NCBI GenBank assembly: GCA_017431625.1
Contig: JAFRKQ010000021.1
Coordinates: 77,324-141,323 of the forward strand
Origin: a bacterium
GTDB lineage: Bacteria > Patescibacteriota > Microgenomatia > UBA1400 > PJMF01
Length of the DNA stretch: 64,000 nucleotides
Reading direction: 5' to 3'
Position 1 is the stretch's first letter. The number at the start of each line of letters is the position of its first letter. Below, piece by piece: positions 1 to 64,000 of this stretch. The notes beneath the pieces were generated by a model. It saw only the letters and a program-made list of their open reading frames with translations, ran no database searches and was not told the DNA's origin. The position numbers were made by a program, and so were the translations under genes.

Positions 1-2957
1 AGGTTTTTGGCGAAAATTTTTACCTGGAACTTGAAAGCCACGTTAATTTAGCTGGACAAGACGAGTGCAATAAGCAATTGATTGAGTGGGGGAGAAAATA
101 CGATATCGAACTGGTGGCCACCAATGACGTCCACTATCTCGAACCCGATGACGCCTTGGCCCAAGATGCCATTTCAGCCGTGGCCGCCAGGCGTTTGATG
201 TCTGATAAAAAACGCTACACGATGATTGACTCGCCCGATTATTATCTGCGTTCAAGTGAAGAGATGGCTGAGCTTTTTTCCGGTTATCCCGAGGCTTTGG
301 CCAATACAGTTAAAATTGCCGATCAGTGTCAAGTAGAAATTGAGCGCGGTCACCTTCATTTCCCCGAGTTTCCCGTACCCGAGGGCGAAACCCAAAAAAG
401 TTATTTTCGCAAGCTCACTCTAGCTGGTCTCAAGAAAAAATTTCGCACTGATGTCTTACCCAAGGATGTGCAAGAGCGTGCTGACTACGAAATGGATGTC
501 ATCTGTCAAAAAGGCTATGCCAATTATTTCTTGATCACTCAAGATTTTGTCAACTGGGCCAAAACTCATGGTATTGGTGTCGGACCAGGACGTGGTTCGG
601 CCGCAGGTTCACTGGTGGGCTATGGCCTCAATATCACCACGATCAATCCCCTCCAGCATGATTTACCTTTTGAACGTTTTCTCAATCCACAAAGACCCAC
701 TCCACCCGATATTGATATGGACTTTGCCGATGAAAAGCGTGATCAAGTTTTTGCCTATGTAGCAGACAAATATGGCGCTGACAAAGTCGCTCATGTCATT
801 ACTTTTGGCAAAATGGAGCCACGGGTGGCCGTCCGCGACATGGGACGAGTCTTGGGAATGCCTTTTGAAGAACCTGATAAAATTGCCAAACTAATCCCCA
901 ATGAACCTGGCAAACATATTACTATCGATCAAGCTATTGCCCAAGTACCCGAGTTGGCTGAATACGCCAAACAACCCAAATACGAACAACTTTTTGGTCT
1001 CGTGCGCAAGGTAGAGGGTATTGTGCGTCAATCTGGTGTGCACGCGGCCGCAGTTATTGTCGCTGACAAAAGCCTCACTGAATACATGGCCATCCAAAAA
1101 GACTCCAAAACCGGCAAAACTATTACCCAGCTGGATATGTATGTCGTTGATGTTAATGTCGCTGATGATGCAATCGGCTTGCTCAAATTTGACTTTTTGG
1201 GTCTGCGCAATCTTTCCACCATCAGCAAAGCCTTAGAACTAATCAAAGAACACAAGGGTGATGAGATTGACTTTGAACACTTACCTCTTGATGACGAACT
1301 CACTTTCAAACTCCTCCAGACTGGCGAAACCAGTGGCATTTTTCAACTCGAGTCGGCAGGTATGAGACGAGTGTGCAAAACAATGCTACCATCAACTTTT
1401 GGCGATATTACCGCTCTTTTGGCTCTCTACCGGCCTGGACCAATGGATCTGATTCCCACTTTTATCGAGGGTAAACAGCATCCGGAAAAAATTCAGTATT
1501 TACACCCCGATCTCAAGCCGATTTTAAGCCCGACTTATGGCGTTTTGGTCTACCAAGAGCAGGTTTTGAGTATTGCCAATAAATTAGCCGGCTATTCACT
1601 AGGCGAGGCAGACATTTTGCGCCGAGCCATCGGCAAAAAAAAGAAGTATCTGCTTGATGAAAATCGCAAGCGTTTCCTTGATCAGGCCGCTGCCAAAGGT
1701 TATGCTCGGACTGATATGGAACAAGTTTGGGCATACATTGAAAAGTTTGCCAGTTATGGTTTTAATAAGTCTCACGCTGCCGGCTACGCCATGATTACTT
1801 ATGAGACCGCCTATCTTAAGGCCCATTATCCTGTTGAGTACATGGCCGCGCTTTTGAGTATTGAGTCGGCTTCTACCTCGATGAATCGCGATGAAAAAAT
1901 CGCTATTGCCGTGGATAATTGTAAAAAGATGAAAATCAAGGTCTTACCTCCTCATATAAATCGCTCAAGTAAAGACTACGAAATTGAAGCTAACTCAGAT
2001 TCACTCCAAAATTTAGCCATTCGCTATGGTTTTACTGGTATTAAGGGTATTGGTATGGCCGCCATTGATCACATTGTGGCCGCTCGCGAGCGTGTGGGTG
2101 GCTTTAAGTCATTTACGCACTTTTTGCAAGAGACCGAAAAAAGCAAAGTCAATAAAAAAACTTTGGAAGCACTCATTAAAGTTGGCTGTTTTGACGACTT
2201 CGCCAATCGCGCCACTTTACTGGAAAATCTGGCAGTCATTCGCGCCGGTGCTATTGTGGACAAAGTCGATGGCCAAGATGATCTTTTCTCTGATATCGAG
2301 CAAGCTGATGTGCGTGACAATTTTCCCTTAACTCAAGAATATCCGCCCGCTGAGCTTTTGTCTTTTGAAAAGGAGCTGCTAGGCTTTTACCTCACGGCTC
2401 ACCCCATGGCTGCTGCTCTCGAGGCCGTGCGCCAGCGTGCCAATAAAAAAATTGGCGACCTCATTTTGGAAACTGACAAAGACAATACTTACACTTTCGG
2501 CGGTCTGATCGAGCAATTCCGGCAAGTTACTACCAAAAAAGGCGATGCCATGGGTTTTGGTCAATTTAGTGACGGCACCGGCAGCGTGGAATTTGTGGCT
2601 TTCCCTCGTGTTTTCGCTGCTACACCAGAGTTTTTTGCTCCTGACAGTGTGGTTAATTTACGCGCCCGCGTCCAGGATAAAGACGGTGATCTCAATCTAG
2701 TCGTCGAGCAAGTTGGTCGACCGTCCAATAATATTTTACAAGAAAAAGAACTGGAGATGGCTCACAAAATCCTCATTCCTCGCTCCACACCACGCCAAAA
2801 TCTGACTCTTATCGGCGACTTGCTCAAAGCCAGTCCTGGTCATGACAAGGTTGTTGTCGCTGTTTCTGGTCCCACAGGGATTGAAAATAAGCTCTTGCCC
2901 TATACCGTCGGTTGGTCAAGCGAGCTTGAAACCAAAATTAAAGCCTTAACAGCCTAA
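1..2957 (+). CDS. dnaE: DNA polymerase III alpha subunit (DnaE-type), 5'-truncated by window edge
   Basis: Frame stays open to position 3 (…FGENFYLELESH… PHP-domain motif). Downstream conserved DnaE blocks (GYANYFLI, GVGPGRGSAAGSLV, FGLVRKVEGIVRQSGVHAAAVIV, C-terminal OB region). Stop TAA at 2955-2957. Confidence 0.95.
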   Translation, partial: VFGENFYLELESHVNLAGQDECNKQLIEWGRKYDIELVATNDVHYLEPDDALAQDAISAVAARRLMSDKKRYTMIDSPDYYLRSSEEMAELFSGYPEALANTVKIADQCQVEIERGHLHFPEFPVPEGETQKSYFRKLTLAGLKKKFRTDVLPKDVQERADYEMDVICQKGYANYFLITQDFVNWAKTHGIGVGPGRGSAAGSLVGYGLNITTINPLQHDLPFERFLNPQRPTPPDIDMDFADEKRDQVFAYVADKYGADKVAHVITFGKMEPRVAVRDMGRVLGMPFEEPDKIAKLIPNEPGKHITIDQAIAQVPELAEYAKQPKYEQLFGLVRKVEGIVRQSGVHAAAVIVADKSLTEYMAIQKDSKTGKTITQLDMYVVDVNVADDAIGLLKFDFLGLRNLSTISKALELIKEHKGDEIDFEHLPLDDELTFKLLQTGETSGIFQLESAGMRRVCKTMLPSTFGDITALLALYRPGPMDLIPTFIEGKQHPEKIQYLHPDLKPILSPTYGVLVYQEQVLSIANKLAGYSLGEADILRRAIGKKKKYLLDENRKRFLDQAAAKGYARTDMEQVWAYIEKFASYGFNKSHAAGYAMITYETAYLKAHYPVEYMAALLSIESASTSMNRDEKIAIAVDNCKKMKIKVLPPHINRSSKDYEIEANSDSLQNLAIRYGFTGIKGIGMAAIDHIVAARERVGGFKSFTHFLQETEKSKVNKKTLEALIKVGCFDDFANRATLLENLAVIRAGAIVDKVDGQDDLFSDIEQADVRDNFPLTQEYPPAELLSFEKELLGFYLTAHPMAAALEAVRQRANKKIGDLILETDKDNTYTFGGLIEQFRQVTTKKGDAMGFGQFSDGTGSVEFVAFPRVFAATPEFFAPDSVVNLRARVQDKDGDLNLVVEQVGRPSNNILQEKELEMAHKILIPRSTPRQNLTLIGDLLKASPGHDKVVVAVSGPTGIENKLLPYTVGWSSELETKIKALTA

Positions 2958-4034
2958 TTATTTCTTTTTGGCTTGAGAGAAAATCTCCAAAAGTGTCAAT
3001 TCAAGCTCCAAGTAAGGAACAATCGTATTGGGCGTCACTCGTATTAACTTTTTGAGCAAAAACTCAGTCTGTTTATAATTAAGTTTGGTAGGACCAGTTT
3101 TCTTGATATTGGCGATCAACTGATCATACAAAAAAGTCAGCAAGGTCTTGAGAAAAAATGATTCGTCAAGGTTGAGCGCACGCAAATTGGCAAAATAATC
3201 TACCAAGGCTTGTTCGTCTTTGTTCAAAGTAATAGTCACCAAGGTCTCAATTTGTTGATCAAGTCCCCCCACCAAGAGTTTTTCCACTTGAGCAACACTA
3301 ATCTCACCACTTTGAGCCACATTTTGGAGCAATTTGACTCCATCACGAAAACTCCCATCTGCCAGGGAAGCAATTTGTCTCAAGGCTCTGGCATCAGCCG
3401 TTAATTTTTGTTCGGTCAAAATCCGCTCAAAATTGGCCACCAGCTCATCTTCACTGGCCCGACGATAATTCACCACCAAACAGCGTGACACCACTGTCGC
3501 TGGAATTTTGTGCAATTCGGTGGTCGCCAAAATAAAAAAAGCGTAGGCTGGCGGCTCTTCCAAAACCTTCAACAAAGCATTGAAAGCCTCGGCAGTAAAC
3601 ATATGGACCTCGTCTAAAATATAGACTAAAACTTGAGATAAAGGCGGGGGCACATAGACTTGCTCTTGCAGAGCACGTACATCATCAATCCCTCGATGAG
3701 AAGCAGCGTCAATTTCCACGACTGCATAAGAATTGCCTTGCAAAATATCCATAATCCCTGGTTGGTCGAGCTCGGGATCGGCCAAGCCTGTAGCCGGCTT
3801 CTGACCGGAAGGATGTAAATAACACTGTTGTATCAATGCTTTATTGGCTGGCGTATTGAGCGTGGCCGCCAAAATCCGGGCTGTCGAAGTTTTCCCGGTA
3901 CCCTTGGGACCAGCAAAAAGCATCACTTGGGGGAAATTCACCCCAGCTTGCAATTGTAACATTTGCTCACGAACACTGGTTAGCTGTAAATCAGCAAACC
4001 GATGCGGTCGATAATAATTAGTCCAGGCAATCAT
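2958..4034 (-). CDS. dnaX: DNA polymerase III tau/gamma subunit
   Basis: MIAWTNYYRPHRFADL…FAGPKGTGKTSTARI (Walker A)…ILDEVHMF (Walker B). Start moved to internal ATG (4034), 6 nt after an extended -10. Stop abuts dnaE stop (convergent, 0-bp gap). Confidence 0.9.
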   Translation of the reverse strand: MIAWTNYYRPHRFADLQLTSVREQMLQLQAGVNFPQVMLFAGPKGTGKTSTARILAATLNTPANKALIQQCYLHPSGQKPATGLADPELDQPGIMDILQGNSYAVVEIDAASHRGIDDVRALQEQVYVPPPLSQVLVYILDEVHMFTAEAFNALLKVLEEPPAYAFFILATTELHKIPATVVSRCLVVNYRRASEDELVANFERILTEQKLTADARALRQIASLADGSFRDGVKLLQNVAQSGEISVAQVEKLLVGGLDQQIETLVTITLNKDEQALVDYFANLRALNLDESFFLKTLLTFLYDQLIANIKKTGPTKLNYKQTEFLLKKLIRVTPNTIVPYLELELTLLEIFSQAKKK

Positions 4035-4040
4035 GCGCGC

Positions 4041-4066
4041 ATTATACCATAATTTTGTGGTATAAT
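4041..4066. promoter_or_regulatory. Palindromic bidirectional promoter: ATTATACCA-N8-TGGTATAAT gives an extended -10 on each strand for leaderless dnaX (-) and fpg (+)
   Basis: TGGTATAAT at 4058-4066 on + with fpg ATG 6 nt downstream. Its reverse complement at 4041-4050 on - with dnaX ATG 6 nt downstream. Confidence 0.6.
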
Positions 4067-4072
4067 CAAGGC

Positions 4073-4933
4073 ATGCCAGAGTTGCCAGAAGTTGAAACCG
4101 TTGCCCGAAGTCTAAGACCATTCTTACTGGGACAAACAATCACCCGCATTGAGATTTTTAAAGACAAAAGTTTTCCCGATGTAGCCCAGCAAAAACATGT
4201 TTTGGGCGTGAAAATTGTCGCTATCAAACGTCGAGCTAAGCTTATCATCATCGATTTTGCCAATAATTATCATTTGGTCACCCACCTGAAAATGACCGGC
4301 CAGCTTTTGTATCGTCACCAAGGCCACAATCAAGCTGGCGGTGGCCACCCCACAGCTGATATTTTTGCCGACTTACCAAGTAAACACACCCGTGTAGCCT
4401 ATACCCTTAGCAATCAGGATCACTTATTTTTTAATGATCTGCGTATTTTTGGCTGGCAAAAGATTTTCACCACTTCCCAGTTGCAAAGTGAACTGGCCAA
4501 ATATGGTCCCGATGCCAACGCCTTGAATTCCCACGACATCCATGCTCTTGAGATCAGCTGGGCTCGCTGTCGCCGGCCAATCAAACAGGTCTTGATGGAT
4601 AATAAATATTTAAGCGGTCTGGGCAATATTTATGCCGCCGAAGTTTGTTATCGCACTCGCTTGGATCCGCGCACACCAACCATGAAAGTCACCCCTGGTC
4701 AAATTGAGGCCCTCGCACAACAAGCTCATGATTTACTGACAGAAGCCATCAAATATGGCGGGACGACTTTTGATGGTCGCTATGTTGATGCCAATGGTCA
4801 GGGTGGTAACTTTGAAAGCCATTTGGATGTTTACGGTCGTGCCAATCAGCCATGTCATCGATGTGGTCATTTGCTCGAAACTCTCAAAATTGGCGGACGT
4901 AGCACAGTATTTTGCCCGGAGTGTCAACGATGA
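4073..4933 (+). CDS. mutM: Formamidopyrimidine-DNA glycosylase (Fpg/MutM)
   Basis: N-terminal MPELPEVE catalytic motif and C-terminal zinc finger CHRCG…CPECQ. Start corrected to MPELPEV. Confidence 0.9.
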   Translation: MPELPEVETVARSLRPFLLGQTITRIEIFKDKSFPDVAQQKHVLGVKIVAIKRRAKLIIIDFANNYHLVTHLKMTGQLLYRHQGHNQAGGGHPTADIFADLPSKHTRVAYTLSNQDHLFFNDLRIFGWQKIFTTSQLQSELAKYGPDANALNSHDIHALEISWARCRRPIKQVLMDNKYLSGLGNIYAAEVCYRTRLDPRTPTMKVTPGQIEALAQQAHDLLTEAIKYGGTTFDGRYVDANGQGGNFESHLDVYGRANQPCHRCGHLLETLKIGGRSTVFCPECQR

Positions 4934-5427
4934 TTATCATGGGAATTGATCCAGGATTCGATCGGATTGGCTGGGCAGTCGGTCAATTACTCGGTCAGCA
5001 CCAACTTAATCTTTTGAGTTATGGACTCGTGGAAACCAATAAAAAAGCCGATCTTTTTACTCGCTACGCTCAAATTGAGCGTGAATTTAATGCGCTTACT
5101 AAAGAATTCCAAGTAGACGAAGCCGCCCTAGAAACCCTAGTGTTTTTTCGCAATTACACGACCGTGATCCCAGTAGCTCAGGCTCGAGGAATTATTCTTA
5201 GCAGCCTTATTCGTCATCAAGTGAAAATTTTTGAGTATTCACCACCGCAAATCAAAATGAGCGTCACGGGTTTTGGTCGTGCCGATAAAGCAGCCGTAGC
5301 CAAAATGGTCAGACTACAATTACACCTAGATGAACAGACAAAAATTATTGATGATACCTATGATGCCTTGGCAGTTTTACTCACTCACCTTGGTAGTCGT
5401 GGCCTACAACAGCAAACAAAGGTTTGA
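4930..5427 (+). CDS. ruvC: Holliday junction resolvase RuvC
   Basis: MIIMGIDPGFDRIGWAV…DALAVLLTHL. ATGA overlap with fpg stop. Confidence 0.8.
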   Translation: MIIMGIDPGFDRIGWAVGQLLGQHQLNLLSYGLVETNKKADLFTRYAQIEREFNALTKEFQVDEAALETLVFFRNYTTVIPVAQARGIILSSLIRHQVKIFEYSPPQIKMSVTGFGRADKAAVAKMVRLQLHLDEQTKIIDDTYDALAVLLTHLGSRGLQQQTKV

Positions 5428-5689
5428 CGAACTTTCAATCTTATGGGATTTTAACCCCAATTTTCAAAAAAAATCCAGACGGAAAAATTGTTAAATATCC
5501 TATAACATATTTATATTAAAATTTTTCCTCAAGGAGGTCAAAAATATTATCGGTCTTTTTTGTACAATTTATTTATACAATTTAACAAATAAATACTTAT
5601 ATATAAACATATATTAATAATAAATATTATTAAAAGTTAAGAAAAAACTGCTTTGGTTTTCGAGAGTTTTGGTTGTATAATAGGAAAAT

Positions 5690-6532
5690 ATGGATTACGT
5701 GGAAATCATCGAAAACTACGTCAAGCAAGCCTGGGAACAAGGAGAAGCCACCGCCGATATCAAGGCTCAGCTAATTGCTAAGCGTTGGCCAGAGGAAATG
5801 GTCACCGCTGTCATTGATCGACTGGTCAAGCACCGAGTGGAGACAGACGAGGGGAAGCTACCAGAGATTAATGGCCCCGACTTCTGGTCGCAACCAACTT
5901 GGCCGACTGACAGTAGTGGTTGGAATGCACCACCGGCACCACAGCAACAGACAGTCAAAAATGAAAAGTCTAGTCCGCTTTCTCAGATATCTTTGCCCCA
6001 AAAACCTCACAAAAGGCGTTTTAGCGCTCTGATTGCCGCCAATTCTCACGCCCATCAGCCCAGTACGCTACCAGCAGCATCCTTAACCACGAATTCCCAG
6101 CCTACCAGCACAATAGCCAACAATCAATTACCCAACACCAATCAAGCCCAGCCTACTGATTCATCAACTAGTATCCAAGCTGATCCTCCAGCCCAAAACC
6201 CGACACCAACTACTATCAATTCCCCTCAAGTCAATCCTCAACTTCACACCGATAATGTTTTGCCAACTGCCCTAAGCGCCAATAATTTGCAGACTCAGAC
6301 AGATGAGCCACCATTGGCTATCAGTCCCAATTCACCCAAAACAAAAGCCGAAATTATCACTTCACTACAAACGCGTGACCATCAACAAAAGAAATTACCG
6401 CAAAAACTGCAAGAAAATCGGATTGCGCGATTTGAAGACGAAAAAATCCAGGTTCGCAGTCTAATTTTCCTCGCCTGTCTGTTTTTTGTGTTGGTTTTGG
6501 CACTTTTGTGGCGTTTTTTTGTGGTACAATAA
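5690..6532 (+). CDS. Hypothetical protein: folded N-terminus, long Pro/Gln/Thr/Ser-rich low-complexity region, C-terminal TM anchor
   Basis: Long ORF after a 262-bp AT-rich promoter region. RBS aggaaaatATG. C-terminal hydrophobic segment IFLACLFFVLVLALLW. Confidence 0.5.
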   Translation: MDYVEIIENYVKQAWEQGEATADIKAQLIAKRWPEEMVTAVIDRLVKHRVETDEGKLPEINGPDFWSQPTWPTDSSGWNAPPAPQQQTVKNEKSSPLSQISLPQKPHKRRFSALIAANSHAHQPSTLPAASLTTNSQPTSTIANNQLPNTNQAQPTDSSTSIQADPPAQNPTPTTINSPQVNPQLHTDNVLPTALSANNLQTQTDEPPLAISPNSPKTKAEIITSLQTRDHQQKKLPQKLQENRIARFEDEKIQVRSLIFLACLFFVLVLALLWRFFVVQ

Positions 6533-6537
6533 GGAGT

Positions 6538-7089
6538 ATGCAAATGAATCGTGAGGAAAAATTTTTTCGTTGGTCAGTGATCGCAATGGTGGTTGCTATT
6601 GCCTTCTGGTTGGTACCAGGTTGGCTTGATCAGGCCACCAGGGTTCAAAAACAAAAACAAAAAGAAGCCCAAAAACAAGCTGTTATCAAGGAAACCCCCG
6701 AGCCAACTCCAATCACTGGGATTGTTGTAGATGGCGATGAGGCGGGTATGGAAGTCGATATGAGCGATGCTTTATTAATCATGGACATTAAGGACGGAGA
6801 AGGGCCAGAGGCCAAAGCCGGCGATCACATCAGCGCCCACTATGTTGGCACTTTAAGCGATGGTACCGTTTTTGACAGCTCTCGCGATCGTGGCGTTCCA
6901 TTTGACTTCACCCTTGGCGCTGGACAGGTAATCCAAGGCTGGGATGAAGGAATTGTTGGCATGAAGGTAGGCGGCATTCGCAAGCTCACTATTCCTCCAG
7001 AAATGGGCTACGGCGATCGCGCCGTTGGCTCCATTCCGGCCAATAGCACTCTGACTTTTGAGGTGGAACTAATGGAGATCTTGCCATGA
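6538..7089 (+). CDS. FKBP-type peptidyl-prolyl cis-trans isomerase, membrane-anchored
   Basis: N-terminal TM helix. C-terminal FKBP domain GDHISAHYVGTLSDGTVFDSS…GWDEGIVGMKVGGIRKLTIP. RBS aaggag before ATG 6538. Confidence 0.85.
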   Translation: MQMNREEKFFRWSVIAMVVAIAFWLVPGWLDQATRVQKQKQKEAQKQAVIKETPEPTPITGIVVDGDEAGMEVDMSDALLIMDIKDGEGPEAKAGDHISAHYVGTLSDGTVFDSSRDRGVPFDFTLGAGQVIQGWDEGIVGMKVGGIRKLTIPPEMGYGDRAVGSIPANSTLTFEVELMEILP

Positions 7090-7388
7090 AGTTTGACCGC
7101 CAGTTTGTCTACCAAATAGCCAATCTCGCCAAAATTCCCGTCGGCGACGATCAAGCAGACACTTTAGCAGGTGAATTTGAAGAGTCCATGAAGGTAGTTG
7201 ATCAGCTCACCAAAATCAAAACTGATGGCATCAAGCCAACTTTTCAAGTCAACAATCTAGTCAACGTCTGGCGCGAGGATGTTGTTGAGACAGACCAGAT
7301 GTTGACTCAAGCGCAAGCCCTACAAAACGCCCCCAGAACCCACCAAGGTTATTTTGTCGTAGAAAGGGTAATTGACCATGAAGCTTAA
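7086..7388 (+). CDS. gatC: Glu-tRNA(Gln)/Asp-tRNA(Asn) amidotransferase subunit C
   Basis: About 100 aa, overlapping operon position immediately upstream of gatA. GatC-like sequence. Confidence 0.85.
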   Translation: MKFDRQFVYQIANLAKIPVGDDQADTLAGEFEESMKVVDQLTKIKTDGIKPTFQVNNLVNVWREDVVETDQMLTQAQALQNAPRTHQGYFVVERVIDHEA

Positions 7389-8760
7389 TCAACTCACTTT
7401 TGTGCAGGCCCTGGAGGGCATTAAGGCCAAGAAATTTTCTGGTCGTGAGGTTTTTGCTGACTGTCTGCAAGCTATTAAGGAAAAAAACCCCACCCTCAAT
7501 GCTTACTTGGACGTCGCCACGCCTGATGATTTTCCACAAAAACCCGGCAAGTATGCTGGTTTGCCCTTGGCCGTTAAGGACAACTTTTGCACTCTTGATT
7601 ATTACACTCGGGCTAGTAGCCGAGTTTTGGACGGTTTTCGCGCCCCTTATCAAGCCACAGTGGTACAAAAACTCGCCGATAGTGGTTTTAGTTTTTTGGG
7701 CAAAACCAATATGGACGCTTGGGCTCATGGCTCCAGCACCGAAACTTCTGACTACGGACCAAGCAAAAACCCGCGCAATCTCAAGCATGCTCCCGGAGGC
7801 AGTAGTGGTGGTTCGGCCGCGGCGGTCGCCGCCGATATGTGTTTGGCTGCCTTGGGCACTGAGACTGCTGGCAGCGTGCGCCAACCAGCCGCTTGGTGTG
7901 GCTGCGTGGGCTTTCGCCCCAGCTATGGCCGCGCGAGTCGCTATGGCGTGATCTCCATGGCTTCAAGCACCGATTCACCAGGATTTTTAACCAAAACAGT
8001 CGCTGATGCGGCCGCGCTCACACCCTTGATTTGTGGACCCGATCCCCATGATGCCACCAGCAGCTGGGAGCCATTCCCTGATTTGACCCGCAGTCTGCGC
8101 ACTGACCTTAAAGGCAAGAAAATTGGTTTTTTGTATCTTGATATCCCTGGTCTTGAGCCAATGCGAGCTCATTATGAGCAAGCTTGGAAAGATCTCGAAA
8201 AGCTTGGTGCCAAAGTTGAGACTGCCAAGGCACGCGATCCACAAGAAGCCATTGGTGTTTATACTGTGGTACAGCGCAGCGAAGTCAGTAGCAATCTCGG
8301 CCGATTTGATGGCGTGCGTTATGGTCACGGACGAGATACTTTTGGCGCTGAGGCTAGACGGCGGATTATTTTGGGTACTTTTTTGCTCTCCCAAGGCTAT
8401 GCTGACAAATATTATCTCCAAGCCCAAAAGGTGCGAACTCTATTTATGCAAGATTTTGCCTCACTTTTTTCTCAATATGATGTCTTAGTGAGCCCGACTT
8501 CGCCCTCTTTTGCCAAGACACTAGGCAGTAGCGAAAACTCCGCTCTTTTTGGCGAACTAGAAGATATTTTTGTCGAGCCAAGTGCCATTTGTGGCCTTCC
8601 TAGTGGTTCTGTGCCTTGCTATCATGACCCCAAAACCAATCTTTACCTGGGATTAAATGTCATGGCGCCATATCATCACGAACAAGCCGTCATTGAAGTC
8701 ATGAGTGCCTTTGAACATGCCACTGCATGGAATAGTTGGATAAATCAAGACAATTTGTAA
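7372..8760 (+). CDS. gatA: Glu-tRNA(Gln) amidotransferase subunit A
   Basis: Amidase signature GGSSGGSAAAVAA, 462 aa. Confidence 0.95.
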   Translation: MTMKLNQLTFVQALEGIKAKKFSGREVFADCLQAIKEKNPTLNAYLDVATPDDFPQKPGKYAGLPLAVKDNFCTLDYYTRASSRVLDGFRAPYQATVVQKLADSGFSFLGKTNMDAWAHGSSTETSDYGPSKNPRNLKHAPGGSSGGSAAAVAADMCLAALGTETAGSVRQPAAWCGCVGFRPSYGRASRYGVISMASSTDSPGFLTKTVADAAALTPLICGPDPHDATSSWEPFPDLTRSLRTDLKGKKIGFLYLDIPGLEPMRAHYEQAWKDLEKLGAKVETAKARDPQEAIGVYTVVQRSEVSSNLGRFDGVRYGHGRDTFGAEARRRIILGTFLLSQGYADKYYLQAQKVRTLFMQDFASLFSQYDVLVSPTSPSFAKTLGSSENSALFGELEDIFVEPSAICGLPSGSVPCYHDPKTNLYLGLNVMAPYHHEQAVIEVMSAFEHATAWNSWINQDNL

Positions 8761-8767
8761 AGGAATT

Positions 8768-10102
8768 ATGTCGTATCATTTGGTGTGCGGATTAGAAATC
8801 CATACAGAACTCAAAACCAACAGTAAAATGTTTTGCGGTTGTAAAAATGATCCTTTTGGCGCTCCCAAGCCCAATATTTACACGTGCCCAGTCTGCTTGG
8901 GGCTACCAGGAGCTTTGCCTGTCGCCAACAAAAAGGCAATCGAGTGGACCATCAAACTCGGACTCTTTTTGGGCTGTAAGATCAATCTTGACTCCAAATT
9001 TGATCGCAAGAATTATTTTTACCCAGATCTCCCCAAAAGTTACCAGATCAGCCAATTTGATCTCCCATTTTGTTATGCTGGTCACGTCGACACTGATTGG
9101 GGAGTGGTACGTATCAACCGTATTCATTTAGAGGAAGATACCGCCAAACTACTCCACCAAGAAATTGATGGCCAAAAAGTCACCCTGATTGATTTTAATC
9201 GCTCAAGCGTGCCTTTGATTGAAATTGTCACTGAGCCAGACATTATCAATAGTCAACAAGCCAAACAATACGCCAAAAAAATTCAAGAAGCCGTTCGCCT
9301 TTTGGGTATTGGCGATGCCGACATGCAAAAAGGTGGTATGCGCCTGGAGGCTAATATTTCTTTGCGTGACGATCAACAAGTCAAAAACAACCAATTGCCA
9401 GACTATAAAGTTGAAGTGAAAAATATTAACTCTTTTAATTTTATGGGCCAAGCGATTGATTATGAAATCAAACGGCAAACACGCCTCTTGGAAGCCGGGG
9501 AGAAAATCAAGCAAGAAACCCGCGGCTGGGATAGCGTCAATAATAAAACTTTCCTCCAGCGTAGCAAGGAGAATGCCGCTGACTACCGTTATTTCCCCGA
9601 TCCTGATTTACCAGTAGTTCATTTTGAACCCGAACAAATTGAAGCTATTCGGCAAACTCTGCCACTCACTCACGATGCTCATTTGTCAGCTTGGGAAAAG
9701 GACTATGGCATTGAGCCTAAGTACGGCCAAAAATTCATGGAAAAAGCTGACCAAGTAGCTTGGGCCGATGAGCTTTGGCAACAAGCCAAAAAAGACCAGC
9801 TTGACCCCAATAAACTTGCCAATTTCCTTGCCAATGGCAAAATTGATTACCACTCAGGTGAGACGGTAGCGGTGATTATTGAGCGCTTCCGAGAACTTAC
9901 CAAAGTCGCCAGTTCGAGCAATGATGAGCTTACCCGTGTCATTGATCAAGTTTTGAGGCAAAACTCTGCCGAAGTCACTCGCTTCCAAGCAGGTGAAAAA
10001 AAGCTTTTGGGCTTTTTTATGGGTCAAATCATGAAAGCCGCGGGCAAAAAACTTGATGCTGCCAAAGTCAATCAACTCTTGCGCCAACAATTACAAGCCT
10101 GA
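8768..10102 (+). CDS. gatB: Glu-tRNA(Gln) amidotransferase subunit B
   Basis: MSYHLVCGLEIHTEL…CPVCLGLPGALP. 444 aa. Confidence 0.95.
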   Translation: MSYHLVCGLEIHTELKTNSKMFCGCKNDPFGAPKPNIYTCPVCLGLPGALPVANKKAIEWTIKLGLFLGCKINLDSKFDRKNYFYPDLPKSYQISQFDLPFCYAGHVDTDWGVVRINRIHLEEDTAKLLHQEIDGQKVTLIDFNRSSVPLIEIVTEPDIINSQQAKQYAKKIQEAVRLLGIGDADMQKGGMRLEANISLRDDQQVKNNQLPDYKVEVKNINSFNFMGQAIDYEIKRQTRLLEAGEKIKQETRGWDSVNNKTFLQRSKENAADYRYFPDPDLPVVHFEPEQIEAIRQTLPLTHDAHLSAWEKDYGIEPKYGQKFMEKADQVAWADELWQQAKKDQLDPNKLANFLANGKIDYHSGETVAVIIERFRELTKVASSSNDELTRVIDQVLRQNSAEVTRFQAGEKKLLGFFMGQIMKAAGKKLDAAKVNQLLRQQLQA

Positions 10103-10119
10103 GTACCAAATACATTGAT

Positions 10120-10148
10120 TTGACGCTGACAAGGAAAAATGATATACT
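10120..10148 (+). promoter_or_regulatory. Sigma70-like promoter TTGACG-17-TATACT, leaderless for cyclophilin gene
   Basis: -35 at 10120-10125, -10 at 10143-10148, ATG at 10156. Confidence 0.55.
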
Positions 10149-10155
10149 AAAAACT

Positions 10156-10941
10156 ATGTCGAGAAATGGAAAAAACAGCTTGTCGAGTGTGAGTCGAGCA
10201 GCACTTTTGGGCTTGGGAATTGTCGTCATTTTGTTCGCAAGTTTGTTTATGGCTTTACTGTTTCGTCATTTTCAACGTCATCATCAGGCTATTCCCACCA
10301 GCTTTCCGACTCCAGTCAGCGAGATAGGCAGACTGGAATTTGTTGACGGTCAGCAAATGCATTCGGATAATTACAATTTTACAACCGAAATTGATGGCCC
10401 GACACCACTGCAATTGCCACTGCGTACCCTTGCTGATTTTTCCGCTAGCGAGACAGCCACTCTCGCTCATCTTGACACCAATCGTGGCCGACTAACCGTA
10501 GAGCTCTATCCTGATCAAGCACCACTAACAGTAGCTAATTTTGTACACTTGGTACGTCAAAATTTTTACAATGGACTCCATTTTCACCGCGTGGAGCCAG
10601 GATTTGTCGCCCAAATCGGCGACCCAGCTAGCCGCAACGTCAGCAATCCTGAAGATTTGATGCAACTGGGCACTGGTTACCCTGGCTACCGGCTTGAAGA
10701 TGAATTTGGTGTTGGCCTGAGTCACAATCAAGTCGGGATTTTGTCTATGGCCAATATTAACATCAATGGCAATTATCCTCACTCTGGTGGCAGCCAGTTT
10801 TTTATCACGCTCGCGCCAGCTACCTATTTAGATGGCCGTCACGCAATTTTTGGTCGCGTGATCGAAGGACAGGAAATTTTGCCACAACTAGAAGTCGGTG
10901 ACGAAATTACTGCTATTACTCTTGATGACACCAACAATTAA
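10156..10941 (+). CDS. Cyclophilin-type peptidyl-prolyl isomerase, N-terminal TM anchor
   Basis: TM helix followed by cyclophilin domain (…HFHRVEPGFVAQIGDP…GILSMAN…SQFFITL). Track start 10120 is TTG inside the promoter. ATG 10156 preferred. Confidence 0.85.
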   Translation: MSRNGKNSLSSVSRAALLGLGIVVILFASLFMALLFRHFQRHHQAIPTSFPTPVSEIGRLEFVDGQQMHSDNYNFTTEIDGPTPLQLPLRTLADFSASETATLAHLDTNRGRLTVELYPDQAPLTVANFVHLVRQNFYNGLHFHRVEPGFVAQIGDPASRNVSNPEDLMQLGTGYPGYRLEDEFGVGLSHNQVGILSMANININGNYPHSGGSQFFITLAPATYLDGRHAIFGRVIEGQEILPQLEVGDEITAITLDDTNN

Positions 10942-12103
10942 CCTCCCTCGGAGAAAAATTATCGGCTTAAGTCTAATCACTGGATTGCTGTTTTGGTTGG
11001 TTGTGATTGTTAGTGGTTGGTTTTTTCATGATTGGCACATAGTCATTTTGTGTCAAAATGCCGATGAGATCAGGGCTACCGGTGGTTTTTTGGGCTCAAT
11101 TGTGTGGTTGCATTCTCGCCGCCAAGGGGTAGAGATCACCTTCCATGATATTTATGATTTTGACGCTCAGATAGGTTTTTTCCCGTCAGCCCCCATGCCA
11201 GTGCGTCGCTATCTGAGCGCTGGACTTGACCGCTTACACTTACAAGATGCCAATTGGGAAAGAGATTTTGCCATCGCTGCCCAACAAATTAGCGATCTAC
11301 TAGCGCAAGCACGCCAACCAAAACCAGATTTAATCATCAGTCTCAATTCTACCTTGATAGAAAATATTATCGATTATTTCTCTTTATTGGGTGCTGATTT
11401 CTCATTCGCCGACGAACACCAGAGGCTTATTACTAGTGATAATTTCAGCACTCTAGCACGCCTTGACCACCAGCTAACAGCCACTCCCAGACAGCCAAAA
11501 ACTCGCTTTTTGCGTTTTTTTGCCCAGCAATTGCGCCAAAACTTCAATCAAGCCAGTTTAAAACAAAAAATCGGCCTGATTCATTTAATCTACGAGAGTA
11601 AAAATCAACGTCTCTGGCAAGCTTATTCGCCACACCCATCAGTGCAATATTTACTGGCAAAACTTGGTACTAGTGGTCAGCTGCAGACAACAAAAAATTG
11701 TCACCAAATCTATTTTGTTCCTAGCAATGTCGGTGTCAACAAAAGCAATCACGCTACTAGTTTACAAATCAAGCCGATCGAGACGCAAAATCTGGCTGCC
11801 GGACACACACAACAAACCTATCGACTCACTATTGTCAATAGTAATTCCGCCCAAACACCCACTTATGATAGCAGCAATTTAATTTTCGCTGATTACCAAC
11901 GTTTATTGTTACCCCTAGATACACGGCTGGTAAACGTCAGTAGCGATGGGCAATCGCTCGCAATCGAGAGCCGTCTGATTCATGATAGCCGAGGGCGAGT
12001 ATGGGCTGAGTTTGGTTTTCTCGTGATTATCCCACCTCAAAGCCAAAAATCAATCGACATCACTCTTGAAGGCTGGGGAAAGTGCTGGCAAATCAATCAA
12101 TAA
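10925..12103 (+). CDS. Hypothetical membrane protein (tentatively DUF4012-like: QNADEIRATGGFLGS motif)
   Basis: N-terminal TM and large extracytoplasmic domain. Start uncertain (track 10898). Confidence 0.45.
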   Translation: MTPTINLPRRKIIGLSLITGLLFWLVVIVSGWFFHDWHIVILCQNADEIRATGGFLGSIVWLHSRRQGVEITFHDIYDFDAQIGFFPSAPMPVRRYLSAGLDRLHLQDANWERDFAIAAQQISDLLAQARQPKPDLIISLNSTLIENIIDYFSLLGADFSFADEHQRLITSDNFSTLARLDHQLTATPRQPKTRFLRFFAQQLRQNFNQASLKQKIGLIHLIYESKNQRLWQAYSPHPSVQYLLAKLGTSGQLQTTKNCHQIYFVPSNVGVNKSNHATSLQIKPIETQNLAAGHTQQTYRLTIVNSNSAQTPTYDSSNLIFADYQRLLLPLDTRLVNVSSDGQSLAIESRLIHDSRGRVWAEFGFLVIIPPQSQKSIDITLEGWGKCWQINQ

Positions 12104-12143
12104 TCACCATGAAAGCTCCCTAAACACTGTCCAAATTTGCCCC

Positions 12144-12172
12144 TTGACAAAAACGCACAGATGTGATATAAT
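12144..12172 (+). promoter_or_regulatory. Consensus sigma70 promoter TTGACA-17-TATAAT for the efflux operon
   Basis: Perfect hexamers at 12144-12149 and 12167-12172. ATG 12183 lies 10 nt after the -10. Confidence 0.65.
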
Positions 12173-12182
12173 ATGTGGATTA

Positions 12183-13511
12183 ATGCCAAAAAATAATAAA
12201 AAAACTATCATTAACAAGCAGTCCCCCCTGGACATATTTGTCGGGTGGTTGAAGAGGTTTGCGCCGGCGATCGCTATTATCGGCATCATTGTGCTAGCAG
12301 GTTTGATCTTCTGGAGTCGCAAGATTACTCCTGATGACGAGCCACAAGAGCCATTGCCAGAACAAACAACCTTTGTGGAACTATATCAGCCAGGTCAAAG
12401 TTATTTGACCACTCAGGCCAAAGTGACCGATGAGGGAGTGATTACTGTAGTCGCCCAAAGTAGCGGCGTCGTACAACGAGTCAATATCAGCGAGGGGCAA
12501 AAAGTCCGCCGTGGCCAACAACTGGCTAGTCTCTCAAGCAACTATCAAGGGGCCAATGCCTCCGCTCTCCAGTTAGAGTTGGCCGAAAAAAATTGGCTCA
12601 TGACTCACGCCAACTATTGGGATCAGGAAAAAGTGGATGATATCAATCATGAACTCAATCAAAATACTGCCTGGGTGACTCGCTGGGAAACCAATCCTAG
12701 CCGGAGCCTTGGTGGCAATGGCGATGCTTACACATCATTTTCTGGCTTGCAAAATCAAGAGCTTTTGAATCTTTCCGAGACTATGACCCAGCGCGGCCAG
12801 CAGCTAAGCCTGGATCAAGCCGAAAACAATTATTTTGCAGCGCAGATTGCCGCAAGTCTGATGTATCCAGCTACACCAGTAGCTGGTAGTATCGAAAAGG
12901 TCTATGTCAAAGTAGGGGACATTATTGCTGCTGGCTCACCGGTCGCGATTATCAAATCTGATAAAGCTGATGTCAAACTCGAGCTTTCTGTACCCGAACA
13001 CGTGATTCGCAATTTGTCACTTACCGCACCTGCTTGGTTTACTATCAATGGTACTCGGCAAGAAGTTAATTTGGACTTTATTCCCACCACACCCACTACT
13101 GGCAATAGCTATTTTCTGACAATGACACTGAGTCCTGAGGTGGCCAGTCTCGTTGCCAATGGCACTTACATTGACATTAATCTCCCACTTGATACCGTCC
13201 AAGACGACCGTCTGTTGCTACCACTTAATGCCATTTATCAGACTCAAGATCATGCCTACGCTTACGTGGTGGACGTCAACGAGGACAACCAACCCATTGC
13301 CAAACAAAAAGAGGTGACACTAGGAGCCGTGATTGGCACTCTGGTGACAGTGGAATCAGGCGTGCAGGCACAAGATAGAATTATCCTCAATAACAATTTA
13401 CTTGATGGTGACCGTATTACTTTCACTTTGGAACAACACAGCGCTGACAGCAATTATCCTATTCTCAATTTACCGATGGCAAGCATGAGCGCGATTACAT
13501 TCTTGGAGTAA
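12183..13511 (+). CDS. Periplasmic adaptor (HlyD/membrane-fusion-like) of RND efflux system
   Basis: N-terminal TM, lipoyl-like hairpin motif (GQKVRRGQQLASL), immediately upstream of and translationally coupled to the RND pump. Start corrected to MPKNNKK. Confidence 0.55.
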   Translation: MPKNNKKTIINKQSPLDIFVGWLKRFAPAIAIIGIIVLAGLIFWSRKITPDDEPQEPLPEQTTFVELYQPGQSYLTTQAKVTDEGVITVVAQSSGVVQRVNISEGQKVRRGQQLASLSSNYQGANASALQLELAEKNWLMTHANYWDQEKVDDINHELNQNTAWVTRWETNPSRSLGGNGDAYTSFSGLQNQELLNLSETMTQRGQQLSLDQAENNYFAAQIAASLMYPATPVAGSIEKVYVKVGDIIAAGSPVAIIKSDKADVKLELSVPEHVIRNLSLTAPAWFTINGTRQEVNLDFIPTTPTTGNSYFLTMTLSPEVASLVANGTYIDINLPLDTVQDDRLLLPLNAIYQTQDHAYAYVVDVNEDNQPIAKQKEVTLGAVIGTLVTVESGVQAQDRIILNNNLLDGDRITFTLEQHSADSNYPILNLPMASMSAITFLE

Positions 13512-13514
13512 AAT

Positions 13515-16500
13515 ATGAAAAAATCAGGGATTGCAAGATACCTAGGCAACTTACGCCTCTCATTCTTTGGCTACGTCATCGTTATTGCCGTGGGTCTATG
13601 GGCGTGGTTTACCCTCCCACGCGAGGAAATGCCCGCCATCAAGCTACCCGTCACTTTGGTGTCGGTAGTTTTGCCTGGTGCTAATCCCCAAGACGTTGAG
13701 CAATTAATCACTGTTCCTCTTGAAGACAAACTCCGCGGCATCAAAGGCATTGACTATATTCGCTCCTCCAGCATGGAAAATGCCAGTGTATCCATTATAA
13801 TGTTCAAAGAGGATTTTAACACTGAGACCATGGTGCAAAAAGTCCGCGAAAAAGTAGATGCGACCAACTTGCCTAGCGATGCACTTGAGCCCACTATCAT
13901 GCAAATGGACTTTGATGAAGTGCCAGTGTGGACCTTTGCCCTCACGGGTAGCGATAGAGTTGGTCTGACTCATGTTGCCGAAAAACTAGAAGAAGAACTC
14001 GAGCGTCAAGCCACCATTGATCGGGTGGAAATTACCGGCGTTCAGGACAGAGAAATCGTTGTCCATATGGATCAAGCTGACATTGCCAAATACGGTGTCA
14101 ACCCTGCGGCTTTGGCCACTAACATCGCGGCAGCGACTGCCAATGTGCCCGCTGGCAGCGTCAACTTAGGTAATTATTCCTACTCCGTATCCATTGACAA
14201 GGAAGTAGCCGATATTGATCAGCTGCGACGGATGGCGATTATCCTCAATGGTGTGGAATATCAGCTCGGCGACATCGCTCACATCTACGAACAAGAAAAA
14301 CCTGGCAACACCAATTCTTATCAGCTAAGCAGTGATGGTCAAGTCTCTCAAGTAGTCACTCTCAATGTCTACAAAACTGCTGGTTCTGACATTGATGCCA
14401 ATGCTGAGTTGGCTCATCAGGTCGTTGATCGAGTCTTGCTCGACTATCCCCAATACAATATCACCAGTTTGTCAGATACTGGAGAAGAAATCAAAGACAC
14501 TTTTAATGATTTGTACAAAAATATTATTGAAACAATCGCTTTGGTGTTTTTGATCATGTTTATCTTCCTTGGTGCTCGCGAAGCCACCATTGCAGCAGTC
14601 AGCATTCCTGTAGTAATGTTGGTCACCTTTGGTGGCATGATGGCTGCTGGTCTCTCTCTCAACTTTGTTTCTCTTTTCGGTTTGCTTATTGCCCTGGGTA
14701 TGCTAGTAGACAATGCCATTGTGGTTGTGACGGCCCTGTCACGTTCGTACTTTGAACGCCGCGACCAGGGAGTAACTGCTTTACAAGCCGGGGTCGACGT
14801 CTGGAATGAGTTTTTTGTGGCGCTCATTTCCACCAACCTTACCACTATTTGGGCCTTCTTGCCACTGTTGCTCGTGACTGGCATTATGGGACAAATGGTG
14901 TTCCCCGTCGGCATTGTGGTCACTGTGGCCATGTTGGCCTCCGCTTTAGTAGCTTTTTTGCTCACTTTGCCCTTGGGTATTTACGTTTTGGAACCCCGAG
15001 TGCCAGTGCGCTTGCAAAAGTTTATTGCCGTCGCTATTGTTTTGGTAGTCACGATTGCTTTGATAGTGGCCTTGCCAAAAAACTGGTTGCTCATCCCCAT
15101 TATCCTTGTAAGCTGGTTGCTACTGTTTGCTCTTCTGGCCTGGAGACTCAAGTCTCGCCACCAACGCCAGCAACAGTCAACAGCCAACTCCAGAGGCAAG
15201 ATCTTGACCGTGATCCAGGACGGTTTAATCAGCACTGCCAAAATCGAAAACGCCTACCAAAACGTCATCGGTGCTATTCTCGCCAAGCGCTCACGCATGT
15301 GGATTAGCATCATTGTTATCTTTGTCATTACTATTGCCTCATTTTCTCTACCTTTGATTGGCTTGGTTCATAGTGAGTTTTTCCCCAAAGAAGAAGCTGA
15401 TTATTTTGACATGATCCTCACTTTACCAGTGGGTACCAATATCGACCAGACTGATCGCGTAGCGCGGGAGCTTTTGCCACAATTGGCTGAGAATGTTCCT
15501 GATCTCAACTATATCACCGCCCAGGTAGGTCGCGGTAGCGGCAGCTCGATTGCCAGTGCTGGCAGCAATGACAATAAAGTGGTCTTTACTTTCAATCTCA
15601 TTCCCGAAAAACAACGTCATTCAAGTTCTATTGCCACCGCTGCTCAGGTGCGTGAACGTTGGCAAGACAATCCTTATGGTCAGATTGAAGTCAATGAAAT
15701 GAGCTCGGTTTCATCTGGCGGTGGCGATATTCAGCTCTACTTAATTGGTGAAGATATGGATGTTCTCAGCGAAAAAGCTGGTGCTATGGTTGATTGGCTC
15801 AAAGCTCAGCCTGGTGTAGTTGATGTCAAATCAGATATTGACAATACTAGCAAGCGTTTGGTCTTCCGCCCCGATGATCAACTCATTACCAGTTATGGTT
15901 TGAGCAACTCCAGTCTAGGCTTATGGTTGCGTAGCAGTTTGAGTGGTTGGAATCTGGGTAGTTTGCGCAAAAACAAAAAAGATGTTGATATCACCTTGCG
16001 CCAGCACGATAGCACCCCCAAAATGGAGACTTTGAGCAATATACAAGTACCCATCAGCGAGGTCGGTTATGTACCGCTTGAAAGTCTGGGACAAATCACC
16101 ATTGAACCCAATCTAGCCCAAATCTCCAGACGTGATTATAATCGAGCCGTTGAAGTCTCCGCCTCAGTCGAAAATGGCTACTCGTCCACAGAAATAAATG
16201 CCCAGTTTGAGCAATTTATCCAAAATGAACTCAACTTGCCCGCTGGCTACAAAACCACCCTTGGTGGTGTCCAGGACATGAACAATAACGCTATCCGCGA
16301 TCTCGCGCTGGCGATGGTAATTGCCTTCATGCTGATTCTTATCACCCTCGTCATTCAATTGCGCTCTTTCCGCAAAGCTTTTATCGTCATGAGTGTCATT
16401 CCGGTCGCCATCTCTGGTGTCTTTATCAATTTTGCCATCTTGGGTTGGTCACTTAGTCTGCCAGCGGTCATTGGTGTTTTGGCTCTTTTTGGCATTGTGG

Positions 16501-16826
16501 TCAATAACTCCATTCTCATTATTGAGCGTATCAACCAAAACCTAGATGCTGGCCAAGACTTCATGCCTGCTGTCATCGAGGGGAGTGTCAGCCGCCTTCA
16601 ACCAATCCTCCTCACCTCACTGACAACTATCATCGGGATGCTACCAATCACTCTTTCCAGTCCACTTTGGCAGGGCTTGGGAGGGGCGATCGTCTGTGGT
16701 CTGACGTTTTCGGGAGTGCTCTTGCTTTTCTATGTGCCATCACTGTTTGTGATCATGTTTGAGCCCAAATTCCGTCGCAGTAGTGATGATCAATGGCGCG
16801 CTTTGCTTGACAAACTCTCCAGCTAA
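13515..16826 (+). CDS. RND family efflux transporter (AcrB/HAE1-like)
   Basis: 1103 aa, 12-TM architecture with two large periplasmic loops. Conserved RND blocks (…GLLIALGMLVDNAIVVV…, …GIVVNNSILIIE…). Confidence 0.95.
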   Translation: MKKSGIARYLGNLRLSFFGYVIVIAVGLWAWFTLPREEMPAIKLPVTLVSVVLPGANPQDVEQLITVPLEDKLRGIKGIDYIRSSSMENASVSIIMFKEDFNTETMVQKVREKVDATNLPSDALEPTIMQMDFDEVPVWTFALTGSDRVGLTHVAEKLEEELERQATIDRVEITGVQDREIVVHMDQADIAKYGVNPAALATNIAAATANVPAGSVNLGNYSYSVSIDKEVADIDQLRRMAIILNGVEYQLGDIAHIYEQEKPGNTNSYQLSSDGQVSQVVTLNVYKTAGSDIDANAELAHQVVDRVLLDYPQYNITSLSDTGEEIKDTFNDLYKNIIETIALVFLIMFIFLGAREATIAAVSIPVVMLVTFGGMMAAGLSLNFVSLFGLLIALGMLVDNAIVVVTALSRSYFERRDQGVTALQAGVDVWNEFFVALISTNLTTIWAFLPLLLVTGIMGQMVFPVGIVVTVAMLASALVAFLLTLPLGIYVLEPRVPVRLQKFIAVAIVLVVTIALIVALPKNWLLIPIILVSWLLLFALLAWRLKSRHQRQQQSTANSRGKILTVIQDGLISTAKIENAYQNVIGAILAKRSRMWISIIVIFVITIASFSLPLIGLVHSEFFPKEEADYFDMILTLPVGTNIDQTDRVARELLPQLAENVPDLNYITAQVGRGSGSSIASAGSNDNKVVFTFNLIPEKQRHSSSIATAAQVRERWQDNPYGQIEVNEMSSVSSGGGDIQLYLIGEDMDVLSEKAGAMVDWLKAQPGVVDVKSDIDNTSKRLVFRPDDQLITSYGLSNSSLGLWLRSSLSGWNLGSLRKNKKDVDITLRQHDSTPKMETLSNIQVPISEVGYVPLESLGQITIEPNLAQISRRDYNRAVEVSASVENGYSSTEINAQFEQFIQNELNLPAGYKTTLGGVQDMNNNAIRDLALAMVIAFMLILITLVIQLRSFRKAFIVMSVIPVAISGVFINFAILGWSLSLPAVIGVLALFGIVVNNSILIIERINQNLDAGQDFMPAVIEGSVSRLQPILLTSLTTIIGMLPITLSSPLWQGLGGAIVCGLTFSGVLLLFYVPSLFVIMFEPKFRRSSDDQWRALLDKLSS

Positions 16827-16912
16827 AAGCCAGGTTACCCGCTAATACCCTATATTATATCACATAGAGGCCAATTTGTCAAGAGGCAATTTCCAGGCAA
16901 AACTTGCTCAAA

Positions 16913-16941
16913 TTGACAAAACTTATGACAGCGAGTACAAT
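16913..16941 (+). promoter_or_regulatory. Sigma70-like promoter TTGACA-17-TACAAT
   Basis: -35 at 16913-16918, -10 at 16936-16941. ATG 16955 lies 14 nt downstream. Confidence 0.5.
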
Positions 16942-16954
16942 ACACACAAGTTTT

Positions 16955-17770
16955 ATGACACAATCACGACTCAAAACCACCACCAGTAGTATAAGCCCTT
17001 CTTTTTATTCTCAGCGCCGGCGCACCCAAACTCCAGCTGGCAGCTCACGTCTGGAGGCTCAGGCCCAAAGACTAGAACAAGAAAAATACGCCTGCCGTTA
17101 TTTGCGTCTACAAATCCTTTTGCTAATATTACTCATCATTGGTAGCGGGGTTGTTTATCTCATTTTTATTTTCCCCTTTTTGGTACAATGGACTGGCCAG
17201 CTCAATTCGCAAAAATATGAGGCCCCTGATCACTCCATTCGTCCCCAAGTACCCCTTCTCAATGCGCCGTCAAGTTATACCAATGAGCCGACGCTCAAAT
17301 TATCTGGTTTTGCCACCCCAAGCACCTGGGTGCAATTTATTGTCAACAATCAAGTCGTTCCCGAAGGCAAGGTGCCGGTGGGTCTTAATGGTGAGTTTGT
17401 AGTGGATTTATCACTTCAAGAAGGCGAAAATACTCTTCAGGCATATAGTTTTGATGATCAAGGCTTACAATCCAATGATACCAAACTCTATACCGTCACT
17501 CTTGACACTCAGCAACCAGACATCGATCTAGAATCGCCAGAAAATCACCAACAATTCCACGGACGTGCCAGCCAGATCGTGATCATCAATGGTCACACCG
17601 AGCCAGGCGCGCGAGTTTTGGTCAATACTAGTGCTACCAGAGCAGATGTGGATGGTTTTTTTGAGCTGGAATATCGCCTGAGCGAAGGGGATAACAACCT
17701 CGAAATTGTCGCAACTGACAAGGCTGAAAACGAAAACAAGATCACAATCAACGTCAATTTTCAACCTTAA
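16955..17770 (+). CDS. Membrane-anchored protein with two bacterial Ig-like domains
   Basis: TM helix, then repeated Ig-like segments (…TLQAYSFDDQG…, …NNLEIVATDKAEN…). Track start 16904 is TTG. Confidence 0.55.
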   Translation: MTQSRLKTTTSSISPSFYSQRRRTQTPAGSSRLEAQAQRLEQEKYACRYLRLQILLLILLIIGSGVVYLIFIFPFLVQWTGQLNSQKYEAPDHSIRPQVPLLNAPSSYTNEPTLKLSGFATPSTWVQFIVNNQVVPEGKVPVGLNGEFVVDLSLQEGENTLQAYSFDDQGLQSNDTKLYTVTLDTQQPDIDLESPENHQQFHGRASQIVIINGHTEPGARVLVNTSATRADVDGFFELEYRLSEGDNNLEIVATDKAENENKITINVNFQP

Positions 17771-17788
17771 ATATGATATAATATCCCT

Positions 17789-18364
17789 ATGACCATTACA
17801 AAACAAAAAGTCATTGATTGGGTGCTGGATTTTGTGGAGACGATTGTATCTTCACTGGCGATCTTTTTTATTATTTATATTTTTATTGTCCAGCCACATC
17901 AGGTCAATGGCCACTCGATGGATCCCAATCTACAAACAGGGGAATTTTTGCTCACCGAAAAAGTGTCTTATCGCTTTCACCAGCCACATCGGGGCGATGT
18001 CGTTGTTTTTCAGGCACCGGTCAGTAGTGGTTGTATTGGTGATGATTGCGATTATATCAAAAGAATTATTGGTCTGCCTGGAGAAAAAGTCAAAGTTAGC
18101 AACGGCAAAATTTTTGTCAACGATCAGCAGCTAGACGAAACGTCATATTTGTCTGCGAGTGTGATCACGGGAGCAGGCAGTTTTACTGCTGGTGAGAAAG
18201 AAATCATTCTGGCGGAGAATCAATATTTTGTTTGCGGCGACAATCGGTCGGCCTCATCTGATTCACGAGCTTGGGGGCCAATTGAGCGTGACAGCATTGT
18301 AGGGCGAGCTTTCTTTTCTTACTGGCCAATTGGGACTTTTGGTCTAATCAAACAAGGTCACTAA
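17789..18364 (+). CDS. lepB: Signal peptidase I
   Basis: S26 motifs NGHSMDPNL, RGDVVVF, YIKRIIGLPGE, GDNRSASSDSR. -10 TATAAT at 17777-17782 only 6 nt before ATG (leaderless). Confidence 0.85.
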   Translation: MTITKQKVIDWVLDFVETIVSSLAIFFIIYIFIVQPHQVNGHSMDPNLQTGEFLLTEKVSYRFHQPHRGDVVVFQAPVSSGCIGDDCDYIKRIIGLPGEKVKVSNGKIFVNDQQLDETSYLSASVITGAGSFTAGEKEIILAENQYFVCGDNRSASSDSRAWGPIERDSIVGRAFFSYWPIGTFGLIKQGH

Positions 18365-19056
18365 GCGACCGGAAAAATAGCAATTGCCATTGTGCCACCA
18401 TTAGGTCGAGAAACATAATCCAGCTGAGCATCAAATTTTTCTTGCAAAAGACTGCGTACCCGATAAACTCCTTGACCACTGGGTAGTACTTTATGCTTGC
18501 GACTTAGAGTTTTGACATTTTTACTCGTGTGACGTAAACGATACAAAGGCGCTTGTTCCATACCCTGGCCATTATCAGCAATCAACAAAATCAAACTACG
18601 CATCAGTGGTAACAAAAAAATATCAATTTCCCGTCCCACCCGAATATCATGATAACTTTCAGCCGCATTATTAAGCAAGTGAGTAACAATCAAAGCAAAA
18701 TCCTGCGGCGAACCAAAAAGGCAAGGTAAATTAAAATCATCCAAATGATGGTACTGACACTGGACACGATATGGTTTGCGGTAATCATTAATCACTTGAC
18801 GGACTATATCTACCGGTGCAAAAATCTGTCTTTCCAAATAAACCGCATCGCGACTGTAAGGACGCAAAAGCGTCATAATCTGATCCATTTGTTGGCAAGC
18901 ACTTTCAACATCAAGTGGCGGCCACACGTGGCTTTGAGTGGATTTTTGTTGTCGCCAAGATTCTAAATCAAGCGCCAAATTTGTCAACGGTGTCGCTAGA
19001 TCATGCAGGAGTTGTTGTTCAGGAGACACGTTCTGCCCGATGTCCATAATCGACAT
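18361..19056 (-). CDS. Soluble histidine-kinase-like protein (H-box HDLATPLT plus HATPase N-box LLNNAAES), no TM or sensor domain
   Basis: HisKA-like H box near N-terminus, ATP-lid motifs in C-terminal half. 4-bp convergent overlap with lepB. Confidence 0.55.
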   Translation of the reverse strand: MSIMDIGQNVSPEQQLLHDLATPLTNLALDLESWRQQKSTQSHVWPPLDVESACQQMDQIMTLLRPYSRDAVYLERQIFAPVDIVRQVINDYRKPYRVQCQYHHLDDFNLPCLFGSPQDFALIVTHLLNNAAESYHDIRVGREIDIFLLPLMRSLILLIADNGQGMEQAPLYRLRHTSKNVKTLSRKHKVLPSGQGVYRVRSLLQEKFDAQLDYVSRPNGGTMAIAIFPVA

Positions 19057-19350
19057 GTATCTTTCTTATGCACTTTGATAGCTTAACATGGCAGCAGCGT
19101 TTTTTATTATTTATTATAAAGTCTATTCTATCATAAAAAAAGCTATTTGTCAACATATAAAACACATCCGTTCATAAAATCACTACAATTTTCCAGGCGA
19201 GAAAATTTGATCCTAAATTCGTTTTATTTTGGTCTTTTTTTGGGGTAAAATTATGTATGCGCGATGAGGCAAGCTAAACTGCTGCTTGACAAAAGCCTGA
19301 AAATGATATATAAAAAGCAGGTAGCAAGCAGAAATAGATAGAAAGAGACA

Positions 19351-19971
19351 ATGGCAGTGACTCTCTACAAAAAACAAAAACAGATTTACGACTATCTGTG
19401 TCAGTATATTCAAAAAAATGATTTCGCCCCGACGCTCAAAGAGATCGCTGACGCTATGCATGTCAATTCTGTCGCCACCATCCACGAGCATCTCAAAGCT
19501 TTGGAAGATAAAAATCTCATCCGGCGCTCCAAAGGCAAAAACCGTTCTATCGAACTCACCAATCGGACTTTCCTCAAGCTAACCGAGGGGGTTGATTTAC
19601 CTATCACTGGCTTTTTGCGCCACGGTGAGCCTTTGATTACCAATGTTCGCACTGATCAGACCTTTCGGGTGTCTCCAGAGCTAATTACTGGCAAAAAGCG
19701 AGCCTTTATCCTCCAGATTCAAGGTGATAACTGGGACGAAGACTTGCTAACCAATGGCGATTATTTGGTGCTAGAGGAAGAAAAAGAGGTGGCCAATGGC
19801 ACACCGGTCGTCGTAGTCTTGGAGAATGGCGCCATCACTATCTGCAAGTATTTCCGCGAAGCCACTCGTTTGCGTCTGGAAAAGATGTACAATCTGGACG
19901 CGATGCCAATTTATGCTGGCCAAGTCCAGATTTTGGGACAAATTATGGGGATGATCCGTAAAAACTTCTAA
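19351..19971 (+). CDS. lexA: LexA-family repressor homologue (wHTH + S24 peptidase-like domain) with catalytic Ser replaced by Asn
   Basis: N-terminal LexA DNA-binding domain, C-terminal …ILQIQGDNWDEDLLTNGDYLVL…ITICKYF aligning to E. coli LexA GMSM…VTVKRL. Codon AAC (Asn) at 19729-19731 where Ser (AGC) is expected. Confidence 0.75.
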   Translation: MAVTLYKKQKQIYDYLCQYIQKNDFAPTLKEIADAMHVNSVATIHEHLKALEDKNLIRRSKGKNRSIELTNRTFLKLTEGVDLPITGFLRHGEPLITNVRTDQTFRVSPELITGKKRAFILQIQGDNWDEDLLTNGDYLVLEEEKEVANGTPVVVVLENGAITICKYFREATRLRLEKMYNLDAMPIYAGQVQILGQIMGMIRKNF

Positions 19972-20053
19972 AACAAATTGCGCAAAAAGCCACCAAAATC
20001 AGCCAAAATTGACTCCGAAAAAGTGACCAAACGGGTGTATAATACAGCTAATT

Positions 20054-21076
20054 ATGATAGTACGACCAATCGCCTTTGAAGAGAAAGACATATACAATCA
20101 AATCGTGACGCACCCTTTGCAGTCATGGGAATGGGGAGAATTCAAAAAAGTCACAGGGCAAAAGGTAGAGCGGATTGGTTTTTTTGATGGTCACAAGCTC
20201 ACCAACGCTATCCAAGTCTCTTTTCATGATATCCCTGGAGGCTACACTGTGGGCTACTTACCCAAAGGCCCAATGCCTGACGAAGAGCAAATTAACGCCA
20301 TGCAAGAAATTGCCAAAAAAAATAATGCTCTTTTTATTAAGATTGAACCCAATATTTTAAGTCCTGTGGACTCCAAAAACTCCGCTTTTGACTCGATTAA
20401 TACTTTTATCACTGCTCGCGGCGGCAAAAAGTCTCGCAACATTTTCACTCATTACACTTTTTTGCTCGATCTGACTCGTTCTCAGGATGAGCTTTTTGCC
20501 AATCTCCACTCCAAAACGCGTTATAATGTCCGTCTTGCTATCAAAAAAGGGGTGCAAATCATTGATGATACCAGCAGTGATGGGGTAGAAAGCTTCATTC
20601 GTCTTTTGGAAGAAACCACCAATCGCAAAAATTTCCACGCCCATGACGCCAATTATTACCGGCAAATGTGGCAAACACTAGGCCACAGTGGGATGATGAA
20701 GGTTTTTCATGCGGTTTATCAAGACACTGTCATTGTCTCTTGGATTATCTTCCTGTTTAATAACAAACTTTATTATCCCTACGGCGCTTCTTCCATTCTT
20801 CATCGCGAGGTCATGGCCTCCAACTTGATGATGTGGGAAGTCATTCAATATGGCAAAGAACACGGTGCCACCTCTTTTGACATGTGGGGAGCCCTGGGCC
20901 CCAACCCCAATAAAGCTGATCCTTGGTATGGTTTTCATCATTTCAAACAAGGCTACGGGGCCACGCTAGTGGAGAATTTCCCTACTTATGACTTTGTCTA
21001 CAATCAGAGTCTTTATTATCCTTTCCTCATGGCTGACAAGGCCAGACAAATGTGGCTTAAGCGCAAGAAACAATAA
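20054..21076 (+). CDS. FemAB-family peptidoglycan interpeptide-bridge peptidyltransferase
   Basis: 340 aa GNAT-like Fem family resemblance. Extended -10 TGTATAAT at 20036-20043. Confidence 0.65.
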   Translation: MIVRPIAFEEKDIYNQIVTHPLQSWEWGEFKKVTGQKVERIGFFDGHKLTNAIQVSFHDIPGGYTVGYLPKGPMPDEEQINAMQEIAKKNNALFIKIEPNILSPVDSKNSAFDSINTFITARGGKKSRNIFTHYTFLLDLTRSQDELFANLHSKTRYNVRLAIKKGVQIIDDTSSDGVESFIRLLEETTNRKNFHAHDANYYRQMWQTLGHSGMMKVFHAVYQDTVIVSWIIFLFNNKLYYPYGASSILHREVMASNLMMWEVIQYGKEHGATSFDMWGALGPNPNKADPWYGFHHFKQGYGATLVENFPTYDFVYNQSLYYPFLMADKARQMWLKRKKQ

Positions 21077-21097
21077 AAATTAAGCGAAAGGCAGTAC

Positions 21098-21832
21098 ATG
21101 CAGACACGCTACAAACGGATCATGATCAAGGTGACCGGTGAATCTTTATTGGGTCAACGTGAATACGGCATCGACCCGCAGGCTGCACGCGAGCTAGCAC
21201 AAAAAATCAAGAGTGTGGCTGATTTGGGAATCCAAGTGGCCATTGTCATCGGCGGTGGTAATATTTTCCGCGGACTGTCTGGCTCCAAAAATGGCATTGA
21301 TCGTGCGACCGCTGATTACATGGGGATGCTCGCCACCGTGATGAACGGCATGGCGCTGGAAGATGCTTTAATCAAAGTGGGCGTGCCCGTACGCTTGCAA
21401 TCAGCACTGACTATGACCAGTGTCGCTGAGCCTTTTTTGCGCAAACGCGCTATTCATCATCTCGAAAAGGGGAGAGTAGTCATTTTGAGCGCTGGTACTG
21501 GCAACCCATATGTCACCACCGATACGGGCGCGTCATTACATGCCTTGGAGTTGCATTGTGAGGTCTTGATGAAGGCGACCAAAGTGGACGGTGTCTACAA
21601 TGCCGATCCCCAAACTCATCCCGAAGCCAAACGCTATAAAACATTGAATTATCGTGATATTTTACATGATAGACTCCAGGTGATGGATGCTGCTGCCCTG
21701 TCAATGTCGATGGATAACAATCTCACTACACAAGTGTTTCAATTATTTGAAGGTGACTACCTATTGCGCGCAGTCAAAGGCGAACCCGTGGGTACAATCA
21801 TGAGCAATGACGTCACCACGCAATTTGCCTAA
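21098..21832 (+). CDS. pyrH: Uridylate kinase
   Basis: …IMIKVTGESL…IVIGGGNIFRG…DYMGMLATVMNG…. Confidence 0.95.
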   Translation: MQTRYKRIMIKVTGESLLGQREYGIDPQAARELAQKIKSVADLGIQVAIVIGGGNIFRGLSGSKNGIDRATADYMGMLATVMNGMALEDALIKVGVPVRLQSALTMTSVAEPFLRKRAIHHLEKGRVVILSAGTGNPYVTTDTGASLHALELHCEVLMKATKVDGVYNADPQTHPEAKRYKTLNYRDILHDRLQVMDAAALSMSMDNNLTTQVFQLFEGDYLLRAVKGEPVGTIMSNDVTTQFA

Positions 21833-21838
21833 AAACAA

Positions 21839-21866
21839 TTGACATCAAGCCGAAAATTGCTATAAT
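21839..21866 (+). promoter_or_regulatory. Sigma70 promoter TTGACA-16-TATAAT, leaderless for histidine kinase gene
   Basis: -35 at 21839-21844, -10 at 21861-21866, ATG at 21873. Confidence 0.6.
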
Positions 21867-21872
21867 AATAGT

Positions 21873-24014
21873 ATGCTAGCACTCGTAGCAATGGTGATTG
21901 TGGCCATTCTTATTGTAGCGATTGGTTGGAAAGTGTGGCGTTTACGACCACACAGTCATGATCGCATTTTATTTTTTACCCTGACTTTAATCATCAGCTC
22001 TTGGATGCTTTGCAATTACTTTTCCATGACCACCACTGACCCTGGTGCCTTTTTGCTTTTTGTGCGTTTGGTGATGATTATTACCGATTTGCTACCACCA
22101 GTTTTATTTCTTTTTTCTTTAAGTTTTCCGCGCCAACAAATTCACATGCGCCGACGTCGGCAAATTGCTCTGGCTTGCTGGACGCTTGTAGTCACTGGTC
22201 TGAATTTTACCACCTATGTTTTCCCCAGCTGCTACTGGAAAAATGACAAACTCCTCCCTCAGCCAGGTTGGGGGTTTGTAATTGTGCTGATTAATATGCT
22301 CGTGTTGATTTCTTTGGCTTGTTATAATTTTTTTCAAAAAAGTAAACAGGCTCGAGGCTTGGAAAAAATTCGTCTGACTTACTTTGCATTTTCCTTTAGT
22401 TTGGCGATGGTGATTGCGGTAGTTTTCAATTTAATCCTACCAGCATTATTCCAAAACTCCAGCTTCATGAATATTGGGATTATGTTCATGGGTTTGACTT
22501 TCATTGGTGTTACTGGATATTCTATGCTCAAAACTACTTTTTCCAGTCTGGATTTACTTATTGCCAAGGGGGTGTTTTATTTGGTTTTGCTAGTGTGGCC
22601 CACGCTGCCTCTTGTCGCTCATTATCATTTGCCTGTCAATGATACACCACTACTGGCAGGGATTACTTTTATCTTGTTTTTGGCTTGGATGGGAGCTTTT
22701 GTCTATATCTACAATCACCTTGATAAATTTTTGATCAAAAAAATTGTCAATCATGGTGCCGACTGGCAACACGAAAAACAAAAGTTTTTGACCAGGCTCA
22801 GAGATGAGCTTGATTATGAAACTATCATTACCGAAACACTGAATTTTTTTGCTAAACTCATAAAAAACTCTGGTAATTTAATTGTGGGTGATTTTATGGA
22901 CGAAGATGAAATCAGAGCCTGGGGACAATTGGCACCAGCAGCGCAAAAAATCTATTCACTCGTACGCGGCTTGTGGTTACATAAAAATACTGGCCCTTGG
23001 CTGCTGGAACAAATTGAAACTGATCCTCAATTATCCAAGCTCACGATCGCTATGAAACGCTATGGTATTGCTGCTGTTTTTCCCATTGTGATTTATGACG
23101 AGTATAAAGGCGTATTACTTTTTGGCAATAAGATCAATGGCAACCCTTTTTTTATTCAAGACATTGACTTGATCGAACAAACATTAGATGAGCTCGCGCC
23201 ACTGCTTAATAAAGCCATTATCCACCAAACGACTGAAGACTTCAACACTCACTTGCAACGAAGAATTAATAGTGCCACTAGTCGTCTTAGGCGTATGAAC
23301 CAAAAACTAATTGCCGCCGATAAACTCAAAGATGAATTTGTCTCTGTGGCGAGCCACGAATTGCGCACCCCCATGACCGCCATCAAGGGTTATCTATGGC
23401 TAGTCGCCAAAAATAATACCCCCGAACAACTAGCTACCAATCAAAAATATATTGAAATCGCTCTTAATTCCACCGAAAGACTGATTGCGCTTGTCAATGA
23501 CATGCTGACAATCTCACGCATTGAGGGTGGTCGCTTTGCTCTCAATCTTGATATTATTGACGCTAGACAACTCGTCAGTCAAATCCAAACCGAATTACTG
23601 CCTATTGCCGCTGATAAAAAACTATTTTTTAAGATCAAAAACCCACGCGAAAAAATGCTAATCAAAGCTGATAGCAAAAGAATTTTGGAAGTTTTACACA
23701 ATCTCACCGGCAATGCTCTCAAATTTACTCCCCAAGGAGGGGTAACAATGATCACTCGTGCCGACGACAAATACGTGTATATTGATGTCATTGATACCGG
23801 CGTGGGCATTGATGAGCAAGATTTCAACAAACTCTTTTCTAAGTTTGCTCGGATGGAAAAATCATATGTAAAAATTAAAGAAACTGGCACGGGTCTTGGA
23901 CTTTACATTTCCAGACAGATTATGAAAATGCATCATGGCGATATTACTTTTTCGAGTCGTCGTGACCACGGCAGTACTTTCACAATTTATTTGCCTCGCG
24001 CTCCCCAAAAATAA
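21873..24014 (+). CDS. Sensor histidine kinase with polytopic N-terminal membrane domain
   Basis: About 8 TM helices, HisKA (…SVASHELRTPMTAIKGYL…), HATPase_c (…HNLTGNALKFT…DTGVGI…GTGLGL…). Confidence 0.9.
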   Translation: MLALVAMVIVAILIVAIGWKVWRLRPHSHDRILFFTLTLIISSWMLCNYFSMTTTDPGAFLLFVRLVMIITDLLPPVLFLFSLSFPRQQIHMRRRRQIALACWTLVVTGLNFTTYVFPSCYWKNDKLLPQPGWGFVIVLINMLVLISLACYNFFQKSKQARGLEKIRLTYFAFSFSLAMVIAVVFNLILPALFQNSSFMNIGIMFMGLTFIGVTGYSMLKTTFSSLDLLIAKGVFYLVLLVWPTLPLVAHYHLPVNDTPLLAGITFILFLAWMGAFVYIYNHLDKFLIKKIVNHGADWQHEKQKFLTRLRDELDYETIITETLNFFAKLIKNSGNLIVGDFMDEDEIRAWGQLAPAAQKIYSLVRGLWLHKNTGPWLLEQIETDPQLSKLTIAMKRYGIAAVFPIVIYDEYKGVLLFGNKINGNPFFIQDIDLIEQTLDELAPLLNKAIIHQTTEDFNTHLQRRINSATSRLRRMNQKLIAADKLKDEFVSVASHELRTPMTAIKGYLWLVAKNNTPEQLATNQKYIEIALNSTERLIALVNDMLTISRIEGGRFALNLDIIDARQLVSQIQTELLPIAADKKLFFKIKNPREKMLIKADSKRILEVLHNLTGNALKFTPQGGVTMITRADDKYVYIDVIDTGVGIDEQDFNKLFSKFARMEKSYVKIKETGTGLGLYISRQIMKMHHGDITFSSRRDHGSTFTIYLPRAPQK

Positions 24015-24076
24015 TTAAATTTAAGGTTTCACCAAACACTTAGGCAGTTATTCTGTAAGAAAAATAAATGTGAGTT

Positions 24077-24136
24077 TGCGGAGCTTGGTGCGGAGCTCGG
24101 CAGTCTAGTGCGGAGCTCGGTGCACAGCTCGGCACT
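24077..24136. repeat. Repeat element copy A: four 12-bp units (TGCGGAGCT[T/C]GG / TGCACAGCTCGG) with an 8-bp spacer after unit 2, ending CACT
   Basis: Read directly from the sequence. Near-identical organisation recurs at 35680-35739 in the same orientation. Confidence 0.8.
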
Positions 24137-24209
24137 TATTAGTGTTTGGGTAACGTCAACAATTATTTTCCTCTCGCTTTCATCTCTATCTTCGTGTATA
24201 ATCAAGCAC

Positions 24210-25493
24210 ATGACAATGACCAATCATTATTATGCTGGTGGTCTGACCGACCTCAATCCCCATCCCACACCTATTAGTGCTGAATGTTGGCAGCGATGGT
24301 TAAGTCTTGATGAAGCATGGGGAAAAGCTTGGCGCGATTTTTTGCACTGGCCAGCCGCTCAAGAATCATCACCACTTACCCAAATTGTTGGCGACGAGTG
24401 GTTACTCGATATTGCGGCTATCGATACAGCTTTCTGGCAGCACACTGGTTGGCAATTAATTCCCGGAATGACTCTTGACTTGAGTCCACAATTGCAATTT
24501 AATCATCAGCGTTTATTAACCATTCATGGTTGGCAGGCCTACCACTTGGTGGCCAAAACTCGCTCGCGCTGGCGCCATGATCCACCAGCCGCCGTCACTC
24601 AAGCTCAACAAATCATGTCTGGTCTGCCCACCACTGGCACTCCACCAACTGCCGAAAAGGTGATTGTCAGCGATATTCTTCCGCGTCTGATCGCTGTTGA
24701 CTTGATCACTCAATTGATGACCGCGCGCGCCTACCAGCAATTGCCTTATCAACAACACCAATACCTGACCACCTATTTGCGCCAAGAAATTGCCAAAAAA
24801 AATTGGTTTTTTACCTCAATTATTGATTTACTCAAAGTCCGCAATCGTGTCTGGACGCCAGAACAGTACCTACAAGAGTATGGTCATCGGGCTGATCGCG
24901 ATTTTGAACTTACCTGTCCGCGCTGGCACGAGCTGACGGCACAAGAAATTACCACCAAAGCCTCACTCATGGTTACACCCCAGCCCAGCGACGACCTTAA
25001 TCTTGACGCTCTGCACTGGCGCAGCCGCGATAAAAGGGTTGTTATGGCCACCATTGAACTCCACTGGTTGCGCCTCGAAATGCTAAAAAGCCTGAGTCAG
25101 TTTTTTGACCTTTACCGTCAGTGGTGGCTCCAAACAGCACCAGCGGATCTGGAAGTCGTCACTAATTATCAATACCCACCAGCCACTCACATCGACGGGG
25201 CTGGTATCAGTCTTTATCCCGGACAAGTAGAGGGTCGGGTCCTCAATATCGCTCGCCAGCGACCACTACCTCCCGACACCATCGGCATTTTTCCCGATGG
25301 GAGTTTGGAGTTTGCCCCCCTCGTGTCCCAATGTCGAGGACTAATTATTGGTCGAGCCTATTGGCTCTCACCACTAGTTTTACTAGCTCAGCACTATCAA
25401 ATTCCCACCATAAGTGACCGACAAGCCTTGGGACTACCCGTGGGAGCTACCATTGTTGTGGATGCTGATCGCGGTCATTGGCACTTACAATAA
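24210..25493 (+). CDS. Hypothetical protein; C-terminal region resembles a PEP-utilising-enzyme mobile domain without the phospho-His
   Basis: C-terminus …GIFPDGSLEFAPLVSQCRGLIIGRAYWLSPLVLLAQHYQIPTISD…VVDADRGHW. Start corrected to ATG 24210, 7 nt after -10 TATAAT (24197-24202). Track N-terminus overlaps the repeat. Confidence 0.4.
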   Translation: MTMTNHYYAGGLTDLNPHPTPISAECWQRWLSLDEAWGKAWRDFLHWPAAQESSPLTQIVGDEWLLDIAAIDTAFWQHTGWQLIPGMTLDLSPQLQFNHQRLLTIHGWQAYHLVAKTRSRWRHDPPAAVTQAQQIMSGLPTTGTPPTAEKVIVSDILPRLIAVDLITQLMTARAYQQLPYQQHQYLTTYLRQEIAKKNWFFTSIIDLLKVRNRVWTPEQYLQEYGHRADRDFELTCPRWHELTAQEITTKASLMVTPQPSDDLNLDALHWRSRDKRVVMATIELHWLRLEMLKSLSQFFDLYRQWWLQTAPADLEVVTNYQYPPATHIDGAGISLYPGQVEGRVLNIARQRPLPPDTIGIFPDGSLEFAPLVSQCRGLIIGRAYWLSPLVLLAQHYQIPTISDRQALGLPVGATIVVDADRGHWHLQ

Positions 25494-25879
25494 TAAGTAT
25501 TTGTTTGTTCTTTATAATAAGATGTTTTATAAGAAAGTTGCTGGTTGATTATCATGACTCGCACACCCGAGCAATTGCATAAAAAATACTCGCAAAAGAC
25601 GGATTAATAAAAAGTTACAAGTGACTTTTTGTTTTCGTGTGTCACTAAAAACCAGGCTATTTTGTTAAACGTTTGTTTAACACTGTTGATATTTTGTGAA
25701 CATCTTTGCGGCTATCTTACTGATTCACGAGAGCAGTTTTGACGGCTGTATTTTCATCACCGAAAAACTCATTTTTCTTGGTGGCATTTTCTCAATCCAT
25801 GATATAATCAAGTTTGCTCGTCACCAAACTGAGTATTATTAAAAATAGTTGAAAGCTGATTTTTGGTTAATGGAGTTTT

Positions 25880-26587
25880 ATGAGACAAACAAAAAAAGAC
25901 ACACAAGAAACAGTACAAGCACCGGTTTTGACCCGTCACTTAAGTTGTCAAGAACAATTGGATTTTGCCCGTGAGCAATTCGGCAAACTGGTAGATGCGG
26001 GCGCTTTATCAATTGAAAAAGAAGTTTTTGACTTGGCTATTGTTTTGGGTTTCTACGGCGCGATGCCGGCGGCCGCTTGTTCTGGCCACGAACAGAGTGA
26101 GGATGACCCCAAGACGGTAGAATTTCCCTGGGTACGTTTTGAGCCGGCCAAAATTAATAAGTCAGCGCAAAAAAAACTCGAACAAGCCCTGGATAAAATT
26201 GAAGCCCTAGGAGATGATATTTTTGCCGCTGAGTATGCCCTTTTACGTCAAAAATGGCGCCAACATTATCTCCGCGCTCGTGAACCCAATCTCAAATTGT
26301 GTCGCTATTTGTATCAATTGCTTGATGACTTCTATCGGATTCATCATGCCCCCAGCTATGAAGTCCAGCTCACCATCCAAGACATTGACTTAGATGGCTC
26401 GGTATTGCAAAGTATGGGACAAGAAGTTTTTGGCGCTATGAGCAGACGCGAACAACTACGTATGCTCAAACTCTGTCGCGAGGAGTTGCGTGAATTTGGC
26501 AATTTTTTGCAAGAACGTTTTTTGGCTAGTGATGCCGGACGTCAGCAACTCAATAAATATGTAGTCAAAGGACATTTTGAAGCCTAA
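25880..26587 (+). CDS. Hypothetical cytoplasmic protein
   Basis: 235-aa ORF after a 386-bp AT-rich intergenic region. No recognisable motifs. Confidence 0.45.
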   Translation: MRQTKKDTQETVQAPVLTRHLSCQEQLDFAREQFGKLVDAGALSIEKEVFDLAIVLGFYGAMPAAACSGHEQSEDDPKTVEFPWVRFEPAKINKSAQKKLEQALDKIEALGDDIFAAEYALLRQKWRQHYLRAREPNLKLCRYLYQLLDDFYRIHHAPSYEVQLTIQDIDLDGSVLQSMGQEVFGAMSRREQLRMLKLCREELREFGNFLQERFLASDAGRQQLNKYVVKGHFEA

Positions 26588-26657
26588 TGAATGACAAGTC
26601 CCTCGCCAAATTATGAAATCTTATGATATAATATGATAGTTAAAGGAGAAAAGTGAC

Positions 26658-27308
26658 ATGACACAACGACCCGATTTTCGCGCTCACTTAAAAGGAAAGC
26701 CACAGGATATGAACAAAAATAATCCCGCCCCGCAAACCACTGATGATAATCGCTGGCAAGCAGTAACTGCTTTGATTCTGGCAATTCTAGGCATTTATTT
26801 TGTCTGGGTACCAGGACTTAATTTTATCCTGGGACTTTTGGCTTTATTTTTTGGCATCCGTGGTTTGCGCAGTCAAGAAAAAGTCGCTAGTGTCACTGCT
26901 ATCATTGTCAGTGCTTTTAATATTTTTGGTTCCTTACTTGTTATTGGGACGATTGCCATTTTGTTGCGACTTTTTGGCGGGAGTCAAACACCAGCCACCA
27001 ACAAAAATGATGATTACTATCCCCAGTCCGCTATTCATCAGTCATCAGGAAAACTCCTACCAAACAGTGATGAGCAGTCGCTTAATGATCACACCAATCG
27101 TCAATCAACAAGCACTAGCACTTCCAGACATCAAGATAGTGCTTCCGCCAAGACAAACCGTCAGGAAGCAGCGACACAAACTGTTGACGATAACTTAATG
27201 GTCGAGTTTCCACCACAATTTTTGCTGCTCGATCCAGATGAGTGGCAATCAATCATGGAGTCACAGGAGTACACTGTTCCCTTGCAAACTCCACAAGACT
27301 GGCGCTAG
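26658..27308 (+). CDS. Hypothetical membrane protein (2 TM) with long Ser/Thr/Gln-rich tail
   Basis: RBS aaaggag before ATG. TM hairpin ILAILGIYFVWVPGLNFILGLLALFFGI. Confidence 0.5.
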   Translation: MTQRPDFRAHLKGKPQDMNKNNPAPQTTDDNRWQAVTALILAILGIYFVWVPGLNFILGLLALFFGIRGLRSQEKVASVTAIIVSAFNIFGSLLVIGTIAILLRLFGGSQTPATNKNDDYYPQSAIHQSSGKLLPNSDEQSLNDHTNRQSTSTSTSRHQDSASAKTNRQEAATQTVDDNLMVEFPPQFLLLDPDEWQSIMESQEYTVPLQTPQDWR

Positions 27309-27321
27309 GTGGTAACAACAA

Positions 27322-28518
27322 CTAGCAGCGTTGGTGTTTGGTTTGGCGCCACACGAGGTAGATATTGACTATCACCAACAGGCACTCACCGCCGATCATC
27401 GCCCAAACACTGCCATACATACCCAAACTTGGTACTAGCCACCAATTAAGACCAAGATTGGCTAGAGTGGAACCAAGTAAAAAAGGTACATAGCAAGCAA
27501 CTCGATCACCGCTTTGCAAAACAGTGTTTAAAGGAGCATTGAAAAAAAACAAAACCACCACCACGGCCAGCAAACGCAGTATCCCGGCCGCTGGAGCATA
27601 ATCAGCTCCCAGTAAAGTCACTGTCAAAAACTGACTCAGCGTCACCATCGCGACCGCCACCGCTAGACCAGCAGCAGTCATCACTACCACCATCTTGACA
27701 ATTTGCCTCCGGCTCAAACCACCCTTTTTAGCCGCTAGAGGGAAAAGGTTGTGAAAAAGCGCTTGGGGCAAGAGATTGAAAGCATCCAAATAACGATAAG
27801 CCGCCCCATAAAGCCCCAGGGCATAAGTATCCAAAAATGAATTAATAATCAACTGGTCAGCTCGCGAATAGATCACGCCCAGCGAATCAATCGCTGCATA
27901 TGGCCAAGTTGACCAAATATTGGGCCAGTGCTGACAACCCCGGCACCAACTCGTCCACACTGCTCGCCACGGAAAATAAAAAATTATAATTAATGTCCAA
28001 GTCAGCAAGTAACTTTGATAAAAATAATTAATGTCAGCGGGCGTCCTAATCAACCACAAACTTGCAAAAAACAAAAGATTACGGACGATTAATTTATAAC
28101 CCAAATACAAACTCTGCCCGCAAGCCAAATAATAACTATCAGCCACCGTGATCAGACTTTCAAAAAATAAACTCACCCAAAAATAACTGCTCACACCAGC
28201 AGGCAAGGGCGACCACCACCATTGAATCACCATCATCACCAGAATGCTAATAACCGCCAAACTCAAACGCCAAGCTAAAAGTTGGCCCAAAAGTGCCGGT
28301 TGTTTTGAACTCGCCGATTGTTTGAGATACCAATTTTTCAGCCCCACATCAAAAATAGTCGTCACCAATTGCACCAAAGTGGTAAAAAGCATCACCTCAC
28401 CGAAGCGATCAGGCAAAAGCACGCGCGCGAGAATCATGAAATACACCGCCGACAAGAGTTTACCCCCCACCAAAGTCGTAAAATAAATCAATGATTGTTG
28501 TAAAAGTTTACGCAACAT
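27322..28518 (-). CDS. Polysaccharide/oligosaccharide flippase-family (Wzx/MOP-like) membrane protein
   Basis: Polytopic, Wzx-like N-terminus MLRKLLQQSLIYFTTLVGGKLLSAVYFMILARVL. Trp-rich loops. Confidence 0.5.
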   Translation of the reverse strand: MLRKLLQQSLIYFTTLVGGKLLSAVYFMILARVLLPDRFGEVMLFTTLVQLVTTIFDVGLKNWYLKQSASSKQPALLGQLLAWRLSLAVISILVMMVIQWWWSPLPAGVSSYFWVSLFFESLITVADSYYLACGQSLYLGYKLIVRNLLFFASLWLIRTPADINYFYQSYLLTWTLIIIFYFPWRAVWTSWCRGCQHWPNIWSTWPYAAIDSLGVIYSRADQLIINSFLDTYALGLYGAAYRYLDAFNLLPQALFHNLFPLAAKKGGLSRRQIVKMVVVMTAAGLAVAVAMVTLSQFLTVTLLGADYAPAAGILRLLAVVVVLFFFNAPLNTVLQSGDRVACYVPFLLGSTLANLGLNWWLVPSLGMYGSVWAMIGGECLLVIVNIYLVWRQTKHQRC

Positions 28519-29782
28519 ACCGCCCTTGTGAGAGATTTGTCAATCCCAAAACTACCAACAAGACACTCACCACCACGATATTGACCAGCATCACCGCCAA
28601 AGCTGATGTGTGCCAACAAGCAATCCCGACAATTTGAATCACCGGCGCCAGCAAACCAATGAACAAACCCGCACGTTCGCGAGCTAAAAAATTTTGCAAA
28701 GTGAGCATACACAGGCAATAAAGACCACCAAAAATCGCTGCCAACCACAAAATGGGTGCTAAAGCCAAATATTCTTGAGTACCAACATAGACAATTAAAA
28801 ACTCTGGAATGAGACGATAAATCAGACTCATGCCGGCAGTAAATAAAACTATTAATCCCACCGACAACCAATAAATACGTCGCTTCAAAGTCACTGACTC
28901 ATGTGAATTAAAAAACGTAAACGCTACATTAATTAAAGGCTGACTGGCATACACAATGACTTTTGCCAACAGTGAATACAAACCATACTGCCCGGCCAAT
29001 AATGCCGGACACAACATCTTGACTGTGATGACATCGACATTGAGTAAGGCAGTGGTGACCGTGACGGCTGTCAATGTCAGCCACCAATCACGAGCAGTGG
29101 CCAATTGTGACCATAAGTAGGGGAGAGCCCGATTGTTACTCGTCAATGTTTGTCCGCGACGGCACAAACCCCACACATGCAAACCAGTTTGCAACCACAT
29201 AGTCACCCCCAAACTCACATACAAACTCGCCAAACTAGCAGCAAAATGCAAGGCCAGAGCACCACCAAGCAAACGAAACAACATCGACACCACCGACACC
29301 AGTGATAACACCCCAAACCATTGCAAACCGGTAATCTGAGCTGATAAAAACGTGGTCACGCAATTGGCTACCAACAACACTAAAACCAAAATAACTGAGG
29401 TGGGATACAAAAAATTGGCGTGCTGACACAACCACCACACAATGGCCAACAATCCCAGTACTACCAACCACCACCAAGATCTCAAGGTGGCCAAAATGCG
29501 ACTATTGAGACGACACAAATAATCCCGCCGCCCTGACTCAGGACGAGCACTGATTTTTTTAGTGATCAAAAGTGCCACCACTGTCAGCGGCAAACTCAAA
29601 AGAGTAACATAAGACATCACTGATGAGTATTCGCCATAATCGGCTTGAGTCACATTTTGGACTACCAAAAAATTAAACAAAAAAGCCAAAAAACTCGCGA
29701 CTGCATTCCCGATCAAATTAAGCGCACTTTGCCAATAAAAACGCTGGAACTGAGTTGACTGTTTTGCTCTCACAAGACTCAT
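28508..29782 (-). CDS. Polysaccharide flippase-family (Wzx/MOP-like) membrane protein
   Basis: About 12 TM, N-terminus …NLIGNAVASFLAFLFNFLVVQNVTQADYGEY typical of Wzx. Confidence 0.55.
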   Translation of the reverse strand: MSLVRAKQSTQFQRFYWQSALNLIGNAVASFLAFLFNFLVVQNVTQADYGEYSSVMSYVTLLSLPLTVVALLITKKISARPESGRRDYLCRLNSRILATLRSWWWLVVLGLLAIVWWLCQHANFLYPTSVILVLVLLVANCVTTFLSAQITGLQWFGVLSLVSVVSMLFRLLGGALALHFAASLASLYVSLGVTMWLQTGLHVWGLCRRGQTLTSNNRALPYLWSQLATARDWWLTLTAVTVTTALLNVDVITVKMLCPALLAGQYGLYSLLAKVIVYASQPLINVAFTFFNSHESVTLKRRIYWLSVGLIVLFTAGMSLIYRLIPEFLIVYVGTQEYLALAPILWLAAIFGGLYCLCMLTLQNFLARERAGLFIGLLAPVIQIVGIACWHTSALAVMLVNIVVVSVLLVVLGLTNLSQGRYVA

Positions 29783-29794
29783 TATACCACCAAC

Positions 29795-30709
29795 CTATTT
29801 TCCCCACAAATCCAGCGGATAAACCCCTTGTTTGATCAAAGAAGCTATCGCCTCCACCGTGGTGCGTTTGTCCTGTGCATAAGTGACGCCAAACCAATGA
29901 CTCTGCGTGGGCAAAACTTGCATTTGAGCGATTTGGTCTTGAATTAAATGATTCACCACATTGGGCGTAAAAAACTCAAGTTTGTCGTCGTGGCCATGAG
30001 CTTGAATAAATGTACACAAATCTTGCTCTAAATAGTCAAAAAAATCTGGTGTAAAGGCAAAAAGCACCATGGATACTAAACGATTTTTATCAATTAAGTG
30101 ATCAATATTTTGCTTGTCACGACTCACAATTTGCCCCTCAACCCAGCCAATTTTGGTGTGTTCATGGATAGAAGTCAGCCGCATATTGCCATCGGCCATC
30201 AAAAGCCCCCGCGACACCCAACCATTGGGCGACAAAGTGTGAGCCAACTTATAACCTACCACGGCATAATGAGCACGCGAGTCCACCGGCAGACTTTCCA
30301 ACCACTTGGCAGTATCCTTCAAAGCCTCACGACCATAAAAGTCATCCGCACTAATGACTGCAAAAGGCTCGTGGATCAAATCACGAGCCACCCAGACTGC
30401 ATGACCCGTACCCCACGGCTTAGTGCGTGTAGTCTGCAACTGACAGCCAACCGGCAAATCATTCATTTCTTGATTGACAAATTTGATCTCTATATCAGGA
30501 GAAAACTTGTCACCATTAAAATGGCGACAAAATTCAGTGGCAAAATCTGACCGGATCACAAAGACAATCTTGTTAAAACCAGCTTGAATAGCATCATAAA
30601 CTGAATAGTCGATTAAATATTCGCCATTGGGACCAACGCTATCAATTTGCTTGAGTCCGCCATAGCGCGACCCCATACCCGCCGCCATAATCAGAAGTGT
30701 TTTTCTCAT
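29795..30709 (-). CDS. Sugar-phosphate nucleotidyltransferase (NTP_transferase fold)
   Basis: N-terminal MAAGMGSRYGGLKQ nucleotide-binding loop. Exact specificity not determinable. Confidence 0.55.
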   Translation of the reverse strand: MRKTLLIMAAGMGSRYGGLKQIDSVGPNGEYLIDYSVYDAIQAGFNKIVFVIRSDFATEFCRHFNGDKFSPDIEIKFVNQEMNDLPVGCQLQTTRTKPWGTGHAVWVARDLIHEPFAVISADDFYGREALKDTAKWLESLPVDSRAHYAVVGYKLAHTLSPNGWVSRGLLMADGNMRLTSIHEHTKIGWVEGQIVSRDKQNIDHLIDKNRLVSMVLFAFTPDFFDYLEQDLCTFIQAHGHDDKLEFFTPNVVNHLIQDQIAQMQVLPTQSHWFGVTYAQDKRTTVEAIASLIKQGVYPLDLWGK

Positions 30710-31073
30710 ACGCTATATTGTACCATAAACCCATCGTTTTGTATCAAGTAAATGTGAAAGCCAACGGCCTTGTTTTTTTAAAACGCTTATGTTATAATGA
30801 CTATTATGGCAAAAAGCAAAACCACCTCCAAAAAGAAAACTACCCTTGGGACGAAAAAACCGCACTGCCCACTAAACAAAAAACCATTCCTGCTGGTGTG
30901 CTGGTAGTGGTCAGTATTGGCATTATAGTTGTTATTGTGTGGCTTTTGGGCACTTACACTCGCGATTATCTCGATCATGACGCTCAAGTACGTGAGCGCA
31001 AGGCTGCTCTCGAACGAGCTCGTTATTAAATTTGCTCACCGATTTCATCATTAATTGCGGTATAATACCCACT

Positions 31074-31967
31074 ATGCTGCAGTTAAAATCTGGTTTACCG
31101 GTTGTTGACCCAGTGTTCCCTTCGGGGAGTGTAAATATTTGTTTTGCCACTGACCAAAATTACTTACCTTTTTTGGCAGTCACTATTCTCTCACTGCGCG
31201 ATCATGCCGATCCTCACTGCAACTATGATATTTGCATTCTCAATGATGGTCAATTGGACACTAGTCGTTTCCCCTTTGACAAATTGCAAACCGATCACTT
31301 CAAAATTCGCTTCCTCACTATGGACTTAAAAAAATACCCTTATGACTTTAGCACTCACTTGAGTGGCTATTATACCATCGCTACTTATTATCGTTTTTTT
31401 ATTGGTGAAATTTTCCGTCGTTTTGATAAAATTCTTTATCTTGATACCGACATGATTGCTATGAGCGATCCCCAGGAGCTTTTCGCCCTCCCGCTTGACG
31501 ATAAAATTTTTGCTGGTGGTACTGATCGGTGTCATTTTTTACCTATCGAAGACAATTGGCGCTCTTACGTGGCTACTACTCTTGGCATCCCCCTGGCGCA
31601 GTATTTTTGTGCTGGGATTATGCTGATGAATATTGCCAAAATGCGCGCGGCACAACTTTTGATACGCTCACTACAAAAACTTGATGAATTAGGAACACCC
31701 CAGCTAGTTGATCAAGACGTACTCAATAGTCTTTTTGCCGATAAAACGCTAGTCTTACCACCATGCTGGAATGTGATGTGGAGTGTGTTTTTGCAAGGCA
31801 GTAAGCGTGAACAAACTCTTTACAAAAAACAAGCCTTACCCGCCAAAATCATTCATTATGACTCCAAAGTCAAGCCTTGGAACACTCCTAGTGCATATTT
31901 GGCCGACCATTGGTGGTATTACGCTCGCCAGTTGGGACTCACTCCCAAAAAACTGACGTGGGATTAA
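31074..31967 (+). CDS. Family 8 glycosyltransferase (LgtC/RfaJ-like)
   Basis: NICFATDQNY…YLDTDMIA (DxD)…HYDSKVKPW. ATG 31074 lies 7 nt after -10 TATAAT 31061-31066. Track start 31032 is TTG. Confidence 0.75.
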   Translation: MLQLKSGLPVVDPVFPSGSVNICFATDQNYLPFLAVTILSLRDHADPHCNYDICILNDGQLDTSRFPFDKLQTDHFKIRFLTMDLKKYPYDFSTHLSGYYTIATYYRFFIGEIFRRFDKILYLDTDMIAMSDPQELFALPLDDKIFAGGTDRCHFLPIEDNWRSYVATTLGIPLAQYFCAGIMLMNIAKMRAAQLLIRSLQKLDELGTPQLVDQDVLNSLFADKTLVLPPCWNVMWSVFLQGSKREQTLYKKQALPAKIIHYDSKVKPWNTPSAYLADHWWYYARQLGLTPKKLTWD

Positions 31968-31975
31968 ATTGCGAG

Positions 31976-34120
31976 TCATTGATTAGGGGGCACGCTACCA
32001 GGACTCCCCATCAGCTGACGCTGACCGCGATCACCACGTCGAGCCGCGCCGCTTGCTTCCCCAGACCGATTACCACCAAAACCACCGCCGGGATTCATAC
32101 CGCCGCCGCCAAAACCGGTGTTTCCGCCCACACTGATAGCGTCTTGGGTGACAGTTTGCGTTTGCGCGCCCACGCTCACTGTATAAGTCTGACCGACTTG
32201 AAGTTCAGGATGCGAAAAAACGACACTATTACCAGTTTTTTGCACTCTGTACGAGACTAATTCTCTCTGGGAGCTATCACTAATAGTCAAAGTCTGACCA
32301 CTGGTATAATTGGTGGCAAAATTAACTTTAAATGCGGCTTGAGTTGAATTGGCCGAAAAAGTCTCCGCCATGCCCGACGAGCCTAAAGCCAAAATTGTCC
32401 CACCATGAATCACAATATCGCCGCCGCTTTCCGAACCTGAGTCCAAAGCACCATTGCCACTATTAGTGGGCCCGTCAATAATAATATCACCACCATTGAT
32501 AATTAAGTTGCCGTTGGAATCCAAACCATCGCCATCAGCGTGCACTCGTAGTATGCCACCGTCAATTTGCAACCAAGCTAAATCTTCATTACTGACAGTC
32601 ACTGTCTGTCGCCAACCAAAATCCTGGCTCTCACCGTTGCTAGCATTAAAACCATCATCTTGGGTAGTAACATCGTAGTTGCCACCAGTCACATAAATCC
32701 GCGCTCCTTCAACTCCTTCATAGCTAGCAGTCACTTGCAAATCTCCACCTTGTAAATAGACGTTATTGTCAGCATGGACGGCATCATCACCGGTAGTGAG
32801 TGTGATTTGCCCACCGGCCAGAGTGAGATCGCCATCACTATGCAGAGCGTCATCGCGACAATCCAGCACCAGTGTTCCCGCCATAATGGCCATGCTGCTC
32901 CCAGCCTTCAGACATTTGGCTGACGCCTCGCCATCTTCATCGGTATAATTGACATCACGCTGCCTAGTGGCCAAATCTGGCGGCTCAAAACGGGTCTCAT
33001 TAGACAAATTTTGATCAAAATCACTAAAATTTGGCTGTAAATCAATATTTTCCATTGGTGATAAATTACCCCATTCTGGTGGCATCGGCGGTCTGTCGCC
33101 ACTACTAGCCAGCATAGCAGTAAAATTTTCCCAGTTGTCATCTTCTGATGGGGGACTCGCAAAAGCGCGCGCTTGCTTGTCATCGCCAGTGTCAGTAGTC
33201 GCTTCCGGTCTCATCGCCCCCGGGCCAGTTTCTTGATGAGAACTAGCGGCCGCACTGCCACCACCAGTCATGATGGTAAAATGACCACCATTAAGCGTTA
33301 GATCGGTTTCGGCTTGTAAACCATCACCATCAACGTCAAGAGTAAACTGACCATCATTGATGACAATATAACCTTTGTCAGCTTTGGCGATATTATTAGC
33401 TTTAATACCCTCGCCACCACGCAAATCAAATTCACCAGTAGCGATCCGCACCGAGTCTTTGCCCAAAAGAGTGGTGCGAGTGGCCGTGATTTGGTAGTGA
33501 CCACCAGTAATCACCAGATCATCGCTGCTTCTAATCCCATGACCACCGGTCGCCGTCACACTTAGAGAGCCATCGCCATTAAAAGCCAAATCTGCTTTGG
33601 CGTAAATTGCCGCCGTCACGCCCGCGCTACTCGCCTCGGGACTGATTAAATTAGCCGCCACAATACTATTGTGAGTGTCGTCTGGGAGGGTCACAAAAAC
33701 CTTGTCTGCGGCTTTAATCCAGATCGGTGCCAAGGTCTCATGACGCAAATCCACATTGTTAAGTACCAATTGTACTTTGCTATCTTGGGCGTCCACGATT
33801 ACCTGCTGATTGTCCAAACTACCAGATAAAACATAGCTACCGGCGGTCACAATATGAACATCACCATTCAAAACATAAGCCCCGCCATTATGACCCAAAT
33901 TGGTCAAATCATTAAGATCGATTTTGATCGCGCTCGTCTCACTCCATGAACTATCATAATCGCGAGCCGAAAAGCTACCGCCACGATCAGCACCGCCATC
34001 AGAAATAATTTTACTCACACCCAGCCGCTCACTATTGATAAAGATCACTGTTAAAGCTACCGTCGCCGCTACAATGAGACCGCAAATCAAATCTGTATGT
34101 CGATGCAGAGACCAATTCAT
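31976..34120 (-). CDS. Large secreted/anchored protein with parallel beta-helix-like repeats and Gly-rich C-terminus
   Basis: N-terminal signal anchor, recurrent GG/DGDGL/ITGG repeat pattern, C-terminal GGNTGFGGGGMNPGGGFGG. Confidence 0.4.
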   Translation of the reverse strand: MNWSLHRHTDLICGLIVAATVALTVIFINSERLGVSKIISDGGADRGGSFSARDYDSSWSETSAIKIDLNDLTNLGHNGGAYVLNGDVHIVTAGSYVLSGSLDNQQVIVDAQDSKVQLVLNNVDLRHETLAPIWIKAADKVFVTLPDDTHNSIVAANLISPEASSAGVTAAIYAKADLAFNGDGSLSVTATGGHGIRSSDDLVITGGHYQITATRTTLLGKDSVRIATGEFDLRGGEGIKANNIAKADKGYIVINDGQFTLDVDGDGLQAETDLTLNGGHFTIMTGGGSAAASSHQETGPGAMRPEATTDTGDDKQARAFASPPSEDDNWENFTAMLASSGDRPPMPPEWGNLSPMENIDLQPNFSDFDQNLSNETRFEPPDLATRQRDVNYTDEDGEASAKCLKAGSSMAIMAGTLVLDCRDDALHSDGDLTLAGGQITLTTGDDAVHADNNVYLQGGDLQVTASYEGVEGARIYVTGGNYDVTTQDDGFNASNGESQDFGWRQTVTVSNEDLAWLQIDGGILRVHADGDGLDSNGNLIINGGDIIIDGPTNSGNGALDSGSESGGDIVIHGGTILALGSSGMAETFSANSTQAAFKVNFATNYTSGQTLTISDSSQRELVSYRVQKTGNSVVFSHPELQVGQTYTVSVGAQTQTVTQDAISVGGNTGFGGGGMNPGGGFGGNRSGEASGAARRGDRGQRQLMGSPGSVPPNQ

Positions 34121-34128
34121 GAATGCCT

Positions 34129-34797
34129 TTACATGTATTCACCATTAAAACTAACCAATACCGCGCTCGTCACGCCATCCAGCTGACTCAATTCGTTGAC
34201 AAAATCTGTCCGGCCATCATTAAGGCGCAGTTCGTAGGTAAGTTCAAACTTGCCCGCACGAGCCGTTTTACTTTTGAGATTGACCTTGCTTGCTTGGGCT
34301 CGTAAAATTTTATCTGCCATTTGCTCACTTACATCCCCATCACAAGTAATAATGGCCATAAAAGGCTTGGTCTTGGTTTGGCGATTGGCAAAAAGCATGA
34401 TCACCACTCCGATCAGCAAACTACCAAAAACTCCCAGCGGGAACATACCGGCAGCCAGCACAATGCCGACCGCAATTGACCAAAAAAGGAAAGCAATGTC
34501 CAATGGCTCTTTGATTGCTGCCCGAAAACGAACAATTGACAACGCCCCCACCATACCCAAAGAAAGAACAATATTGGAAGTCACGGCCAAAATAATAAGC
34601 GTGGTAATTAGCGATAGGGCAATCAAAGTCACCCCAAAACTGGTGGAATACATAACCCCTTGATAGGTCCGGCGGTACACCCAAAATATAAAAACACCAA
34701 TGCCGAAGGCCAAAAGCATCGCCAGTACCATATCAAACATTGATACCGCGGTGACATTTTCCAAAAAACTCGACTTAAAAATATCACTTAAACTCAT
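34129..34797 (-). CDS. DUF4956-like polytopic membrane protein
   Basis: 4-TM N-terminal half plus soluble C-terminal domain. Sits next to VTC-domain gene, a recurrent pairing. Confidence 0.5.
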   Translation of the reverse strand: MSLSDIFKSSFLENVTAVSMFDMVLAMLLAFGIGVFIFWVYRRTYQGVMYSTSFGVTLIALSLITTLIILAVTSNIVLSLGMVGALSIVRFRAAIKEPLDIAFLFWSIAVGIVLAAGMFPLGVFGSLLIGVVIMLFANRQTKTKPFMAIITCDGDVSEQMADKILRAQASKVNLKSKTARAGKFELTYELRLNDGRTDFVNELSQLDGVTSAVLVSFNGEYM

Positions 34798-34864
34798 TTT
34801 TCCTTTCTCTCTTGCATTTTTTATTCATTGTTTTCATACTATTATTACATATTGCCATCAATTC

Positions 34865-35560
34865 CTAACCAAACACCCGGCAATTGGCGTACTTAGAAAA
34901 TGGTGCTGTTCGTCGCCCCGTCAGTTGTACGACTGCCTTCACTACATCGGGCAAAAAAGTATCCCATTTCACCTCCATCACTGCTGGGTTATCAGGCACG
35001 CTGACCGTAGGTAAATCAGGACTTAAGGCCTCAGTGCTCGTCACCCCCGTACGCAAGTCATAATCCAGAGTCACCCGCACACCACCAGCAGGATAAAAAT
35101 AAGCCTCGCGTTGATAATCCACGATAGTCTTGGGACGCAAACCTTGGGTGAGCATTTTGTAGTAAAGCTCGCGCAACAAATCAAACTCACTGTCAGCCAA
35201 CCACAACCAATCGCCAGCGATTATTTTTTGTGTTTCTTTGCTGGTTAGTGGTGCCATTGTTTTATTGCCAACACTATTCCACTTGTATTTTTTCTCCAAG
35301 CGAATAAATGACAAATCGTGATTGTAATAACGAATGCGAAACTTCTCACGTTTATTAACACCATCAAGTTTTTCGCGCAAAGCTTTATTTTCTGGAGTGT
35401 CAAAATAAAGACTCCTGATAAAATAAAGTCCATCGCCATGCAAAGAGTAGGGGTCAGGAGTCAGCACCGAGCGCAATCGTGTGCGTAAAATCTGCAAATC
35501 CATTTGATTAATGGCAATTTTCCACTCGTAGCGATAATCTCGCAAACCTTCAACACTCAT
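34865..35560 (-). CDS. VTC-domain (CYTH-like / polyphosphate-polymerase-like) protein
   Basis: …DYRYEWKIAINQMDLQILRTRL…LYFIRSLYFDTPEN…KFRIRYY… resembles bacterial VTC domain proteins. Confidence 0.55.
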   Translation of the reverse strand: MSVEGLRDYRYEWKIAINQMDLQILRTRLRSVLTPDPYSLHGDGLYFIRSLYFDTPENKALREKLDGVNKREKFRIRYYNHDLSFIRLEKKYKWNSVGNKTMAPLTSKETQKIIAGDWLWLADSEFDLLRELYYKMLTQGLRPKTIVDYQREAYFYPAGGVRVTLDYDLRTGVTSTEALSPDLPTVSVPDNPAVMEVKWDTFLPDVVKAVVQLTGRRTAPFSKYANCRVFG

Positions 35561-35679
35561 GAGAAGTATTATACCACATCTAGTTTAAAAAATAGTTAAA
35601 ATCCATACTAATTACATTAACTAAAAATCATTTAAGAGTCATTGGTCACCAACCGAAACACTGCCCGCTACCAACTTAG

Positions 35680-35739
35680 TGCGGAGATCTGTGCGTAGCT
35701 CGGCACTAGAGTGCGGAGCTCGGCGCACAGCTCGGCACT
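35680..35739. repeat. Repeat element copy B (same 12-bp unit architecture as 24077-24136, direct orientation)
   Basis: Units TGCGGAGATCTG, TGCGTAGCTCGG, 8-bp spacer, TGCGGAGCTCGG, CGCACAGCTCGG, CACT. Confidence 0.8.
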
Positions 35740-35832
35740 AAAGCGCCAAGCTGTGGCGGACGGCGACTTTCTATCAATACCGAATAAGTGAATTAACTAA
35801 CAAAAAACTGACAATTATCAACAAAAAACATT

Positions 35833-36717
35833 TTATGTGGTCACAAAAGTAGGATAAATTAAACCAGTGGTAATTGCTTGTGGACGCAAGTCTTCAATTT
35901 CTGCCAAACCCACTTTACCCCAATACAAATCACGAATATCATGAGTGGGATCACGCAAATAAGCCGCCACTTGATGATAGCCTTCCCAATAAACCAAATC
36001 CTTGGTAAATCCCCCGGGCTGACTGGTATCGCGAACACCCCGCTTGACGCGCAAACTATTGGTAAAAGCGCGCGCCGGCGATAAACCTAAACGCAAATTT
36101 TGCTGGTACACCGTCTTAAAATCCGCCGTCTGTGCTAAATAAACCAAGGTATAAAGCAAAGCAGCTTGTCGCAGATCGGGATTGTTTTTATCCTTACTAT
36201 TATAAATGGCCAGACCTTCTTCTGTTTTTTTCCAGTATTTTTGACGTTGACGCATCTGTGCGTGCCACGGCTGGTGCTCATCATTGAGTCGACGCAAAAG
36301 ATGGGTTTGGATTTCGTGATTGAGGACACTGACGAATTGCTCTTGACTGACTTTGGCCGGCCACTGGACGCTGAGAGTCAGATCATCGCGCATCATAAAG
36401 CGACTATTTTGCTGGCGACTTTTGACTAAAGTAATGGGTGCCATGCCCAAGCGCACGCACAAATCTCGCAATAAAACTTCCAGCTCAATAAAACTCAAGG
36501 GGTGATCAATCACACTCGTCGCTTTGAGAGAGTGTTGATGCAAATAAGCTTGTGAGTGCTCATACTCCAAGCGGCTAGGAAGGCCATATTTGGTCAAAAC
36601 AGCCAGTGAATAATCTCGAGCATAAACAAACTGAGGATTGTAATCACCCCCACGCTCCCAAAATATTTGCTTTTGTTCGTCTAAATTTAATGGTACCAAA
36701 TTACTAATCAAACTCAC
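35833..36717 (-). CDS. DUF1704-like protein (QEGLA-motif Tyr/Phe carboxypeptidase-like family)
   Basis: …NHEIQTHLLRRLN… and …KKTEEGLAIYNS… (EEGLA variant of the QEGLA motif). Confidence 0.45.
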   Translation of the reverse strand: MSLISNLVPLNLDEQKQIFWERGGDYNPQFVYARDYSLAVLTKYGLPSRLEYEHSQAYLHQHSLKATSVIDHPLSFIELEVLLRDLCVRLGMAPITLVKSRQQNSRFMMRDDLTLSVQWPAKVSQEQFVSVLNHEIQTHLLRRLNDEHQPWHAQMRQRQKYWKKTEEGLAIYNSKDKNNPDLRQAALLYTLVYLAQTADFKTVYQQNLRLGLSPARAFTNSLRVKRGVRDTSQPGGFTKDLVYWEGYHQVAAYLRDPTHDIRDLYWGKVGLAEIEDLRPQAITTGLIYPTFVTT

Positions 36718-36741
36718 CCCAGTATTATACCATATCAGACA

Positions 36742-38373
36742 CTACTTTTTACCCCATTTTGGCAAGCGCAACTTGAAGCGCTGATTTTGATAATCGACAA
36801 TATCGGAAAGTTTTTCAATTTCGCGTGAACTATTACCCAGACGAATATAAAATTTTTCTTGCTTGACCCCATTTTTGTCCGTAATATTGGTATATAATGC
36901 CGAGTGACCTTTTTTGACTTTGACCACGCAGACTTCTTTATTTTCCAGCACCGGAAAAAAGATTTCAATCCTTCTGGCGGCAAAATGTTGACCGTAAGCC
37001 TGAGAAATCATCGCTCGCAAGTGTAACTCAAAACCATCTTTGTCAGGTTTTTTGAGCGTGGTGTAGTCATTTTCCAACCCCAAGACGCGAGCATCGTCGC
37101 TCACCCCAATAATTAATAAACCACCATCAGTATTATTGAAAGCGGCTACACTTTTGAGAATCGCATGTTCCAAATTTTTGTTGAGTTGTTTTTGATTGAG
37201 ATCAAACCGCAGTGTAGACTTGAACTCGAGTCCCGCATTTTCCCCATTTTTGATAATGTCCTTGATCTGATTGGTAAAATAAAAGCGTTTGGAATAACGA
37301 GCATAGTAATAGAAAAAAGTTAGCAAATTGGCCGCAATAAAAATCAAAAGCACCCAAGTGATCCACGATGTGCGAATGCCCCAAAAGCCAAAAGGCTCAA
37401 CTTCAGGCACAATAATGGCCAACAAATTATACTCAGTACGCGTGACTGCCGGCGAGATTTTGACCCAATACGTCTGACGATCTAGCTGATAGGGGAAGAT
37501 ATCTCGTCCCGTCTCAAGATATGTTTGCCACAAGTGATTATCCAAAAAACGTCCGCGCCGCTCGGCCAAAAGACCACCGGGTATATTCTCACCGTCAAGA
37601 GGCAACAATTCTGCCTCGAGGCTGGCTTGTAGCGACATGGTCAAATCCCAAAAGTAAAGCTGATGAGTAGCGTGACTGCTAGCAAAAGTAATCGCTCCAA
37701 TTTGTTTTTGATGAGGCCGCAAAGCCGTAAACTCTCCCGGAAAATCTATTGCCGCCAAAAAATATACTTTTTCGCCACTATCATCTTGTGTCAACCAAAA
37801 AAGTGCGATTTCACGGGATTTTTCTGGTTTGGCGGCATACCAATAGATCTGATCGGGTGGAAGTTCTTGCGTCAAAAGCCAAGCGACAAAATCCTGGTCA
37901 ACACCGGTTTCGAGCTGCCAAGTCACGTCACCAGTATCTTCATCTCGAGTGGGACGCGCGAGCCACTGATTATTGACACCGACACGGCCAAACTGTAAAT
38001 ATTTGAGCGCTGGCAATTGTTTCAAGGTGGGAGTCAAACTGGCGACAAATTGCTCGCCGTCTGTCTCGCTAGTCACTTCGCTCACAACTCTGGTAGCAAG
38101 ATTTCCTTGATAATCCAACCAAAAATATAAACTATCATAAGCAGGATAAAATTGCGTGACAAATTCATTTTCCACGCGCTCCAGCTCATCACGATTGATC
38201 AGCAAATGAATTTGCCGACTACTCAATAAATATTGAGCCACCAGAGCCAAAACCACAAAAACTAACAACCAACGCGCTCGATCAAACAGTGTCCGACCGC
38301 TGACATCCCGCACTTGAAAAGGCTGGAGAAGGCGATTGTTCTGTACTGACTGCCAAAAAGGTATTTTTGCCAT
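36742..38373 (-). CDS. Membrane protein: TM1, ~310-aa extracytoplasmic domain, TM2, cytoplasmic AlbA_2 (Schlafen-like) DNA-binding domain
   Basis: C-terminus …ENAGLEFKSTLRFD…AFNNTDGGLLIIGVSDDARVLGLE…CVVKVKKGHSALYT…KFYIRLGNSSREI matches AlbA_2. Start corrected to MAKIPFWQ (ATG at 38373). Confidence 0.6.
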   Translation of the reverse strand: MAKIPFWQSVQNNRLLQPFQVRDVSGRTLFDRARWLLVFVVLALVAQYLLSSRQIHLLINRDELERVENEFVTQFYPAYDSLYFWLDYQGNLATRVVSEVTSETDGEQFVASLTPTLKQLPALKYLQFGRVGVNNQWLARPTRDEDTGDVTWQLETGVDQDFVAWLLTQELPPDQIYWYAAKPEKSREIALFWLTQDDSGEKVYFLAAIDFPGEFTALRPHQKQIGAITFASSHATHQLYFWDLTMSLQASLEAELLPLDGENIPGGLLAERRGRFLDNHLWQTYLETGRDIFPYQLDRQTYWVKISPAVTRTEYNLLAIIVPEVEPFGFWGIRTSWITWVLLIFIAANLLTFFYYYARYSKRFYFTNQIKDIIKNGENAGLEFKSTLRFDLNQKQLNKNLEHAILKSVAAFNNTDGGLLIIGVSDDARVLGLENDYTTLKKPDKDGFELHLRAMISQAYGQHFAARRIEIFFPVLENKEVCVVKVKKGHSALYTNITDKNGVKQEKFYIRLGNSSREIEKLSDIVDYQNQRFKLRLPKWGKK

Positions 38374-38545
38374 TTGCTCATATTTTACCCCAAAAAATAC
38401 TATTTTGAGAGGCAATTTGCCAACAAGACAAAAAACCTTGGCACACGCGCCAATGTGACCACAGATGTTCACTGCTTGACCCGCAAACATCATTTTGCCT
38501 TAGCAAAATGTGCACATGTGAGGTATAATAAGCAGTATTAACAAT

Positions 38546-38631
38546 GGAAGCATCGCCTAGCGGCTATGGCAACAGTCTTGAAAACTGTCGGGGTTTCCCC
38601 GTCGTGGGTTCGAGTCCCACTGCTTCCGCCA
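38546..38631 (+). tRNA. tRNA-Ser (anticodon TGA), long variable arm, encoded CCA
   Basis: Cloverleaf read manually: acceptor GGAAGCA/TGCTTCC, D-arm GCC…GGC, anticodon stem ACAGT/ACTGT with loop CTTGAAA, 15-nt variable arm, T-arm GTGGG-TTCGAGT-CCCAC, discriminator G + CCA. Confidence 0.9.
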
Positions 38632-38700
38632 AACCTTTCTCGTTTTGGCATAACTTAAATATCGACTCACCTAAAATCTGCATCAAGCGGATTTATTGTT

Positions 38701-38937
38701 ATGAGACGATATTATAACATACAAATTGATACAAATGTGACTAATTTCACTGATGGTGCCGATCTTTTGTGTCGCGAAATCAAGAAATTACACTCATGGG
38801 AGCGTATCAGTGTTATTAAAAATTTGCTCCAAAAAGGCTTAAGTCAAGCAAAAATTGCCAAGATTCTGGGAGTAAGTCCTCAATCAATCAGCCAACTGTT
38901 AAAACAAAATCCCACAAGAAAGGAAGACCATGAGTGA
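38701..38937 (+). CDS. Small HTH DNA-binding protein (Cro/excisionase-like candidate)
   Basis: C-terminal helix-turn-helix GLSQAKIAKILGVSPQSISQL. Confidence 0.5.
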   Translation: MRRYYNIQIDTNVTNFTDGADLLCREIKKLHSWERISVIKNLLQKGLSQAKIAKILGVSPQSISQLLKQNPTRKEDHE

Positions 38938-39238
38938 AGTCGTTTTGTCATTATTTTGACTTTAGTGTTTGTCAGCATCCTTTTTATCCTTTCTGGCGAA
39001 CCAAGTATAAAGTAGTTGTGAGTTTCACAGATGACTTTAAGGAATTAAAGCCATTCAATGAGACAAACGTAATAGTTCTTTGACATCGGGTGGCAAATGG
39101 CAAGCGGGGTTTTCGTTTTTTTCGCCCCGTTAGACATAATCATTAATAATTTCTAACTTTTTGCACCGCAGTTATGCTTTAGTTTGTCTTTGGCATCTTG
39201 TCAGCCAGTCGCCCGATGGTCCAAAGATAGGTGGACAT

Positions 39239-40129
39239 ATGAAAACAAGATTAATACAAACAGACTTTTGGAATGATGAGACCATCCAAGAATTGTCATT
39301 GGAAGCACAGCACTTGTATATTTTTCTTTTGACGTGTCCGCAAATAAATTTGTGTGGGATTTTCAAGCTATCTGCTCGACAAATTTCACTGATGTGCAAC
39401 CTAAACCGCGACCAGCTAGAAAAGGCAGTCAGTGAGCTGACAGCTATTAATAAAGTCCACTTCTTTGATGGCTTTGTATTTGTCGTCAATGCTTTAAGCA
39501 AGAACGGTTATCTGATTTCCAGCAAAACCACAAAGGCTTGCCTCAAGCAATTAGCCGAAATTCCAACTGAGGTGAAACAGCATTTTTCGCAAGTCTCAGG
39601 TAAAAATTTAGATAATCCACTGTCCGAACAGAAAGATAGTGTATCGCCAAAAGTAAAAAAAGAAGATACTGTATCGGTGGACTATCCATGTGCCATGGAT
39701 AGTACTAACATTAACAATAACAATAACATTAAAGAAAAAGGGGGTGTGGGGGAAAAGGAAGAACTAATTTTAGTAAATTTGCACCCAACTCTCGAAAGTG
39801 TTGGCGAAGTGGAAATCAACGAGATCGTCAAATTGTATCATGTGCGGCCGGATTTTGTCCGCTCCAAACTTGATGACCTTAAGCATTATTGCCGATCTAC
39901 CGGTAAACAATACGTTGAATACATGGAAGCATTGATGCGTTTTGTCAAAAATGATAAACATTTTGAGCAAAACGTCATTAAAGCTGATATACCGTCAGCG
40001 TATGTCAATTTGCCACCTAAAACTCCGGCAAGTCTTGAGCAGCAACAGGTCGCCAGGCAGGCTTTGCCGCCAGCACTGCGAGCGCGCATCGAGCGCAAAT
40101 ATCCATTGAGAGGGGAAAATGCAAACTAG
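39239..40129 (+). CDS. Putative phage replication initiator/organiser (winged-helix N-terminal domain)
   Basis: RBS GGTGG before ATG 39239. N-terminus …ELSLEAQHLYIFLLTCPQINLCGIFKLSARQIS… wHTH-like. Poly-Asn linker. Confidence 0.35.
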   Translation: MKTRLIQTDFWNDETIQELSLEAQHLYIFLLTCPQINLCGIFKLSARQISLMCNLNRDQLEKAVSELTAINKVHFFDGFVFVVNALSKNGYLISSKTTKACLKQLAEIPTEVKQHFSQVSGKNLDNPLSEQKDSVSPKVKKEDTVSVDYPCAMDSTNINNNNNIKEKGGVGEKEELILVNLHPTLESVGEVEINEIVKLYHVRPDFVRSKLDDLKHYCRSTGKQYVEYMEALMRFVKNDKHFEQNVIKADIPSAYVNLPPKTPASLEQQQVARQALPPALRARIERKYPLRGENAN

Positions 40130-40355
40130 ACTCATTGATACTCACGAGATGCTGCAACGCAAAAATATCGTCATGACAAAATTGCTAGAGTATATTTATG
40201 CGCGTCTGCAACAAGCCATTCGCGAATGTAAACAAGCACCTTTGGATAAAGATGGCCTGAAAGATACTCGCAAAGTCAATATAGCTGGCTTTTGTGTTCA
40301 ACTACTAAGCGATATTTCCCGAGAAAAAGAAAAAATTATCAAGAAAGGAAAATAA
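40119..40355 (+). CDS. Hypothetical phage protein (78 aa)
   Basis: Compact co-oriented ORF. 4-bp overlap with upstream gene. Confidence 0.4.
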   Translation: MQTRLIDTHEMLQRKNIVMTKLLEYIYARLQQAIRECKQAPLDKDGLKDTRKVNIAGFCVQLLSDISREKEKIIKKGK

Positions 40356-40753
40356 TGTCCAGATCTCGTTTCTATCCAACTAAAGTTACCAAAAAGGTTT
40401 TTGAGGCGATCAAATTAGATTTAACTTGTTACCACCCCTATAGCTACATCAAAAACAGATATAACATCGCCCGCGAGACATTGAGAATAATCAAGAGCTG
40501 TAATTCATATGAAATGTACAAAAAACATTACGCAGATAAACGTCATCGCCGTTTAGCTTTGAAAGTTTGCCTAACCAACGAAAATATTGCTGCCCTTGCG
40601 AGCGAGCAGCAAGTAATTCGTGACCGAATAGATATACAAGCCCTAATTGCTCGCCAAATGAGCGGCACGATCAACAAATTACGCTTGGCAGTTTTGTTGA
40701 CTGAGATTAGTGTAGCGATGATTCTTGTCGGATTGTTAATGAGAATGTATTGA
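40355..40753 (+). CDS. Hypothetical phage protein with C-terminal TM anchor
   Basis: RBS aaagg before ATG 40355. C-terminal hydrophobic helix. Confidence 0.4.
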   Translation: MSRSRFYPTKVTKKVFEAIKLDLTCYHPYSYIKNRYNIARETLRIIKSCNSYEMYKKHYADKRHRRLALKVCLTNENIAALASEQQVIRDRIDIQALIARQMSGTINKLRLAVLLTEISVAMILVGLLMRMY

Positions 40754-40773
40754 GTCAAAAAAGAAAGGTTAAA

Positions 40774-41010
40774 ATGTCCAGAAAAAATAATACTTCACTT
40801 GTACTCAAAGATGTACCTGTCATTGACGTGATTATCGTCAAAGGGCGAGTATTTCATTGGGTACAAAACAAATCTGACTGGAAGGTGCAAAAGCCCAAAG
40901 ACCATCAATTTATTGATAGTCTACTTAAAATGTTTGAGTCCGGTATCGATAAGTTGTCAGATTATTGTCGCCTGGCCCGCTCAAGCCGGTTGAAAGGCTT
41001 TTATGTTTAA
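40774..41010 (+). CDS. Hypothetical phage protein
   Basis: RBS aaagg + ATG 40774. Confidence 0.4.
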   Translation: MSRKNNTSLVLKDVPVIDVIIVKGRVFHWVQNKSDWKVQKPKDHQFIDSLLKMFESGIDKLSDYCRLARSSRLKGFYV

Positions 41011-41536
41011 GCGGTGGCGAGCGGCAAAACTATCAATCTGTCGGTTTCTTTTGTGCCAAATTGAACCTGATATTGATAAAATCATTGGTGAGTCAATTGG
41101 ACAGGCTATTGATGAAAAGATGAGCGAGTGGGAAATAGCTTTGCTATCGCTTCAAGCAGAGGTGGCTGAAGATTTTGACGGTGGACTCTTACACGGCGTG
41201 CCTAGCGTGGCAGCATTGCGTGAAAAAATCCGCAAAGAAACAAGGGCCTGGAAACTTGCCCAGCTGCGCGAAAACAAACTGTCAAGAATCATGAATGTGG
41301 ATCATCAAGGACAATTAGTCTCTCGCGCCCGAGGTTTGGTTAAAATTGACTCCACACGTGAGCGGGAGCGCGTGATTTTTGACAACGCTTTGCTTGAGGT
41401 CAAAAAGGCCAAAAACGCTTTTAACCAAGCGCTAGTGATTCTTTATGATTTGCAGCGCTCCTTTGACCTTGAGTACCGCGTGCACAACGTGTTGGATTTT
41501 GAAGAAGCAATCGAAAAGGAAAGTAGAAATGAATAA
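41003..41536 (+). CDS. Hypothetical phage protein (177 aa)
   Basis: Overlapping operon arrangement. Confidence 0.4.
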   Translation: MFKRWRAAKLSICRFLLCQIEPDIDKIIGESIGQAIDEKMSEWEIALLSLQAEVAEDFDGGLLHGVPSVAALREKIRKETRAWKLAQLRENKLSRIMNVDHQGQLVSRARGLVKIDSTRERERVIFDNALLEVKKAKNAFNQALVILYDLQRSFDLEYRVHNVLDFEEAIEKESRNE

Positions 41537-42079
41537 ATGTCAAGATATGATTTTTCCAGCGTACAAGGAGAGATTAGAGGTGGCGGCTATCAAGCTGGTC
41601 CGACGATTTTGCAAGTGGGCAAGTGGTCATTTGAAGAATCAAAATCGGGCAAGCCATATTTACTGATGGAGTGGAACAAAGAAGGGGTTATCCGAGACGA
41701 CGGGCGGCCGTTTACCTCATCCCGATTGTATTTTTCCTCCCCTAAGGCGATTCAAATCGCCCGCGGGAAGCTCCACGATCTTTGCGACATCCTCAATGTA
41801 GACTATGATGCTGATCTAATGACCGATGATGATTACATCATCAACTTTGGCGAAAAACTGCACGGTCGAAGTTTGAATGCCGAACTGGTGGAAACTGGCG
41901 GCAAAAGTGAGAAAGGGCTTCCGTTTTTAGGTGTCCGTTTGCGTGGACAAGATGGCCAAAAGGTAGATTTGTTTATAAAGGAAAAAGGTGATGCCAATTA
42001 TAGTTCGCCTCGACACAAACATCCAAGTCCCCGTATGGAAGACATGGACACGCAAGATAGCAGCGACATCCCATTTTAA
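41537..42079 (+). CDS. ssb: Single-stranded DNA-binding protein-like (divergent OB fold, acidic tail ending DIPF)
   Basis: C-terminus …MDTQDSSDIPF matches the SSB protein-interaction tip motif (D-I-P-F). Confidence 0.5.
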   Translation: MSRYDFSSVQGEIRGGGYQAGPTILQVGKWSFEESKSGKPYLLMEWNKEGVIRDDGRPFTSSRLYFSSPKAIQIARGKLHDLCDILNVDYDADLMTDDDYIINFGEKLHGRSLNAELVETGGKSEKGLPFLGVRLRGQDGQKVDLFIKEKGDANYSSPRHKHPSPRMEDMDTQDSSDIPF

Positions 42080-42102
42080 GGGCAAAAGCGAAGAAAGATG
42101 AA

Positions 42103-42423
42103 ATGCAAGTACAGCTAAATCTTGACACGGTCAGTTTGCAGGAGTTGTTAGCAGCGACAGCAGAAGGTTATCGCTCACGTATGAACACCTTATCTGCTTG
42201 TGTCGGGCGGATAAATGAGCTTTTGGCTCAAATTGAGAAAAAGTCTAACCTGGAAAATGATTTAAACGCCGCAAAAACGGCTCAAAAACAGATGGATGAG
42301 ACCCACAGCCAACTTGAAAAAGAAAACAGTAGGCTTTTTGAAGAAAATGCGGCACTTAAAACTGAAATTCAAAAACTCGAAGAACAATTGAATAAATCGA
42401 CGACAAGAGAGGAAATTTTATGA
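42103..42423 (+). CDS. Coiled-coil phage protein
   Basis: Heptad-rich sequence throughout. Confidence 0.4.
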   Translation: MQVQLNLDTVSLQELLAATAEGYRSRMNTLSACVGRINELLAQIEKKSNLENDLNAAKTAQKQMDETHSQLEKENSRLFEENAALKTEIQKLEEQLNKSTTREEIL

Positions 42424-42695
42424 TTACCGAACAGAAAAAACAGTTGTCAAGGGTAAACGACCACAAACCCACTATTCGCCAGTTGATGGCCAAACCACCG
42501 CTGTCAAAAGGAACAAAAATCCATGCTGAAGATATCTGCGTCACCTTCAAATACAAGCGCTATCGCCAGTTGCTTTACCTTAAGCGTGACAAGGCAGCTG
42601 AAGATCAAGAGCTGAGGATGCTTAATGAACTGAGAGTCTTTCGGCGCAACATTGAGTTGCCGTCATTTATAAGTGAGTACGGACTGGATAAATAA
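42420..42695 (+). CDS. Hypothetical phage protein (91 aa)
   Basis: Overlaps upstream stop. Confidence 0.35.
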   Translation: MITEQKKQLSRVNDHKPTIRQLMAKPPLSKGTKIHAEDICVTFKYKRYRQLLYLKRDKAAEDQELRMLNELRVFRRNIELPSFISEYGLDK

Positions 42696-42821
42696 CGATG
42701 AAAGCTGTGTAGACAAATTGTCTAATGACTGGTGAAAATTCACCAAAATTCACCACCCCCTACTTGAGGTAATTTGAAAAGTTTCGGGTCGGCAAAAAAG
42801 ACAAAATGTGAACAACTAAAT

Positions 42822-43226
42822 ATGCCAAAAACAGCCAAACTAACCACCATCCCCAAACCACAAAAGCAAGCGATTGCTATTGCCATGAGAAGTGAAGGGG
42901 TGAGTTTACGCCAAATTGGCAAGACTCTAGGCGTTGACCACGTCACGGTGAAAAACTGGACCAGCAAAGAAGCAGTGGGTAATCGTCTGGCAATTGTGGC
43001 AGCATCTTATCAAGAGGAATTGGCCGAGCGTAACAAAGGACTTTTGGATTTGGCGCTCACGAGACTTGAGGAACTGATACCAAAATCTGAATCAATCAGT
43101 GAAGTGCTTAAAGCGGCTGAGTTTGCTCGGGGCAAACCAGAGCAACAAGCTGGTAATAATGTACAAGTGAATGTGACCGGGTTTGCACCAGCGGCCAAAA
43201 TAAAGGATCAATATGGGGAGTTTTAA
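42822..43226 (+). CDS. Terminase small subunit-like HTH protein
   Basis: HTH (GVSLRQIGKTLGVDHVTVKNW) and position directly upstream of, and overlapping, the large terminase. Start uncertain (track 42774 is TTG). Confidence 0.45.
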   Translation: MPKTAKLTTIPKPQKQAIAIAMRSEGVSLRQIGKTLGVDHVTVKNWTSKEAVGNRLAIVAASYQEELAERNKGLLDLALTRLEELIPKSESISEVLKAAEFARGKPEQQAGNNVQVNVTGFAPAAKIKDQYGEF

Positions 43227-44001
43227 CTACCAGAAGTTCTGTGCCGATCACCTGACTGTCATCAACAAACAGGCAGAGCGTGTTCCGTTTGTCTTGAATG
43301 GCGTCCAGGAGAGATTCCTTCGTGAGCGAGGACGCCTCAACCTGATTCTAAAAGCACGTCAACAAGGATTTTCGACGCTCTTGGTCGCTATGGCTGTAAT
43401 CCGTTTCCTTTTTCAAGAAAACTTCTACGCCATGATTATTGCTAACGATGCCGACAATGCCATTGGTCTGCTTGACCGAGCCAAGTTTTTTCTCAAGTCA
43501 GCGGAAGAATCGTACGGAGCAAAGGTACCCCTTAAATACAATTCACGTTATGAACTGCACAATAGCGAAAATAACGCTACAATCTTGATTGGCACGGCGC
43601 AAAATGTAGACGTAGGCCGATCAAAAACAATTCACTTCCTCCACGCTAGCGAGGCAGCGTTTTTCCGTGACCTTGATCGGATCTTATCATCAGCCTTGCA
43701 AGCCGTTCCAGAAACTGGTGAAGTTTACCTGGAGTCTACGGCTAATGGTTTTAATGAATACAAAAAGCTCTGGGACGCAGCAGTATTGAAGGAAAATAAT
43801 TTTACACCGTTGTTTTTCCCGGCGTCAGCCTTTTATGAGTCTGAATATTTGGAAATTAAGAAAAAAGAGCTAGGACGGTATTTTCCTCAAGAATATCCAG
43901 AGACGTCAGAGGAAGCATTTTTAACCAGTGGCGACACGTATTTTGACAAGGAAGCACTTGAGTATTATTTGAAAAATGTAAAGGAGGTTCAACATGATTA
44001 G
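43213..44001 (+). CDS. Terminase large subunit, ATPase domain only
   Basis: …KARQQGFSTLLVAMAV… (Walker A-like), …IHFLHASEAAF… (Walker B), …QEYPETSEEAFLTSGDTYF. Ends where the nuclease domain normally begins. Confidence 0.7.
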   Translation: MGSFNYQKFCADHLTVINKQAERVPFVLNGVQERFLRERGRLNLILKARQQGFSTLLVAMAVIRFLFQENFYAMIIANDADNAIGLLDRAKFFLKSAEESYGAKVPLKYNSRYELHNSENNATILIGTAQNVDVGRSKTIHFLHASEAAFFRDLDRILSSALQAVPETGEVYLESTANGFNEYKKLWDAAVLKENNFTPLFFPASAFYESEYLEIKKKELGRYFPQEYPETSEEAFLTSGDTYFDKEALEYYLKNVKEVQHD

Positions 44002-44097
44002 CAATAACATACATTTACACCTAGGAAATACCTGGGAAGTTCCTAGGTACTGCTTGTAGCTAAGTTCATATAAAAATTTGTAAACATGAAAGGAGAT

Positions 44098-44325
44098 ATG
44101 TCACAAACGCTTAGAGAACTGATAAACAAAACTAATCTCAACCGCATTAACCTGCATGTAGTGGCGTACGATGGTGCTGAAGGGTTTATTACTGACTACC
44201 CGTCAGCGGAGGCTTTGGAGGCGGAACGCCTTGACCACTTCGTGGAGGTGACGGCTGACCACAGTATGAAAGACAGCAAACCTGTCGTTAAAGTGAAATT
44301 ATTAAAAAATAGGAAGGAAAAATGA
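44098..44325 (+). CDS. Hypothetical protein inside the terminase-interrupting segment
   Basis: RBS aaaggag + ATG 44098. Confidence 0.4.
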   Translation: MSQTLRELINKTNLNRINLHVVAYDGAEGFITDYPSAEALEAERLDHFVEVTADHSMKDSKPVVKVKLLKNRKEK

Positions 44326-44419
44326 ACAAATTTGAAAATTTTACAGAAAGCGAAATTAGAAGCTATGATCTTGACGGGAATCTTATCAAGAGATTTTATG
44401 AAAAATAAGAAAGGGGAAA

Positions 44420-44818
44420 ATGAAATACTTTATATCAATGCCGATGAATGGAGTGCCAGACGACATAATAAATACTGTCATGCGAGAAGTTCGAGATTAC
44501 ATAAGTCAAAGAACTGGCGGAGAGTGGATCAATAACATCATTTCTAGCGATTTACAACACCCGCTAGAATATCTTGGCGAATCTATTAGGCGTATGGCGC
44601 AAGCAGACGCTGTATTCTTCGTATCAATTGATTCAAGAGAGTTACAGTATAGATGGATAGACAGAAGAGGTTGTAATGTTGAATTTGTTGCCGCTAAAGA
44701 GTATGGGATAGATTGCTTTTATTTACGTGCAATTGAAAAACCAAATAACTCATATGAAATAGTACAAGAAACAGGTAATGTAAGAGCTCACCATGAAAGA
44801 ATTAGTTGGGATATGTGA
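44420..44818 (+). CDS. DUF4406 / nucleoside 2-deoxyribosyltransferase-like protein (tentative)
   Basis: RBS aagggg + ATG. MKYFISMPMNG… and …QADAVFFVS…NVEFVAAKEYGIDCFYL pattern. Confidence 0.35.
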   Translation: MKYFISMPMNGVPDDIINTVMREVRDYISQRTGGEWINNIISSDLQHPLEYLGESIRRMAQADAVFFVSIDSRELQYRWIDRRGCNVEFVAAKEYGIDCFYLRAIEKPNNSYEIVQETGNVRAHHERISWDM

Positions 44819-44832
44819 AAGGTTAGATTTGT

Positions 44833-45480
44833 ATGAGCAACCAATTCCGACAATACCGAGATTTTCAAAAGGGAGAGTTTATTCTGGCGTTTGCTGACAC
44901 TGCGGTCGGTGGTCACGATTACTGTGCTTGTCAATTCCTCTCGCAAGATCAATTAGACGTCCCACTGGTTTTTCACTCACAAGTTTCAGCGACCTTAATG
45001 ACGCCTGCTTTACATCTAAAACTTGAAGAAATCTATGACATTACTGGCGTGCAGCCCTGTATTGCCTATGAACGTAATAACGGTGGGCAATTTGAGCTGG
45101 AGCGACTAAGCGTCCTAAATAAAAACCAGAAATATTATATTTATGAACAGCGTGACAAAGATGGTCAACCGAATGGCAAGCTTGGGTGGGATACCAATGC
45201 AGCCACGCGACCAAAAATGCTCCAAGAGCTGCAAGAGTGTATCAACGCCAAACTCATTACACTTTATGACGAGCCGACAGTCAATGAGTTATTTTCGTTT
45301 ATAATCTCAAAGTCTGGTAAACCAGAAGCAGAAAAGTCAGCTCATGACGATCTAGTCATGTCACTGGCTGGCGTGTGGCAGTTGTACCAAAGTGAAAGCA
45401 AGCCTCAAAAGATAGATTACACTCAGTTTTCGCGAAGTTTGCCAGACCAACAGCTGTTTTCAAGAAATGGGTTGTTTTAA
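44833..45480 (+). CDS. Terminase large subunit, RNaseH-like nuclease domain only
   Basis: …FILAFADTAVGGHDYCA…AHDDLVMSLAGVW… typical terminase nuclease motifs. Own RBS gaaagg + ATG. Confidence 0.65.
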   Translation: MSNQFRQYRDFQKGEFILAFADTAVGGHDYCACQFLSQDQLDVPLVFHSQVSATLMTPALHLKLEEIYDITGVQPCIAYERNNGGQFELERLSVLNKNQKYYIYEQRDKDGQPNGKLGWDTNAATRPKMLQELQECINAKLITLYDEPTVNELFSFIISKSGKPEAEKSAHDDLVMSLAGVWQLYQSESKPQKIDYTQFSRSLPDQQLFSRNGLF

Positions 45481-45786
45481 TTCGTTTTTATTTTTAGATC
45501 TAATCAAGCAGATTATGTTTATAAGATGCATGATGCCGATGATAACACAAAAACCGATATTGCCATTATAAAGACTAGCTGCCAATCCTAAAATAAAAAA
45601 CAAAATAAACAGCGGCACGAATCCAGTTATAAAAAAAGAGCCAATTCCAATGACACTCATAATAAAACCCCAAAAGTGATAGTTGTATACCAGTTCTATG
45701 AAAGTGAAAACCATAGTAATATTTGTTAAGTATATTGACGTACGATAATATTTGTTTACATTATTTTTTGACATTTGTTCTTTCAT
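45460..45786 (-). CDS. Small 3-TM membrane protein encoded antisense to the structural module (moron candidate)
   Basis: Only minus-strand ORF between terminase and structural genes. Three hydrophobic helices. Confidence 0.45.
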   Translation of the reverse strand: MKEQMSKNNVNKYYRTSIYLTNITMVFTFIELVYNYHFWGFIMSVIGIGSFFITGFVPLFILFFILGLAASLYNGNIGFCVIIGIMHLINIICLIRSKNKNELKQPIS

Positions 45787-45957
45787 TGTCTAAAATGTTT
45801 GGATTGTTATATAAACTCTGGACATGCTGTCTGGCGTAGTTTTCCGAACATCATTGGCTCGTTACAACCACGTGTATTATACCACAATCAAATACTGTAT
45901 CGTTATTGTATTGTGACTCTATCTATACTCTATCCATATACTATTTTTAACTCTGGC

Positions 45958-45985
45958 TTGACAACAGACACAAAATAACTATAAC
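45958..45985 (+). promoter_or_regulatory. Phage promoter-like element copy 1 (TTGACA-16-TATAAC)
   Basis: cTTGACAacagacacaaaATAACTATAAc. Two more copies at 48643 and 57961. Confidence 0.55.
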
Positions 45986-45992
45986 TACACTC

Positions 45993-46640
45993 ATGCTGAT
46001 GACCGTTGATGATATCCAAAAACAAATCCACGTAATGTATGAAGGTGACGTGGATGCACCTGCCAATACTAGCGATGAAGATTATCAGATCCGCTTGCGC
46101 CTGATTAACCAAGCCATTGCCGAGTGGGAAGCAGTCCCCAATGTCTTATGGCGAGAATTGGTTAAAGTGATTGTCACAACCTGCCAGACTGATGAGGAGA
46201 ATATGAGTTTAGATTTGCCGGCGGATTTTGCCAAGATGTACTCAGGTTACATCACCATTGCGGATCAAAAAATCCAGGAAGTGCCTATAGAGTATGTGAC
46301 GGCAAAAATCGGTGAAGATTCAATCGAGCCTTTCTTTTATGTCACTGGCAATTCTGCCCAAGGTTATAAGGCGAATTTTATCAACCTGGATGCGTGCGAG
46401 GGTGCAATTATCAGCTATAGCTATATCAAGCAGGCAGAAGCCATGAACACCCCAACTGATGTCCCAGAGCTTTCAGATCCCACCTATATCATTCACCGGG
46501 TAGTAGCTGAACTTTTTGCGCAAGATTCAGATCCTAAATCTACCCGTGAGCTGTCGATCTCTCAGTCGCTTTTAGAGCAGATGATTGTCCGCAATAGCCT
46601 CACCTCTATCGATGGCGAGAACACTTATGAAAGGAGTTAG
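45993..46640 (+). CDS. Hypothetical phage structural protein (215 aa)
   Basis: First gene after promoter copy 1. Confidence 0.45.
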   Translation: MLMTVDDIQKQIHVMYEGDVDAPANTSDEDYQIRLRLINQAIAEWEAVPNVLWRELVKVIVTTCQTDEENMSLDLPADFAKMYSGYITIADQKIQEVPIEYVTAKIGEDSIEPFFYVTGNSAQGYKANFINLDACEGAIISYSYIKQAEAMNTPTDVPELSDPTYIIHRVVAELFAQDSDPKSTRELSISQSLLEQMIVRNSLTSIDGENTYERS

Positions 46641-46642
46641 TC

Positions 46643-48646
46643 ATGCCTTTCTCTGTCAGCGCAATGGATTCGGAACAACCCAAAGTCAATTTACAAATTG
46701 ACAAATTTGAAGGTGTCAACAATCTGGTGCGCGACGCTCGAACTAAGCCGTCAGAGGCCGTGACTGCACTTAATCTTTACCAAGTGGAGGATGGTGTCTG
46801 GACACCCAGACCCGGAACAATTCAATTTGGTCAAGCCTTGCCTGGTAGTGACAATTCAGTAATTAACGGCGCGGCCGAATATGTAACCACCGATACTCAC
46901 AACAATGAGGTGCGATCAATTATTGTCGTTATTGACGGGAAACCATACAAATCTACCGATGCGGGAGAAACTTGGGTGCGGATTAACGGTACAACTTTTG
47001 ATGCGACTGCCAAAATTCGCTTTTTGCAACTAGGCGGTCAGATGTATATTTTTAATGGAATCAATCCTTTGGCCATTTATGAAGGCTCGACACTGACAAC
47101 TTATGCTGGCATCTCGGCGCCCACAAATCTGTCTGCCAGTCTTGGCAGTGGTTTGTCAGCCGGCAGCTACAAACAATACTATCAAGTGACAGCGATTAAT
47201 GACGTGGGTGAAACTGCCGCTTGCAGTGAAATTTATATTGCTACCTCCAAAGAGCGAGATATGTGGTCAGCTGGCAACAACGAGAGTGTAGTTTTAAGCT
47301 GGACTGCCGTTTCTGGAGCTACTGGCTATCAAGTGTATTGGTCGGATATTTCAGGCCATGAAAATCTGCTTGCTCGGGTCACTACCAACTCATTCACTGA
47401 TGACAATACCAATACTGCCAATCCTTACGTCGACACGCCTGACGACAACACCACCGCCGCCCCAGTTTTCGCCAGCGCTTGGATTAGTGATAATGCCATT
47501 TACGCTACCAATGATCCTGAGCATCCTTATCGAGTTTATCGCACAGGAACAGGGGTTAATTTGGGCAAGTTTAGCGCATTTTATGATGGATTTTGGATCG
47601 ATTTGGAACGTGGAGGGCGTGAAAAACCCAAAGCGGGACGACATTATCAGTCGGGTAGCGGTGAGGGGCGCTCGACAATTTTTTGCTCAACCCCAGAAGG
47701 ACATGGTAGTGTCTGGCAAATTGTGGTGGACACGGCAACTGTGGGTGAAGATTCTTTCCCCGCACCAGCTGCTTATAAAATTACAGGCTCAGTAGGGACA
47801 GACTGTGTCGATGGTGTCATCAATGTAGAAAATGATGTATTCTTTCCCAACAAGCAAGGTATGTACGCACTTGGACCGGAAAAAAACTATTTTGGAATAT
47901 TACGAACAAATAACTTAGCCGCGATAATTATCGAGTACTGGAATAGTCTTAAAGGTGGGAAAATCAAGGATATTGCCGCTTATTATTGGAAAAACAAGGT
48001 GCTTATATCAGTCTCCACAGATGGTATCACCAATAACCGCACCATTATTTACGACCGCGAACGTTTGCGCTGGTATACAGATTGGTCGATTGGCTTTCGC
48101 TCGTTTTTTGAGTTTACCGATAGCGCCGGAACATCACACTTAATTGGCATCCACGAACATGGTAATACTCTGACTGAAATTTCCGAAAATGTCAAAGGTG
48201 ATTTGGGAAAACCATTTCGCTGTATTTATTTATCTGGGCGGCTGCCTCTTAATAAATCCTGGAATAAATTTGCGAAAATCAAAAAAGCCTACGTGATGCT
48301 TGGGCGGCTGCGAGGGACAGTGAAATTTTCAATTTTGGGCACGCTTAAGAAAAAGGGTTACGCGGCCCTGGCCTCAAGAGCGATTTCCATTTCGCTTTCC
48401 GGAGCAGGAATTGGCTGGGATGTGATTGGTCTGTCCTTAATGGGTGCAACCGATGGCAAACCCGCTTCATATTCAGAATCATCAGACATCCGCTACCTTA
48501 AGGTCAACAAAAAGATCCGCGATATCCAATTCAAGCTCGAATCTGAATCCATTGACAGTGAATTTACGCTTTTAGGTCTCAAGGCCGAAGGCTTCCAAAT
48601 TAACACCTCTGACCCAAGTGTTTGGAAGCTTAAAAAACAGGCTTGA
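46643..48646 (+). CDS. Phage structural protein with BNR/Asp-box (KSTDAGETW) and FN3-like regions (candidate tailspike/depolymerase)
   Basis: 667 aa. Asp-box SxDxGxTW, FN3-like segment …SAPTNLSA…YYQVTAINDVGETAA…. Confidence 0.45.
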   Translation: MPFSVSAMDSEQPKVNLQIDKFEGVNNLVRDARTKPSEAVTALNLYQVEDGVWTPRPGTIQFGQALPGSDNSVINGAAEYVTTDTHNNEVRSIIVVIDGKPYKSTDAGETWVRINGTTFDATAKIRFLQLGGQMYIFNGINPLAIYEGSTLTTYAGISAPTNLSASLGSGLSAGSYKQYYQVTAINDVGETAACSEIYIATSKERDMWSAGNNESVVLSWTAVSGATGYQVYWSDISGHENLLARVTTNSFTDDNTNTANPYVDTPDDNTTAAPVFASAWISDNAIYATNDPEHPYRVYRTGTGVNLGKFSAFYDGFWIDLERGGREKPKAGRHYQSGSGEGRSTIFCSTPEGHGSVWQIVVDTATVGEDSFPAPAAYKITGSVGTDCVDGVINVENDVFFPNKQGMYALGPEKNYFGILRTNNLAAIIIEYWNSLKGGKIKDIAAYYWKNKVLISVSTDGITNNRTIIYDRERLRWYTDWSIGFRSFFEFTDSAGTSHLIGIHEHGNTLTEISENVKGDLGKPFRCIYLSGRLPLNKSWNKFAKIKKAYVMLGRLRGTVKFSILGTLKKKGYAALASRAISISLSGAGIGWDVIGLSLMGATDGKPASYSESSDIRYLKVNKKIRDIQFKLESESIDSEFTLLGLKAEGFQINTSDPSVWKLKKQA

Positions 48647-48670
48647 CAAAATCACTCAAATAACTATAAG
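48643..48670 (+). promoter_or_regulatory. Phage promoter-like element copy 2 (TTGACA-16-TATAAG)
   Basis: gcTTGACAaaatcactcaaATAACTATAAg. Upstream gene's TGA stop lies inside the -35. Confidence 0.55.
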
Positions 48671-48677
48671 TTGGGAC

Positions 48678-49772
48678 ATGGCAAACGCAAAATTATCACG
48701 CTTTACGTCACTATTTACGACCACACTGGCTCAAACACTCGAGGCGAGTGATACAACGATGGTTTTGACCAGTACCGAGCATCTAGTGCAAGGCTCGATG
48801 GTGACACTTACGATTGACCGGGTTGACGCCAATAATTCAGCCACGCTGTCGCAACGTGAAGTAGTGCGTGGCATTGTTTCTGACGATAACATCATTGCCC
48901 TCGAGCGTGGTTTTGACGACACAACAATTCAAGCTCATTCAACTGGTGCGATTGTAGAAGAGATTTTTACGGCCGGCGACTGGAATATCATGAAAGACAA
49001 GGTTAATAGTGTCGATGGCTTGATCACCAATGAAATCCCAACTGGCACTGTTGACGGCGCTAATACTGTTTTTACCCTTTCTCTATCCCCAGGATATCGC
49101 GGATGTAGCGTTTATCGAGGGAGCGTGCGCCTTAATCCATGCAGTCTCGATGAGAATGGCGATCCTATCACTTCTAGTGGTGATTACTATCTTGATGGCA
49201 ATGAACTTCATTTCGTTGATGCACCGTGGCCGGAAACATCTTTACTGGTAGACTACAAGCTATCAGATAACGATCTGGCCTCCGCTGACACAGACTATGA
49301 GGACGGCAGTGGCAGTATTTCTGCCCTGGAGCTGCAAGAAATTCGCCAAATGTTGCAATCAGTAGTGTCACAAAACGAGCAAACAAGCCAAACCCTCTCT
49401 AGTATCCAACAAACTCAAACGGCGCAAGGTAACACGATGGCGCAAATGGCCAGTGTAGAAATGGGACTTGTCGATGACGTTTATGCCCTCAAGCGAGCCA
49501 ATGGCAGTGTTGCCAATGTAACTTCAGTTGAAGAGGAACCAGTGGGACTGGTTGACGGGAGTAATCAATATTACACACTCACTTATACGCCGGTTGCACA
49601 ATCACTTAAAGTCTCCCGCGCTGGTCTGCGAATGACTAAATTTAAGGACTTTGAACTAGCGCCAGCAGATTATCTACCAAGTCCAAACGACCCCAAGGTA
49701 ATTAAATTTTACAATGCGCCAGACAATGTTAATTTACTTGTGAACTATGACACAACGGAAACTGTAACTTAA
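48678..49772 (+). CDS. Tail fibre/baseplate-associated protein
   Basis: Start corrected to MANAKLSRF after promoter copy 2. Confidence 0.45.
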   Translation: MANAKLSRFTSLFTTTLAQTLEASDTTMVLTSTEHLVQGSMVTLTIDRVDANNSATLSQREVVRGIVSDDNIIALERGFDDTTIQAHSTGAIVEEIFTAGDWNIMKDKVNSVDGLITNEIPTGTVDGANTVFTLSLSPGYRGCSVYRGSVRLNPCSLDENGDPITSSGDYYLDGNELHFVDAPWPETSLLVDYKLSDNDLASADTDYEDGSGSISALELQEIRQMLQSVVSQNEQTSQTLSSIQQTQTAQGNTMAQMASVEMGLVDDVYALKRANGSVANVTSVEEEPVGLVDGSNQYYTLTYTPVAQSLKVSRAGLRMTKFKDFELAPADYLPSPNDPKVIKFYNAPDNVNLLVNYDTTETVT

Positions 49773-49794
49773 TTAACGAGTCAGAAAGGTAAAA

Positions 49795-50889
49795 ATGGCA
49801 CTCACTAAAGTTAAATCACCAGAAGTAGATTTAGACGATCTCGGTATTGTGGCACTACAGTCTGATGTATCGACGCTGCAAACTAGTCTTGACACCCTGC
49901 AAACAACCGTGGGCGGTCACACCGCCCAAATTGGGACACTAGAGTCAAATGTTTCTACCCTGCAAACTACTACCACCGACCACGGCACGCGGATTACAGC
50001 CTTAGAGACGAACGACACAGCTCAAGATAGTGCAATCACAGCGCTACAAGCTGCTGTGGCTAATCAGCAAGGCGCAACGACATACATAGGGACGGTCAAC
50101 GCCACCAATGCCGCGGTGACAGCCAATACTGGACTACTCGACACGCGAGCAAGTGAACTTGGTCGCACACCCTTGCAAGTGGGTTACACACTCACCGATA
50201 CCGATGGTCATGAATGGCGTTATGAAGGCTCAACGCTGGGTTGGGTGGATACCGGTTATTTTGGCGTGCAACAAGCGACCAATTCCTCTTTGGGCATTGT
50301 GAAGGGCACTGCAACTGACCTTGGGATTAGCGTGGCTCTGGATGGTACAATGAGTGTTAATGGCTTAAGCGATGCTTTATCTGGCAAGGTGGATAAAGTC
50401 ACTGGCAAAGGTTTATCCACCAACGATTATGATGCTACAGCCGTGGCGCAAGTGGCCAAAATCGCCACTCTTGAGACAGATTTGAGCAGTTTAACTTCAA
50501 CCGTAAGTGGTCACACCAGCTCTATCTCAACGATTAATTCAACCATTGGCGATATCCAAACCGTTAATACGGCTCAGGGAACGGCAATTACTAATTTGCA
50601 AACGGCAATTGCAGCCATCACTTTGTCAAGTTTTGTCCAACAGGGAATTATTGATATTTTAACAGACTCAGCATCAGGAAGTGTGGCTGCATTTACGCTT
50701 AATCGGACACCACTTGTAGCTGATAAAGTTGACGTTTACAAAAATGGCCTCAAGATGGCACCAAACACTAGCGGACAAACGGATAGGGATTATACTTTAG
50801 CTAATGGTGTGGTTACTTTCAACACCAATCCTCGCGCTGGCTCAAGAATTTGGGCACAGTATTATCCCGCACCCGCATCTGGCAGCTAG
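49795..50889 (+). CDS. Tail fibre protein with coiled-coil heptad repeats
   Basis: VSTLQTSLDTLQTTVGGHTAQIGTLESNVSTLQTT… repeats. Conserved RBS agaaaggtaaaaATG. Confidence 0.55.
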   Translation: MALTKVKSPEVDLDDLGIVALQSDVSTLQTSLDTLQTTVGGHTAQIGTLESNVSTLQTTTTDHGTRITALETNDTAQDSAITALQAAVANQQGATTYIGTVNATNAAVTANTGLLDTRASELGRTPLQVGYTLTDTDGHEWRYEGSTLGWVDTGYFGVQQATNSSLGIVKGTATDLGISVALDGTMSVNGLSDALSGKVDKVTGKGLSTNDYDATAVAQVAKIATLETDLSSLTSTVSGHTSSISTINSTIGDIQTVNTAQGTAITNLQTAIAAITLSSFVQQGIIDILTDSASGSVAAFTLNRTPLVADKVDVYKNGLKMAPNTSGQTDRDYTLANGVVTFNTNPRAGSRIWAQYYPAPASGS

Positions 50890-50907
50890 ATCACAAAAAG
50901 GAGTGCA

Positions 50908-52020
50908 ATGGCGGCAACCAAAATTGATCTCGAGCAGATAAACATGGCCTCACTATTATCTGATGAGGCTAACAATGGTTTGTCTCTTGGCCAAGACGGT
51001 GGTTTATTTGCCGCAGCAAATCAATCTTCACTGCAGATTGAGGCAGGAAGCAATATTTCACTGTCTACAAACCAAAATACAGGTACTACCATCATTACTG
51101 CTACTGACACTATTTATGACGATTCAGCCCTTGTTTCTCGAGTAACTAGCATTGAGAGCACCAATACTTCTCAAGCTACAGCAATATCCGAACTGCAAAC
51201 GACAATTACTGGTTTGACGGGAGCGATGGTGTATCTTGGTGATATTAATGAGTCAACGGCCGATGTCACCCAAGTGAAACTAAACAACCGCATGGTGGCG
51301 CTTGGTAAAAACAGCGCACTACAAGGCTACACGATTGTCGATAGCGATGGCAATGATTGGGTGTATGACGCGACCTCGAGTCAATGGCGTAATATTGGTT
51401 ATCAGGCGATTCCGGTGGCTTCAACAACAACTCCGGGTATTGTCCAGCTTAATGATAGCATCAGCTCAACATCAACATCACAAGCAGCTACTGCTAATGC
51501 CGTCAAAACAGCGTATGATCTCGCTGCCTCTAAAGGTACTGGAACTATCACTCAAGTCAAAGCTAATGGTACAAGTGTGGCCACTTCTGGCGTCGCCAAT
51601 ATTCCGGCCGCAAGTACAAGTGCTTACGGTGTTACTAAGCTTTCAAGTTCAACATCGTCGACAAGTACAGCTCTTGCGGCTACAGCTAGCGCGGTTAAGG
51701 CAGCGTACGATCGTGGATCAACTGGCGTTACTAATGCGGCGACAGCGCAAAGTACGGCAGTGGCTGCCGCTAAGACATTTGACAATATGATTTGGAACGA
51801 AACACCGTCGGGCACTAAAAATGGCACCAATAAGACCTTTACGATTGCTAATACGCCAGTCGCAACAGACAAAATACATTTCAAAATGAATGGCGTCGAA
51901 CTGACACAAGGGTCAAGCGCAGACTACACAGTCAGCTCGACCACACTAACTATTACTGCTAACTATCATGCACCAGAAAGCACCGACACGCTGACGGTAA
52001 GCTACGAGAAAGCGAGCTAA
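50908..52020 (+). CDS. Tail fibre protein with phage-tail-fibre repeat motifs
   Basis: Repeated …SSTSTSQAATANAVKTAYD… / …SSTSTALAATASAVKAAYD… units. Confidence 0.6.
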   Translation: MAATKIDLEQINMASLLSDEANNGLSLGQDGGLFAAANQSSLQIEAGSNISLSTNQNTGTTIITATDTIYDDSALVSRVTSIESTNTSQATAISELQTTITGLTGAMVYLGDINESTADVTQVKLNNRMVALGKNSALQGYTIVDSDGNDWVYDATSSQWRNIGYQAIPVASTTTPGIVQLNDSISSTSTSQAATANAVKTAYDLAASKGTGTITQVKANGTSVATSGVANIPAASTSAYGVTKLSSSTSSTSTALAATASAVKAAYDRGSTGVTNAATAQSTAVAAAKTFDNMIWNETPSGTKNGTNKTFTIANTPVATDKIHFKMNGVELTQGSSADYTVSSTTLTITANYHAPESTDTLTVSYEKAS

Positions 52021-52022
52021 TA

Positions 52023-52406
52023 ATGTCATTAATTAAAATTGAGCAAATCAACAATTTATCTCAAGCACTTCAATTATATTCTAAAACCGTGAGTGGACTG
52101 GGGCATTTTTATCGTGTCGGGAAAATTGTCTATTTTGTAGCGGAACCGAATTTGAAACGCGAATCTACTATAAACGCGTGGCAAGTGTTACAAATCGGCA
52201 CAATTCCCAGCGGTTACAAACCTAATTTTCCTGACGGCCAAAGTGATTTCATGGTGCCAGTCCAGAATGGCCCAATTATTGGCTTCATGATGCGTGTTTA
52301 CAACACAGCAATTGATTGGTGTAATTTGTCTGGTTCGGCAATCACCGTTCCGACGACACCGGTTTTTACGCTGACGTGGTGGACAAACGATGACTATCCA
52401 AGCTAA
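52023..52406 (+). CDS. Small tail-fibre-associated protein (paralogue A; N-terminus MSLIKIEQINN)
   Basis: N-terminus paralogous to the interrupted gene downstream. Confidence 0.45.
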   Translation: MSLIKIEQINNLSQALQLYSKTVSGLGHFYRVGKIVYFVAEPNLKRESTINAWQVLQIGTIPSGYKPNFPDGQSDFMVPVQNGPIIGFMMRVYNTAIDWCNLSGSAITVPTTPVFTLTWWTNDDYPS

Positions 52407-52417
52407 GAAAGGACTAT

Positions 52418-52812
52418 ATGAGTTTAATAAGACTTGATCAAATCAAGAATCCGTTGGGGGGGGCGGCCTCTCAGTAGATACCGTGCCAACTGGTGGAAGC
52501 AATAATTTGGCAACAAGTAGTGCAGTAGCTAATTTAATTAAAATTGTGTCTTACAACCAAAGCGTATCACTGACAAACACACAAGGAGATAATAGAGTTG
52601 AATGGTCTGGACTCGCAGTTGATGGTTATACACCTACCCGGATATTTTCTTTTATACACGGGTATGCTGGTTCTGTACAATGCGATTGTGAAGCATATGA
52701 CCTCATTGACAACACCATACATTTTGTGGGCTACGCCCGCAATCTTGATACTCCGTCACAACTAAGAACTGTCAACTTCACCTTAATAACACTCTGGATT
52801 AAAGTGAGTTAA
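52418..52812 (+). pseudogene. Paralogue B (MSLIRLDQIKN…) interrupted at a G8 homopolymer; +1 G would fuse to the 52483 reading frame
   Basis: ATG 52418 reaches TAG at 52475-52477 just after G8 (52456-52463). Frame +1 is open from 52432 to 52812 (…LSVDTVPTGGSNNLATSSAVANLIK…). Confidence 0.55.
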
Positions 52813-53031
52813 GCAGTTCGTTTAAGTAGTTGGTCCACTCATCCAATTAGGAGAGCTATCAATAGTGTTATAATAGGTATACAACAGTCAGACTTCGACA
52901 TAACAACGAATTTCTTATCTGGTCTTGCCGCAATTGTGTCATATCGTGATTATACCACATTATATCACAAAAAACATATAACCACACATAAAACGCGGTT
53001 ATCATCAATAATAGCAACACAGAAAGGCATA

Positions 53032-53217
53032 ATGGCACTTTACACAATCCGTTCCGGCGTCAACAACCACCCAGAAAGAACAGTCTTACAGTTTACCAGC
53101 GACATGGTGCGGCGAGGCGGGGTAATTTCTGGTTTTGTCACCAGTGAAAAAGCTGGCGGCGTGGGTATGAGTGTGGATGTATCCGCCGGCACCCGATTAG
53201 CAAGAGTTTTCCCCTAA
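53032..53217 (+). CDS. Small phage protein (61 aa)
   Basis: Conserved structural-gene RBS acagaaaggcataATG. Track start 52936 is an alternative codon. Confidence 0.35.
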   Translation: MALYTIRSGVNNHPERTVLQFTSDMVRRGGVISGFVTSEKAGGVGMSVDVSAGTRLARVFP

Positions 53218-53351
53218 AGACAGGTTGTATCACTTAGAAGATTCCCCCCCCCCAACGAAGCTGGGATTTGCTTTTGTTTAATAAGTGACATTTCTGAAAG
53301 AAATTTTAGTTAATCGCAAGAAAATGTCAATATAACAATGTATATAAAACG

Positions 53352-53380
53352 TTGACAAAAACGTAGGTGAGTGGTAAAAT
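53352..53380 (+). promoter_or_regulatory. Sigma70-like promoter TTGACA-17-TAAAAT upstream of Panacea-domain gene
   Basis: -35 at 53352-53357, -10 at 53375-53380. Confidence 0.5.
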
Positions 53381-53449
53381 ACCAGTTCCTCATATTGCTA
53401 AAGTGTGTCCAGTGTGAGATAATGATAAACACATAGGTAGAAAGTTGAA

Positions 53450-53908
53450 GTGCAAGCGATAAATATAGCAAACTATTTGATATTGTTAGCAACAAATATT
53501 GGAGAAAGTATCACAAATATGAAACTCCAAAAGCTGCTTTATTATTCGTATGCTTGGTACCTAGTTGATACAAGAAATGAACGAAGATTGTTTAATGATG
53601 ATATCGAGGCCTGGAAATATGGACCGGTGGTGAGATCTGTGTATGATGTATTCAAGAATCGCGGTGCCGATTCAATTAAACATCCATATGTTTTGGGCAC
53701 GCACGATGAAAATTATGGTCTTGACTTGGCTCAACAGGAGGTAGTTGAAGATGTATATAAAAGCTATGGAATGAAAAACGCAATTGAGCTGATGGAGATG
53801 ACGCACAATGAAGAGCCGTGGATTAAGACGTATCAAGAGGGCAAAAACAACGTGATTGATCCACAGATAATCTATCAGTTCTACTCCCAGCTTAGTCAGA
53901 GTGTTTAA
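53450..53908 (+). CDS. Panacea-domain (DUF4065, SocA-like antitoxin family) protein
   Basis: …IANYLILLATNIGESITNMKLQKLLYYSYAWYLVDTRNERRLFNDDIEAWKYGPVVRSVYDVFK… matches the DUF4065/Panacea core. GTG start. Confidence 0.65.
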   Translation: MQAINIANYLILLATNIGESITNMKLQKLLYYSYAWYLVDTRNERRLFNDDIEAWKYGPVVRSVYDVFKNRGADSIKHPYVLGTHDENYGLDLAQQEVVEDVYKSYGMKNAIELMEMTHNEEPWIKTYQEGKNNVIDPQIIYQFYSQLSQSV

Positions 53909-53914
53909 TGGGCT

Positions 53915-54370
53915 ATGTCATCTGATCGAATTAAAAGATATCTTGATAGCGTTGCTAAACAGCAGACTGCGGTTAAAGTTCGGCACAAGTTTGCGTTAGC
54001 ATGTAACATGAGTTTTTCTTTTGCCAATCTTAATGTTGCTTATGAAGGCTTTGATTTACGTCATGATCAAGATAAATGTCCAGATCAAGAAGTAAAAATC
54101 GATAGATTAGTTAATGCGTTTGAGCTTTTATCGCAAAGATCTATTGGATTAATCGCCAAAGGAGAGAATCATTGTCATCCGATTGAGCGTGAGAAACTCG
54201 TTGGATGTGGAATGAAGTCATTAGTTGATTTTTACCCAAATGAAACGTTTTATCAACTCGGATCAAATTATTATGCGAGACCTGAAAGAATAATTGGGTA
54301 TTACGATCGAAAAACTAATATCTTTCAAGTCTGTATTATCGATCTCCATCATCAAGTTTATCCTAAATAA
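53915..54370 (+). CDS. Unknown 151-aa protein immediately downstream of Panacea gene (candidate toxin/effector partner)
   Basis: 7-bp spacing, same strand, no recognisable domain. Cys/His-containing (…GENHCHPIEREK…IIDLHHQVYPK). Confidence 0.4.
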   Translation: MSSDRIKRYLDSVAKQQTAVKVRHKFALACNMSFSFANLNVAYEGFDLRHDQDKCPDQEVKIDRLVNAFELLSQRSIGLIAKGENHCHPIEREKLVGCGMKSLVDFYPNETFYQLGSNYYARPERIIGYYDRKTNIFQVCIIDLHHQVYPK

Positions 54371-54395
54371 CAATGTTTATTGGTTTGTGCTTTTG

Positions 54396-54466
54396 TTGTG
54401 AAGCCCGGACTCGAACCAAGATTTGCGGGGCCAAAACCCGCTGTGCTGCCATTGCACTACTCCACA
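54396..54466 (-). tRNA. tRNA-Gln (anticodon TTG)
   Basis: Manual fold: acceptor TGTGGAG/CTTCACA, D GTGC-AATGGCA-GCAC, anticodon stem GCGGG/CCCGC with loop TTTTGGC, T-arm CTTGG-TTCGAGT-CCGGG. Confidence 0.8.
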
Positions 54467-54468
54467 AT

Positions 54469-54542
54469 TGGCAGATGTCCCAGGATTTGAACCCAGATTA
54501 CTGGTTTTGGAGACCAGTGTGCTGCCGTTGCACTAGACATCT
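54469..54542 (-). tRNA. tRNA-Trp (anticodon CCA), CCA encoded
   Basis: Acceptor AGATGTC/GACATCT, D GTGC-AACGGCA-GCAC, anticodon stem CTGGT/ACCAG with loop CTCCAAA, T-loop TTCAAAT. 2-nt spacer from tRNA-Gln. Confidence 0.8.
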
Positions 54543-54565
54543 ATTATTGTATCATCATTTCGATG

Positions 54566-54637
54566 TTGCGGAGGCTGGACTTGAACCAGCGTTTTGCCCT
54601 TATGAGAGGCCTGCGATACCGCCTCGCTCACTCCGCA
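54566..54637 (-). tRNA. tRNA with CAT anticodon (elongator Met or Ile-lysidine type; not initiator-like)
   Basis: Acceptor TGCGGAG/CTCCGCA, anticodon loop CTCATAA, T-arm GCTGG-TTCAAGT-CCAGC. D-arm one nt short. Lacks the 3 GC pairs of initiator. Confidence 0.65.
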
Positions 54638-54670
54638 AACGTTTATTATATCATTACTTCACAATAATCA

Positions 54671-55117
54671 TTATTCCTTTTGGCTCTGTTTACCGTTGAC
54701 CTGAGCCAGCTTTTGAGTAATAATCTCGGGGATCGGTACACCCCACTCGGTTAAGTTTTCAGTAATACTGACTAAATCATTAACCAAAAACATCCCCAGG
54801 AAAATGTCGCGCATGGGCGTTTGCCATTCATTAAAAACAGGCACGACCCCACTAAACTCAGGAATCAGGGTGTCGACCCGGTAGACGATTGTGATCATCA
54901 AAAGCGTTCCCACCTTTTTCCACAATCCAGAGCGCATTTTGCTGCTGGAAAAATCATTATTGCGCACGGCTGAAAGACAGCCGGTGATAACGTCTACTAG
55001 CATCAAGAAGAGTACACTGTAAAAAATAGCATTCAGCGTGCCAAAAAGCCAGGTAAGTACTGACAAAGCCACCACCTGCACTGCTCCGATAAAGTTTAAT
55101 AGCCATTTCTCTTTCAT
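54671..55117 (-). CDS. Holin (phage holin family 4_1/TcdE-like)
   Basis: 3 TM. …LMLVDVITGCLSAVRNNDFSSSKMRSGLWKKVGTLLMI… Overlaps endolysin stop. Confidence 0.6.
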   Translation of the reverse strand: MKEKWLLNFIGAVQVVALSVLTWLFGTLNAIFYSVLFLMLVDVITGCLSAVRNNDFSSSKMRSGLWKKVGTLLMITIVYRVDTLIPEFSGVVPVFNEWQTPMRDIFLGMFLVNDLVSITENLTEWGVPIPEIITQKLAQVNGKQSQKE

Positions 55118-56103
55118 GATAGTAACTCCTTGAGGCGAGCTACTAATAGTTCCCAAAGCGCCCCGCCATTGGTTTTTTTGAGACTATCCACTCGCGCTTG
55201 TAGCGCGTCAATAGTTTTATTTTTTTCTTCAGTTAGTTTGACTTTTTGGTCCAGCTCTTGCTCTAGGTCTTTAATTTCTACTCCCTGCACGTCCAGTAGT
55301 TCGTGTAGTCGATCCCATTCAGCCTGAGTGTGATAAACAGTCATACCCTGCATTTGGGTTTTGAGTTGTTGCACTTGCGCCTGTAAACTGTCTATCGTTT
55401 TGTTTTTCTCGCTGATCGTCTGATCAAAGACGTCAACCTGTTTTTGTAGCTCTGCTATCTGTGTTTCCAATTTTTTGCTCTTGGCTCGCTCATCACCCAA
55501 ATGACCGTGATTAACCGTTTCTGGGTCACCATATGCGCATCTACCTTCTTTTTCGCCCAAATACTCAAAAAGAAGGGGCTTGAGCGTCTCCCAACTGTTT
55601 ACCTCAGATTTATTAAACCATGACCAATCAATCATCTTATCCTCGATTTCTGTCTTACTTCCATAATTAGTGATTCTAATATTCGCTTGATTTTTAGGCC
55701 TTAAAACGCCGTAGACGTATTTATAGGCGTAGTCTTTGAGTACACATGCACTCTCACTGGGATCGTTTTGCGAGAAGCACTGGAACTTCGAGATGGTTGC
55801 CGTGGCGTAGGATTCAATCGCCACATGGCCGTATTTGCCGTAGTTGGCTGTCCAAATCCACACATCCCCTGGTTGAGGGACAAAATCTGGTGTATTAACA
55901 ATCCGCTCAAAATTGTTATACAGATTCGGATCAGTGAGATAATTTGTCCATAAGTCTTTTGCGCCAGTCACACCTTTTGGCTGGTTGATTCCTAAAACCT
56001 CTTTGCAGTAGAAACGAAACAGATCTACACACTGTGCGCCATATGCGCCGTCATAGTCAATCTTTTTACCTTGGTATTTAGCGATAAAGTCTGTAAAGTG
56101 CAT
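55114..56103 (-). CDS. Endolysin with N-terminal CHAP domain and C-terminal coiled-coil region
   Basis: …YDGAYGAQCVDLFRFYCKEVLG… (Cys) and …YGHVAIES… (His). Confidence 0.75.
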   Translation of the reverse strand: MHFTDFIAKYQGKKIDYDGAYGAQCVDLFRFYCKEVLGINQPKGVTGAKDLWTNYLTDPNLYNNFERIVNTPDFVPQPGDVWIWTANYGKYGHVAIESYATATISKFQCFSQNDPSESACVLKDYAYKYVYGVLRPKNQANIRITNYGSKTEIEDKMIDWSWFNKSEVNSWETLKPLLFEYLGEKEGRCAYGDPETVNHGHLGDERAKSKKLETQIAELQKQVDVFDQTISEKNKTIDSLQAQVQQLKTQMQGMTVYHTQAEWDRLHELLDVQGVEIKDLEQELDQKVKLTEEKNKTIDALQARVDSLKKTNGGALWELLVARLKELLS

Positions 56104-56113
56104 GATATCCTTT

Positions 56114-57346
56114 CTAGCGATCTAAAAGTAGTAAAAGCGCTGGTCCATAACCATCACTTAAAGCCGTTTGCGTGGCCATGATGTAGCGCACGCGAATATA
56201 TGGAGGTTCCCAAGAAGTTTCACCAGCGGACATGCTCGCTGCTTGCCAAGTCATATTTACAGTGGAAATATTGGTAATGGTATGAGAGTGGTTTTGTGAG
56301 GCTTTTAGTGTACCACCATATGCTCCATGACCACCTTGATTTGTATTGGTCGTCACGCTACCGCCATGGTTATGTGATTGCGAGTGCGTATGTGAATTGC
56401 CGCTTTCATGAGTATGCTTTACTTTGCCACCCGTGCCGCTTGTTTGACTATTGCGAACATAAAAGCCACTAAGTTTTGGCGTACCATTAGTGCCATCACA
56501 TGTAATCCAGCCAGTAGGATTGCTCGAAGATGTAGTGATCGCAATATCTCCAACCGCAACATTAGTTTGACTTGCGGCCTTGTAAAGACCCAAATTGGTA
56601 TAAGTCGGTAAATTAGTTTCACTGGGACTAGTACCAGTGAAAGTATCGCCAGTCAAACTCTGACTGAAACTAAAAGTATGAGTGTGTTGGCCAATGACTG
56701 AGCCACCATCGGCTTGACGTCTATCAGTATCTGTAGACTCACCGGTAGTGCCGGAATGAGTATGAGAAACAGCGGTGTGAGTATGAGTTACAGAGTGGGA
56801 ATGAGTGTTGCTCCCGCCAGTACCCCCAGCATTGCCACCAGCAACCGCCCCTTTGAGAAAACGGTTTTGTGAGGCCGAATGAAAACTCAAGCCCGAGCGC
56901 GCACTCGAGCGATAGACCAAACTCTCGGCAGGAATTTGGCTGTCGGTATCGGCTTTGATAAATATTACTTCATAATATGGCGGCAAAGCAGTAGTGCTGG
57001 CATAATCTACTTTGTCAGATAAAGCATTACCAGAAAAACTTGCATTTGACACTTGTGCTTTGTGACGATGTCCTTCTGACACTGTAGATTTTGGATCATC
57101 ATTGCTCGAGTATCCTTGCTCACCATTGGCGGAGCTTGTATATTCATCGCTCGAATGTACATGAGAATTTGGTTGATGAGTGTGAGTGCTACCCGTGTGC
57201 GAGTGAGCGCTGCTTCCACCGGTTTGCCCAAGTGTACCTGAAATAGCCGACGGAAAACGCCCATCAAAACGAGTATCACGGCTCCAGCCAGCAGGAATAG
57301 CTGTATTATTGCCATCAAATGGTAAAATAACACCAGCAGGAATCAT
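56114..57346 (-). CDS. Tail collar/fibre-like protein with three His-rich HSHTGSTHTH-type repeats
   Basis: Gly/Ser/Thr/His-rich 410 aa. Repeats AHSHTGSTHTHQPNSHVH, NTHSHSVTHTHTAVSHTHSG, KHTHESGNSHTHSQSHNHGG. Confidence 0.45.
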   Translation of the reverse strand: MIPAGVILPFDGNNTAIPAGWSRDTRFDGRFPSAISGTLGQTGGSSAHSHTGSTHTHQPNSHVHSSDEYTSSANGEQGYSSNDDPKSTVSEGHRHKAQVSNASFSGNALSDKVDYASTTALPPYYEVIFIKADTDSQIPAESLVYRSSARSGLSFHSASQNRFLKGAVAGGNAGGTGGSNTHSHSVTHTHTAVSHTHSGTTGESTDTDRRQADGGSVIGQHTHTFSFSQSLTGDTFTGTSPSETNLPTYTNLGLYKAASQTNVAVGDIAITTSSSNPTGWITCDGTNGTPKLSGFYVRNSQTSGTGGKVKHTHESGNSHTHSQSHNHGGSVTTNTNQGGHGAYGGTLKASQNHSHTITNISTVNMTWQAASMSAGETSWEPPYIRVRYIMATQTALSDGYGPALLLLLDR

Positions 57347-57579
57347 TAGGGGATCTCCACAATGCGAAATACTTCATATTGATCTCGTGCAACCAACTCT
57401 CGCGCCTGGGTCAACGCAGTTTGTTCACTCGAAGCTGTAACACTAACGTCAGTAGAATCGGTGTAAACCGGCAAACCCTGTTGATTGGTCTTTTTGTCAT
57501 TGTAAGCAACCACATGATACTCAAACTTTTTATTTGTCAACATCCCTTGAGCATAAGTTTTAATTTCTGAGTCTGACAT
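57346..57579 (-). CDS. Small phage protein (77 aa)
   Basis: RBS aaggag before ATG. Confidence 0.4.
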   Translation of the reverse strand: MSDSEIKTYAQGMLTNKKFEYHVVAYNDKKTNQQGLPVYTDSTDVSVTASSEQTALTQARELVARDQYEVFRIVEIP

Positions 57580-57590
57580 ACGATCTCCTT

Positions 57591-57911
57591 TTAGAGTACG
57601 AAGCCTTTAATAGTTTCACCTTCATTTATAAAGACAATTAAATTAGTGGCGTTGGCCGTAGTAATGACTGTTCCATTAACAGTCGCCCCTGAAAAACTCG
57701 GTGTTGCGCCTGAGGTTGAGATTTTAAGCCGCAAAAGTAGGACCTGTCCTGTGGGTAAATTAGCAGGCGACAAATTAAAAGTCGTGTTGGCAGATATTGT
57801 CGCACTCAAGCGATTACCAGATTTAATGCTAACCGTCGCGGTGTTGTTGGCAACCTCAACGGTTTTGAAATTAGTGTCAAATGCTTGTGGGGTTATATAT
57901 GATTTCGCCAT
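57591..57911 (-). CDS. Small phage structural protein (106 aa, beta-rich)
   Basis: Start corrected to MAKSYITPQ (RBS gagggg). Confidence 0.4.
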   Translation of the reverse strand: MAKSYITPQAFDTNFKTVEVANNTATVSIKSGNRLSATISANTTFNLSPANLPTGQVLLLRLKISTSGATPSFSGATVNGTVITTANATNLIVFINEGETIKGFVL

Positions 57912-57960
57912 AATAGCCCCTCTTATAGTTGTTTTAACCCTTTTGTCAAGCGCGAATGGC

Positions 57961-57988
57961 TTGACAAAATCGCTCAAATAACTATAAA
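57961..57988 (+). promoter_or_regulatory. Phage promoter-like element copy 3 (TTGACA-16-TATAAA)
   Basis: ggcTTGACAaaatcgctcaaATAACTATAAa. Sits in the divergent region between the lysis/fibre minus block and the head module. Confidence 0.55.
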
Positions 57989-58014
57989 AGGCCCTGTAAA
58001 ACAGAAAGGCAACA

Positions 58015-58236
58015 ATGGCTAATCAAACCAACGATTCCAAAAATAAACGCACACAAGAGATGGCAAACAAACAAGCATCACCAGCTCCTCAAACTCCAGC
58101 CAAACAACCAAAACATATGTGTGTCGTTTGTGCCGCCAAAAAGGGCCTTTCCTTGAAAAAGGGTCATTATAGCGAGGTCTTATGTGAGTTTTGTGGTGAG
58201 CGTCACACGGGAGGATTAGAGACAGATTTTGAGTAA
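58015..58236 (+). CDS. Small zinc-ribbon protein (CxxC…CxxC)
   Basis: CVVCAAKKG…CEFCGERH. RBS gaaagg. Confidence 0.4.
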   Translation: MANQTNDSKNKRTQEMANKQASPAPQTPAKQPKHMCVVCAAKKGLSLKKGHYSEVLCEFCGERHTGGLETDFE

Positions 58237-58241
58237 AGATT

Positions 58242-60131
58242 ATGAGTGAGACTAAAAAATCATCGGTATCAGTGCAGACGCTCAAAGAAAACTTTGAGGT
58301 GTCACGTCAGGCATTTAGTGTATACAAAGGCAAGCTTTCAGAGCGCGAGCGCTATCTTTACGGTAAGCCAATGGAGCGCACAGCTCAAGAAACCGCGGAC
58401 AACAAGCCTAATGTCAATGATCCTCGGCTTTTTAGTCAAACGTTTGAACGCTCCATTCGGGTTATGTCCCAGCTGGCCACTGGCAAATTCAAGGGAGTCT
58501 CGAGTGACGATATGGGCAAAAATTTACTCATGAACTTAATCCTTGACCGTTATGTCATTCCTAATGCCAACTCTCAGTATGATTTCTTAACCAAACTACG
58601 CCTAATCGACTGGTACTCACTCGCTTATGGCTGTATGGTGGCGCTCGTGGACTGGATTGTAACACCAAACTATATTGGGCCAGAGTTGTTTTTAATTCCC
58701 ATCCGTAATGTCTATCCGCAACCTGGTGTCAGTTTCCATGACATGTCTTGGTGCCAGATTGTAACAGATGTGGACAAATCTTTCATTCAAGCTAAAAAAG
58801 ATCAAGACGGTTGGCAGAATATTCCAGAGTTTTTGGATCTAGTACAAGACTCCAGCGGTGATAGTTTGGCAGATAAACCGCCAGATGAAATGTCGCTTAA
58901 CGATAATGAAGCTGGCGGCCTAGCCCAAAACTCAAAGAAATTTCCGCGTTTCCGTCTAATTACCGAATACAGACGCGATCGTTGGATTACATACGCTCCC
59001 AACCAAAATCTGGTTCTGCGAGACATTCCCAACCCCCACGAAAATGACAAATTGCCACTTGTTGCTAAATATTGTTTCCCGCAAATAGATTCCACTTTTG
59101 GTTTGTCTGAGGTGGAAATTTCCAGCTCGATGGCCGACGTGGTCAATTCACTGTACAATCTGGCGATTGAAGATGCTCACATGCAACTATTTCCACCTAT
59201 GGCTATTGACCCAACCTCAGTTGCGCCTTGGACAATTAAATTCAGACCCGGTGAACGCTGGATGCTCAACAACCGCCAAGCGCGCGTGCCTGAACTTTTG
59301 CCCACTTCCAATCGTGGAGCAACCTCAGCCTTGGAAATGCGACAAATGGCGATTGGGTCACTTCAGACTTTGGCTGGGACTTCTGACACCACGGTCAAGC
59401 AAGGTGAGGAAGCATCAATGGGTAAAACCCCACAGGCGCTTAAAATGCAAGAGGCTAGGCAGTCAACCCGCGATGAATTTGACCGTTTTTGCATGGAACA
59501 GTTTATATCCGAAGTTTATTCGCGCTTTGCCAATTTAATTGTCAAAAAAATGCCCAAGGAGATTGCCTTGAGACTTTTTGAAACAGAAATTGAGCAATTG
59601 ACCCAATACTATCCGGACATTAGAGAATTGGTTGAACAAACAAACCATCTCTCCAACACTAGTGGCACTAAAATTCCGGCGAAGTTTTTCCAAAATTATA
59701 TTTTTGACTACGAAATTACGCCTGGTAGTACCTACAAAATTGACCAACAAACTCAGGCTAGTAATCTACAATTTATCCTCGAGATGGCGCAAAATCCGAC
59801 CATTAAAGAGGCCTTGGAAGCCTCGGGCAAACGTTTGGATATTGCTGAGACTATCAATAGACTGCTGATTAACTCCGGTATTCAAGACTCAGACAAAATC
59901 CTCATTGATATTCCTCAAGAAACAGCGCAAATGCCAGCCACACCAGAAGCAAGCCAACTGATTGGTGACCAAACCCAACTGTCAATGCCACAACCACAAC
60001 CCGAAGAGATGCCGCAACAAATGCCGGCGGCATATCCAATTCCCACGCAACCGGAAAACACTCAAGGTCCTGATCCACAAATTGAAGCCATGCGTCAAGC
60101 AATAAATCAACGAGCAGGAGTAGTATCATGA
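58242..60131 (+). CDS. Putative portal (head-tail connector) protein with Gln/Pro-rich C-terminal extension
   Basis: 629 aa, directly upstream of scaffold-like and capsid-like genes. No diagnostic motif. Confidence 0.4.
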   Translation: MSETKKSSVSVQTLKENFEVSRQAFSVYKGKLSERERYLYGKPMERTAQETADNKPNVNDPRLFSQTFERSIRVMSQLATGKFKGVSSDDMGKNLLMNLILDRYVIPNANSQYDFLTKLRLIDWYSLAYGCMVALVDWIVTPNYIGPELFLIPIRNVYPQPGVSFHDMSWCQIVTDVDKSFIQAKKDQDGWQNIPEFLDLVQDSSGDSLADKPPDEMSLNDNEAGGLAQNSKKFPRFRLITEYRRDRWITYAPNQNLVLRDIPNPHENDKLPLVAKYCFPQIDSTFGLSEVEISSSMADVVNSLYNLAIEDAHMQLFPPMAIDPTSVAPWTIKFRPGERWMLNNRQARVPELLPTSNRGATSALEMRQMAIGSLQTLAGTSDTTVKQGEEASMGKTPQALKMQEARQSTRDEFDRFCMEQFISEVYSRFANLIVKKMPKEIALRLFETEIEQLTQYYPDIRELVEQTNHLSNTSGTKIPAKFFQNYIFDYEITPGSTYKIDQQTQASNLQFILEMAQNPTIKEALEASGKRLDIAETINRLLINSGIQDSDKILIDIPQETAQMPATPEASQLIGDQTQLSMPQPQPEEMPQQMPAAYPIPTQPENTQGPDPQIEAMRQAINQRAGVVS

Positions 60132-60466
60132 CCAACGCGATCGTCCCAGATTTTGCAGTGGCGGCAAAAATCAAAACCGAAAGGCGGCAGCGCCTTGAAG
60201 CCGCTCTAATTGCTAGTAAGGATGGACCCACCAAGACGGACCAAGAAATTGCCAAGCTCGCACTCACGCCTGGTTGGGAACATATCGAAGACTTTATCAG
60301 CGAGCAGATTGAGGGCTTACACTCAATGGTGGGCCAAGCAATAAGCAGTGGTGCCAGTTTCCAAGAAATCGGCGAGCGAGCCACACTGGCTCAACTAGCC
60401 GGAGAAGAACTGCAAACGATAATTGATTTCGTCAAAGAAAGGGCCAAAAGTGTCGGACAAACTTGA
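60128..60466 (+). CDS. Hypothetical head-module protein
   Basis: Overlapping start/stop with portal-like gene. Confidence 0.35.
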   Translation: MTNAIVPDFAVAAKIKTERRQRLEAALIASKDGPTKTDQEIAKLALTPGWEHIEDFISEQIEGLHSMVGQAISSGASFQEIGERATLAQLAGEELQTIIDFVKERAKSVGQT

Positions 60467-60716
60467 ACAGCTACCAGATTACAAGGATGAACAAGCAGCA
60501 CTTGGCCAAGAAGGCATCAAAATCCCGCCTCTAAAAGAGCTGGAGAATCGGGTCAATGCTGATCCCAAACATCATCAGTGGCGACAAAAGGGGCCATATT
60601 TAGTTTGTAGTGCATGTAAGTCTCGACACGCCGTATATTTGGGTCTTGACAAAGTACTTAAAACAACTAAAAACAATGGTGAGATCGTTCTTGAAGCAAT
60701 AACGCCCCAGGAATAA
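60451..60716 (+). CDS. Small protein with CxxC zinc-binding motif (GTG start inferred)
   Basis: RBS aagaaaggg 8 nt upstream of GTG. …CSACKSRH… No ATG in frame. Confidence 0.3.
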
Positions 60717-60781
60717 TCTTGAAAACTTGGTGGCTCACGGCCAAGATGCAGTAAGCGTGGAGTAACAACAGAAAGGCGACA

Positions 60782-61717
60782 ATGGCAGAAAACGCTGAAA
60801 ATGTCCAGAATCTGGACCAAGACGGAGTAACTGGAGTCACGCCCCAGACAGATGACGGAAACGCACCGAGTGAGGAAACTCAAGCAGTGCAGCCAGAAGA
60901 AAGCGGCGACAAACCTCTTGAGGAAATGTCTCTTGAGGAATTGGAAGCCAAAATCCAAACTGGCGACGCGGAGCAGAAGGCAGACGGTGATAGGCAACAA
61001 ACAGATTCAAGCCAAACACCAGAAAAACCAACTACTCCACCGGCTCTTTTACAGCCAGATTCACCTGAAACCTCGCATAAGGCTCAATCGCGATGGCAGC
61101 AGTTGGCTAATTCCAATCGGGCAAAAGACGAAGAAATTGCAGCTCTGAGAGCACAAATTCAGTCTTTACAGACCAGGAATCTTAATATTCCCGCACCTCC
61201 GTGGGAAACTGATCCGACTGCAAGCGCAAAACCATTACCTTTACCAGAAGTGAAACCGGGAATGGAAATCACGCCTGAGATTTACAATCAGCACGTCCAA
61301 GCACAAGCTCAAGCAATTGCTCAGGGGCATATCCAAGCGGCCAAACTCCAAATGGAAGCGCAAGCAGCTAGGCAAGAACAAGCTCGCAGCCTTAACGAAG
61401 CTGTCAGCTATATCCGCCAAGCCTATCCAGAGCTTGATCCGAACTCACGGCAATACTCAAGAGAATTGGACGAAAAAGTGGGCACTTTGATTGAAGGGAC
61501 AATCAACAACAACCCGGCAGCACTGCGCAAGCAAGTGGACGCGATCATGGGGATGCGTGCCGCAACACTTAATACCGAAAGACAGCATCAGGAAATTAGT
61601 AAACAAGCAGCGCAATCTGCTTTAATTCCTGGATCGAGTATTGAGGAAAAGCCAATTGATTACAACGCATTAACGCTTGAGCAAATTGAAAAGATGGCGG
61701 GGACTGACGGCGAATAA
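60782..61717 (+). CDS. Scaffolding-like protein (acidic, coiled-coil, Gln/Ala-rich)
   Basis: Composition and position immediately before capsid-like gene. Conserved RBS acagaaaggcgacaATG. Confidence 0.45.
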   Translation: MAENAENVQNLDQDGVTGVTPQTDDGNAPSEETQAVQPEESGDKPLEEMSLEELEAKIQTGDAEQKADGDRQQTDSSQTPEKPTTPPALLQPDSPETSHKAQSRWQQLANSNRAKDEEIAALRAQIQSLQTRNLNIPAPPWETDPTASAKPLPLPEVKPGMEITPEIYNQHVQAQAQAIAQGHIQAAKLQMEAQAARQEQARSLNEAVSYIRQAYPELDPNSRQYSRELDEKVGTLIEGTINNNPAALRKQVDAIMGMRAATLNTERQHQEISKQAAQSALIPGSSIEEKPIDYNALTLEQIEKMAGTDGE

Positions 61718-61777
61718 TCTGGATGTGAAAAAGCCATTAGTAACTAGATACAGAGTAAATCTGTAGAAAGGATAAAA

Positions 61778-62716
61778 ATGGCAGTACAAACAACTGGAAC
61801 GCAAGCTATTAGCTCGCTGATGACCACTTACTATGATAAGCGTTTTTTGAAGCGACCGAATACGGACTTTGTTTTCCGTGATCAAGCAACTTTGCGCAAA
61901 ACGGTCAAGCTCAATGCTGGCAAAGTGGTGCAATTTGCCCGTTACACACCGCTGAGCGCGGCTACTACTCCGCTCACCGAGGGGTCGAGTGGCTCAGGCA
62001 CGAGCTTGGCTAGCGATAGCGTGACTGTCACCGCAAAAGAATATGGCAATTGGGTGGAAGTTTCCAATCTCCTTTATCTCACTTCAATCGACTCCAACTT
62101 TGCCGAAGCGGTGGATGTGGTGCGCGAGAACATGCACTTGACTCTGGATATGATCGCCAGAGATGAGCTTAAAGCTAATCTCCACGCCGAGTCACTGGGC
62201 GAAGCTTTGAGTGTGGCAGCCATCAAGGAGCTTAATCGCTATTTGAAGACTAAGGGCGCTTACAAGATGAGTGATGGCTATTATCACCTGATTGTTGGCC
62301 CCAATGCTGAGTTCGCACTCAAGAATGATCAAGATTGGATCAAGGCCAATGGTGTCGCTAACTCTAATGTCCAACACTTCAAAGACGGAGTGATTGGTCT
62401 TATTGATGGTGTCAAGGTGATTTACTCTTCCACCATGGAAGAGGGTGACGGTACTGGCCAAACTCCGACTTATCACTCGATCCTTTTGGGTGGTCATGCC
62501 TTTGGCGATGTGGATTGGGAGAAAGATCGTCCGCACTTGGTGTTTGACGGCCGCAACATCACCGCCGGTAAAGAATTTGTCCCAGGCAGTGGTGACAAAT
62601 CTGATCCGCTTAATCGCAAGCACACCCTTGGTTGGGCGGCTACGGCTGCTCCTAAGGTGCTTAATGCTAACTGGGGTATCTGCATCACCTCCACTCCTTA
62701 TACTTCCGGATCCTAA
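61778..62716 (+). CDS. Putative major capsid protein
   Basis: 312 aa after the scaffold-like gene. Strong RBS agaaagg. Followed by a stem-loop. Confidence 0.45.
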   Translation: MAVQTTGTQAISSLMTTYYDKRFLKRPNTDFVFRDQATLRKTVKLNAGKVVQFARYTPLSAATTPLTEGSSGSGTSLASDSVTVTAKEYGNWVEVSNLLYLTSIDSNFAEAVDVVRENMHLTLDMIARDELKANLHAESLGEALSVAAIKELNRYLKTKGAYKMSDGYYHLIVGPNAEFALKNDQDWIKANGVANSNVQHFKDGVIGLIDGVKVIYSSTMEEGDGTGQTPTYHSILLGGHAFGDVDWEKDRPHLVFDGRNITAGKEFVPGSGDKSDPLNRKHTLGWAATAAPKVLNANWGICITSTPYTSGS

Positions 62717-62731
62717 TTCGTACCTTTACAT

Positions 62732-62755
62732 CTGGCCCAAGGGAACTTGGGCCAG
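62732..62755 (+). terminator. 10-bp perfect stem with GGAA (GNRA) tetraloop just after the capsid-like gene; no U-tract
   Basis: CTGGCCCAAG-GGAA-CTTGGGCCAG. Confidence 0.35.
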
Positions 62756-62792
62756 AGAATAAAGGCAGGAATAAAGATAAAGAAAGGTAAAA

Positions 62793-63986
62793 ATGGCAAC
62801 ACTTTATACGGATTTGGTCAAGAGAGCCCAATCTGGAGCTAACAGCAATAGTAGTTACTCTCCATATCGAGATCAGATGGATAATGGTAGGCGTGATGGT
62901 TCGACTCAATATGCGCCGTCTTCACAATATACTCCAACTGCTTCAAGTACACAATCAAGACCACAAGCGAGTACTTCTTCGAGCAATCAAGCGCCATCTT
63001 TTGATGTTAAAAACCGCGATGCTAACCCTGGCGATGGGTACTTTTGGGATGCCGCCGACGGCTGGAAACAAATTAGCCAAAACGTCAGCAATGATTATGA
63101 CGCCCAACTTGAAGCCGCACGCAAAGCCGAAGAGGAACGACAGGCTCGACTACGCGCTGAGATTAACAATGGTTGGGATCAAGTGGACTCGAGACTTAAT
63201 AGCATTGCTGATCGCATCCCCACCCAACGCGATGAGCAAACAGAATCAATTGGCAATATGTATGATACTTCCGCCGGCAAGCTCAACACTGCCAGAGATT
63301 ATGCCAATTCACAAATTGATGCTAACCAAAAAACCACTCTCAATGATCTTTCTGATCGTCTGCGAGCAGCTTTGCAAGCAGGCAATACTTATTTGGGTGC
63401 GCGCGGCTCATCTGATTCATCGGCCAATGATCGCTACTCCACGGCTTTACTCAAGCAGGCCAACAAACAACAAGGTAACGTGATGATGCAGGCTGACAGT
63501 CAACGTTCATCAGTGCAAAACACTTATGACAACAACATGGCTCAACTTGACGAGTGGAAAAACACCAAAACCTATGAAGTAGGTCAGTGGTATAACGAAG
63601 CACTCAACAACATTGATCGCGAACGCGCTAATGCCAGTGGTGAGCGCGCCCAAGCTCTAGCTCAACTAGAAGCTAATTTGCACCAGCAGGCGTTGACGAG
63701 ACTGGCACAAATCGAAGACGCGGCCAACAGTTGGAAAAATTCTGTCAATGCCTGGTTGCTTGAACAACAAGGCAATACCAGTAATGGTGTGAATCTGCTT
63801 AATGCGACGCCACAAGCTCTCTCTTATGAAAACTTTGGCAATCTGCAAATGGGCAACCAAATCACGACACCAATCTTGGGAGCAAACTACAACGCCACAA
63901 ATGACGATGATAAAGCCGGTACCTCCAGCCTTTACTTTAACTACAACGCCGCCAATCCTGTCACCAATACTAAAATGACGTATTAA
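62793..63986 (+). CDS. Phage structural protein, Gln/Asn/Ser-rich (397 aa)
   Basis: Conserved RBS agaaaggtaaaaATG. Follows the capsid-like gene. Confidence 0.4.
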   Translation: MATLYTDLVKRAQSGANSNSSYSPYRDQMDNGRRDGSTQYAPSSQYTPTASSTQSRPQASTSSSNQAPSFDVKNRDANPGDGYFWDAADGWKQISQNVSNDYDAQLEAARKAEEERQARLRAEINNGWDQVDSRLNSIADRIPTQRDEQTESIGNMYDTSAGKLNTARDYANSQIDANQKTTLNDLSDRLRAALQAGNTYLGARGSSDSSANDRYSTALLKQANKQQGNVMMQADSQRSSVQNTYDNNMAQLDEWKNTKTYEVGQWYNEALNNIDRERANASGERAQALAQLEANLHQQALTRLAQIEDAANSWKNSVNAWLLEQQGNTSNGVNLLNATPQALSYENFGNLQMGNQITTPILGANYNATNDDDKAGTSSLYFNYNAANPVTNTKMTY

Positions 63987-64000
63987 AGAAAGGGAAGATG

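Follow-up and report, generated by a model that had tools for sequence, protein, structure and literature searches.

REP and BIME elements and REPINs are known from Enterobacteria and Pseudomonas (Bertels & Rainey 2011, PMC3116915; PMC3337134). Like the repeat described here, they are short, GC-rich imperfect palindromes that are strictly extragenic, often following a gene's 3' end and separating co-directional genes. Adjacent copies cluster in direct and inverted orientation, and a pair can form a long hairpin whose stem mismatches give it polarity. In CPR/Microgenomates, our literature search found one incidental co-mention of REPs and otherwise no paper linking the two. We came to the present repeat through a 64-kb stretch of bacterial DNA (the window, by which we mean the whole stretch), where it occurs at two loci, A and B, on either side of a set of envelope genes. 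With a probability of about 0.5, we read A and B as two copies of a short, palindromic and GC-rich intergenic repeat that belongs to the REP/BIME type.

Anatomy of the repeat

Copy A (24077..24136) is built from four 12-bp units, two on each side of an 8-bp spacer, followed by CACT: TGCGGAGCTTGG TGCGGAGCTCGG CAGTCTAG TGCGGAGCTCGG TGCACAGCTCGG CACT. Copy B (35680..35739) has the same layout and orientation, neither copy being assigned a strand, and reads TGCGGAGATCTG TGCGTAGCTCGG CACTAGAG TGCGGAGCTCGG CGCACAGCTCGG CACT. Coordinates and architecture are exactly as an earlier, sequence-only reading of the window had described them; that reading did not mention the quasi-palindromic nature of the units or a fifth, inverted unit at B. 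The copies agree at 52 of 60 positions (87%), lie 11603 bp apart and emerged from a repeat search as a single 60-nt direct family. Searching the A-masked window with copy A by blastn recovered copy B at E = 1.1e-11. The longest stretches of uninterrupted identity measure just 14 and 15 bp; the likeness ends at 60 bp, beyond which the flanks are unalignable. TRF assigned copy B a period of 32 with 2.0 copies.

The GC-rich element is better described as two tandem imperfect palindromes of ~30 bp, in each of which 11-bp inverted arms enclose an 8-bp spacer. Repetition of a quasi-palindromic core, GAGCTC with GTGC/GCAC on its flanks, accounts for the apparent 12-bp direct units; positions G2, C3, G7, T9 and G12 of the unit are invariant in all nine unit versions. 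Conservation is greatest in the second half-module, which spans 24107..24136 in A (AGTGCGGAGCT-CGGTGCAC-AGCTCGGCACT, with 10 of 11 arm positions complementary) and 35710..35739 in B (AGTGCGGAGCT-CGGCGCAC-AGCTCGGCACT). The two are identical at 29 of 30 positions, the exception being a single T/C difference in the spacer. The inverted fifth unit at B (35743..35755; GCGCCAAGCTGTG, reverse complement CACAGCTTGGCGC) gives this locus a BIME-like mix of orientations. It was picked up by nhmmer as a minus-strand match at 35753-35710 (E 0.004) and, in the minus-strand fold, forms a 13-bp stem with unit 4. The termini AGTGC...GCACT are present in B and degenerate in A (TTTGC), and the flanks contain no target-site duplication (GAGTT before and TATTA after A; CTTAG before and AAAGC after B).

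Within the window there are no further copies: every 12-mer match with two or fewer mismatches falls inside A or B, and nhmmer searches with profiles for the entire element and for a 32-nt half module found nothing outside these loci. The element thus occupies two of the 23 intergenic gaps of at least 50 bp. None was seen in 59 kb of DNA from relatives. Genome and metagenome DNA collections, which do not include the host organism, yielded 76 exact matches, all single and in DNA of 53-79% GC. Neither copy matches an Rfam family; only tRNAs in the window pass the gathering threshold, and the best sub-threshold match at either element (E 0.13) is to an unrelated family.

Position, folding and variation

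Both copies are extragenic and sit between co-directional genes ('++' at A, '--' at B), where the neighbouring ORFs are 195 and 272 bp apart. Copy A begins 63 nt past the stop codon of a 7TM histidine kinase gene (21873..24014, plus strand; HisKA_7TM, HisKA and HATPase_c domains), the last gene of a transcription unit that ends just before A; the kinase gene has a TTGACA-17-TATAAT promoter of its own. Homologues of the kinase come from CPR/Microgenomates, and the host is an uncultured rumen bacterium. Copy A ends 74 nt before the ATG at 24210 of a gene for a 427-aa protein, which has a leaderless-type promoter: a plus-strand TATAAT box (24197..24202) 7 nt before the ATG; the sequence at 17-bp spacing, TCGCTT, is not recognisable as a -35 box. 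Copy B lies 94 nt past the stop of a minus-strand MATCAP/QEGLA-like gene (35833..36717), whose 3' end precedes it, and 120 nt before the start of a minus-strand VTC-domain gene (34865..35560), the first of a VTC-DUF4956-Cthe_2159 unit downstream of B. Here too a TATAAT (35568-35573) stands 7 nt before the ATG, so that each copy is upstream of a TATAAT-N7-ATG promoter. Relative to transcription A and B are oppositely oriented, which is tolerated by a quasi-palindrome. A tRNA-Ser gene and a prophage are found 2.8 kb to the right of B.

Because the units are quasi-palindromic, each copy is predicted to fold into a single long interrupted hairpin on either strand, with a stem of ~21-26 bp containing internal mismatches (z -4.2 to -6.2; none of 200 shuffles was equally stable). 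The predicted stability is -41.8 kcal/mol for A as RNA (z -5.5) and -19 kcal/mol as DNA (z -4.4), and -45.8 kcal/mol for B as RNA and -31.1 kcal/mol as DNA (z -6.2). Ranked among the 25,574 70-nt windows, B comes first (-42.9 kcal/mol) and A second (-37.7 kcal/mol); the mean is -12.5 (sd 4.8). Another strong hairpin, at 62711-62780, is of unrelated sequence. Unit 1 of B departs from the 12-mer consensus (GATCTG), but its CTGTGCG is thereby exactly complementary to CGCACAG in unit 4. The change improves pairing, and it is therefore the palindrome that has been kept, not the unit.

Around A we could compare four other, independent assemblies of the same species (L001, L084, L085 and L086), so that the element is seen to persist in five. 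Copy A is identical in L001, L085 and L086; in L084 three bases differ, all three at unpaired positions of the hairpin, and the fold is equally stable (-41.0 vs -38.6 kcal/mol). Taking A, its L084 variant and B together, three of 11 variable columns are paired, compared with 42 of 58 columns overall (hypergeometric p 0.0007, on few events); when adjacent changes are merged as one event the count is three of eight (p 0.04, again on few events). No compensatory base-pair changes were seen among the three distinct sequences.

How might such an element work? In the REP/BIME-type reading, each copy would consist of two ~30-bp imperfect palindromes in tandem (AGTGCgGAGCT-N8-AGCTCgGCACT), occupying the spacer between co-directional transcription units; a stop codon precedes it, and the leaderless-type promoter belonging to the next gene follows. 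A transcript of either strand could fold into the long interrupted hairpin in vivo, as could the DNA itself by extrusion. The element would most likely act on the 3' end of the preceding transcript, as a terminator, a block to 3' exonucleases or an insulator of the next promoter. Alternatively, it may have no host function and persist as a selfish or neutral repeat. Further copies would be expected elsewhere in the genome, and the bracketing of envelope genes by two copies in the same orientation would be incidental. If this is indeed a REP-like family, it adds modestly to the record of palindromic intergenic repeats, in an uncultured lineage with reduced genomes for which they are hardly described, and provides a marker for transcription-unit boundaries in an organism with many leaderless promoters. 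The element by itself reveals no new mechanism.

The bracketed genes and other explanations

The sequence-only reading saw the bracketed segment as variable surface-glycan cargo, and much of its gene list stands: a MOP/Wzx-type flippase, an NTP_transferase, a GT8 protein, a Cthe_2159 protein, a DUF4956 protein and a VTC protein. What it took for a second flippase (28508-29782) is a polytopic membrane protein that matches no family. The first gene inside the bracket encodes the 427-aa protein (24210..25493, plus strand), which had been called PEP-domain-like; it has no Pfam or NCBIfam match, and its sole domain signal is a weak precomputed match to Rph_4th. It belongs to a small family: a word-indexed search returned only the protein itself, hence no close orthologue of the gene outside the species, and an exhaustive search 86 remote representatives. 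The other bracketed genes (25880..34797) comprise two unknowns, the MOP flippase, the polytopic membrane protein, the NTP-transferase, the GT8 protein, the Cthe_2159 protein and the DUF4956 protein, and the bracketed genes are in mixed orientation.

Could the units be arrays of binding sites? On this account four 12-bp sites with a GAGCTC core would recruit a DNA-binding regulator, as an upstream activating or repressing sequence co-regulating the 427-aa gene (at A) and the VTC-DUF4956-Cthe_2159 unit (at B). We think this unlikely, though it is the most plausible of the rivals. Each copy does stand upstream of a gene with its own TATAAT-N7-ATG promoter, the one after A could need an activator because it has no recognisable -35 box, five unit positions are invariant and a histidine kinase gene lies immediately upstream of A. 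Against this, the element spans -74 to -133 relative to one start and -120 to -179 relative to the other, in opposite orientations, and the centre-to-centre spacing of 12, 20 and 12 bp would probably place the units out of helical phase. The window genes scanned include no response regulator, and the divergence of unit 1 in B favours the palindrome over the unit consensus. In a relative, GCA_045541795.1 (L080; 65% identity), the TATAAT-N7-ATG promoter upstream of the VTC orthologue (71% identity) is kept, but the 90-bp gap contains no array, so the sites are not conserved ahead of an orthologous target. Of the three readings originally offered, this one is weakened, whereas the REP-like one fits the anatomy best, with its imperfect palindrome, extragenic position, tandem and inverted units and variation at unpaired positions, albeit seen at two loci in 64 kb.

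The third, that the repeats mark island boundaries or recombination sites, finds no support. In its site-specific form the 30-bp modules would be core sites for a tyrosine-type recombinase, loxP/FRT-like, and their direct orientation would let the 11.6-kb envelope segment be excised as a circle, giving on/off variation. The geometry invites the idea: AGTGCGGAGCT / 8 bp / AGCTCGGCACT occurs in both copies, with nearly complementary arms, an asymmetric spacer and surface-glycan-type genes in between. Assemblies are also fragmented inside the bracket (metagenomic contigs of the species are 2.3-3.9 kb there vs 11 kb to the left), a hint of strain heterogeneity. Exchange by tyrosine recombinases is normally blocked by spacer heterology, and here the 8-bp spacers differ, CGGTGCAC vs CGGCGCAC. 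Among the ORFs scanned in the bracket and the window, adjacent prophage included, no integrase, recombinase or transposase was detected. All four other assemblies read straight through A, from kinase to 427-aa gene, with no junction there, and the points at which their contigs end lie not at A but in a cluster 1.2-1.6 kb to its right. We therefore regard excision by such a recombinase as improbable, and the identical runs of 14 and 15 bp argue against RecA-driven deletion. That the enzyme is encoded elsewhere, so that the conserved modules are loxP-like targets and the surface-glycan/VTC locus is reversibly excised or deleted, seems a shade less probable still. If true, a CPR-like rumen bacterium would switch an envelope locus on and off in a programmed way, and this is the sole reading that would be of wider interest. 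Least probable of all, and very much so, is that an 11.5-kb island arrived whole by horizontal transfer and that the repeats are its attL/attR-like scars. Direct repeats do surround accessory-looking cargo, Cthe_2159 is matched best, outside the lineage, by Lachnospiraceae proteins (~40% identity), and the tRNA-Ser gene and prophage are close by. But the repeats, only 87% identical, are unrelated to the tRNA, and the bracket does not deviate from core genes in GC (0.453 vs 0.453) or GC3 (0.442 vs 0.445); its small codon-distance excess is confounded by gene length and by a reference built from the core genes themselves. The relative carries just four of the ten bracket genes, GT8, VTC, DUF4956 and Cthe_2159 (58-88% identity), on another contig, in another context and gene order and without the element; therefore the segment did not travel as a unit.

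Comparison with known systems

Several families of small DNA elements resemble A and B in part. Intrinsic (Rho-independent) terminators share the GC-rich stem-loop, here 63-94 nt past a stop codon and followed by the next promoter. A terminator-like flag covers 24119-24136 in A, followed by a T-rich tail, TATTAGTGTT. The usual terminator stem is, however, much shorter than the element's, and one 60-bp sequence here serves two unrelated sites. Copy B is not a canonical intrinsic terminator because the transcribed strand has no U-tract, the next letters on the minus strand being CTAAGTTGG. With loxP, FRT and dif core sites the element has in common 11-bp inverted arms, an asymmetric spacer in the 6-8-bp range and two direct sites around a DNA segment; unlike them, each site is tandemly duplicated, and the four other assemblies show no junction variants.

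MITEs (Correia/NEMIS, RUP, BOX, ERIC) are likewise small non-coding intergenic repeats with terminal inverted symmetry and possible promoter or terminator activity. They are longer, at ~100-150 bp or more, and have both defined terminal inverted repeats and target-site duplications, whereas our element is 60 bp long, has degenerate termini in A and lacks a duplication. Integron attC sites are imperfect palindromes of ~60 bp with extrahelical bases, located between genes as A and B are; here there are no RYYYAAC/GTTRRRY core sites and no IntI gene, and just two sites amid genes of mixed orientation.

The REP/BIME/REPIN systems come closest, with differences of their own. REP families number tens to hundreds of copies per genome, against two loci in 64 kb here. 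They are accompanied by a RAYT (REP-associated tyrosine transposase; Y1_Tnp) gene flanked by REPs, and no such gene was found among the window ORFs scanned. The modules of a REPIN are inverted by definition; ours are tandem and direct, and reach the long hairpin only through being quasi-palindromic themselves. On balance, A and B look like ordinary intergenic palindromic elements of the REP-like kind, not the borders of a mobile island.

The repeat and its palindromic core

The sequence-only reading had described two copies of a 60-bp element, and the sequence bears out both their coordinates and their layout. Copy A, at 24077-24136, reads TGCGGAGCTTGG TGCGGAGCTCGG CAGTCTAG TGCGGAGCTCGG TGCACAGCTCGG CACT. 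Copy B, at 35680-35739, reads TGCGGAGATCTG TGCGTAGCTCGG CACTAGAG TGCGGAGCTCGG CGCACAGCTCGG CACT. A repeat search of the window returned them as a single family of 60-nt direct repeats, 52 of 60 positions identical (87%) and 11,603 bp apart, and blastn with A as query, A itself being masked in the window, found B at E = 1.1e-11. Similarity is confined to the element and does not extend into its flanks. The repeat is real and far from chance. Outside A and B the window holds no match to the 12-mer at two or fewer mismatches, nor did nhmmer bring up any further full or half copy there, whether the profile was made from the element as a whole or from its four 32-nt halves.

Tandem Repeats Finder resolves B into 2.0 copies of a 32-bp unit, and alignment of the four halves of the two copies gives AGTGCGGAGCTCGG-Y-GCACAGCTCGGCACT-nn. 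As an imperfect palindrome, each half has 11-bp arms (AGTGCgGAGCT and AGCTCgGCACT) separated by an 8-bp spacer and complementary at 10 of 11 positions, the exception being a single G.G mismatch. A and B are nearly the same in their second halves (29/30 identical) and much less similar in their first. The quasi-palindromic core means that the tandem pair is predicted to fold on either strand into a single long interrupted hairpin. The predicted RNA energies for the two strands are -41.8 and -29.6 kcal/mol in A, and -45.8 and -45.6 kcal/mol in B; as DNA, A comes to -19 kcal/mol and B to -31.1 (plus strand) and -25.1 kcal/mol (minus strand). Fold z-scores run from -4.2 to -6.2, with none of 200 shuffles equally stable. 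Among 25,574 sliding 70-nt windows covering both strands of the whole stretch (mean -12.5 kcal/mol, sd 4.8), B ranks first (-42.9 kcal/mol) and A second (-37.7 kcal/mol). At 35743-35755 B carries a further unit, in inverted orientation, which is predicted to pair with unit 4 on the minus strand. Unit 1 of B strays from the 12-mer consensus (GATCTG), and CTGTGCG thereby becomes the exact complement of CGCACAG in unit 4. It is therefore the palindrome, rather than the direct unit, that appears to be the conserved feature.

L084, another assembly of the species, shows 14 differences from the window over 2,951 positions, and three of these fall in unit 4 of A, at 24124, 24125 and 24131, where TGCACAGCTCGG becomes TGCGGAGCTCAG (L084:1330-1337, equivalent to 24124-24131). 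In the predicted hairpin all three sit where bases are unpaired, and its predicted stability is kept (-41.0 versus -38.6 kcal/mol). Across A, L084 and B, 3 of the 11 variable columns are paired, against 42 of 58 overall (hypergeometric p = 0.0007); with adjacent changes merged the count is 3 of 8 (p = 0.04). Compensatory base-pair changes are absent from the folded alignment, and with only three distinct sequences none would be expected. This avoidance of paired columns lends modest support to constraint on the hairpin. The three unit-4 changes lie within 8 nt while the rest of the 250-nt region is identical, a cluster suggestive of conversion, with a neighbouring unit or another copy of the element as the donor. 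L084 has five more differences clustered at 25449-25469.

Other strong hairpins occur here too. Third in stability within the window is a hairpin at 62711-62780 (-37.2 kcal/mol), TCTGGCCCAAG-GGAA-CTTGGGCCAGA, which stands between two prophage genes and is unrelated in sequence to A and B. In a relative's genome a hairpin, (GGGAGT)GTTTCGGGATTTTTGGGC-loop-GCCCAAAAATCCCGAAAC, with an 18-bp uninterrupted core stem and 24 pairs in total, lies between convergent genes (L027:1493-1550). It too is unrelated in sequence to A and B, so long intergenic hairpins do occur in the lineage, with differing sequences.

The neighbourhood of the two copies

The source of the window is a MAG of an uncultured 'bacterium' obtained in a ruminant-gut study (151-kb contig; proteins MBQ6449965.1/66.1/74.1), and the homologues of its kinase belong to Gottesmanbacteria, Microgenomates and CPR3. 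The first 38.5 kb are chromosomal, with DnaE, GatA/B, RuvC, AcrB, LexA and FemAB. Both copies lie in spacers separating consecutive co-directional transcription units. A 7TM histidine kinase gene has its stop codon 63 nt before A, and 74 nt after A comes the ATG at 24210, where the gene for a 427-aa protein of unknown family starts. B is 94 nt past the stop codon of a MATCAP/QEGLA-like gene and 120 nt ahead of the start of a VTC-DUF4956-Cthe_2159 unit, both on the minus strand. Relative to transcription, A and B have opposite orientations. In both downstream genes TATAAT stands exactly 7 nt ahead of the ATG; each therefore has a leaderless-type promoter of its own. The arrangement is common in the window: TATAAT, or a one-mismatch form, ends 6-8 nt before the start codon of many first genes of transcription units (5690, 17789, 21873, 24210, 30709(-), 35560(-), 36717(-) and 45993, for example). 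These first genes have no Shine-Dalgarno sequence, and internal genes carry GAAAGG-type ribosome-binding sites. Together, the position of TATAAT and the missing Shine-Dalgarno sequence suggest leaderless mRNAs.

The 427-aa protein (24210-25493) matches nothing in the Pfam or NCBIfam libraries, apart from a weak precomputed match to PF27448 (Rph_4th), and a word-indexed search gave no homologues outside the species. Exhaustive search brought in 86 distant representatives of about 430 aa at 22-32% identity; the protein belongs to a small uncharacterised family. On the other side of B, at 35833-38493 on the minus strand, the MATCAP/QEGLA-motif (DUF1704-like) protein is paired with a 583-aa Schlafen AlbA_2-domain protein. 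The two adjoin the prophage junction and may be defence- or stress-related.

Beyond them is a tRNA-Ser gene (38546-38631), beside which a prophage or phage remnant begins and continues past the end of the window (38546-64000), with prophage sequence taking up 39-64 kb. It includes a DnaD-like replication initiator (39161-40129), terminase pieces (43213-44001 and 44833-45480), an SU10-like adaptor (45993-46640), a tail-fibre repeat protein (50908-52020), a SocA/Panacea antitoxin (53450-53908), a tRNA Gln/Trp/Met cluster (54.4-54.6 kb), a holin with a CHAP lysin (54671-56103, minus strand), a tail protein (56114-57346, minus strand) and a capsid-like protein (61778-62716). No integrase was recognised in this region. 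In the prophage the repeat search also picked out a promoter-like sequence of 30 nt, GGCTTGACAAAAT...AACTATAA, which is present four times (45955-45984, 48640-48669, 57958-57987 and 60643-60672), with a 2685-bp spacing occurring twice. An inverted back-to-back pair of it at 57919-57991 looks like divergent promoters.

The bracketed envelope genes

If the repeats were the boundaries of an island, as had been proposed, the genes between them might be expected to stand apart in composition. The ten bracketed genes have the GC content of the core genes (0.453 vs 0.453, p = 1.0) and the same GC3 (0.442 vs 0.445, p = 0.90). Their codon distance is slightly higher (p = 0.04), a small excess confounded by gene length and by a reference built from the core genes themselves; a PPIase gene was counted with the phage genes, which did not materially change the comparison of core and bracket. 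Neither the bracketed proteins nor the other window proteins scanned include a recombinase or transposase.

The nearest kinase homologues outside the species (65-66% identity) have rearranged neighbourhoods without the element and are uninformative on strain-level presence or absence. L080, a relative at 65% identity (GCA_045541795.1), keeps GT8 (58% identity), VTC (71%), DUF4956 (88%) and Cthe_2159 (63%) together on contig JAZQJV010000017.1 at 7612-11767, corresponding to 31032-35560 of the window. Only these four genes are shared, on another contig, in a different order and beside UvrD/GT2/GtrA. The right third of the supposed island therefore represents a module conserved in the lineage, and the 11.5-kb segment did not travel as a whole. 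Upstream of the L080 VTC gene the element is absent and the TATAAT-N7-ATG promoter is retained. The best Cthe_2159 matches outside the lineage are from Lachnospiraceae, at about 40% identity, which hints at exchange with gut Firmicutes.

Five independent metagenome assemblies of the species were compared. In L001, L084, L085 and L086 (99.5-100% identity) the kinase gene, A and the 427-aa gene follow one another uninterrupted, and conspecific contigs end at 25374, 25513 (twice) and 25744, 1.2-1.6 kb to the right of A; any strain heterogeneity is therefore inside the bracket and not at A. Another conspecific contig covers only 30,941-34,812; to the left of these breaks, in contrast, the sequence comes together in an 11-kb contig. 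Such breaks may reflect strain-variable segments within the envelope locus, with breakpoints away from the repeats. With ordinary composition, no mobility gene among the window proteins scanned, read-through at A and non-identical copies, the idea of island boundaries finds no support.

What kind of repeat

Searches of public collections, in sequence from organisms other than the window's own, found the shared 21-mer GGAGCTCGGNGCACAGCTCGG at 25 loci in genome contigs and 37 in metagenome contigs, and a relaxed form of it at 14 loci in viral contigs. All 76 are lone matches in DNA of 53-79% GC, none with the multi-unit layout or neighbouring units, and are chance or coding (ELGAQLG-type) matches. 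Rfam gave nothing relevant to A or B at the gathering threshold or at E<=10, and a literature search with the unit sequence yielded cloning primers only. Three familiar classes drop out as well: integron attC sites (core sites absent), MITEs (target-site duplication absent) and iterons (rep gene absent). Extended arms drawn from flank motifs (CCAAACACT/AGTGTTTGG around A and CCGAAACACT to the left of B) were also rejected, these motifs being common in A-rich sequence and unpaired at B.

We put the probability that A and B are REP/BIME-like hairpins at about 0.5. At the boundary between transcription units a hairpin of this kind would serve as terminator, 3' stabiliser or insulator, or else it might be a selfish or neutral repeat that does no more than persist; the bracketing of envelope genes would then be incidental. 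An array of regulator-binding sites is a good deal less probable, given that A and B differ in their distance and orientation to genes and that the element is absent at the VTC orthologue in L080. Recombination sites of the loxP kind would share the arm-spacer-arm geometry, but the two spacers differ by one base, no recombinase is among the window proteins scanned and no junction variants were seen, the four other assemblies reading straight through A; we consider them improbable. Slimmer still is the chance that the copies are att scars of an acquired island, against which stand the ordinary composition, the non-identical repeats, the absence of an integrase from the window proteins scanned and the L080 comparison. 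What these four readings leave of the probability goes to readings we did not consider.

The hairpin reading takes its measure from REP and BIME elements as defined in PMC3116915 and PMC3337134. A and B do not qualify as a proven REP family, because the copy number is that seen in the window only, no RAYT was found among the window proteins scanned, and the modules are tandem where those of a REPIN are inverted. The likeness to the elements of PMC3116915 and PMC3337134 is fourfold: A and B are GC-rich imperfect palindromes, they are extragenic and lie past the 3' ends of genes, adjacent copies occur in mixed orientation, and mismatches in the stem give the element a polarity. Most likely, then, A and B are an ordinary palindromic intergenic repeat of the REP/BIME type of architecture, in an unusual host.

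Follow-up and report, generated by a model that had tools for sequence, protein, structure and literature searches.

Insertion exactly at the 3′ end of a tRNA gene is a signature of tyrosine integrases. Enterobacterial prophages and islands of the P4, P22 and CP4-57 type use a tyrosine integrase to enter tRNA or tmRNA genes at the 3′ end, and their integrase gene immediately adjoins the intact tRNA. In actinomycete elements such as pSAM2, int lies directly upstream of the tRNA 3′-end core, in the same orientation, and reads towards attP; after integration, int and the intact tRNA are at opposite ends. Prophages have already been reported in CPR bacteria.

The only integrated relative that we found of the phage analysed here, IMGVR_UViG_3300022818_000042 (L061), lies next to host genes. 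Its order is host RsfS (Pfam, 2e-23) and LigT (2.5e-29), a 59-nt tmRNA/tRNA-like 3′ fragment, a 361-aa integrase, a small HTH gene, early genes, a split terminase and a portal. The RNA fragment (cmscan, E=1e-4), in which ARAGORN recognized no full tRNA or tmRNA, points away from the prophage; the integrase is on the same strand as the fragment and the small HTH gene is divergent. Because the integrase adjoins this 3′ fragment beside host genes, it sits at the partial-copy end of the element, far from the intact RNA gene.

Here we analysed a window of 64,000 nt. A host tRNA-Ser(UGA) gene in it has a prophage inserted at its 3′ end, and positions 38632–64000 make up the left 25 kb of this element, a temperate, podovirus-like phage whose host belongs to the Microgenomates group (CPR/Patescibacteria). 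The 25 kb that are visible look intact rather than decayed. Our analysis suggests that the element's tyrosine integrase probably lies at the far end of the prophage, beside a partial copy of the tRNA-Ser 3′ end.

The tRNA-Ser(UGA) gene occupies 38546–38631 on the plus strand, on which ARAGORN and Rfam agree (Rfam tRNA, 56.6 bits). The gene is intact, with perfect acceptor and T stems and an encoded CCA, and is preceded by a promoter-like TTAGCA-18-TATAAT at 38500–38529; its intact 3′ end abuts phage DNA, as at the attL of a tRNA-integrated prophage. A strand switch and a change in GC skew both coincide with it. Chromosomal genes to its left include those for DnaE, DnaX, Fpg, GatA, GatB, RND efflux, a FemX-like protein and a histidine kinase. 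The original prediction had housekeeping genes stopping at the tRNA-Ser; the chromosomal genes do end there, but the nearest 11 kb carry accessory rather than strictly housekeeping genes (polysaccharide synthesis, GT8, Cthe_2159, DUF4956, VTC, MATCAP and SLFN_AlbA_2). Its further statements, that phage genes begin within 70 bp and that the adjoining gene encodes an HTH protein instead of an integrase, both hold: the first gene starts 69 bp downstream, at 38701, and matches Pfam HTH_38 and HTH_23. Within the 69-bp spacer lies a terminator-like hairpin (38674–38694). The features of the junction and the phage region are as follows.

38546–38631, plus strand: tRNA-Ser(UGA), the presumed attL, its 3′ end abutting phage DNA (ARAGORN, Rfam)
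38632–38700, plus strand: 69-bp spacer from tRNA-Ser to the first phage gene, 100% identical in L003, L006, L008 and L099
38701–38937, plus strand: 78-aa HTH protein, first gene of the early operon (Pfam HTH_38 1.3e-7, HTH_23 1.2e-6)
39236–40129, plus strand: replication initiator or helicase loader with a DnaD-like N-terminal domain (PHROGs 3171, 1701 and 6251, E 3e-10 to 1e-8)
40119–42695, plus strand: seven small early ORFs, no Pfam or PHROG matches
42822–43226, plus strand: probable small terminase subunit, an HTH protein (HTH_38/HTH_23, E ~4e-4) directly upstream of the large terminase
43213–44001, plus strand: large terminase, ATPase half, a separate ORF (phrog_2 3e-13)
44086–44818, plus strand: two-gene cassette between the terminase halves, a 79-aa ORF and a 132-aa nucleoside 2-deoxyribosyltransferase-like ORF (phrog_355 3.7e-5)
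44833–45480, plus strand: large terminase, nuclease half, a separate ORF (phrog_24361 2e-13)
45460–45786, minus strand: 108-aa hydrophobic, moron-like protein (translation, composition)
45993–46640, plus strand: probable head-to-tail adaptor, SU10-like (Pfam SU10_adaptor 5.7e-5; 24.1 bits, under the 27-bit cut-off)
46643–48646, plus strand: 667-aa tail nozzle-like protein, its role assigned from size and position
48618–52020, plus strand: three tail-fibre or virion proteins (tail-fibre PHROGs down to 1.5e-14; Phage_fiber_2 4e-21)
53450–54370, plus strand: SocA/Panacea-domain antitoxin-like gene and a 151-aa partner (SocA_Panacea 4e-20; phrog_1281 2e-43)
54395–54637, minus strand: phage-borne tRNA-Gln(UUG), tRNA-Trp(CCA) and tRNA-Met(CAU) (ARAGORN, Rfam)
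54671–57977, minus strand: leftward block of holin, CHAP endolysin, 410-aa His/Gly-rich tail protein and two small ORFs (Pfam Phage_holin_4_1 2.7e-30, CHAP 3.9e-8; endolysin PHROGs to 5e-26; tail phrog_5795 6e-22)
58242–60131, plus strand: portal protein (NCBI MBQ6450008.1), 33–36% identical to 613–675-aa ORFs at the portal position of relatives
60782–61717, plus strand: scaffolding protein (Phage_scaffold 1.2e-4; positional and weak sequence match to relatives)
61778–62716, plus strand: major capsid protein, N4-gp56 family (phrog_1357 2.6e-41; NCBI name for MBQ6450012.1)
62793–63986, plus strand: 397-aa virion protein, the equivalent of a 423-aa ORF before the giant protein in L011 (26% identity, E 1e-15)
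63998–64000, plus strand: start codon of a giant ORF (>961 aa; DnaJ and Zeta-toxin-like domains) that exits the window

Virion, packaging and lysis functions are fully represented, all by long uninterrupted ORFs, and no gene in the visible 25 kb is broken. A decayed element, one of the explanations first offered for the missing integrase, thus finds no support in the visible 25 kb, with loss of the integrase alone as an unlikely variant of it. The split large terminase was considered as a pseudogene and rejected: it is split in 82 of 83 relatives, and is therefore a family trait rather than decay. Against Rfam, the cassette that parts its halves matches neither an intron nor any other RNA at E≤1. 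The 108-aa gene on the opposite strand looks like a moron, that is, an added accessory gene. Separately, the window's lowest-GC kilobase (0.368) is the one in which this gene sits. The early module holds the DnaD-like initiator alone, with no DNA polymerase by Pfam or PHROGs, which would fit a temperate phage that uses host replication. The SocA/Panacea gene and its 151-aa partner, which has no Pfam match, are probably a toxin–antitoxin pair. All public assemblies break inside the giant ORF; one contig (L001), 99.94% identical to 59007–64000, reaches 2,881 bp further, and no full-length copy of the giant protein was found among 5.8 billion proteins.

The best match of the host DnaE (69%) is a protein of a "Microgenomates group bacterium", all others being at ~43%, which on sequence grounds indicates that the host is an uncultured ultra-small CPR bacterium of the Microgenomates group. 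The phage is linked by synteny and 33–54% identity to relatives in IMG/VR and metagenomes; IMG/VR alone has at least 139 contigs with a related terminase gene. The ATPase half is 47–54% identical to at least 80 IMG/VR loci (80 among the matches listed) and the nuclease half 42–61% identical to relatives (52% and 42%, respectively, for L011); the capsid shares 33–39% identity with relatives. At the level of single genes, the replication initiator is 52% identical to an ORF in L050, the adaptor 30% identical to an ORF in L017, and the nozzle-like protein 46.6% identical (661 aa aligned) to the 655-aa ORF next after the L017 adaptor; the portal-position ORF of one relative carries a faint SU10_portal match.

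The family includes temperate members, with intact tyrosine integrases in L014, L020, L050, L068, L080, L032 and L061. Integrase decay also occurs in it, since the integrase is broken into 202-aa and 119-aa ORFs in L010–L013 and L042. In every relative seen, the integrase adjoins a small HTH gene, and the 78-aa HTH gene next to the tRNA-Ser has the position of that gene in L011, L032 and L061. In L032, we read a degenerate T-arm-like fragment ~180 bp past the integrase stop, in the same orientation.

Searches for an integrase here were negative, in agreement with the earlier statement that no recombinase is visible up to the window end. Among 84 ORFs in 38632–64000 and the 961-aa ORF beyond the window (stop-to-stop ORFs of ≥70 aa, Pfam E≤0.01), no integrase, resolvase, large serine recombinase or transposase family was found, as read from the 25 of 44 families matched by most members, single-member matches outside these being weaker than ~1.4e-3. 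A profile built from the integrases of the phage's own family and six unfiltered single-sequence searches, run on ORFs of ≥40 aa across the whole 64 kb, reached a best E of 0.056, and in 5.8 billion proteins none of the best 120 of the profile's 725 matches was attributable to this MAG. The last 25 nt of the tRNA-Ser have no second copy in the window with up to 3 mismatches, and 38546–38720 shares no 12-mers with the rest of the window above chance (1 found, 1.25 expected). The downstream look for a repeat of the tRNA 3′ end and an integrase, which the original prediction had proposed, thus gave no repeat within the window and no integrase within it or in the 2.9 kb beyond.

Phage genes continuing to the contig end had been expected to indicate a chimera, host and phage contigs being misjoined through a shared tRNA-like repeat. 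Phage genes do continue to the window end, and as the full-length giant protein is absent from a protein database that includes NCBI proteins, the source contig may also end inside the phage. Contradicting a chimera, however, the segment from the host SLFN gene through tRNA-Ser and the HTH gene to the replication gene recurs at 99.9–100% identity in four independent ENA metagenome assemblies (L003, L006, L008 and L099) from different samples and two pipelines, with zero differences across 38.5–38.7 kb. We read the L003 contig name, k141_530875, as implying assembly with k=141, which exceeds the 86 nt of the tRNA. Among the contigs found, none places the HTH gene in another context. A chimera is thus close to refuted. 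It is also highly improbable that the tRNA-Ser is a phage gene, as those of the Gln/Trp/Met cluster are, with the true boundary elsewhere. The phage does have three tRNAs of its own, and an unrelated 84-kb IMG/VR phage (L005) carries a tRNA-Ser(UGA) with an identical 28-nt 3′ end, but the latter matches at only 59 of 87 alignment columns (~68%). Moreover, the genes to the left (SLFN_AlbA_2, MATCAP, VTC, polysaccharide synthesis) are without phage character, strand and GC skew change at the tRNA, and the tRNA, with a promoter-like site of its own, is oriented towards the phage region, as is the intact gene at an attL.

The prophage might have been integrated by a tyrosine integrase whose gene was later deleted or inactivated, leaving it unable to excise itself. 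We consider this unlikely, although several observations agree with it: the 64 kb contain no integrase or remnant; in relatives the integrase adjoins the small HTH gene, which here lies only 69 bp from the tRNA, so that deletion of an integrase formerly between the two would yield exactly this arrangement; broken integrases exist in L010–L013 and L042; and all four assemblies contain the integrated junction, no attP or attB junction having been recovered in assembly searches. Against it, the visible phage genes are all intact, the element is 99.8–100% identical across samples, and, had the integrase been located between tRNA and HTH gene, the deletion must have been exact, as the intact tRNA and the terminator-like hairpin remain with no scar; the far end of the prophage, in addition, lies outside the DNA seen. 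A different mechanism of integration or maintenance, by a far-end serine recombinase or transposase, a host Xer-type recombinase or the integrase of another element, is quite unlikely. What speaks for it is just the negative, that no tyrosine integrase was found in the window or among the database matches listed, whereas the relatives encode tyrosine integrases, the Pfam scan found no serine recombinase or DDE family, and exact insertion at a tRNA 3′ end is the mark of tyrosine integrases; the first gene does have a weak resolvase-HTH match (HTH_7, 1.3e-4), but this spans only a generic HTH, and the 78-aa product lacks a catalytic domain. That the element encodes no recombinase at all, and is either an inducible CPR podovirus using the recombinase of its host or of another element or a fixed, domesticated prophage, we regard as very unlikely. 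If it were so, the former would be an intact CPR podovirus that enters and leaves a tRNA gene through a borrowed recombinase, and the latter would have been kept for its toxin–antitoxin pair, tRNAs or lysis genes in a genome of roughly 1 Mb.

Of the options raised in the original prediction, an integrase at the far end appears best supported, by analogy with L061. Its expectation of an integrase beside the tRNA reflects a common pattern, not a rule, and L061 has the opposite layout; with the same layout, the integrase here would lie beyond the window. We propose that attP has a tRNA-like core and that the tyrosine integrase gene runs into it, both having the same orientation. Recombination inside the core would then restore an intact tRNA at attL, with the early operon (HTH and replication genes) behind it, and would carry the integrase to the opposite end, beside a partial tRNA-Ser 3′ copy (attR), expected from genome size to be roughly 5–10 kb past position 64000. 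The absence of an integrase beside the tRNA would then be no anomaly, because it would reflect the layout of the element, and the locus would be an ordinary case. Counterpoints to a far-end integrase are that the window contains neither attR nor integrase and the 2.9 kb beyond it no integrase, and that the early genes here are co-directional with the tRNA, opposite to L061. The integrase–attP cassette would therefore need to follow the giant late gene instead of adjoining the HTH gene, which would have to be a rearrangement relative to every relative seen. The negative profile search of the protein database, the broken integrases of some relatives and the finding of integrated junctions only, in four of four assemblies, likewise count against it.

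Among named isolates in the phage collection searched, the most similar by capsid are the Bacillus megaterium podophages Page, Pony and Palmer and Paenibacillus phage API480, which share a genome size of ~40 kb as a likeness; they are very distant (23–24% capsid identity, E 1e-15 to 1e-9), with no portal match and no DNA match. Closer are the CPR split-terminase podoviruses (L010–L013, L014, L017 and at least 139 IMG/VR contigs), with an N4-gp56-type capsid and SU10-like adaptor and portal; one capsid record of the L010–L013 group is in a Candidatus Woesebacteria MAG (GCA_029573715.1), which also points to a CPR host. The present phage resembles them in both terminase halves, portal, capsid and nozzle (47%) and in a giant virion protein at the equivalent position, but places tail and lysis genes between terminase and portal and parts its terminase halves with an 830-bp cassette. 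As its capsid is at most 39% identical to that of any relative, it is a distinct lineage. Its two terminase halves are 51% and 49% identical to those of L061 and its portal is 35% identical; the two phages also share the order of small HTH gene, early genes and terminase, and insertion in the 3′ end of a small-RNA gene. L061 differs in that its integrase is visible, beside both the HTH gene and the partial copy of its target, which is tmRNA-like and not tRNA-Ser; its early and late genes also run the opposite way relative to the RNA gene. Insertion at a tRNA 3′ end is as in P4, P22 and CP4-57, whose integrase beside the intact tRNA is absent here. The layout proposed would instead be that of pSAM2-type elements, which are plasmid-like elements of Actinobacteria, not tailed phages.

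The phage genome has been inserted immediately downstream of the tRNA-Ser gene, which is left intact; the visible part of the phage is intact as well. Read directly from the sequence, the tRNA has an encoded CCA, perfect acceptor and T stems and a 3′ end of ...GGTTCGAGTCCCACTGCTTCCGCCA. The junction and the phage genes that follow it are as below.

38500–38529: promoter-like site upstream of tRNA-Ser
38546–38631, + strand: tRNA-Ser, anticodon UGA (ARAGORN and Rfam agree)
38674–38694: terminator-like hairpin between tRNA-Ser and the HTH gene
Starting 69 bp past tRNA-Ser: HTH gene (78 aa), the first phage gene
After the HTH gene: DnaD-like replication initiator, then seven small early ORFs
After the early ORFs: small terminase (HTH-type) and large terminase in two halves
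After the terminase: SU10-like adaptor, 667-aa nozzle-like protein and three fibre proteins
After the fibre proteins: Panacea-domain antitoxin pair and three tRNAs
Leftward block: holin, CHAP endolysin and tail protein
After the leftward block: portal (NCBI MBQ6450008.1, locus tag IJJ08_03875), scaffold, N4-gp56-type capsid protein (MBQ6450012.1) and 397-aa virion protein

The left 38 kb of the window is genuine chromosome, encoding DnaE, DnaX, Fpg, GatA, GatB, an RND efflux pump, a FemX-like protein and a histidine kinase, and the 11 kb closest to the tRNA is accessory (polysaccharide synthesis, GT8, Cthe_2159, DUF4956, VTC, MATCAP and SLFN_AlbA_2). With these genes on one side and the HTH gene on the other, the original prediction that phage genes begin within 70 bp of the tRNA holds. 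A chimeric assembly, which it named as the alternative, is rejected: exact-protein look-ups returned the same junction in four independent ENA assemblies, drawn from different samples (L003, L006, L008 and L099) and carrying the host SLFN gene, tRNA-Ser, HTH gene and replication gene at 99.9–100% identity, with zero differences from the window over 38.5–38.7 kb. One of the contigs has a name (k141_...) that points to a k-mer exceeding the 86-nt tRNA in length, and a misjoin through a repeat is therefore implausible. Among the retrieved contigs we found neither the HTH gene in another context, nor a circular form of the phage, nor an empty site, and none of the five contigs returned by a look-up with the MATCAP protein had an empty site. 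Two of the junction contigs, L003 and L099, have nearly coincident ends (window ~34910 and ~39490). A third, L006 (ERZ28654653), is without 557 bp corresponding to window 35697–36253, partly inside the host MATCAP gene and partly upstream; the ends of the missing segment overlap by ~10 bp, and its absence is a strain-level deletion polymorphism beside the prophage.

Two scans confirmed that no recombinase is recognizable up to the window end. In a Pfam search (E ≤ 0.01) with every stop-to-stop ORF of 70 aa or longer from 38632–64000 (84 ORFs), together with a 961-aa ORF beyond the window, the listed families (the 25 matched by most ORFs, of 44) included none of integrases, resolvases, large serine recombinases or transposases, and any single-ORF match outside this list is weaker than about 1.4e-3. 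A profile built from the integrases of the phage's own relatives and six single-sequence searches with filters off, over ORFs of at least 40 aa in the whole 64 kb, reached at best E = 0.056. Against 5.8 billion proteins, 725 matches to the profile, which was made from six integrases of the family, were obtained, and none of the 120 listed was attributable to this MAG. The tRNA-Ser 3′ end has no second copy within the window, where the sole shared 12-mer is at chance level, and the relatives contain no tRNA-Ser-like segment. When viral contigs were searched for an attP, the 3′ 25-mer of the tRNA matched only L005 (IMGVR_UViG_3300005253_000186), an unrelated phage of 84 kb that carries a tRNA array. 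That array (1055–10565) packs nine or more tRNA genes into 10 kb, with all four tRNA-Ser isoacceptors represented, and its tRNA-Ser(UGA) has its last 28 nt in common with the tRNA in the window.

No relative of the capsid protein exceeds 39% identity, the 397-aa protein has no match in IMG/VR, and the phage collection gave no DNA match. The ATPase half of the terminase has relatives on at least 139 IMG/VR contigs, from which we kept 80 loci of 47–54% identity. In 82 of the 83 loci holding both halves, these are separate ORFs, so the split seen here is a family trait and not decay; a large terminase that is consistently in two pieces is not known from any described phage family. Decay of the visible region, which had been raised as a possible explanation, is not supported. 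In the window (43213–45480) the ATPase and nuclease ORFs are separated by 830 bp that contain two small genes, and in the relatives they mostly overlap slightly in different frames, with gaps of up to ~1 kb, so the 830-bp cassette is among the longer ones observed. An Rfam search of this gap gave no match at E ≤ 1 and hence no sign of an intron. The order of structural gene blocks (window 45993–58236) also differs within the family: here the tail and lysis genes separate terminase from portal, in L011 and L017 they come after the giant protein, and in L020 and L050 it is the giant protein that comes after the terminase.

Several accessory genes accompany these modules. A SocA/Panacea-domain antitoxin-like gene (E 4e-20) and a 151-aa ORF without a family match, at 53450–54370, are probably, judged from sequence, a phage-borne toxin–antitoxin pair whose toxin is undescribed. 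Between this pair and the holin gene, the prophage carries tRNA-Gln(UUG), tRNA-Trp(CCA) and tRNA-Met(CAU) on the − strand (54395–54637). A very hydrophobic 108-aa protein encoded at 45460–45786 on the − strand, against the direction of the late genes and where GC is lower than in any other kilobase of the window (0.368), looks like a moron (added accessory gene) and possibly has a role in superinfection exclusion. Run on the SLFN gene, the Panacea pair and the small ORFs, PADLOC gave no noteworthy match to a defence system.

Beyond position 64000, one ENA contig (L001) continues for 2.9 kb; the exact-protein look-ups gave only ENA fragments of up to 8 kb. L001 extends a giant ORF of virion type, longer than 961 aa (window 63998–64000, continuing as L001:4992–7874) with a DnaJ J-domain (residues 373–420) and a Zeta-toxin-like kinase domain (residues 582–673). 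A scan with this protein found nothing in GTDB genomes and only one unrelated weak match in JGI metagenomes. Both retrieved ENA contigs that reach the ORF, L001 and L002, end inside it and no full-length protein is present among 5.8 billion proteins, which suggests that it contains a hypervariable or repeated stretch; the NCBI source contig, 151,132 bp long and from a MAG with locus-tag prefix IJJ08, may also end inside it.

About a dozen relatives encode tyrosine integrases, in two layouts. The integrase reads toward the terminase with divergent early genes in L011, L020, L050 and L080, and it diverges from a co-directional HTH gene, early genes and terminase in L032 and L061. The latter (IMGVR_UViG_3300022818_000042) is integrated, with host RsfS and LigT (Pfam) at one side. 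Next to these host genes, on the strand of the integrase and directed away from the prophage, lies a 59-nt tmRNA/tRNA-like 3′ fragment, and after it come the integrase, HTH gene, early genes, split terminase and portal; no complete tRNA or tmRNA is present in this locus. This gene order implies an integrase that reads into the attachment core, at the partial-copy end and far from the intact RNA gene. L032 resembles L061, but its fragment is degenerate. In another relative, a tRNA 3′-end-like fragment (T arm, acceptor strand and CCA; L068:5746–5855) directly adjoins a complete tRNA-Tyr, 1.8 kb from the integrase, and may be an attachment-site scar. Some loci, on contigs of 19–36.5 kb, have an integrase broken into 202-aa and 119-aa ORFs ~300 bp apart (L010, L011 and L013 at 2159–3420; L042 at 7921–9182), either decayed or interrupted by an insertion; one of these contigs has the same length, 23,122 bp, as one that is binned in a Candidatus Woesebacteria MAG.

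The best reading of the locus, and one we consider somewhat probable, is that the integrase lies at the far end. A tyrosine integrase gene would sit upstream of a tRNA-like core in attP, in the same orientation; crossover inside the core would leave attL with the intact tRNA and the early operon and attR with the integrase and a partial tRNA copy. Because the relatives are 33–39 kb in size, attR would be expected roughly 5–10 kb past the window. The original prediction had listed a far-end integrase among its explanations; the placement it calls for has an analogue in L061. A weak point of this reading is the HTH gene, which adjoins the integrase in every relative and adjoins tRNA-Ser in this phage; the integrase cassette would instead need to follow the giant late gene, a placement not documented in the family, in which gene-block order varies widely. 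The main rival, that the integrase has been lost, appears unlikely; in its favour are the broken integrases of L010–L013 and L042.

The host is, by its sequence, very divergent. Its DnaE is 69% identical to a partial 'Microgenomates group bacterium' protein and ~43% to all else (1.84 billion representatives), pointing to a poorly sampled CPR/Patescibacteria lineage. The exact 86-nt tRNA-Ser has no match in 185,579 GTDB species genomes, and a look-up with the VTC protein for a closer host relative returned no record. The capsid protein of a relative is recorded in a Candidatus Woesebacteria MAG, consistent with a CPR host. The sample names (XIEF21-1_SAMN158299xx) suggest what we take to be a ruminant gut dataset.

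Earlier metagenomic work has described temperate phages and prophages of CPR bacteria, Microgenomatia included (bioRxiv 10.1101/2025.02.25.640227; PMC12455944). The value of this locus is modest and lies in a clean host–virus link, with a junction reproducible across samples, that connects a podovirus family, widespread but uncharacterised and marked by a split large terminase and an N4-gp56-type capsid, to a Microgenomates-group CPR bacterium, probably from the ruminant gut. The integration question carries little weight, as a tRNA-adjacent prophage with its integrase at the opposite end is a known arrangement. In pSAM2-type integrative elements int is directed at attP, as in the layout proposed here. 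In P4/P22-type elements, by contrast, int lies beside the intact tRNA, the arrangement originally expected at this locus.

Follow-up and report, generated by a model that had tools for sequence, protein, structure and literature searches.

The large subunit of the terminase (TerL) is the hallmark enzyme of tailed phages and herpesviruses. Annotation pipelines, phylogenetic marker sets and mechanistic models all take it to be one protein with two domains. In the "inchworm" model of T4 packaging, force passes between the N and C domains. When expressed separately, the domains of T4 gp17 keep ATPase or nuclease activity but are not known to support packaging in trans, in which case the covalent link could not simply be dispensed with. 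A review describes the TerL-associated C-terminal nuclease domain as universal across the Caudovirales (PMC7824862).

Interrupted or divided genes are known in several forms. In terL genes with introns or inteins (Jug, crAss-like and Twort-like phages, actinophage inteins), at least two ORFs are separated by intervening, possibly gene-carrying DNA and are restored to one chain by splicing, for which the Jug phages provide transcript evidence (PMC12880540). In the "genes in pieces" nrdA/mobE of Aeh1, the topoisomerase genes 39/60 of T4 (with mobA) and 43A/43B of Aeromonas phage 25, which arise by insertion of free-standing homing endonucleases, an essential enzyme is divided between two ORFs that are contiguous in relatives and here flank a foreign gene, and the pieces of NrdA and gp43 reassemble into active enzyme (PMC2988022). 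In phages 25 and 44RR, gene 43 may already have been split when the inserted gene entered it. Fractured genes consist of adjacent ORFs for the halves of an enzyme, sometimes with a gene between them, and carry split-intein halves that ligate the products (Dassa et al. 2009, PMC2677866). Phage morons are autonomous cargo genes that sit between conserved genes, with a promoter and terminator of their own; they are found in one phage and missing from that site in its close relatives. In phi29, the C-terminal domain of gp16 is a vestigial nuclease-like domain; this phage needs no DNA cutting, and nuclease activity has been lost. It shows that packaging can be powered by a terminase-type ATPase to which no active nuclease is attached (PMC7672431).

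Here we describe a prophage in a 64,000-nucleotide stretch of DNA (the window) in which, in contrast to the canonical enzyme, the two terminase domains are predicted to be the products of two genes, cut at the linker.

Results

The Two Terminase Domains Are Encoded by Separate Genes

The initial annotation had placed a terminase ATPase domain and a nuclease domain in separate ORFs, with an 831-bp gap containing two further ORFs between them. All four ORFs were found in these positions, and the terminase region reads as follows:

42774-43226, + strand: HTH protein in the small-terminase position; overlaps the start of terL-N by 14 nt
43213-44001, + strand: terL-N, 262 aa; predicted stand-alone ATPase (motor) domain of the large terminase
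44002-44832, + strand: 831-bp insert separating the stop of terL-N from the start of terL-C
44833-45480, + strand: terL-C, 215 aa; predicted nuclease domain (RNase H-like) of the large terminase as a stand-alone protein

In a PHROG search, the product of terL-N matched phrog_2, terminase large subunit (E = 3e-13), and a profile of its relatives matched the ATPase domain of T4/RB49 gp17 in the PDB (E = 3e-7). Among 76 distinct N halves from split loci, at least 95% retain the Walker A-like motif KARQQGFS and the catalytic E147 (..HASE(147)). The product of terL-C matched phrog_24361, "terminase" (E = 2e-13, PHROG search), and, in tblastn, the gp17-type nuclease region of T4-like phages; among 71 distinct C halves from split loci, at least 95% share its catalytic residues D22, E80, D172 and D173. 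These matches identify terL-N as a complete TerL ATPase domain, and terL-C as a complete RNase H-like TerL nuclease domain with its own ATG, in agreement with the initial annotation. A ribosome-binding site for terL-C, which had also been proposed, is present, but it is only moderate to weak (GAAAGG with a 10-nt spacer).

The position of the break was determined by aligning both halves to full-length TerL homologues of 476–505 aa. The 262 aa of terL-N cover residues 1 to ~262 of the fused homologues and end in ..YYLKNVKEVQHD before the stop codon, as expected from the earlier proposal that this ORF ends at the domain junction; the 215 aa of terL-C begin with MSNQFRQYRDFQKGEF and cover residues ~271–486. 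Both ends fall inside the linker of the fused homologue P0001 (..YLNLVKPYQTITKEQNFRRYRQWQRGEF), which makes the halves complementary, with no part lost. In the high-confidence model of P0001 (pLDDT 90.3), the break maps to a coil (residues 257–270) that follows the last ATPase helix and leads into the first strand of the C domain. The fold of this model matches the structures of T4 gp17 (E = 1e-24), Sf6 gp2, D6E and HK97 TerL, and its C domain superposes on the nuclease domains of G20c and RB49 with TM scores of 0.77–0.82 (target-normalised).

The domains, their order, the catalytic residues and the presence of an upstream HTH gene resembling the small terminase (TerS) are the same as in the canonical single-chain enzymes of this kind (T4 gp17, Sf6 gp2, D6E, HK97). 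The HTH protein of the window has weak matches to HTH_38/HTH_23. Homologues occupy the same position in the related loci L001 (73% aa identity), L003 and L009, and the equivalent gene in L172 matches Terminase_2 (PF03592).

In the window, the two domains do not share one polypeptide. The TAG stop codon of terL-N (43999-44001) and the start of terL-C at 44833 are separated by 831 nt with many stop codons in every frame, so the halves can be made only as separate polypeptides. They almost certainly work as separate proteins.

The Split Is Shared by a Clade of Uncultured Phages

According to the initial annotation, terL had been split by the insert. Comparison with related loci reverses this order of cause and effect. 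In 100 of 137 related loci terL is split, and at least 72 distinct metagenome loci have separate N and C genes, most of them without an insert. Stand-alone proteins of ~215 aa (198–252 aa) account for 118 of the best 120 matches to the C half, of 731. The clade occurs in CPR/Patescibacteria, Gammaproteobacteria and gut MAGs, in hundreds of 90%-identity clusters, and all members encountered are annotated "hypothetical protein". Its structural genes weakly resemble those of SU10, and among the cultured phages of the GenBank phage collection TerL identity reaches at most ~31% (aa). The comparison shows that the split is a property of the whole clade and that the 831-bp insert did not create it. 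A naturally two-polypeptide terminase, one of the options first considered, is the best reading, but it is clade-wide and does not derive from the insert. It had been suggested that a split common in the family would be unremarkable. We disagree; no published description was found of a natural two-gene TerL, nor of one extending across a clade.

At the 72 distinct junctions, C is in the +1 frame in 55 cases and starts with ATG in 63, and an identical 8-nt overlap (ATGTTTAG) occurs in 21. SD-like motifs precede 35 of the 72 C starts, compared with 20% at background positions; about half of the junctions have no recognisable SD. Other inserts, of 29–912 nt, are present at fifteen junctions. Two of these contain HNH_3 endonucleases (L144, E = 1e-12; L134, E = 4e-13) and one a methyltransferase fragment. 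These inserted genes extend over the terL-N stop, and in most cases they overlap or adjoin the start of terL-C as well.

Relatives with an uninterrupted terL, a search for which had been proposed, were also found, P0001 among them. The split L172 shares 86% (N) and 70% (C) identity with P0001, and the nearest fused relative of P0001 reaches only 68% in the N domain. In the alignment of P0001 and L172, an 8-nt gap in the linker places the halves in different frames. Fused and split forms interleave in a neighbour-joining tree with at least 12 state changes by parsimony, although this tree covers the N domain only and carries no support values, which leaves the number and direction of the transitions uncertain.

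These features could also be read as +1 frameshifting or transcriptional slippage that fuses the ORFs in the clade, the window being a non-functional derivative. The predominance of the +1 frame and the ready interconversion of fused and split forms are consistent with this, as are the commonest junction (SD .. AAT GTT TAG A), which loosely recalls the +1 site of prfB, and the A-runs in some junctions, for example GTAAAAAATG in L003. However, the +1 frame follows from ATG-TTT-AGR holding TAG in the other frame, the ATG lies directly before F-R-x-Y-R at those 63 junctions, and SD motifs are overrepresented at the spacing used for initiation. No slippery motif is conserved, nor is the P-site codon (GCA-TAG in L006, a 26-nt repeat-free overlap in L004), and the C frame is open for only 1–8 codons upstream of its ATG. 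Moreover, in fifteen lineages, the window among them, the halves are separated by whole genes, so that fusion is impossible in these cases. A fusion during decoding is thus a very unlikely explanation.

The Cassette Lies at a Pre-existing Gene Junction

The 831-bp insert is missing from the closest non-identical relatives (L001/L002, 74%–76% nt identity), from L003, L174 and L176, and from more than 55 junctions in related loci overall. Its GC content is 0.38, compared with 0.435 in the flanks, and by homology the foreign DNA begins at ~43997–44006. At least 8 independent contigs, all of them from other samples, carry the same arrangement (99.9%–100% nt identity), so it is not an assembly artefact. 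The features at and within the insert are:

43980-44001, + strand: relic of the ancestral terL-N/terL-C junction; aligns with the junctions of L174, L003 and L176
44019-44048, + strand: imperfect inverted repeat ACCTAGGAA...TTCCTAGGT just inside the left insert end; 14-nt arms, 86% complementary
44086-44325, + strand: cargo gene 1; 79 aa from ATG 44086, more likely 75 aa from ATG 44098
44340-44369, + strand: promoter-like site TTTACA-18-TATGAT, 10/12, from a consensus scan only
44420-44818, + strand: cargo gene 2, 132 aa; divergent DUF4406 / nucleoside 2-deoxyribosyltransferase-like member

The relic comprises an SD (AAAGGAGG, 43980-43987), an ATG in the +1 frame (43994-43996) and an 8-nt overlap (ATGATTAG) that ends in the terL-N stop. 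It can be aligned codon for codon with the junctions of L174, L003 and L176 (AAG GAG .. AAT GTT TAG), where ATG TTT AGA encodes M-F-R of terL-C, and the position of the relic ATG is that of the terL-C start in L001. Retention of the old junction indicates that the cassette entered just after the ancestral terL-C start codon, and the insert is the derived state. A short direct repeat is seen at the insert ends (ATGA[TT]AGCAAT, 43994-44005, and ATGAGCAAC, 44833-44841); a longer alignment of the flanks around the ends was not significant. The inverted repeat is not terminator-like (fold z-score -0.19, no U-tract), and no terminator-like site was found in the 831-bp insert.

Both ORFs of the insert have good ribosome-binding sites, as first annotated, that of the 75-aa ORF being strong and that of the 132-aa ORF good. 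The smaller ORF had been given as 76 aa; it exists, but with a length of 79 or, more likely, 75 aa. ATG 44098 is preceded by AAAGGAG, and the NCBI annotation also has 75 aa (MBQ6449990.1). Cargo gene 1 has no Pfam or PHROG match. Its homologue in the unrelated contig L170 (46% identity, E = 7e-16) precedes a DUF4406-like gene, and from these paired homologues cargo genes 1 and 2 form a conserved pair. The promoter-like site lies within the 94-nt spacer upstream of cargo gene 2.

The product of cargo gene 2 matched phrog_355 (E = 3.7e-5) and has 154 homologues by exhaustive HMMER search. The window protein itself has no Pfam match, and its initial assignment as DUF4406/deoxyribosyltransferase-like holds indirectly, through the matches of 23 of 30 aligned homologues to PF14359 (DUF4406). 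The best PDB fold matches of its model (pLDDT 91) are the nucleoside 2-deoxyribosyltransferases (NDT) 2a0k, 6qai, 6evs and 8qc0, with E values of only 9e-4 to 0.1. An RGC..E motif is invariant among the homologues, including C85 and E88. The model therefore points to a flavodoxin-like NDT fold with a conserved acidic residue.

An intron-like or mobile insertion had been considered, and the first part of this idea needs to be separated from the second. A group I/II intron, or an intein or split intein at the break, would restore a single-chain TerL by splicing. Spliced terL genes are known in the Jug phages (PMC12880540), and terL-N and terL-C are in the same frame, with starts 1620 nt apart. 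The search of the insert for intron structure, however, gave no Rfam ribozyme: neither 42000-47000 (E ≤ 1) nor 43900-44950 (E ≤ 10) contained a match to any family except for a CRISPR-DR hit due to chance, and the left spacer has a fold z-score of -0.19. The two well-formed ORFs with their own SDs fill 640 of the 831 nt, and the remaining spacers of 84, 94 and 14 nt are too small for a ribozyme core. With one product lacking any family match and the other DUF4406-like, the two ORFs include no homing endonuclease, maturase or reverse transcriptase. The insert-less L001, L003, L174 and L176 have two overlapping ORFs in different frames; with no continuous ORF in these relatives, there is no fused gene for splicing to restore, and the relic SD-ATG-stop is a normal gene boundary. 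As for an intein, neither half contains residues beyond those of the fused homologues, stop codons break the frame, and no intein Pfam match was found. Splicing is hardly credible at this locus. The insertion itself stands relative to the closest relatives, as a cassette between genes that were already separate.

The Prophage Retains Packaging and Head Genes

The prophage retains the portal, scaffold/MCP homologues, tail genes and lysin as intact ORFs. The portal homologue (58242-60131) is 61% identical to that of L174 and lies 12.5 kb downstream of terL-C, unlike in L174, L004 and L006, where the portal is adjacent. This odd gene order, with a 12.5-kb block between terL-C and the portal, the lineage-specific insertion of the cassette and the origin of the host as an uncultured MAG would fit a defective prophage, in which the insertion broke terL and the element can no longer package DNA. 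Several observations argue against such a recent disruption, which had been among the original proposals. The split is older than the insert and common to hundreds of relatives, and genes at the junction are tolerated in other lineages too. The halves are intact with all catalytic residues kept, and relative to L001 non-synonymous divergence is low (dN 0.077 for terL-N and 0.113 for terL-C) with synonymous sites saturated in both, as expected of genes under constraint. A proper new terL-C start lies only 14 nt past the stop of cargo gene 2, the identical arrangement recurs in the samples mentioned above, and what looks like a truncation in L161, the only such case, is a scaffold gap filled with Ns. 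With portal, capsid, tail and lysis genes intact as well, a broken terL is an unlikely reading. We infer that the prophage is active; the copy in the window could itself be inactive.

Discussion

We consider it quite likely that the window belongs to a clade with a two-gene terminase whose halves act non-covalently, and that in the window lineage a cassette was inserted at the pre-existing junction. The prophage would derive from an uncultured clade in which terL-N supplies the ATPase for packaging and terL-C the headful/cos nuclease of the RNase H-like type, with the gene cut placed in the flexible linker between the two domains. The usual junction is the 8-nt overlap ATGTTTAG, where the terL-C start codon directly precedes the conserved F-R-x-Y-R motif and the terL-N stop TAG falls within TTT-AGA codons of terL-C. 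Because the N stop lies inside the C start codons, translation of terL-C is probably coupled to termination of terL-N. In the window lineage, the two-gene cassette would have left the old SD-ATG-stop as a relic, and the SD and ATG that terL-C now has, at the insert's right end, would be new. The halves presumably come together on the portal, without a covalent bond, to package DNA and cut it. In other lineages, the junction seems to be a recurrent landing site for other small genes, including free-standing HNH endonucleases.

The arrangement resembles genes in pieces, in that two ORFs that are contiguous in relatives (the fused P0001 and others) surround foreign DNA, and, as may be the case for gene 43 of phages 25 and 44RR, the inserted genes would have entered an already split gene. 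In contrast to genes in pieces, the inserts of the window are not endonucleases, although the junctions of L144 and L134 carry HNH endonucleases; the split in the clade is mostly insert-free and falls cleanly between domains, not within a functional region. Intron- and intein-containing terL genes likewise have intervening DNA, but the window has no ribozyme, no intein and, in its nearest relatives, no continuous ancestral ORF. The terminase halves also lack the extra residues that the split inteins of fractured genes would add. Unlike phi29, the window keeps a fully equipped predicted nuclease as a separate, adjacent and probably co-translated protein. Like a moron, the cassette is confined to one lineage, is missing at the same site in L001/L002, L003, L174 and L176, has a lower GC content and contains a promoter-like site. 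It differs from morons in its position inside a normally single-enzyme coding unit; no terminator was found in it, and the promoter is a consensus match only.

On balance, a large, widespread clade of uncultured tailed phages would seem to package its DNA with an ATPase motor and a nuclease that are separate polypeptides. Detection and taxonomy based on a TerL of ~450 aa or more will miss or misplace phages with a split terL; in one study the minimum length was 400 aa (PMC12880540). A natural split would let motor researchers test the need for a tether between ATPase and nuclease in force generation, portal docking and termination cutting, and could show whether the two may differ in stoichiometry. 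Avs-type defence sensors, which recognise TerL (PDB 8dgc, among the structure matches of P0001, being an example), may perceive a split TerL differently, although this is speculative. With HNH endonucleases and cargo genes inserted there more than once, the junction illustrates how a domain boundary can become a site of gene insertion. If the two-gene terminase is borne out, the gene boundary made by the split would be a hotspot for homing endonucleases and cargo genes that leaves the phage unharmed, the 831-bp gap of the window would be natural proof that fusion in decoding is not required, and the covalent inter-domain linker, on which some motor models rely, would be dispensable.

Complementary Halves of the Large Terminase

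The four ORFs that the initial annotation had read in this region, two terminase halves and two genes between them, were confirmed with the same boundaries.

43213-44001, terL-N, large-terminase ATPase, 262 aa; PHROG match to phrog_2, terminase large subunit (E 3e-13)
44002-44832, the 831-bp gap between the halves (the insert), with a 75/79-aa ORF and a 132-aa DUF4406-like ORF as cargo
44833-45480, terL-C, RNase H-like nuclease, 215 aa; PHROG match to phrog_24361, 'terminase' (E 2e-13)

Neither half reached the Pfam threshold in the profile search, and the window genes (IJJ08_03765-03780 of a 151-kb MAG contig) are all annotated 'hypothetical protein'. With the joined halves as query, a protein database search returned full-length homologues of 476–505 aa (44%–53% identity, 93%–99% query coverage), together with many proteins of ∼262–270 aa that span the N half alone. 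Alignment to the full-length homologues upheld the earlier reading that the two ORFs meet at the domain junction: terL-N ends in ..YYLKNVKEVQHD before its stop, and terL-C starts with MSNQFRQYRDFQKGEF. In a joint alignment, the linker of P0001, a fused homologue (..YLNLVKPYQTITKEQNFRRYRQWQRGEF), contains both window termini. Since both termini lie inside the linker of fused proteins, the halves are complementary and nothing has been lost. In an AlphaFold model of P0001 (pLDDT 90.3), which matches T4 gp17 (E 1e-24) and the TerLs of Sf6, D6E, and HK97, the break falls at residues 257-270, a coil that follows the final ATPase helix (249-256) and leads into the first C-domain strand (271-273). The N-half profile matches the gp17 ATPase domain at the sequence level as well.

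Both halves retain their catalytic residues. Of 76 distinct N halves, at least 95% keep the Walker A-like K47/R49/G52/S54 and E147; of 71 distinct C halves, at least 95% keep the catalytic D22, E80, D172, and D173. C-half lengths vary little, nearly all being 210–228 aa. Between the window and the related locus L001, dN is 0.077 (N) and 0.113 (C), with synonymous sites saturated and no dN/dS ratio calculable; such low dN beside saturated synonymous sites indicates that both halves are kept under purifying selection.

The Split across the Clade

To place the split among relatives, their encoding loci were looked up and 151 loci were fetched from genome and viral contig collections; the 137 holding both domains were called split (two genes) or fused (one ORF) by tblastn and ORF logic. 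The split form was found in 100 of the 137, and the 37 fused loci are mostly distant Firmicutes prophages (26%–37% identity). Among the best 120 of 731 matches to the C half, 118 are stand-alone proteins (198–252 aa) and none is fused; the relatives from this search are all unannotated. The initial annotation had attributed the split to the insert, an explanation not borne out by these loci, most of whose junctions are insert-free. Among its proposals, a natural two-polypeptide terminase is the best reading: in a large clade of uncultured phages, two genes code for the large terminase. The truncated 213-aa N half of L161 is a gene call from a scaffold gap of Ns (∼1197-1216), not a mutation, and the divergent tail of L167 (1352-1459) is unrelated high-GC sequence at a chimeric assembly end.

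In 55 of 72 distinct split junctions, terL-C lies in the +1 frame and overlaps terL-N. The commonest form (21/72) is an 8-nt overlap, ATGTTTAG, in which ATG-TTT-AGR encodes the Met-Phe-Arg of a conserved F-R-x-Y-R motif, while terL-N stops at the TAG that this stretch contains when read in its own frame. terL-C starts with ATG at 63 of the 72 junctions, and 35 of the 72 starts have an SD-like motif (4 nt or longer) at initiation spacing, compared with 20% of background start-like triplets. A programmed frameshift joining the halves is unlikely for the clade and impossible for the window: the split junctions conserve the ATG and SD but no slippery motif, and upstream of the terL-C start its frame stays open for just 1–8 codons. 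A prfB-like +1 site was also considered and was rejected, there being no conserved slippery motif. terL-C translation is probably coupled to terL-N termination in the clade, and the separate halves would associate noncovalently into an active terminase.

Fused and split forms are interleaved. The clearest example is fused P0001, which shares 86% (N) and 70% (C) identity with the split locus L172, against 68% with the fused relative nearest to it. When P0001 and L172 are aligned, a gap of 8 nt falls within the linker, placing the halves in different frames, and in the split form of the pair an ATG stands directly before F-R. Parsimony on an N-domain neighbor-joining tree gave at least 12 state changes with a fused root; the tree carries no support values, and both the count and the direction of the changes are provisional.

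Many split-terL loci (such as L021, L009, L018, L019, L020, and L026) sit on contigs binned with CPR/Patescibacteria MAGs, the bins including Roizmanbacteria, Saccharibacteria, Moranbacteria, and a KatS3mg101 bin; P0001, a fused form, carries a Saccharimonadales annotation. The split-terL clade may be a major CPR phage group, although the binning of phage contigs is unreliable.

Insertion of Cargo in the Window

The order terL-N, 75/79-aa ORF, 132-aa ORF, terL-C recurs in at least eight contigs from other samples at 99.9%–100% nucleotide identity. The nearest non-identical relatives, L001/L002 (74%–76% nucleotide identity; 91% and 84% amino acid identity in N and C), have no insert, and their terL-N and terL-C overlap by 32–38 nt. 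The insert is also absent from the related loci L003, L174, and L176, which have the canonical 8-nt junction. At the codon level, AAG GAG GTT CAA C-ATG-ATT-AG in the window corresponds to AAG GAG TTA A-ATG-TTT-AG in L174, and the end of terL-N in the window holds a relic junction.

43980-43987, SD, AAAGGAGG
43994-43996, ATG in the +1 frame
43999-44001, stop codon, TAG

The retention of this SD, ATG, and stop indicates that the foreign DNA went in directly behind the start codon of the ancestral terL-C. The new terL-C start (ATG, 44833) lies 14 nt past the stop of the 132-aa ORF, with GAAAGG upstream. A short direct repeat is found at the insert ends (ATGA[TT]AGCAAT, 43994-44005; ATGAGCAAC, 44833-44841), of which 9–12 nt are visible (ATGA..AGCAA). 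A search for long direct repeats flanking the insert gave no significant alignment, 98 of 1000 shuffles scoring as high or higher than the best. The GC content of the insert is 0.38 vs 0.435 for the halves. The window shows a lineage-specific cargo insertion at the boundary of a two-gene terminase, and the insert is derived.

The relic terL-C start also opens a 21-codon ORF (43994-44059, MISNNIHLHLGNTWEVPRYCL and a stop) running through an inverted repeat (44019-44048). This ORF is probably not meaningful, though any persisting coupling to terL-N would keep it translated; a hairpin in the left spacer folded no better than shuffled sequence.

An intron-like or mobile insertion had been among the initial proposals. 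The insertion part stands, in view of the insert-less relatives; an intron or intein restoring a single-chain TerL is rejected. The insert (44002-44832) gave no Rfam match at two sensitivities, ∼77% of it is coding, neither of its ORFs is a homing endonuclease, maturase, or reverse transcriptase, and the halves bear no intein residues. Most important, the insert-less relatives have no continuous ORF for splicing to restore.

The 132-aa ORF has 154 relatives by exhaustive HMMER search, the best two at 53% and 47% identity; a word-index homology search returned the query alone. Pfam DUF4406 is matched by 23 of 30 aligned homologues and not by the window copy, which matches phrog_355, nucleoside 2-deoxyribosyltransferase (E 3.7e-5). 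The best structural matches of its model (pLDDT 91) are solved nucleoside 2-deoxyribosyltransferases, at weak scores (E 9e-4 and above), and no established DUF4406 function was found in the literature searched. The 75/79-aa ORF has no family match. In contig L170, whose short flanks are not terminase-like, the gene before the closest DUF4406-like relative is a homologue of the small ORF (46% identity, E 7e-16); the two cargo genes thus travel as a pair. The 132-aa ORF has a promoter-like consensus match upstream, and a search of the insert found no terminator-like site.

A Recurrent Insertion Site

The terL-N/terL-C junction is a recurrent insertion site, with 29–912 nt between the halves in 15 distinct junctions.

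Genes between terL-N and terL-C in related loci
L144: 138 aa (3617-4033), HNH_3 endonuclease (E 1e-12)
L134: 159 aa and 154 aa (6770-7249 and 7239-7703), HNH_3 (E 4e-13) and methyltransferase fragment
L123: 161 aa, no family match
L018: 113 aa, no match above threshold
L023: 100 aa, no family match
L099: 78 aa, no family match
L086: 71 aa, no match above threshold
L082: 66 aa, no family match
L152: 58 aa, no family match

In relatives, the inserted genes run over the terL-N stop, frequently with a 4-nt overlap (ATGA), and the terL-C start overlaps or abuts most of them, three times through ATGTTTAG. Given these overlaps on both sides, the inserted genes (X) sit in an N, X, C chain. By a rough count, terL-C is in frame 0 relative to terL-N in nine of the 11 inserts measuring 160 nt or more (among them L018, L082, L086, L123, L134, L144, L152, and the window), which follows from the usual overlaps of 4 nt (N to X) and 8 nt (X to C). 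Stop-codon recoding or another decoding signal was considered for this excess and rejected, since the inserts hold all three stop codons and the usual overlaps explain the frame. In L144 and L134, which belong to unrelated lineages, free-standing HNH_3 genes stand exactly between terL-N and terL-C; these may be homing endonucleases targeting the junction or packaging-associated HNH proteins.

Prophage Surroundings

A recent disruption in a defective prophage, the last of the initial proposals, is improbable. Nothing points to it: both halves are intact and constrained, a portal is present (58242-60131, 61% identical to that of L174), homologues of the L174 scaffold/MCP block are found at 60782-63827, and there are tail-fiber, tail, and CHAP lysin genes as well as a weak SU10-adaptor-like match (E 5.7e-5, under the Pfam cut-off).

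A 12.5-kb block (45481-58014) separates terL-C from the small-ORF/portal/scaffold/MCP block (58015-63986).

Minus strand, membrane ORF
45993-46640, SU10-adaptor-like gene
ORFs of 667, 384, and 364 aa
Tail-fiber-repeat protein
53450-53908, SocA_Panacea gene
CHAP lysin
Minus strand, tail protein

The true portal homologue is the gene at 58242-60131, not the 667-aa ORF adjoining terL-C. In L174, L004, and L006 the portal follows within ∼300 bp of terL-C; L003 is arranged like the window. The block has the appearance of a rearranged module or of another large insertion. SocA/Panacea antitoxin-domain genes in the phage late region occur both in the window and in L003 (two copies, 7015-7503 and 8730-9203). 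Directly upstream of the phage region, two minus-strand genes (35833-38493) may be defense-related neighbors of the prophage: one encodes a protein of 583 aa carrying a Schlafen AlbA_2 domain (E 7e-16), the other a MATCAP-like peptidase of 294 aa (E 2e-22).

Comparison with Known Phages

A blastn search of 42700-46700 against GenBank phages gave no match, and tblastn found distant fused TerLs alone (at most 31% amino acid identity); ∼31% is the nearest that any cultured phage of the GenBank collection comes. Vibrio phage Va1 has an ordinary fused gp17-like gene on inspection. The interrupted terL genes described in the literature are made whole by splicing, of RNA or of protein (PMC12880540), and a comparative review describes the TerL-associated nuclease domain as a universal feature across Caudovirales (PMC7824862). 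The closest conceptual parallel to the split terL is the 'genes in pieces' of T4-like phages, among them the nrdA of Aeh1, which mobE splits, and the gene 43A/43B pair of phage 25; their products come back together as active enzymes (PMC2988022). The literature searched, which takes in few subscription-journal papers, contained no account of a TerL naturally encoded as two genes, and an earlier mention may exist elsewhere. Current annotation misses the split terL genes entirely, and they provide a natural experiment on whether the terminase motor must have its nuclease tethered to it.

Follow-up and report, generated by a model that had tools for sequence, protein, structure and literature searches.

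Switching of receptor-binding proteins by poly-G tracts has been described in phages of Campylobacter. In two sources (PMC8713573; bioRxiv 10.1101/2025.10.21.683753), both of which cite Sorensen et al. 2021, Cell Rep 35:109214 for these facts, the Fletchervirus phages are described as encoding up to four receptor-binding proteins, two of which are phase-variable via tracts of 7-11 G. Homopolymer contingency loci have been generalised to T2, T4, and other phages (Gomez, Barrick & Waters, bioRxiv 10.1101/2025.10.21.683753). According to the same preprint, BPP-1 and PB1-like phages have poly-G tracts, and repeats of at least 6 bp are rarer than expected in the tail-fibre genes of coliphages. It is mainly in the Campylobacter phages that switching of receptor binding by poly-G has been supported by experiment.

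The locus described here lies in a window of 64 kb (the whole stretch of DNA that was analysed), which is part of a large uncultured rumen phage. A split open reading frame follows tail-fibre genes, as the original prediction had placed it; it stands behind a fibre with Phage_fiber_2 repeats and shares the N-terminal leader of that fibre. The features of the locus and its surroundings are as follows.

48618-49772, 49795-50889, and 50908-52020: fibre-like genes upstream, the third of which is the Phage_fiber_2 fibre.
50908-52020, forward strand: 370-aa tail fibre (Phage_fiber_2, PF03406, E 3.8e-21; PHROG tail fibre families).
52023-52406, forward strand: intact 127-aa gene with the leader MSLIKIEQINN and without a G tract; codon usage best in its own frame.
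52406-52412, forward strand: ribosome-binding site (RBS) AGAAAGG, 5 nt ahead of ATG 52418.
52418-52477, forward strand: leader ORF of the split gene, encoding MSLIRLDQIKNPLGGAASQ and then TAG 52475-77.
52456-52463, forward strand: G8 tract GGGGGGGG, codons 13-16, read in the zero frame as TTG GGG GGG GCG.
52438-52812, forward strand: the split gene's body, open in the -1 frame and encoding (G)GLSVDTVPTGGSNNLATSSAVANLIK and then a C-terminal all-beta domain of about 90 aa.
52868-52942, reverse strand: fourth leader copy, a remnant (MTQLRQDQIRNSL, ATG 52942) without a G tract, stopping after 24 codons.
53040-53291, reverse strand: third leader-bearing gene, MSLIKQKQIPASL-GGG-NLLSDTT..., ATG 53291, convergent with the split gene.
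53244-53253, reverse strand: G10 tract of the third gene (C10 on the forward strand), directly after the leader at the same codon position as in the split gene.
53303-53330, reverse strand: promoter-like site TTGACA-16-TAAAAT (11/12 match to the consensus), ending 11 nt ahead of ATG 53291.
38546-38631, forward strand: tRNA-Ser(tga).
54395-54637, reverse strand: tRNA-Gln(ttg), tRNA-Trp(cca), and tRNA-Met(cat).

A 667-aa tail protein is also encoded upstream of the split gene. The region 45993-48646 matches SU10_adaptor weakly (E 5.7e-5, below the curated cut-off) and a "phage stabilization protein" at 22% identity; these weak matches suggest that the phage may have a podovirus-type tail with several fibre sets. 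Downstream, the other strand encodes a holin (holin_4_1) and a CHAP endolysin, which give a hint that the host is Gram-positive. The interval 53450-54370, which separates this lysis cassette from the fibre genes, holds a gene with a SocA_Panacea antitoxin domain (152 aa, E 3.9e-20), followed by a 151-aa gene without a family match, with strong promoter-like sites upstream at 53352-53380. The pair may be a toxin-antitoxin system or an anti-defence moron. At 35833-38493 on the reverse strand, a MATCAP-like peptidase-family protein (E 2e-22) adjoins a protein of 583 aa that has a Schlafen AlbA_2 domain (E 7e-16), and these are unusual cargo for a phage. Several genes of the window have a TATAAT/TACAAT box, often preceded by TG, located 6-10 nt before the ATG, with no Shine-Dalgarno sequence (e.g., upstream of 5690, 17789, 20054, and 21873, and of 30709 and 35560 on the reverse strand), suggesting leaderless or near-leaderless transcripts. 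Instead of this arrangement, the late and structural genes have AGAAAGG at a spacing of about 5 nt, and the RBS of the split gene has the same sequence and spacing as that found before most late genes of the phage. No match to Rfam was found in 52300-53500.

The elements on which the original prediction was built, i.e., ATG 52418, the G8 tract at 52456-52463, and a TAG shortly after the tract, are all present in the sequence. It had also stated that a change from G8 to G9 (or G6) would give a fusion of about 131 aa, and this is borne out, with 131 aa for G9 and 130 aa for G6; G12 gives 132 aa, and all other tract lengths lead to a stop after 18-30 codons. The frame of the body needs correction. 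It had been given as the +1 frame, open from 52432, and is the -1 frame (equal to +2) with respect to the ATG, opening at 52438 after TGA 52435-37 and ending with TAA 52810-12 (124 codons). The split gene thus has one property expected of a poly-G contingency gene, namely a tract of at least about seven G residues within a coding sequence, the length of which sets the frame. The junction peptide of the predicted fused product is NPLGGGGLSVDTVPTGGSNNLATSSAVANLIK.

The proposed paralogy with the 127-aa neighbour holds for the first 11 residues, 7 of which are identical, but the remainder of the two proteins has no detectable similarity. The DNA of the two leaders is 81% identical over 27 nt. The 127-aa protein is deposited as NCBI MBQ6449998.1, from a MAG labelled "bacterium" (longest recorded contig, 151 kb), and the search for homologues returned none but the protein itself. 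Its AF2 model is unusable (pLDDT 35). The N-terminus of the 370-aa fibre, MAATKIDLEQINMASLLSDEA, follows the leader plan without the glycines (KIDLEQINMAS-LLSDEA).

The codon-usage score of the split gene's body is best in its own frame (0.014, versus -0.29 or less in the other five). Gene callers report a single product for the body, a 109-aa ORF from GTG 52483 to 52812. This GTG has no RBS, and the end of the G run lies 19 nt upstream of it. Independent translation of the 109-aa ORF is unlikely, since the leader ATG has a canonical RBS and the GTG has none. The fusion has no match in Pfam at E ≤ 0.01, including Phage_fiber_2 (PF03406), though a degenerate look-alike of the Phage_fiber_2 repeat, NNLATSSAVANLIK, can be recognized by eye. 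In the AF2 model based on a three-sequence alignment, the N-terminal 27 residues are disordered and are followed by a six-strand all-beta domain; the overall pLDDT is 67, with block means in the domain mostly 57-83. Fold matches of the split-gene product are weak.

The G8 tract is found in 9/9 assemblies, i.e., the window and eight public contigs covering the site. The eight contigs, which were found via the 109-aa ORF in a public protein collection, come from at least four BioSamples and several assemblers: the ENA analyses ERZ28019060, ERZ28019071, and ERZ28019072; ERZ28653721, ERZ28654653, ERZ28655079, and ERZ28654782 (BioSamples SAMN15829943, -913, -919, and -916, respectively); and one contig from Logan SRR12529043. 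All eight are collinear with the window, and they are 99.4-100% identical to it over the shared region. These nearly clonal assemblies should not be counted as independent lineages, and several may stem from one study. The XIEF21 sample labels presumably belong to a ruminant-gut study. The sole SNP within the body, at 52691, is non-synonymous (E to V). In contig L001, positions 2392-2413, the contig end at the C tract, are an Illumina adapter (AGATCGGAAGAGCACACGTCTG). In contig L002, the 106 nt at 1283-1388, past window position 53211, are unrelated to the window and represent a chimera or an unrecognised junction.

Among the nine consensus sequences, no length variation occurs at the G8 tract, and searches with the exact flanks found no other tract length in IMG/VR, JGI metagenomes, or GTDB genomes. 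Proteins of the ON alleles (130, 131, or 132 aa) are absent from a collection of 15 billion proteins. One candidate for a longer allele, P0002 (181 aa), was rejected, as it is a gene call reading through TGA 52435-37. The populations thus share one length at this tract, and OFF alleles are found without ON alleles. A clean G8 was one half of the outcome that the original prediction had set against itself, and this is what all nine assemblies have at the consensus level. The phase-variable reading stands in part: the evidence upholds the gene, the fused product, and the unusual character of the tract, but neither length variation at G8 nor an ON allele was found.

The third leader-bearing gene gives a different picture. 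Its tract is G10 in the window and in contig L005 but G13 in contig L006, both lengths being in frame, and the gene encodes 83 aa in L005 and 84 aa in L006. In the window, the gene is stopped by TAG 53216-53214, because position 53215 carries T, against A in four other assemblies. Owing to this T/A difference, each strand reads a stop codon in the window, and each reads a sense codon in the other assemblies. The other SNP in the body of this gene (53040-53243), at 53202, is synonymous, so that the effect of the SNPs is equal on the two strands, and the codon-usage score of the body is likewise ambiguous on both strands (weakly coding). On the forward strand, an ORF beginning with MALYTIRSGVNN at 53032-53217 overlaps this gene; it has 61 aa in the window and 82 aa in L006, where it continues through the C tract.

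The distribution of substitutions around this tract should be noted. In the 7 kb common to the window and L006, the 94 bp at 53202-53295 hold 8/9 substitutions and the tract-length change. Six of these substitutions are also found in L005, where the leader is MSLINQKQIAGSL instead of MSLIKQKQIPASL. Because the same six recur in L005, they represent a second haplotype, not errors. The cluster, which lies in and alongside the reverse-strand leader at 53291, may represent a patch of recombination or a mutation hotspot local to the poly-G.

A single homologue of the body, P0005 (50% identity, 45 invariant positions), was found with HMMER among 1.8 billion representatives. P0005 is encoded on the Logan contig L042 and was called from GTG. 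The first 23 nt of L042 are a Nextera adapter, which cuts the sequence 11 nt upstream of this GTG with the frame still open. The strand opposite P0005 carries the end of a fibre gene (...VWYEKA-stop), followed by a 134-aa gene starting with MTQLRNDQIA, which is the counterpart of the 127-aa gene of the window. The same strand also has a gene with the RBS AGAAAGG, ATG, and MTQIRQEQIRSSL, in which a G11 tract follows and translation would stop after 26 codons. Its +1 frame runs on for 164 aa (SLQSDIQTLNSTKGAGT...), a stretch that contains repeats of the fibre type along with a C-terminal domain of another kind, and according to the frame table the gene would be ON at G7, G10, or G13. The comparison with a related phage, which had been proposed at the outset, thus reveals the same leader and poly-G (G11), out of frame the other way. 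In L042 1-1457, P0005 is convergent with the fibre genes, with an overlap of 9 nt at the end of the G11 gene, whereas the body in the window is co-directional with the fibre genes. The block of SocA, unknown, and tRNA genes of the window is absent from L042. The remnant leader MTQLRQDQIRNSL of the window is nearer to the L042 leaders (MTQIRQEQIRSSL and MTQLRNDQIA) than to the window leaders, and this likeness hints at a possible past exchange of fibre-tip cassettes.

Further searches returned few relatives. The fusion matched only its own 109-aa cluster, and the matches of the L042 G11 gene share only the Phage_fiber_2 repeats, none having the leader. Deposited phages gave no match by DNA in near and distant modes, and none by tblastn of the fusion. 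In IMG/VR, the 127-aa protein, the 370-aa fibre, the 667-aa tail protein, and the endolysin gave nothing or fibre-repeat matches only, and no close relative was found in IMG/VR or INPHARED. A degenerate pattern of the leader and G7 gave 39 matches, which were judged to be due to chance; none had an ATG leader ahead, and most were on GC-rich contigs.

The aligned copies follow a common plan, M-x-x-[I/L]-[K/R]-x-x-Q-I-x-x-[S/P]-L-(G)n-x-L-x-[S/V]-D-[T/I]. The motif that comes next reads GLSVDTV in the split gene, NLLSDTT in the in-frame sister, SLQSDIQ in L042, and LLSDEA in the 370-aa fibre. When the window is translated in six frames, the leader pattern has four matches, each of them lying between 52023 and 53291, and there are none in 100 shuffles. 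The fused reading of the split gene is the ancestral gene, as shown by the family motif, which follows the tract in the frame of the long ORF in every copy.

Only two G/C runs of at least 7 occur in the 64 kb, the G8 and the C10, the next longest being G5 and C6. A G8 is expected in 64 kb by chance with a mean of 0.70 (dinucleotide shuffles) and is not improbable alone; the non-random feature is that both long runs are at the same codon position of the same leader motif. GGG is the rarest Gly codon (12% in 31 phage genes), and none of the 72 Gly-Gly codon pairs in these genes is GGG-GGG. A linker of three or four glycines is therefore not normally spelled as a G run in this phage. These values, together with the limit of G5/C6 for other runs, indicate that the homopolymer is kept at the nucleotide level. 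Three genes from two phages have G8, G10/13, and G11, respectively, at this one junction, although their bodies are unrelated or 50% identical. The tract thus appears to be kept by selection, not by amino-acid need or chance. The poly-G is thus more than an isolated accident, as it recurs at the same junction and the sister tract is G10 or G13 depending on the sample.

A homopolymer sequencing or assembly error, which would mean a true sequence of G9 and an intact gene, had been named from the start as the competing explanation. Homopolymers are error-prone, and contigs L001 and L003 break near the C10 tract. However, G8 is present in the window and in eight assemblies of different samples and assemblers, and the same data tell C10 from C13 at the neighbouring tract; the error is effectively excluded, with only a minute probability left to it. 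More weight must be given to decay, which we consider unlikely but a serious alternative. The split gene would then be a pseudogene in which the G tract slipped in a recent common ancestor and the frameshift became fixed, with no adaptive switching. The absence of an ON allele from all nine assemblies accords with decay, as do the near clonality of the sampled genomes, the state of the neighbours (a leader remnant at 52942 on the reverse strand and a sister gene that has a nonsense codon and codes only weakly), and the non-synonymous nature of the only SNP in the body (52691). On the other hand, the 124-codon body has stayed open with codon usage best in its own frame, the RBS, ATG, and leader are intact, and neutral decay does not predict that three genes from the two phages should each have a rare-codon poly-G at this junction. 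It is very unlikely that the 109-aa ORF (GTG 52483-52812) is an independent gene with a vestigial leader and G8 upstream, even though every gene call in the public assemblies gives the 109-aa product, P0005 is likewise called from GTG, and a leader without a body exists at 52942 on the reverse strand. The GTG has no RBS, unlike the late genes with their AGAAAGG and spacing of about 5 nt, and the frame is open for 15 codons upstream of the GTG, encoding the family motif GLSVDTV. P0005 is cut by the adapter within an open frame, so that the called GTG need not be its true start.

Recoding from a stable G8 also has to be weighed, though we regard it as quite improbable. Through RNA polymerase slippage or a -1 ribosomal shift, a small and fixed share of the protein made would be full-length and the same as the G9 product. 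The zero frame does contain a heptamer G GGG GGG (X_XXY_YYZ) at 52456-52462, where a -1 shift would give exactly the 131-aa fusion, and a G8 that is invariant across samples suits a fixed recoding site. Transcriptional slippage adds or removes bases and could presumably rescue the L042 G11 gene as well; it could also act on tracts of G8-G11 alongside slippage at the DNA level. Efficient -1 heptamers of bacteria, however, have A or U at the YYY positions, and transcriptional slippage in bacteria is documented mostly on A/T runs. No downstream stimulatory structure was detected, the segment 52464-52540 folding at -14.2 kcal/mol (z = +0.57 versus shuffles); in a fold of 161 nt (z = -0.80), the G run is also paired. 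The L042 paralogue needs a +1 or -2 shift and the sister is in frame, so that one ribosomal mechanism misfits the family, and the sister tract differs in length between samples. The frame states of the three tracts are -1 (split gene), in frame (sister), and +1 (L042). Since these states differ, drifting tract lengths fit the family, whereas one fixed programmed frameshift does not.

We therefore prefer, tentatively and at slightly less than an even chance, the reading that these are members of a family of short fibre-like genes in which a hypermutable poly-G serves as a contingency tract at the junction of leader and body, and that the split gene is OFF. The split ORF would be a gene for a short tail-fibre-like protein, a candidate for an alternative receptor-binding tip. 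Members of the family are built from an N-terminal leader of about 13 residues, a poly-G encoding three or four glycines, the motif L-x-S/V-D-T/I, and a variable body. The leader, which is common to the 370-aa fibre, probably docks the proteins to a common tail site. Slipped-strand mispairing during replication of the phage DNA would alter the tract length, and such a change would bring the body into the frame of the leader and RBS or take it out of that frame. For the split gene, G8 would be OFF, and G9, G6, and G12 would be ON (131, 130, and 132 aa, respectively). The majority genome would then be OFF in every sampled population, and the full-length protein would be made from minority genomes only, which may be selected when an alternative receptor matters. 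Switching at the G8 tract is what we infer from these features. Incorporation of the product into the virion and receptor binding are likewise putative, and the genomic context and weak fold matches point to a possible receptor-binding or chaperone role.

Several observations stand against the contingency reading. All nine consensus sequences are G8, proteins of the ON alleles are absent from the collection, the assemblies are nearly clonal, and the sister tract that does vary sits in a weakly coding gene with a nonsense codon in the window. Members of the family do decay here, since the fourth leader is a plain remnant.

An extension of the contingency reading, which we consider decidedly improbable, is that the leader and poly-G form a reusable cassette junction, serving both as an ON/OFF switch for each tip and as a homology patch for swapping or inversion of bodies. 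Such a junction would explain the convergent copies, the orphan leader, and the presence of the same body on opposite strands in two phages. If true, contingency switching and shufflon-like cassette exchange would be combined in one host-range module.

If the contingency reading is correct, a second, unrelated lineage, from the ruminant gut, would use poly-G tracts, which would suggest that hedging of host range by poly-G is more general. The signature of a leader, a G run, and a frame break could then be used for finding switches in metagenomes. Such genes are at present truncated by gene callers and annotated as short hypothetical ORFs. If the split gene is a pseudogene, the lesson is smaller, namely that genes split at homopolymers are mis-called in public protein collections.

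The locus can be compared with several known systems. It shares with Mu G and P1 C (Gin/Cin) convergent alternative tip genes behind a constant N-terminal part; inverted leader copies flank the segment, and the homologous body is on the opposite strand in L042. It differs in that the inverted repeats are 76-79% matched and each copy has its own start codon. A non-exhaustive scan of ORFs near the locus found no recombinase domain. An invertible fibre segment was set aside, as there is no recombinase among the scanned ORFs and no alternative arrangement in the assemblies. The -1 frameshift of lambda G/GT resembles the split gene in its X_XXY_YYZ heptamer, early zero-frame stop, and longer -1 product. 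In contrast to lambda, the heptamer here is all G, there is no downstream structure, a paralogue is shifted in the opposite direction, and the length of the sister tract varies.

The contingency loci of T2 and T4 are similar to the proposed mechanism in that homopolymer slippage gives reversible frameshifts as bet-hedging. Contrary to the coliphage survey, the only long G/C runs of the window are in fibre-like genes, far above background. The closest likeness is to the Fletchervirus phages. In both cases, poly-G lies inside genes of the host-recognition module and tract length sets ON or OFF, here on paper, and several alternative receptor-binding proteins (candidates in the present phage) are encoded, only some of which have a tract. 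The present phage has no sequence similarity to the Fletchervirus phages, its proteins are very short (about 84-190 aa), its tract is always at one conserved junction behind a shared leader, and its switching is a predicted one. Poly-G switches of receptor binding are thus already known from Campylobacter phages, and what sets the present locus apart is a conserved junction of leader and poly-G that is common to several short fibre-like genes.
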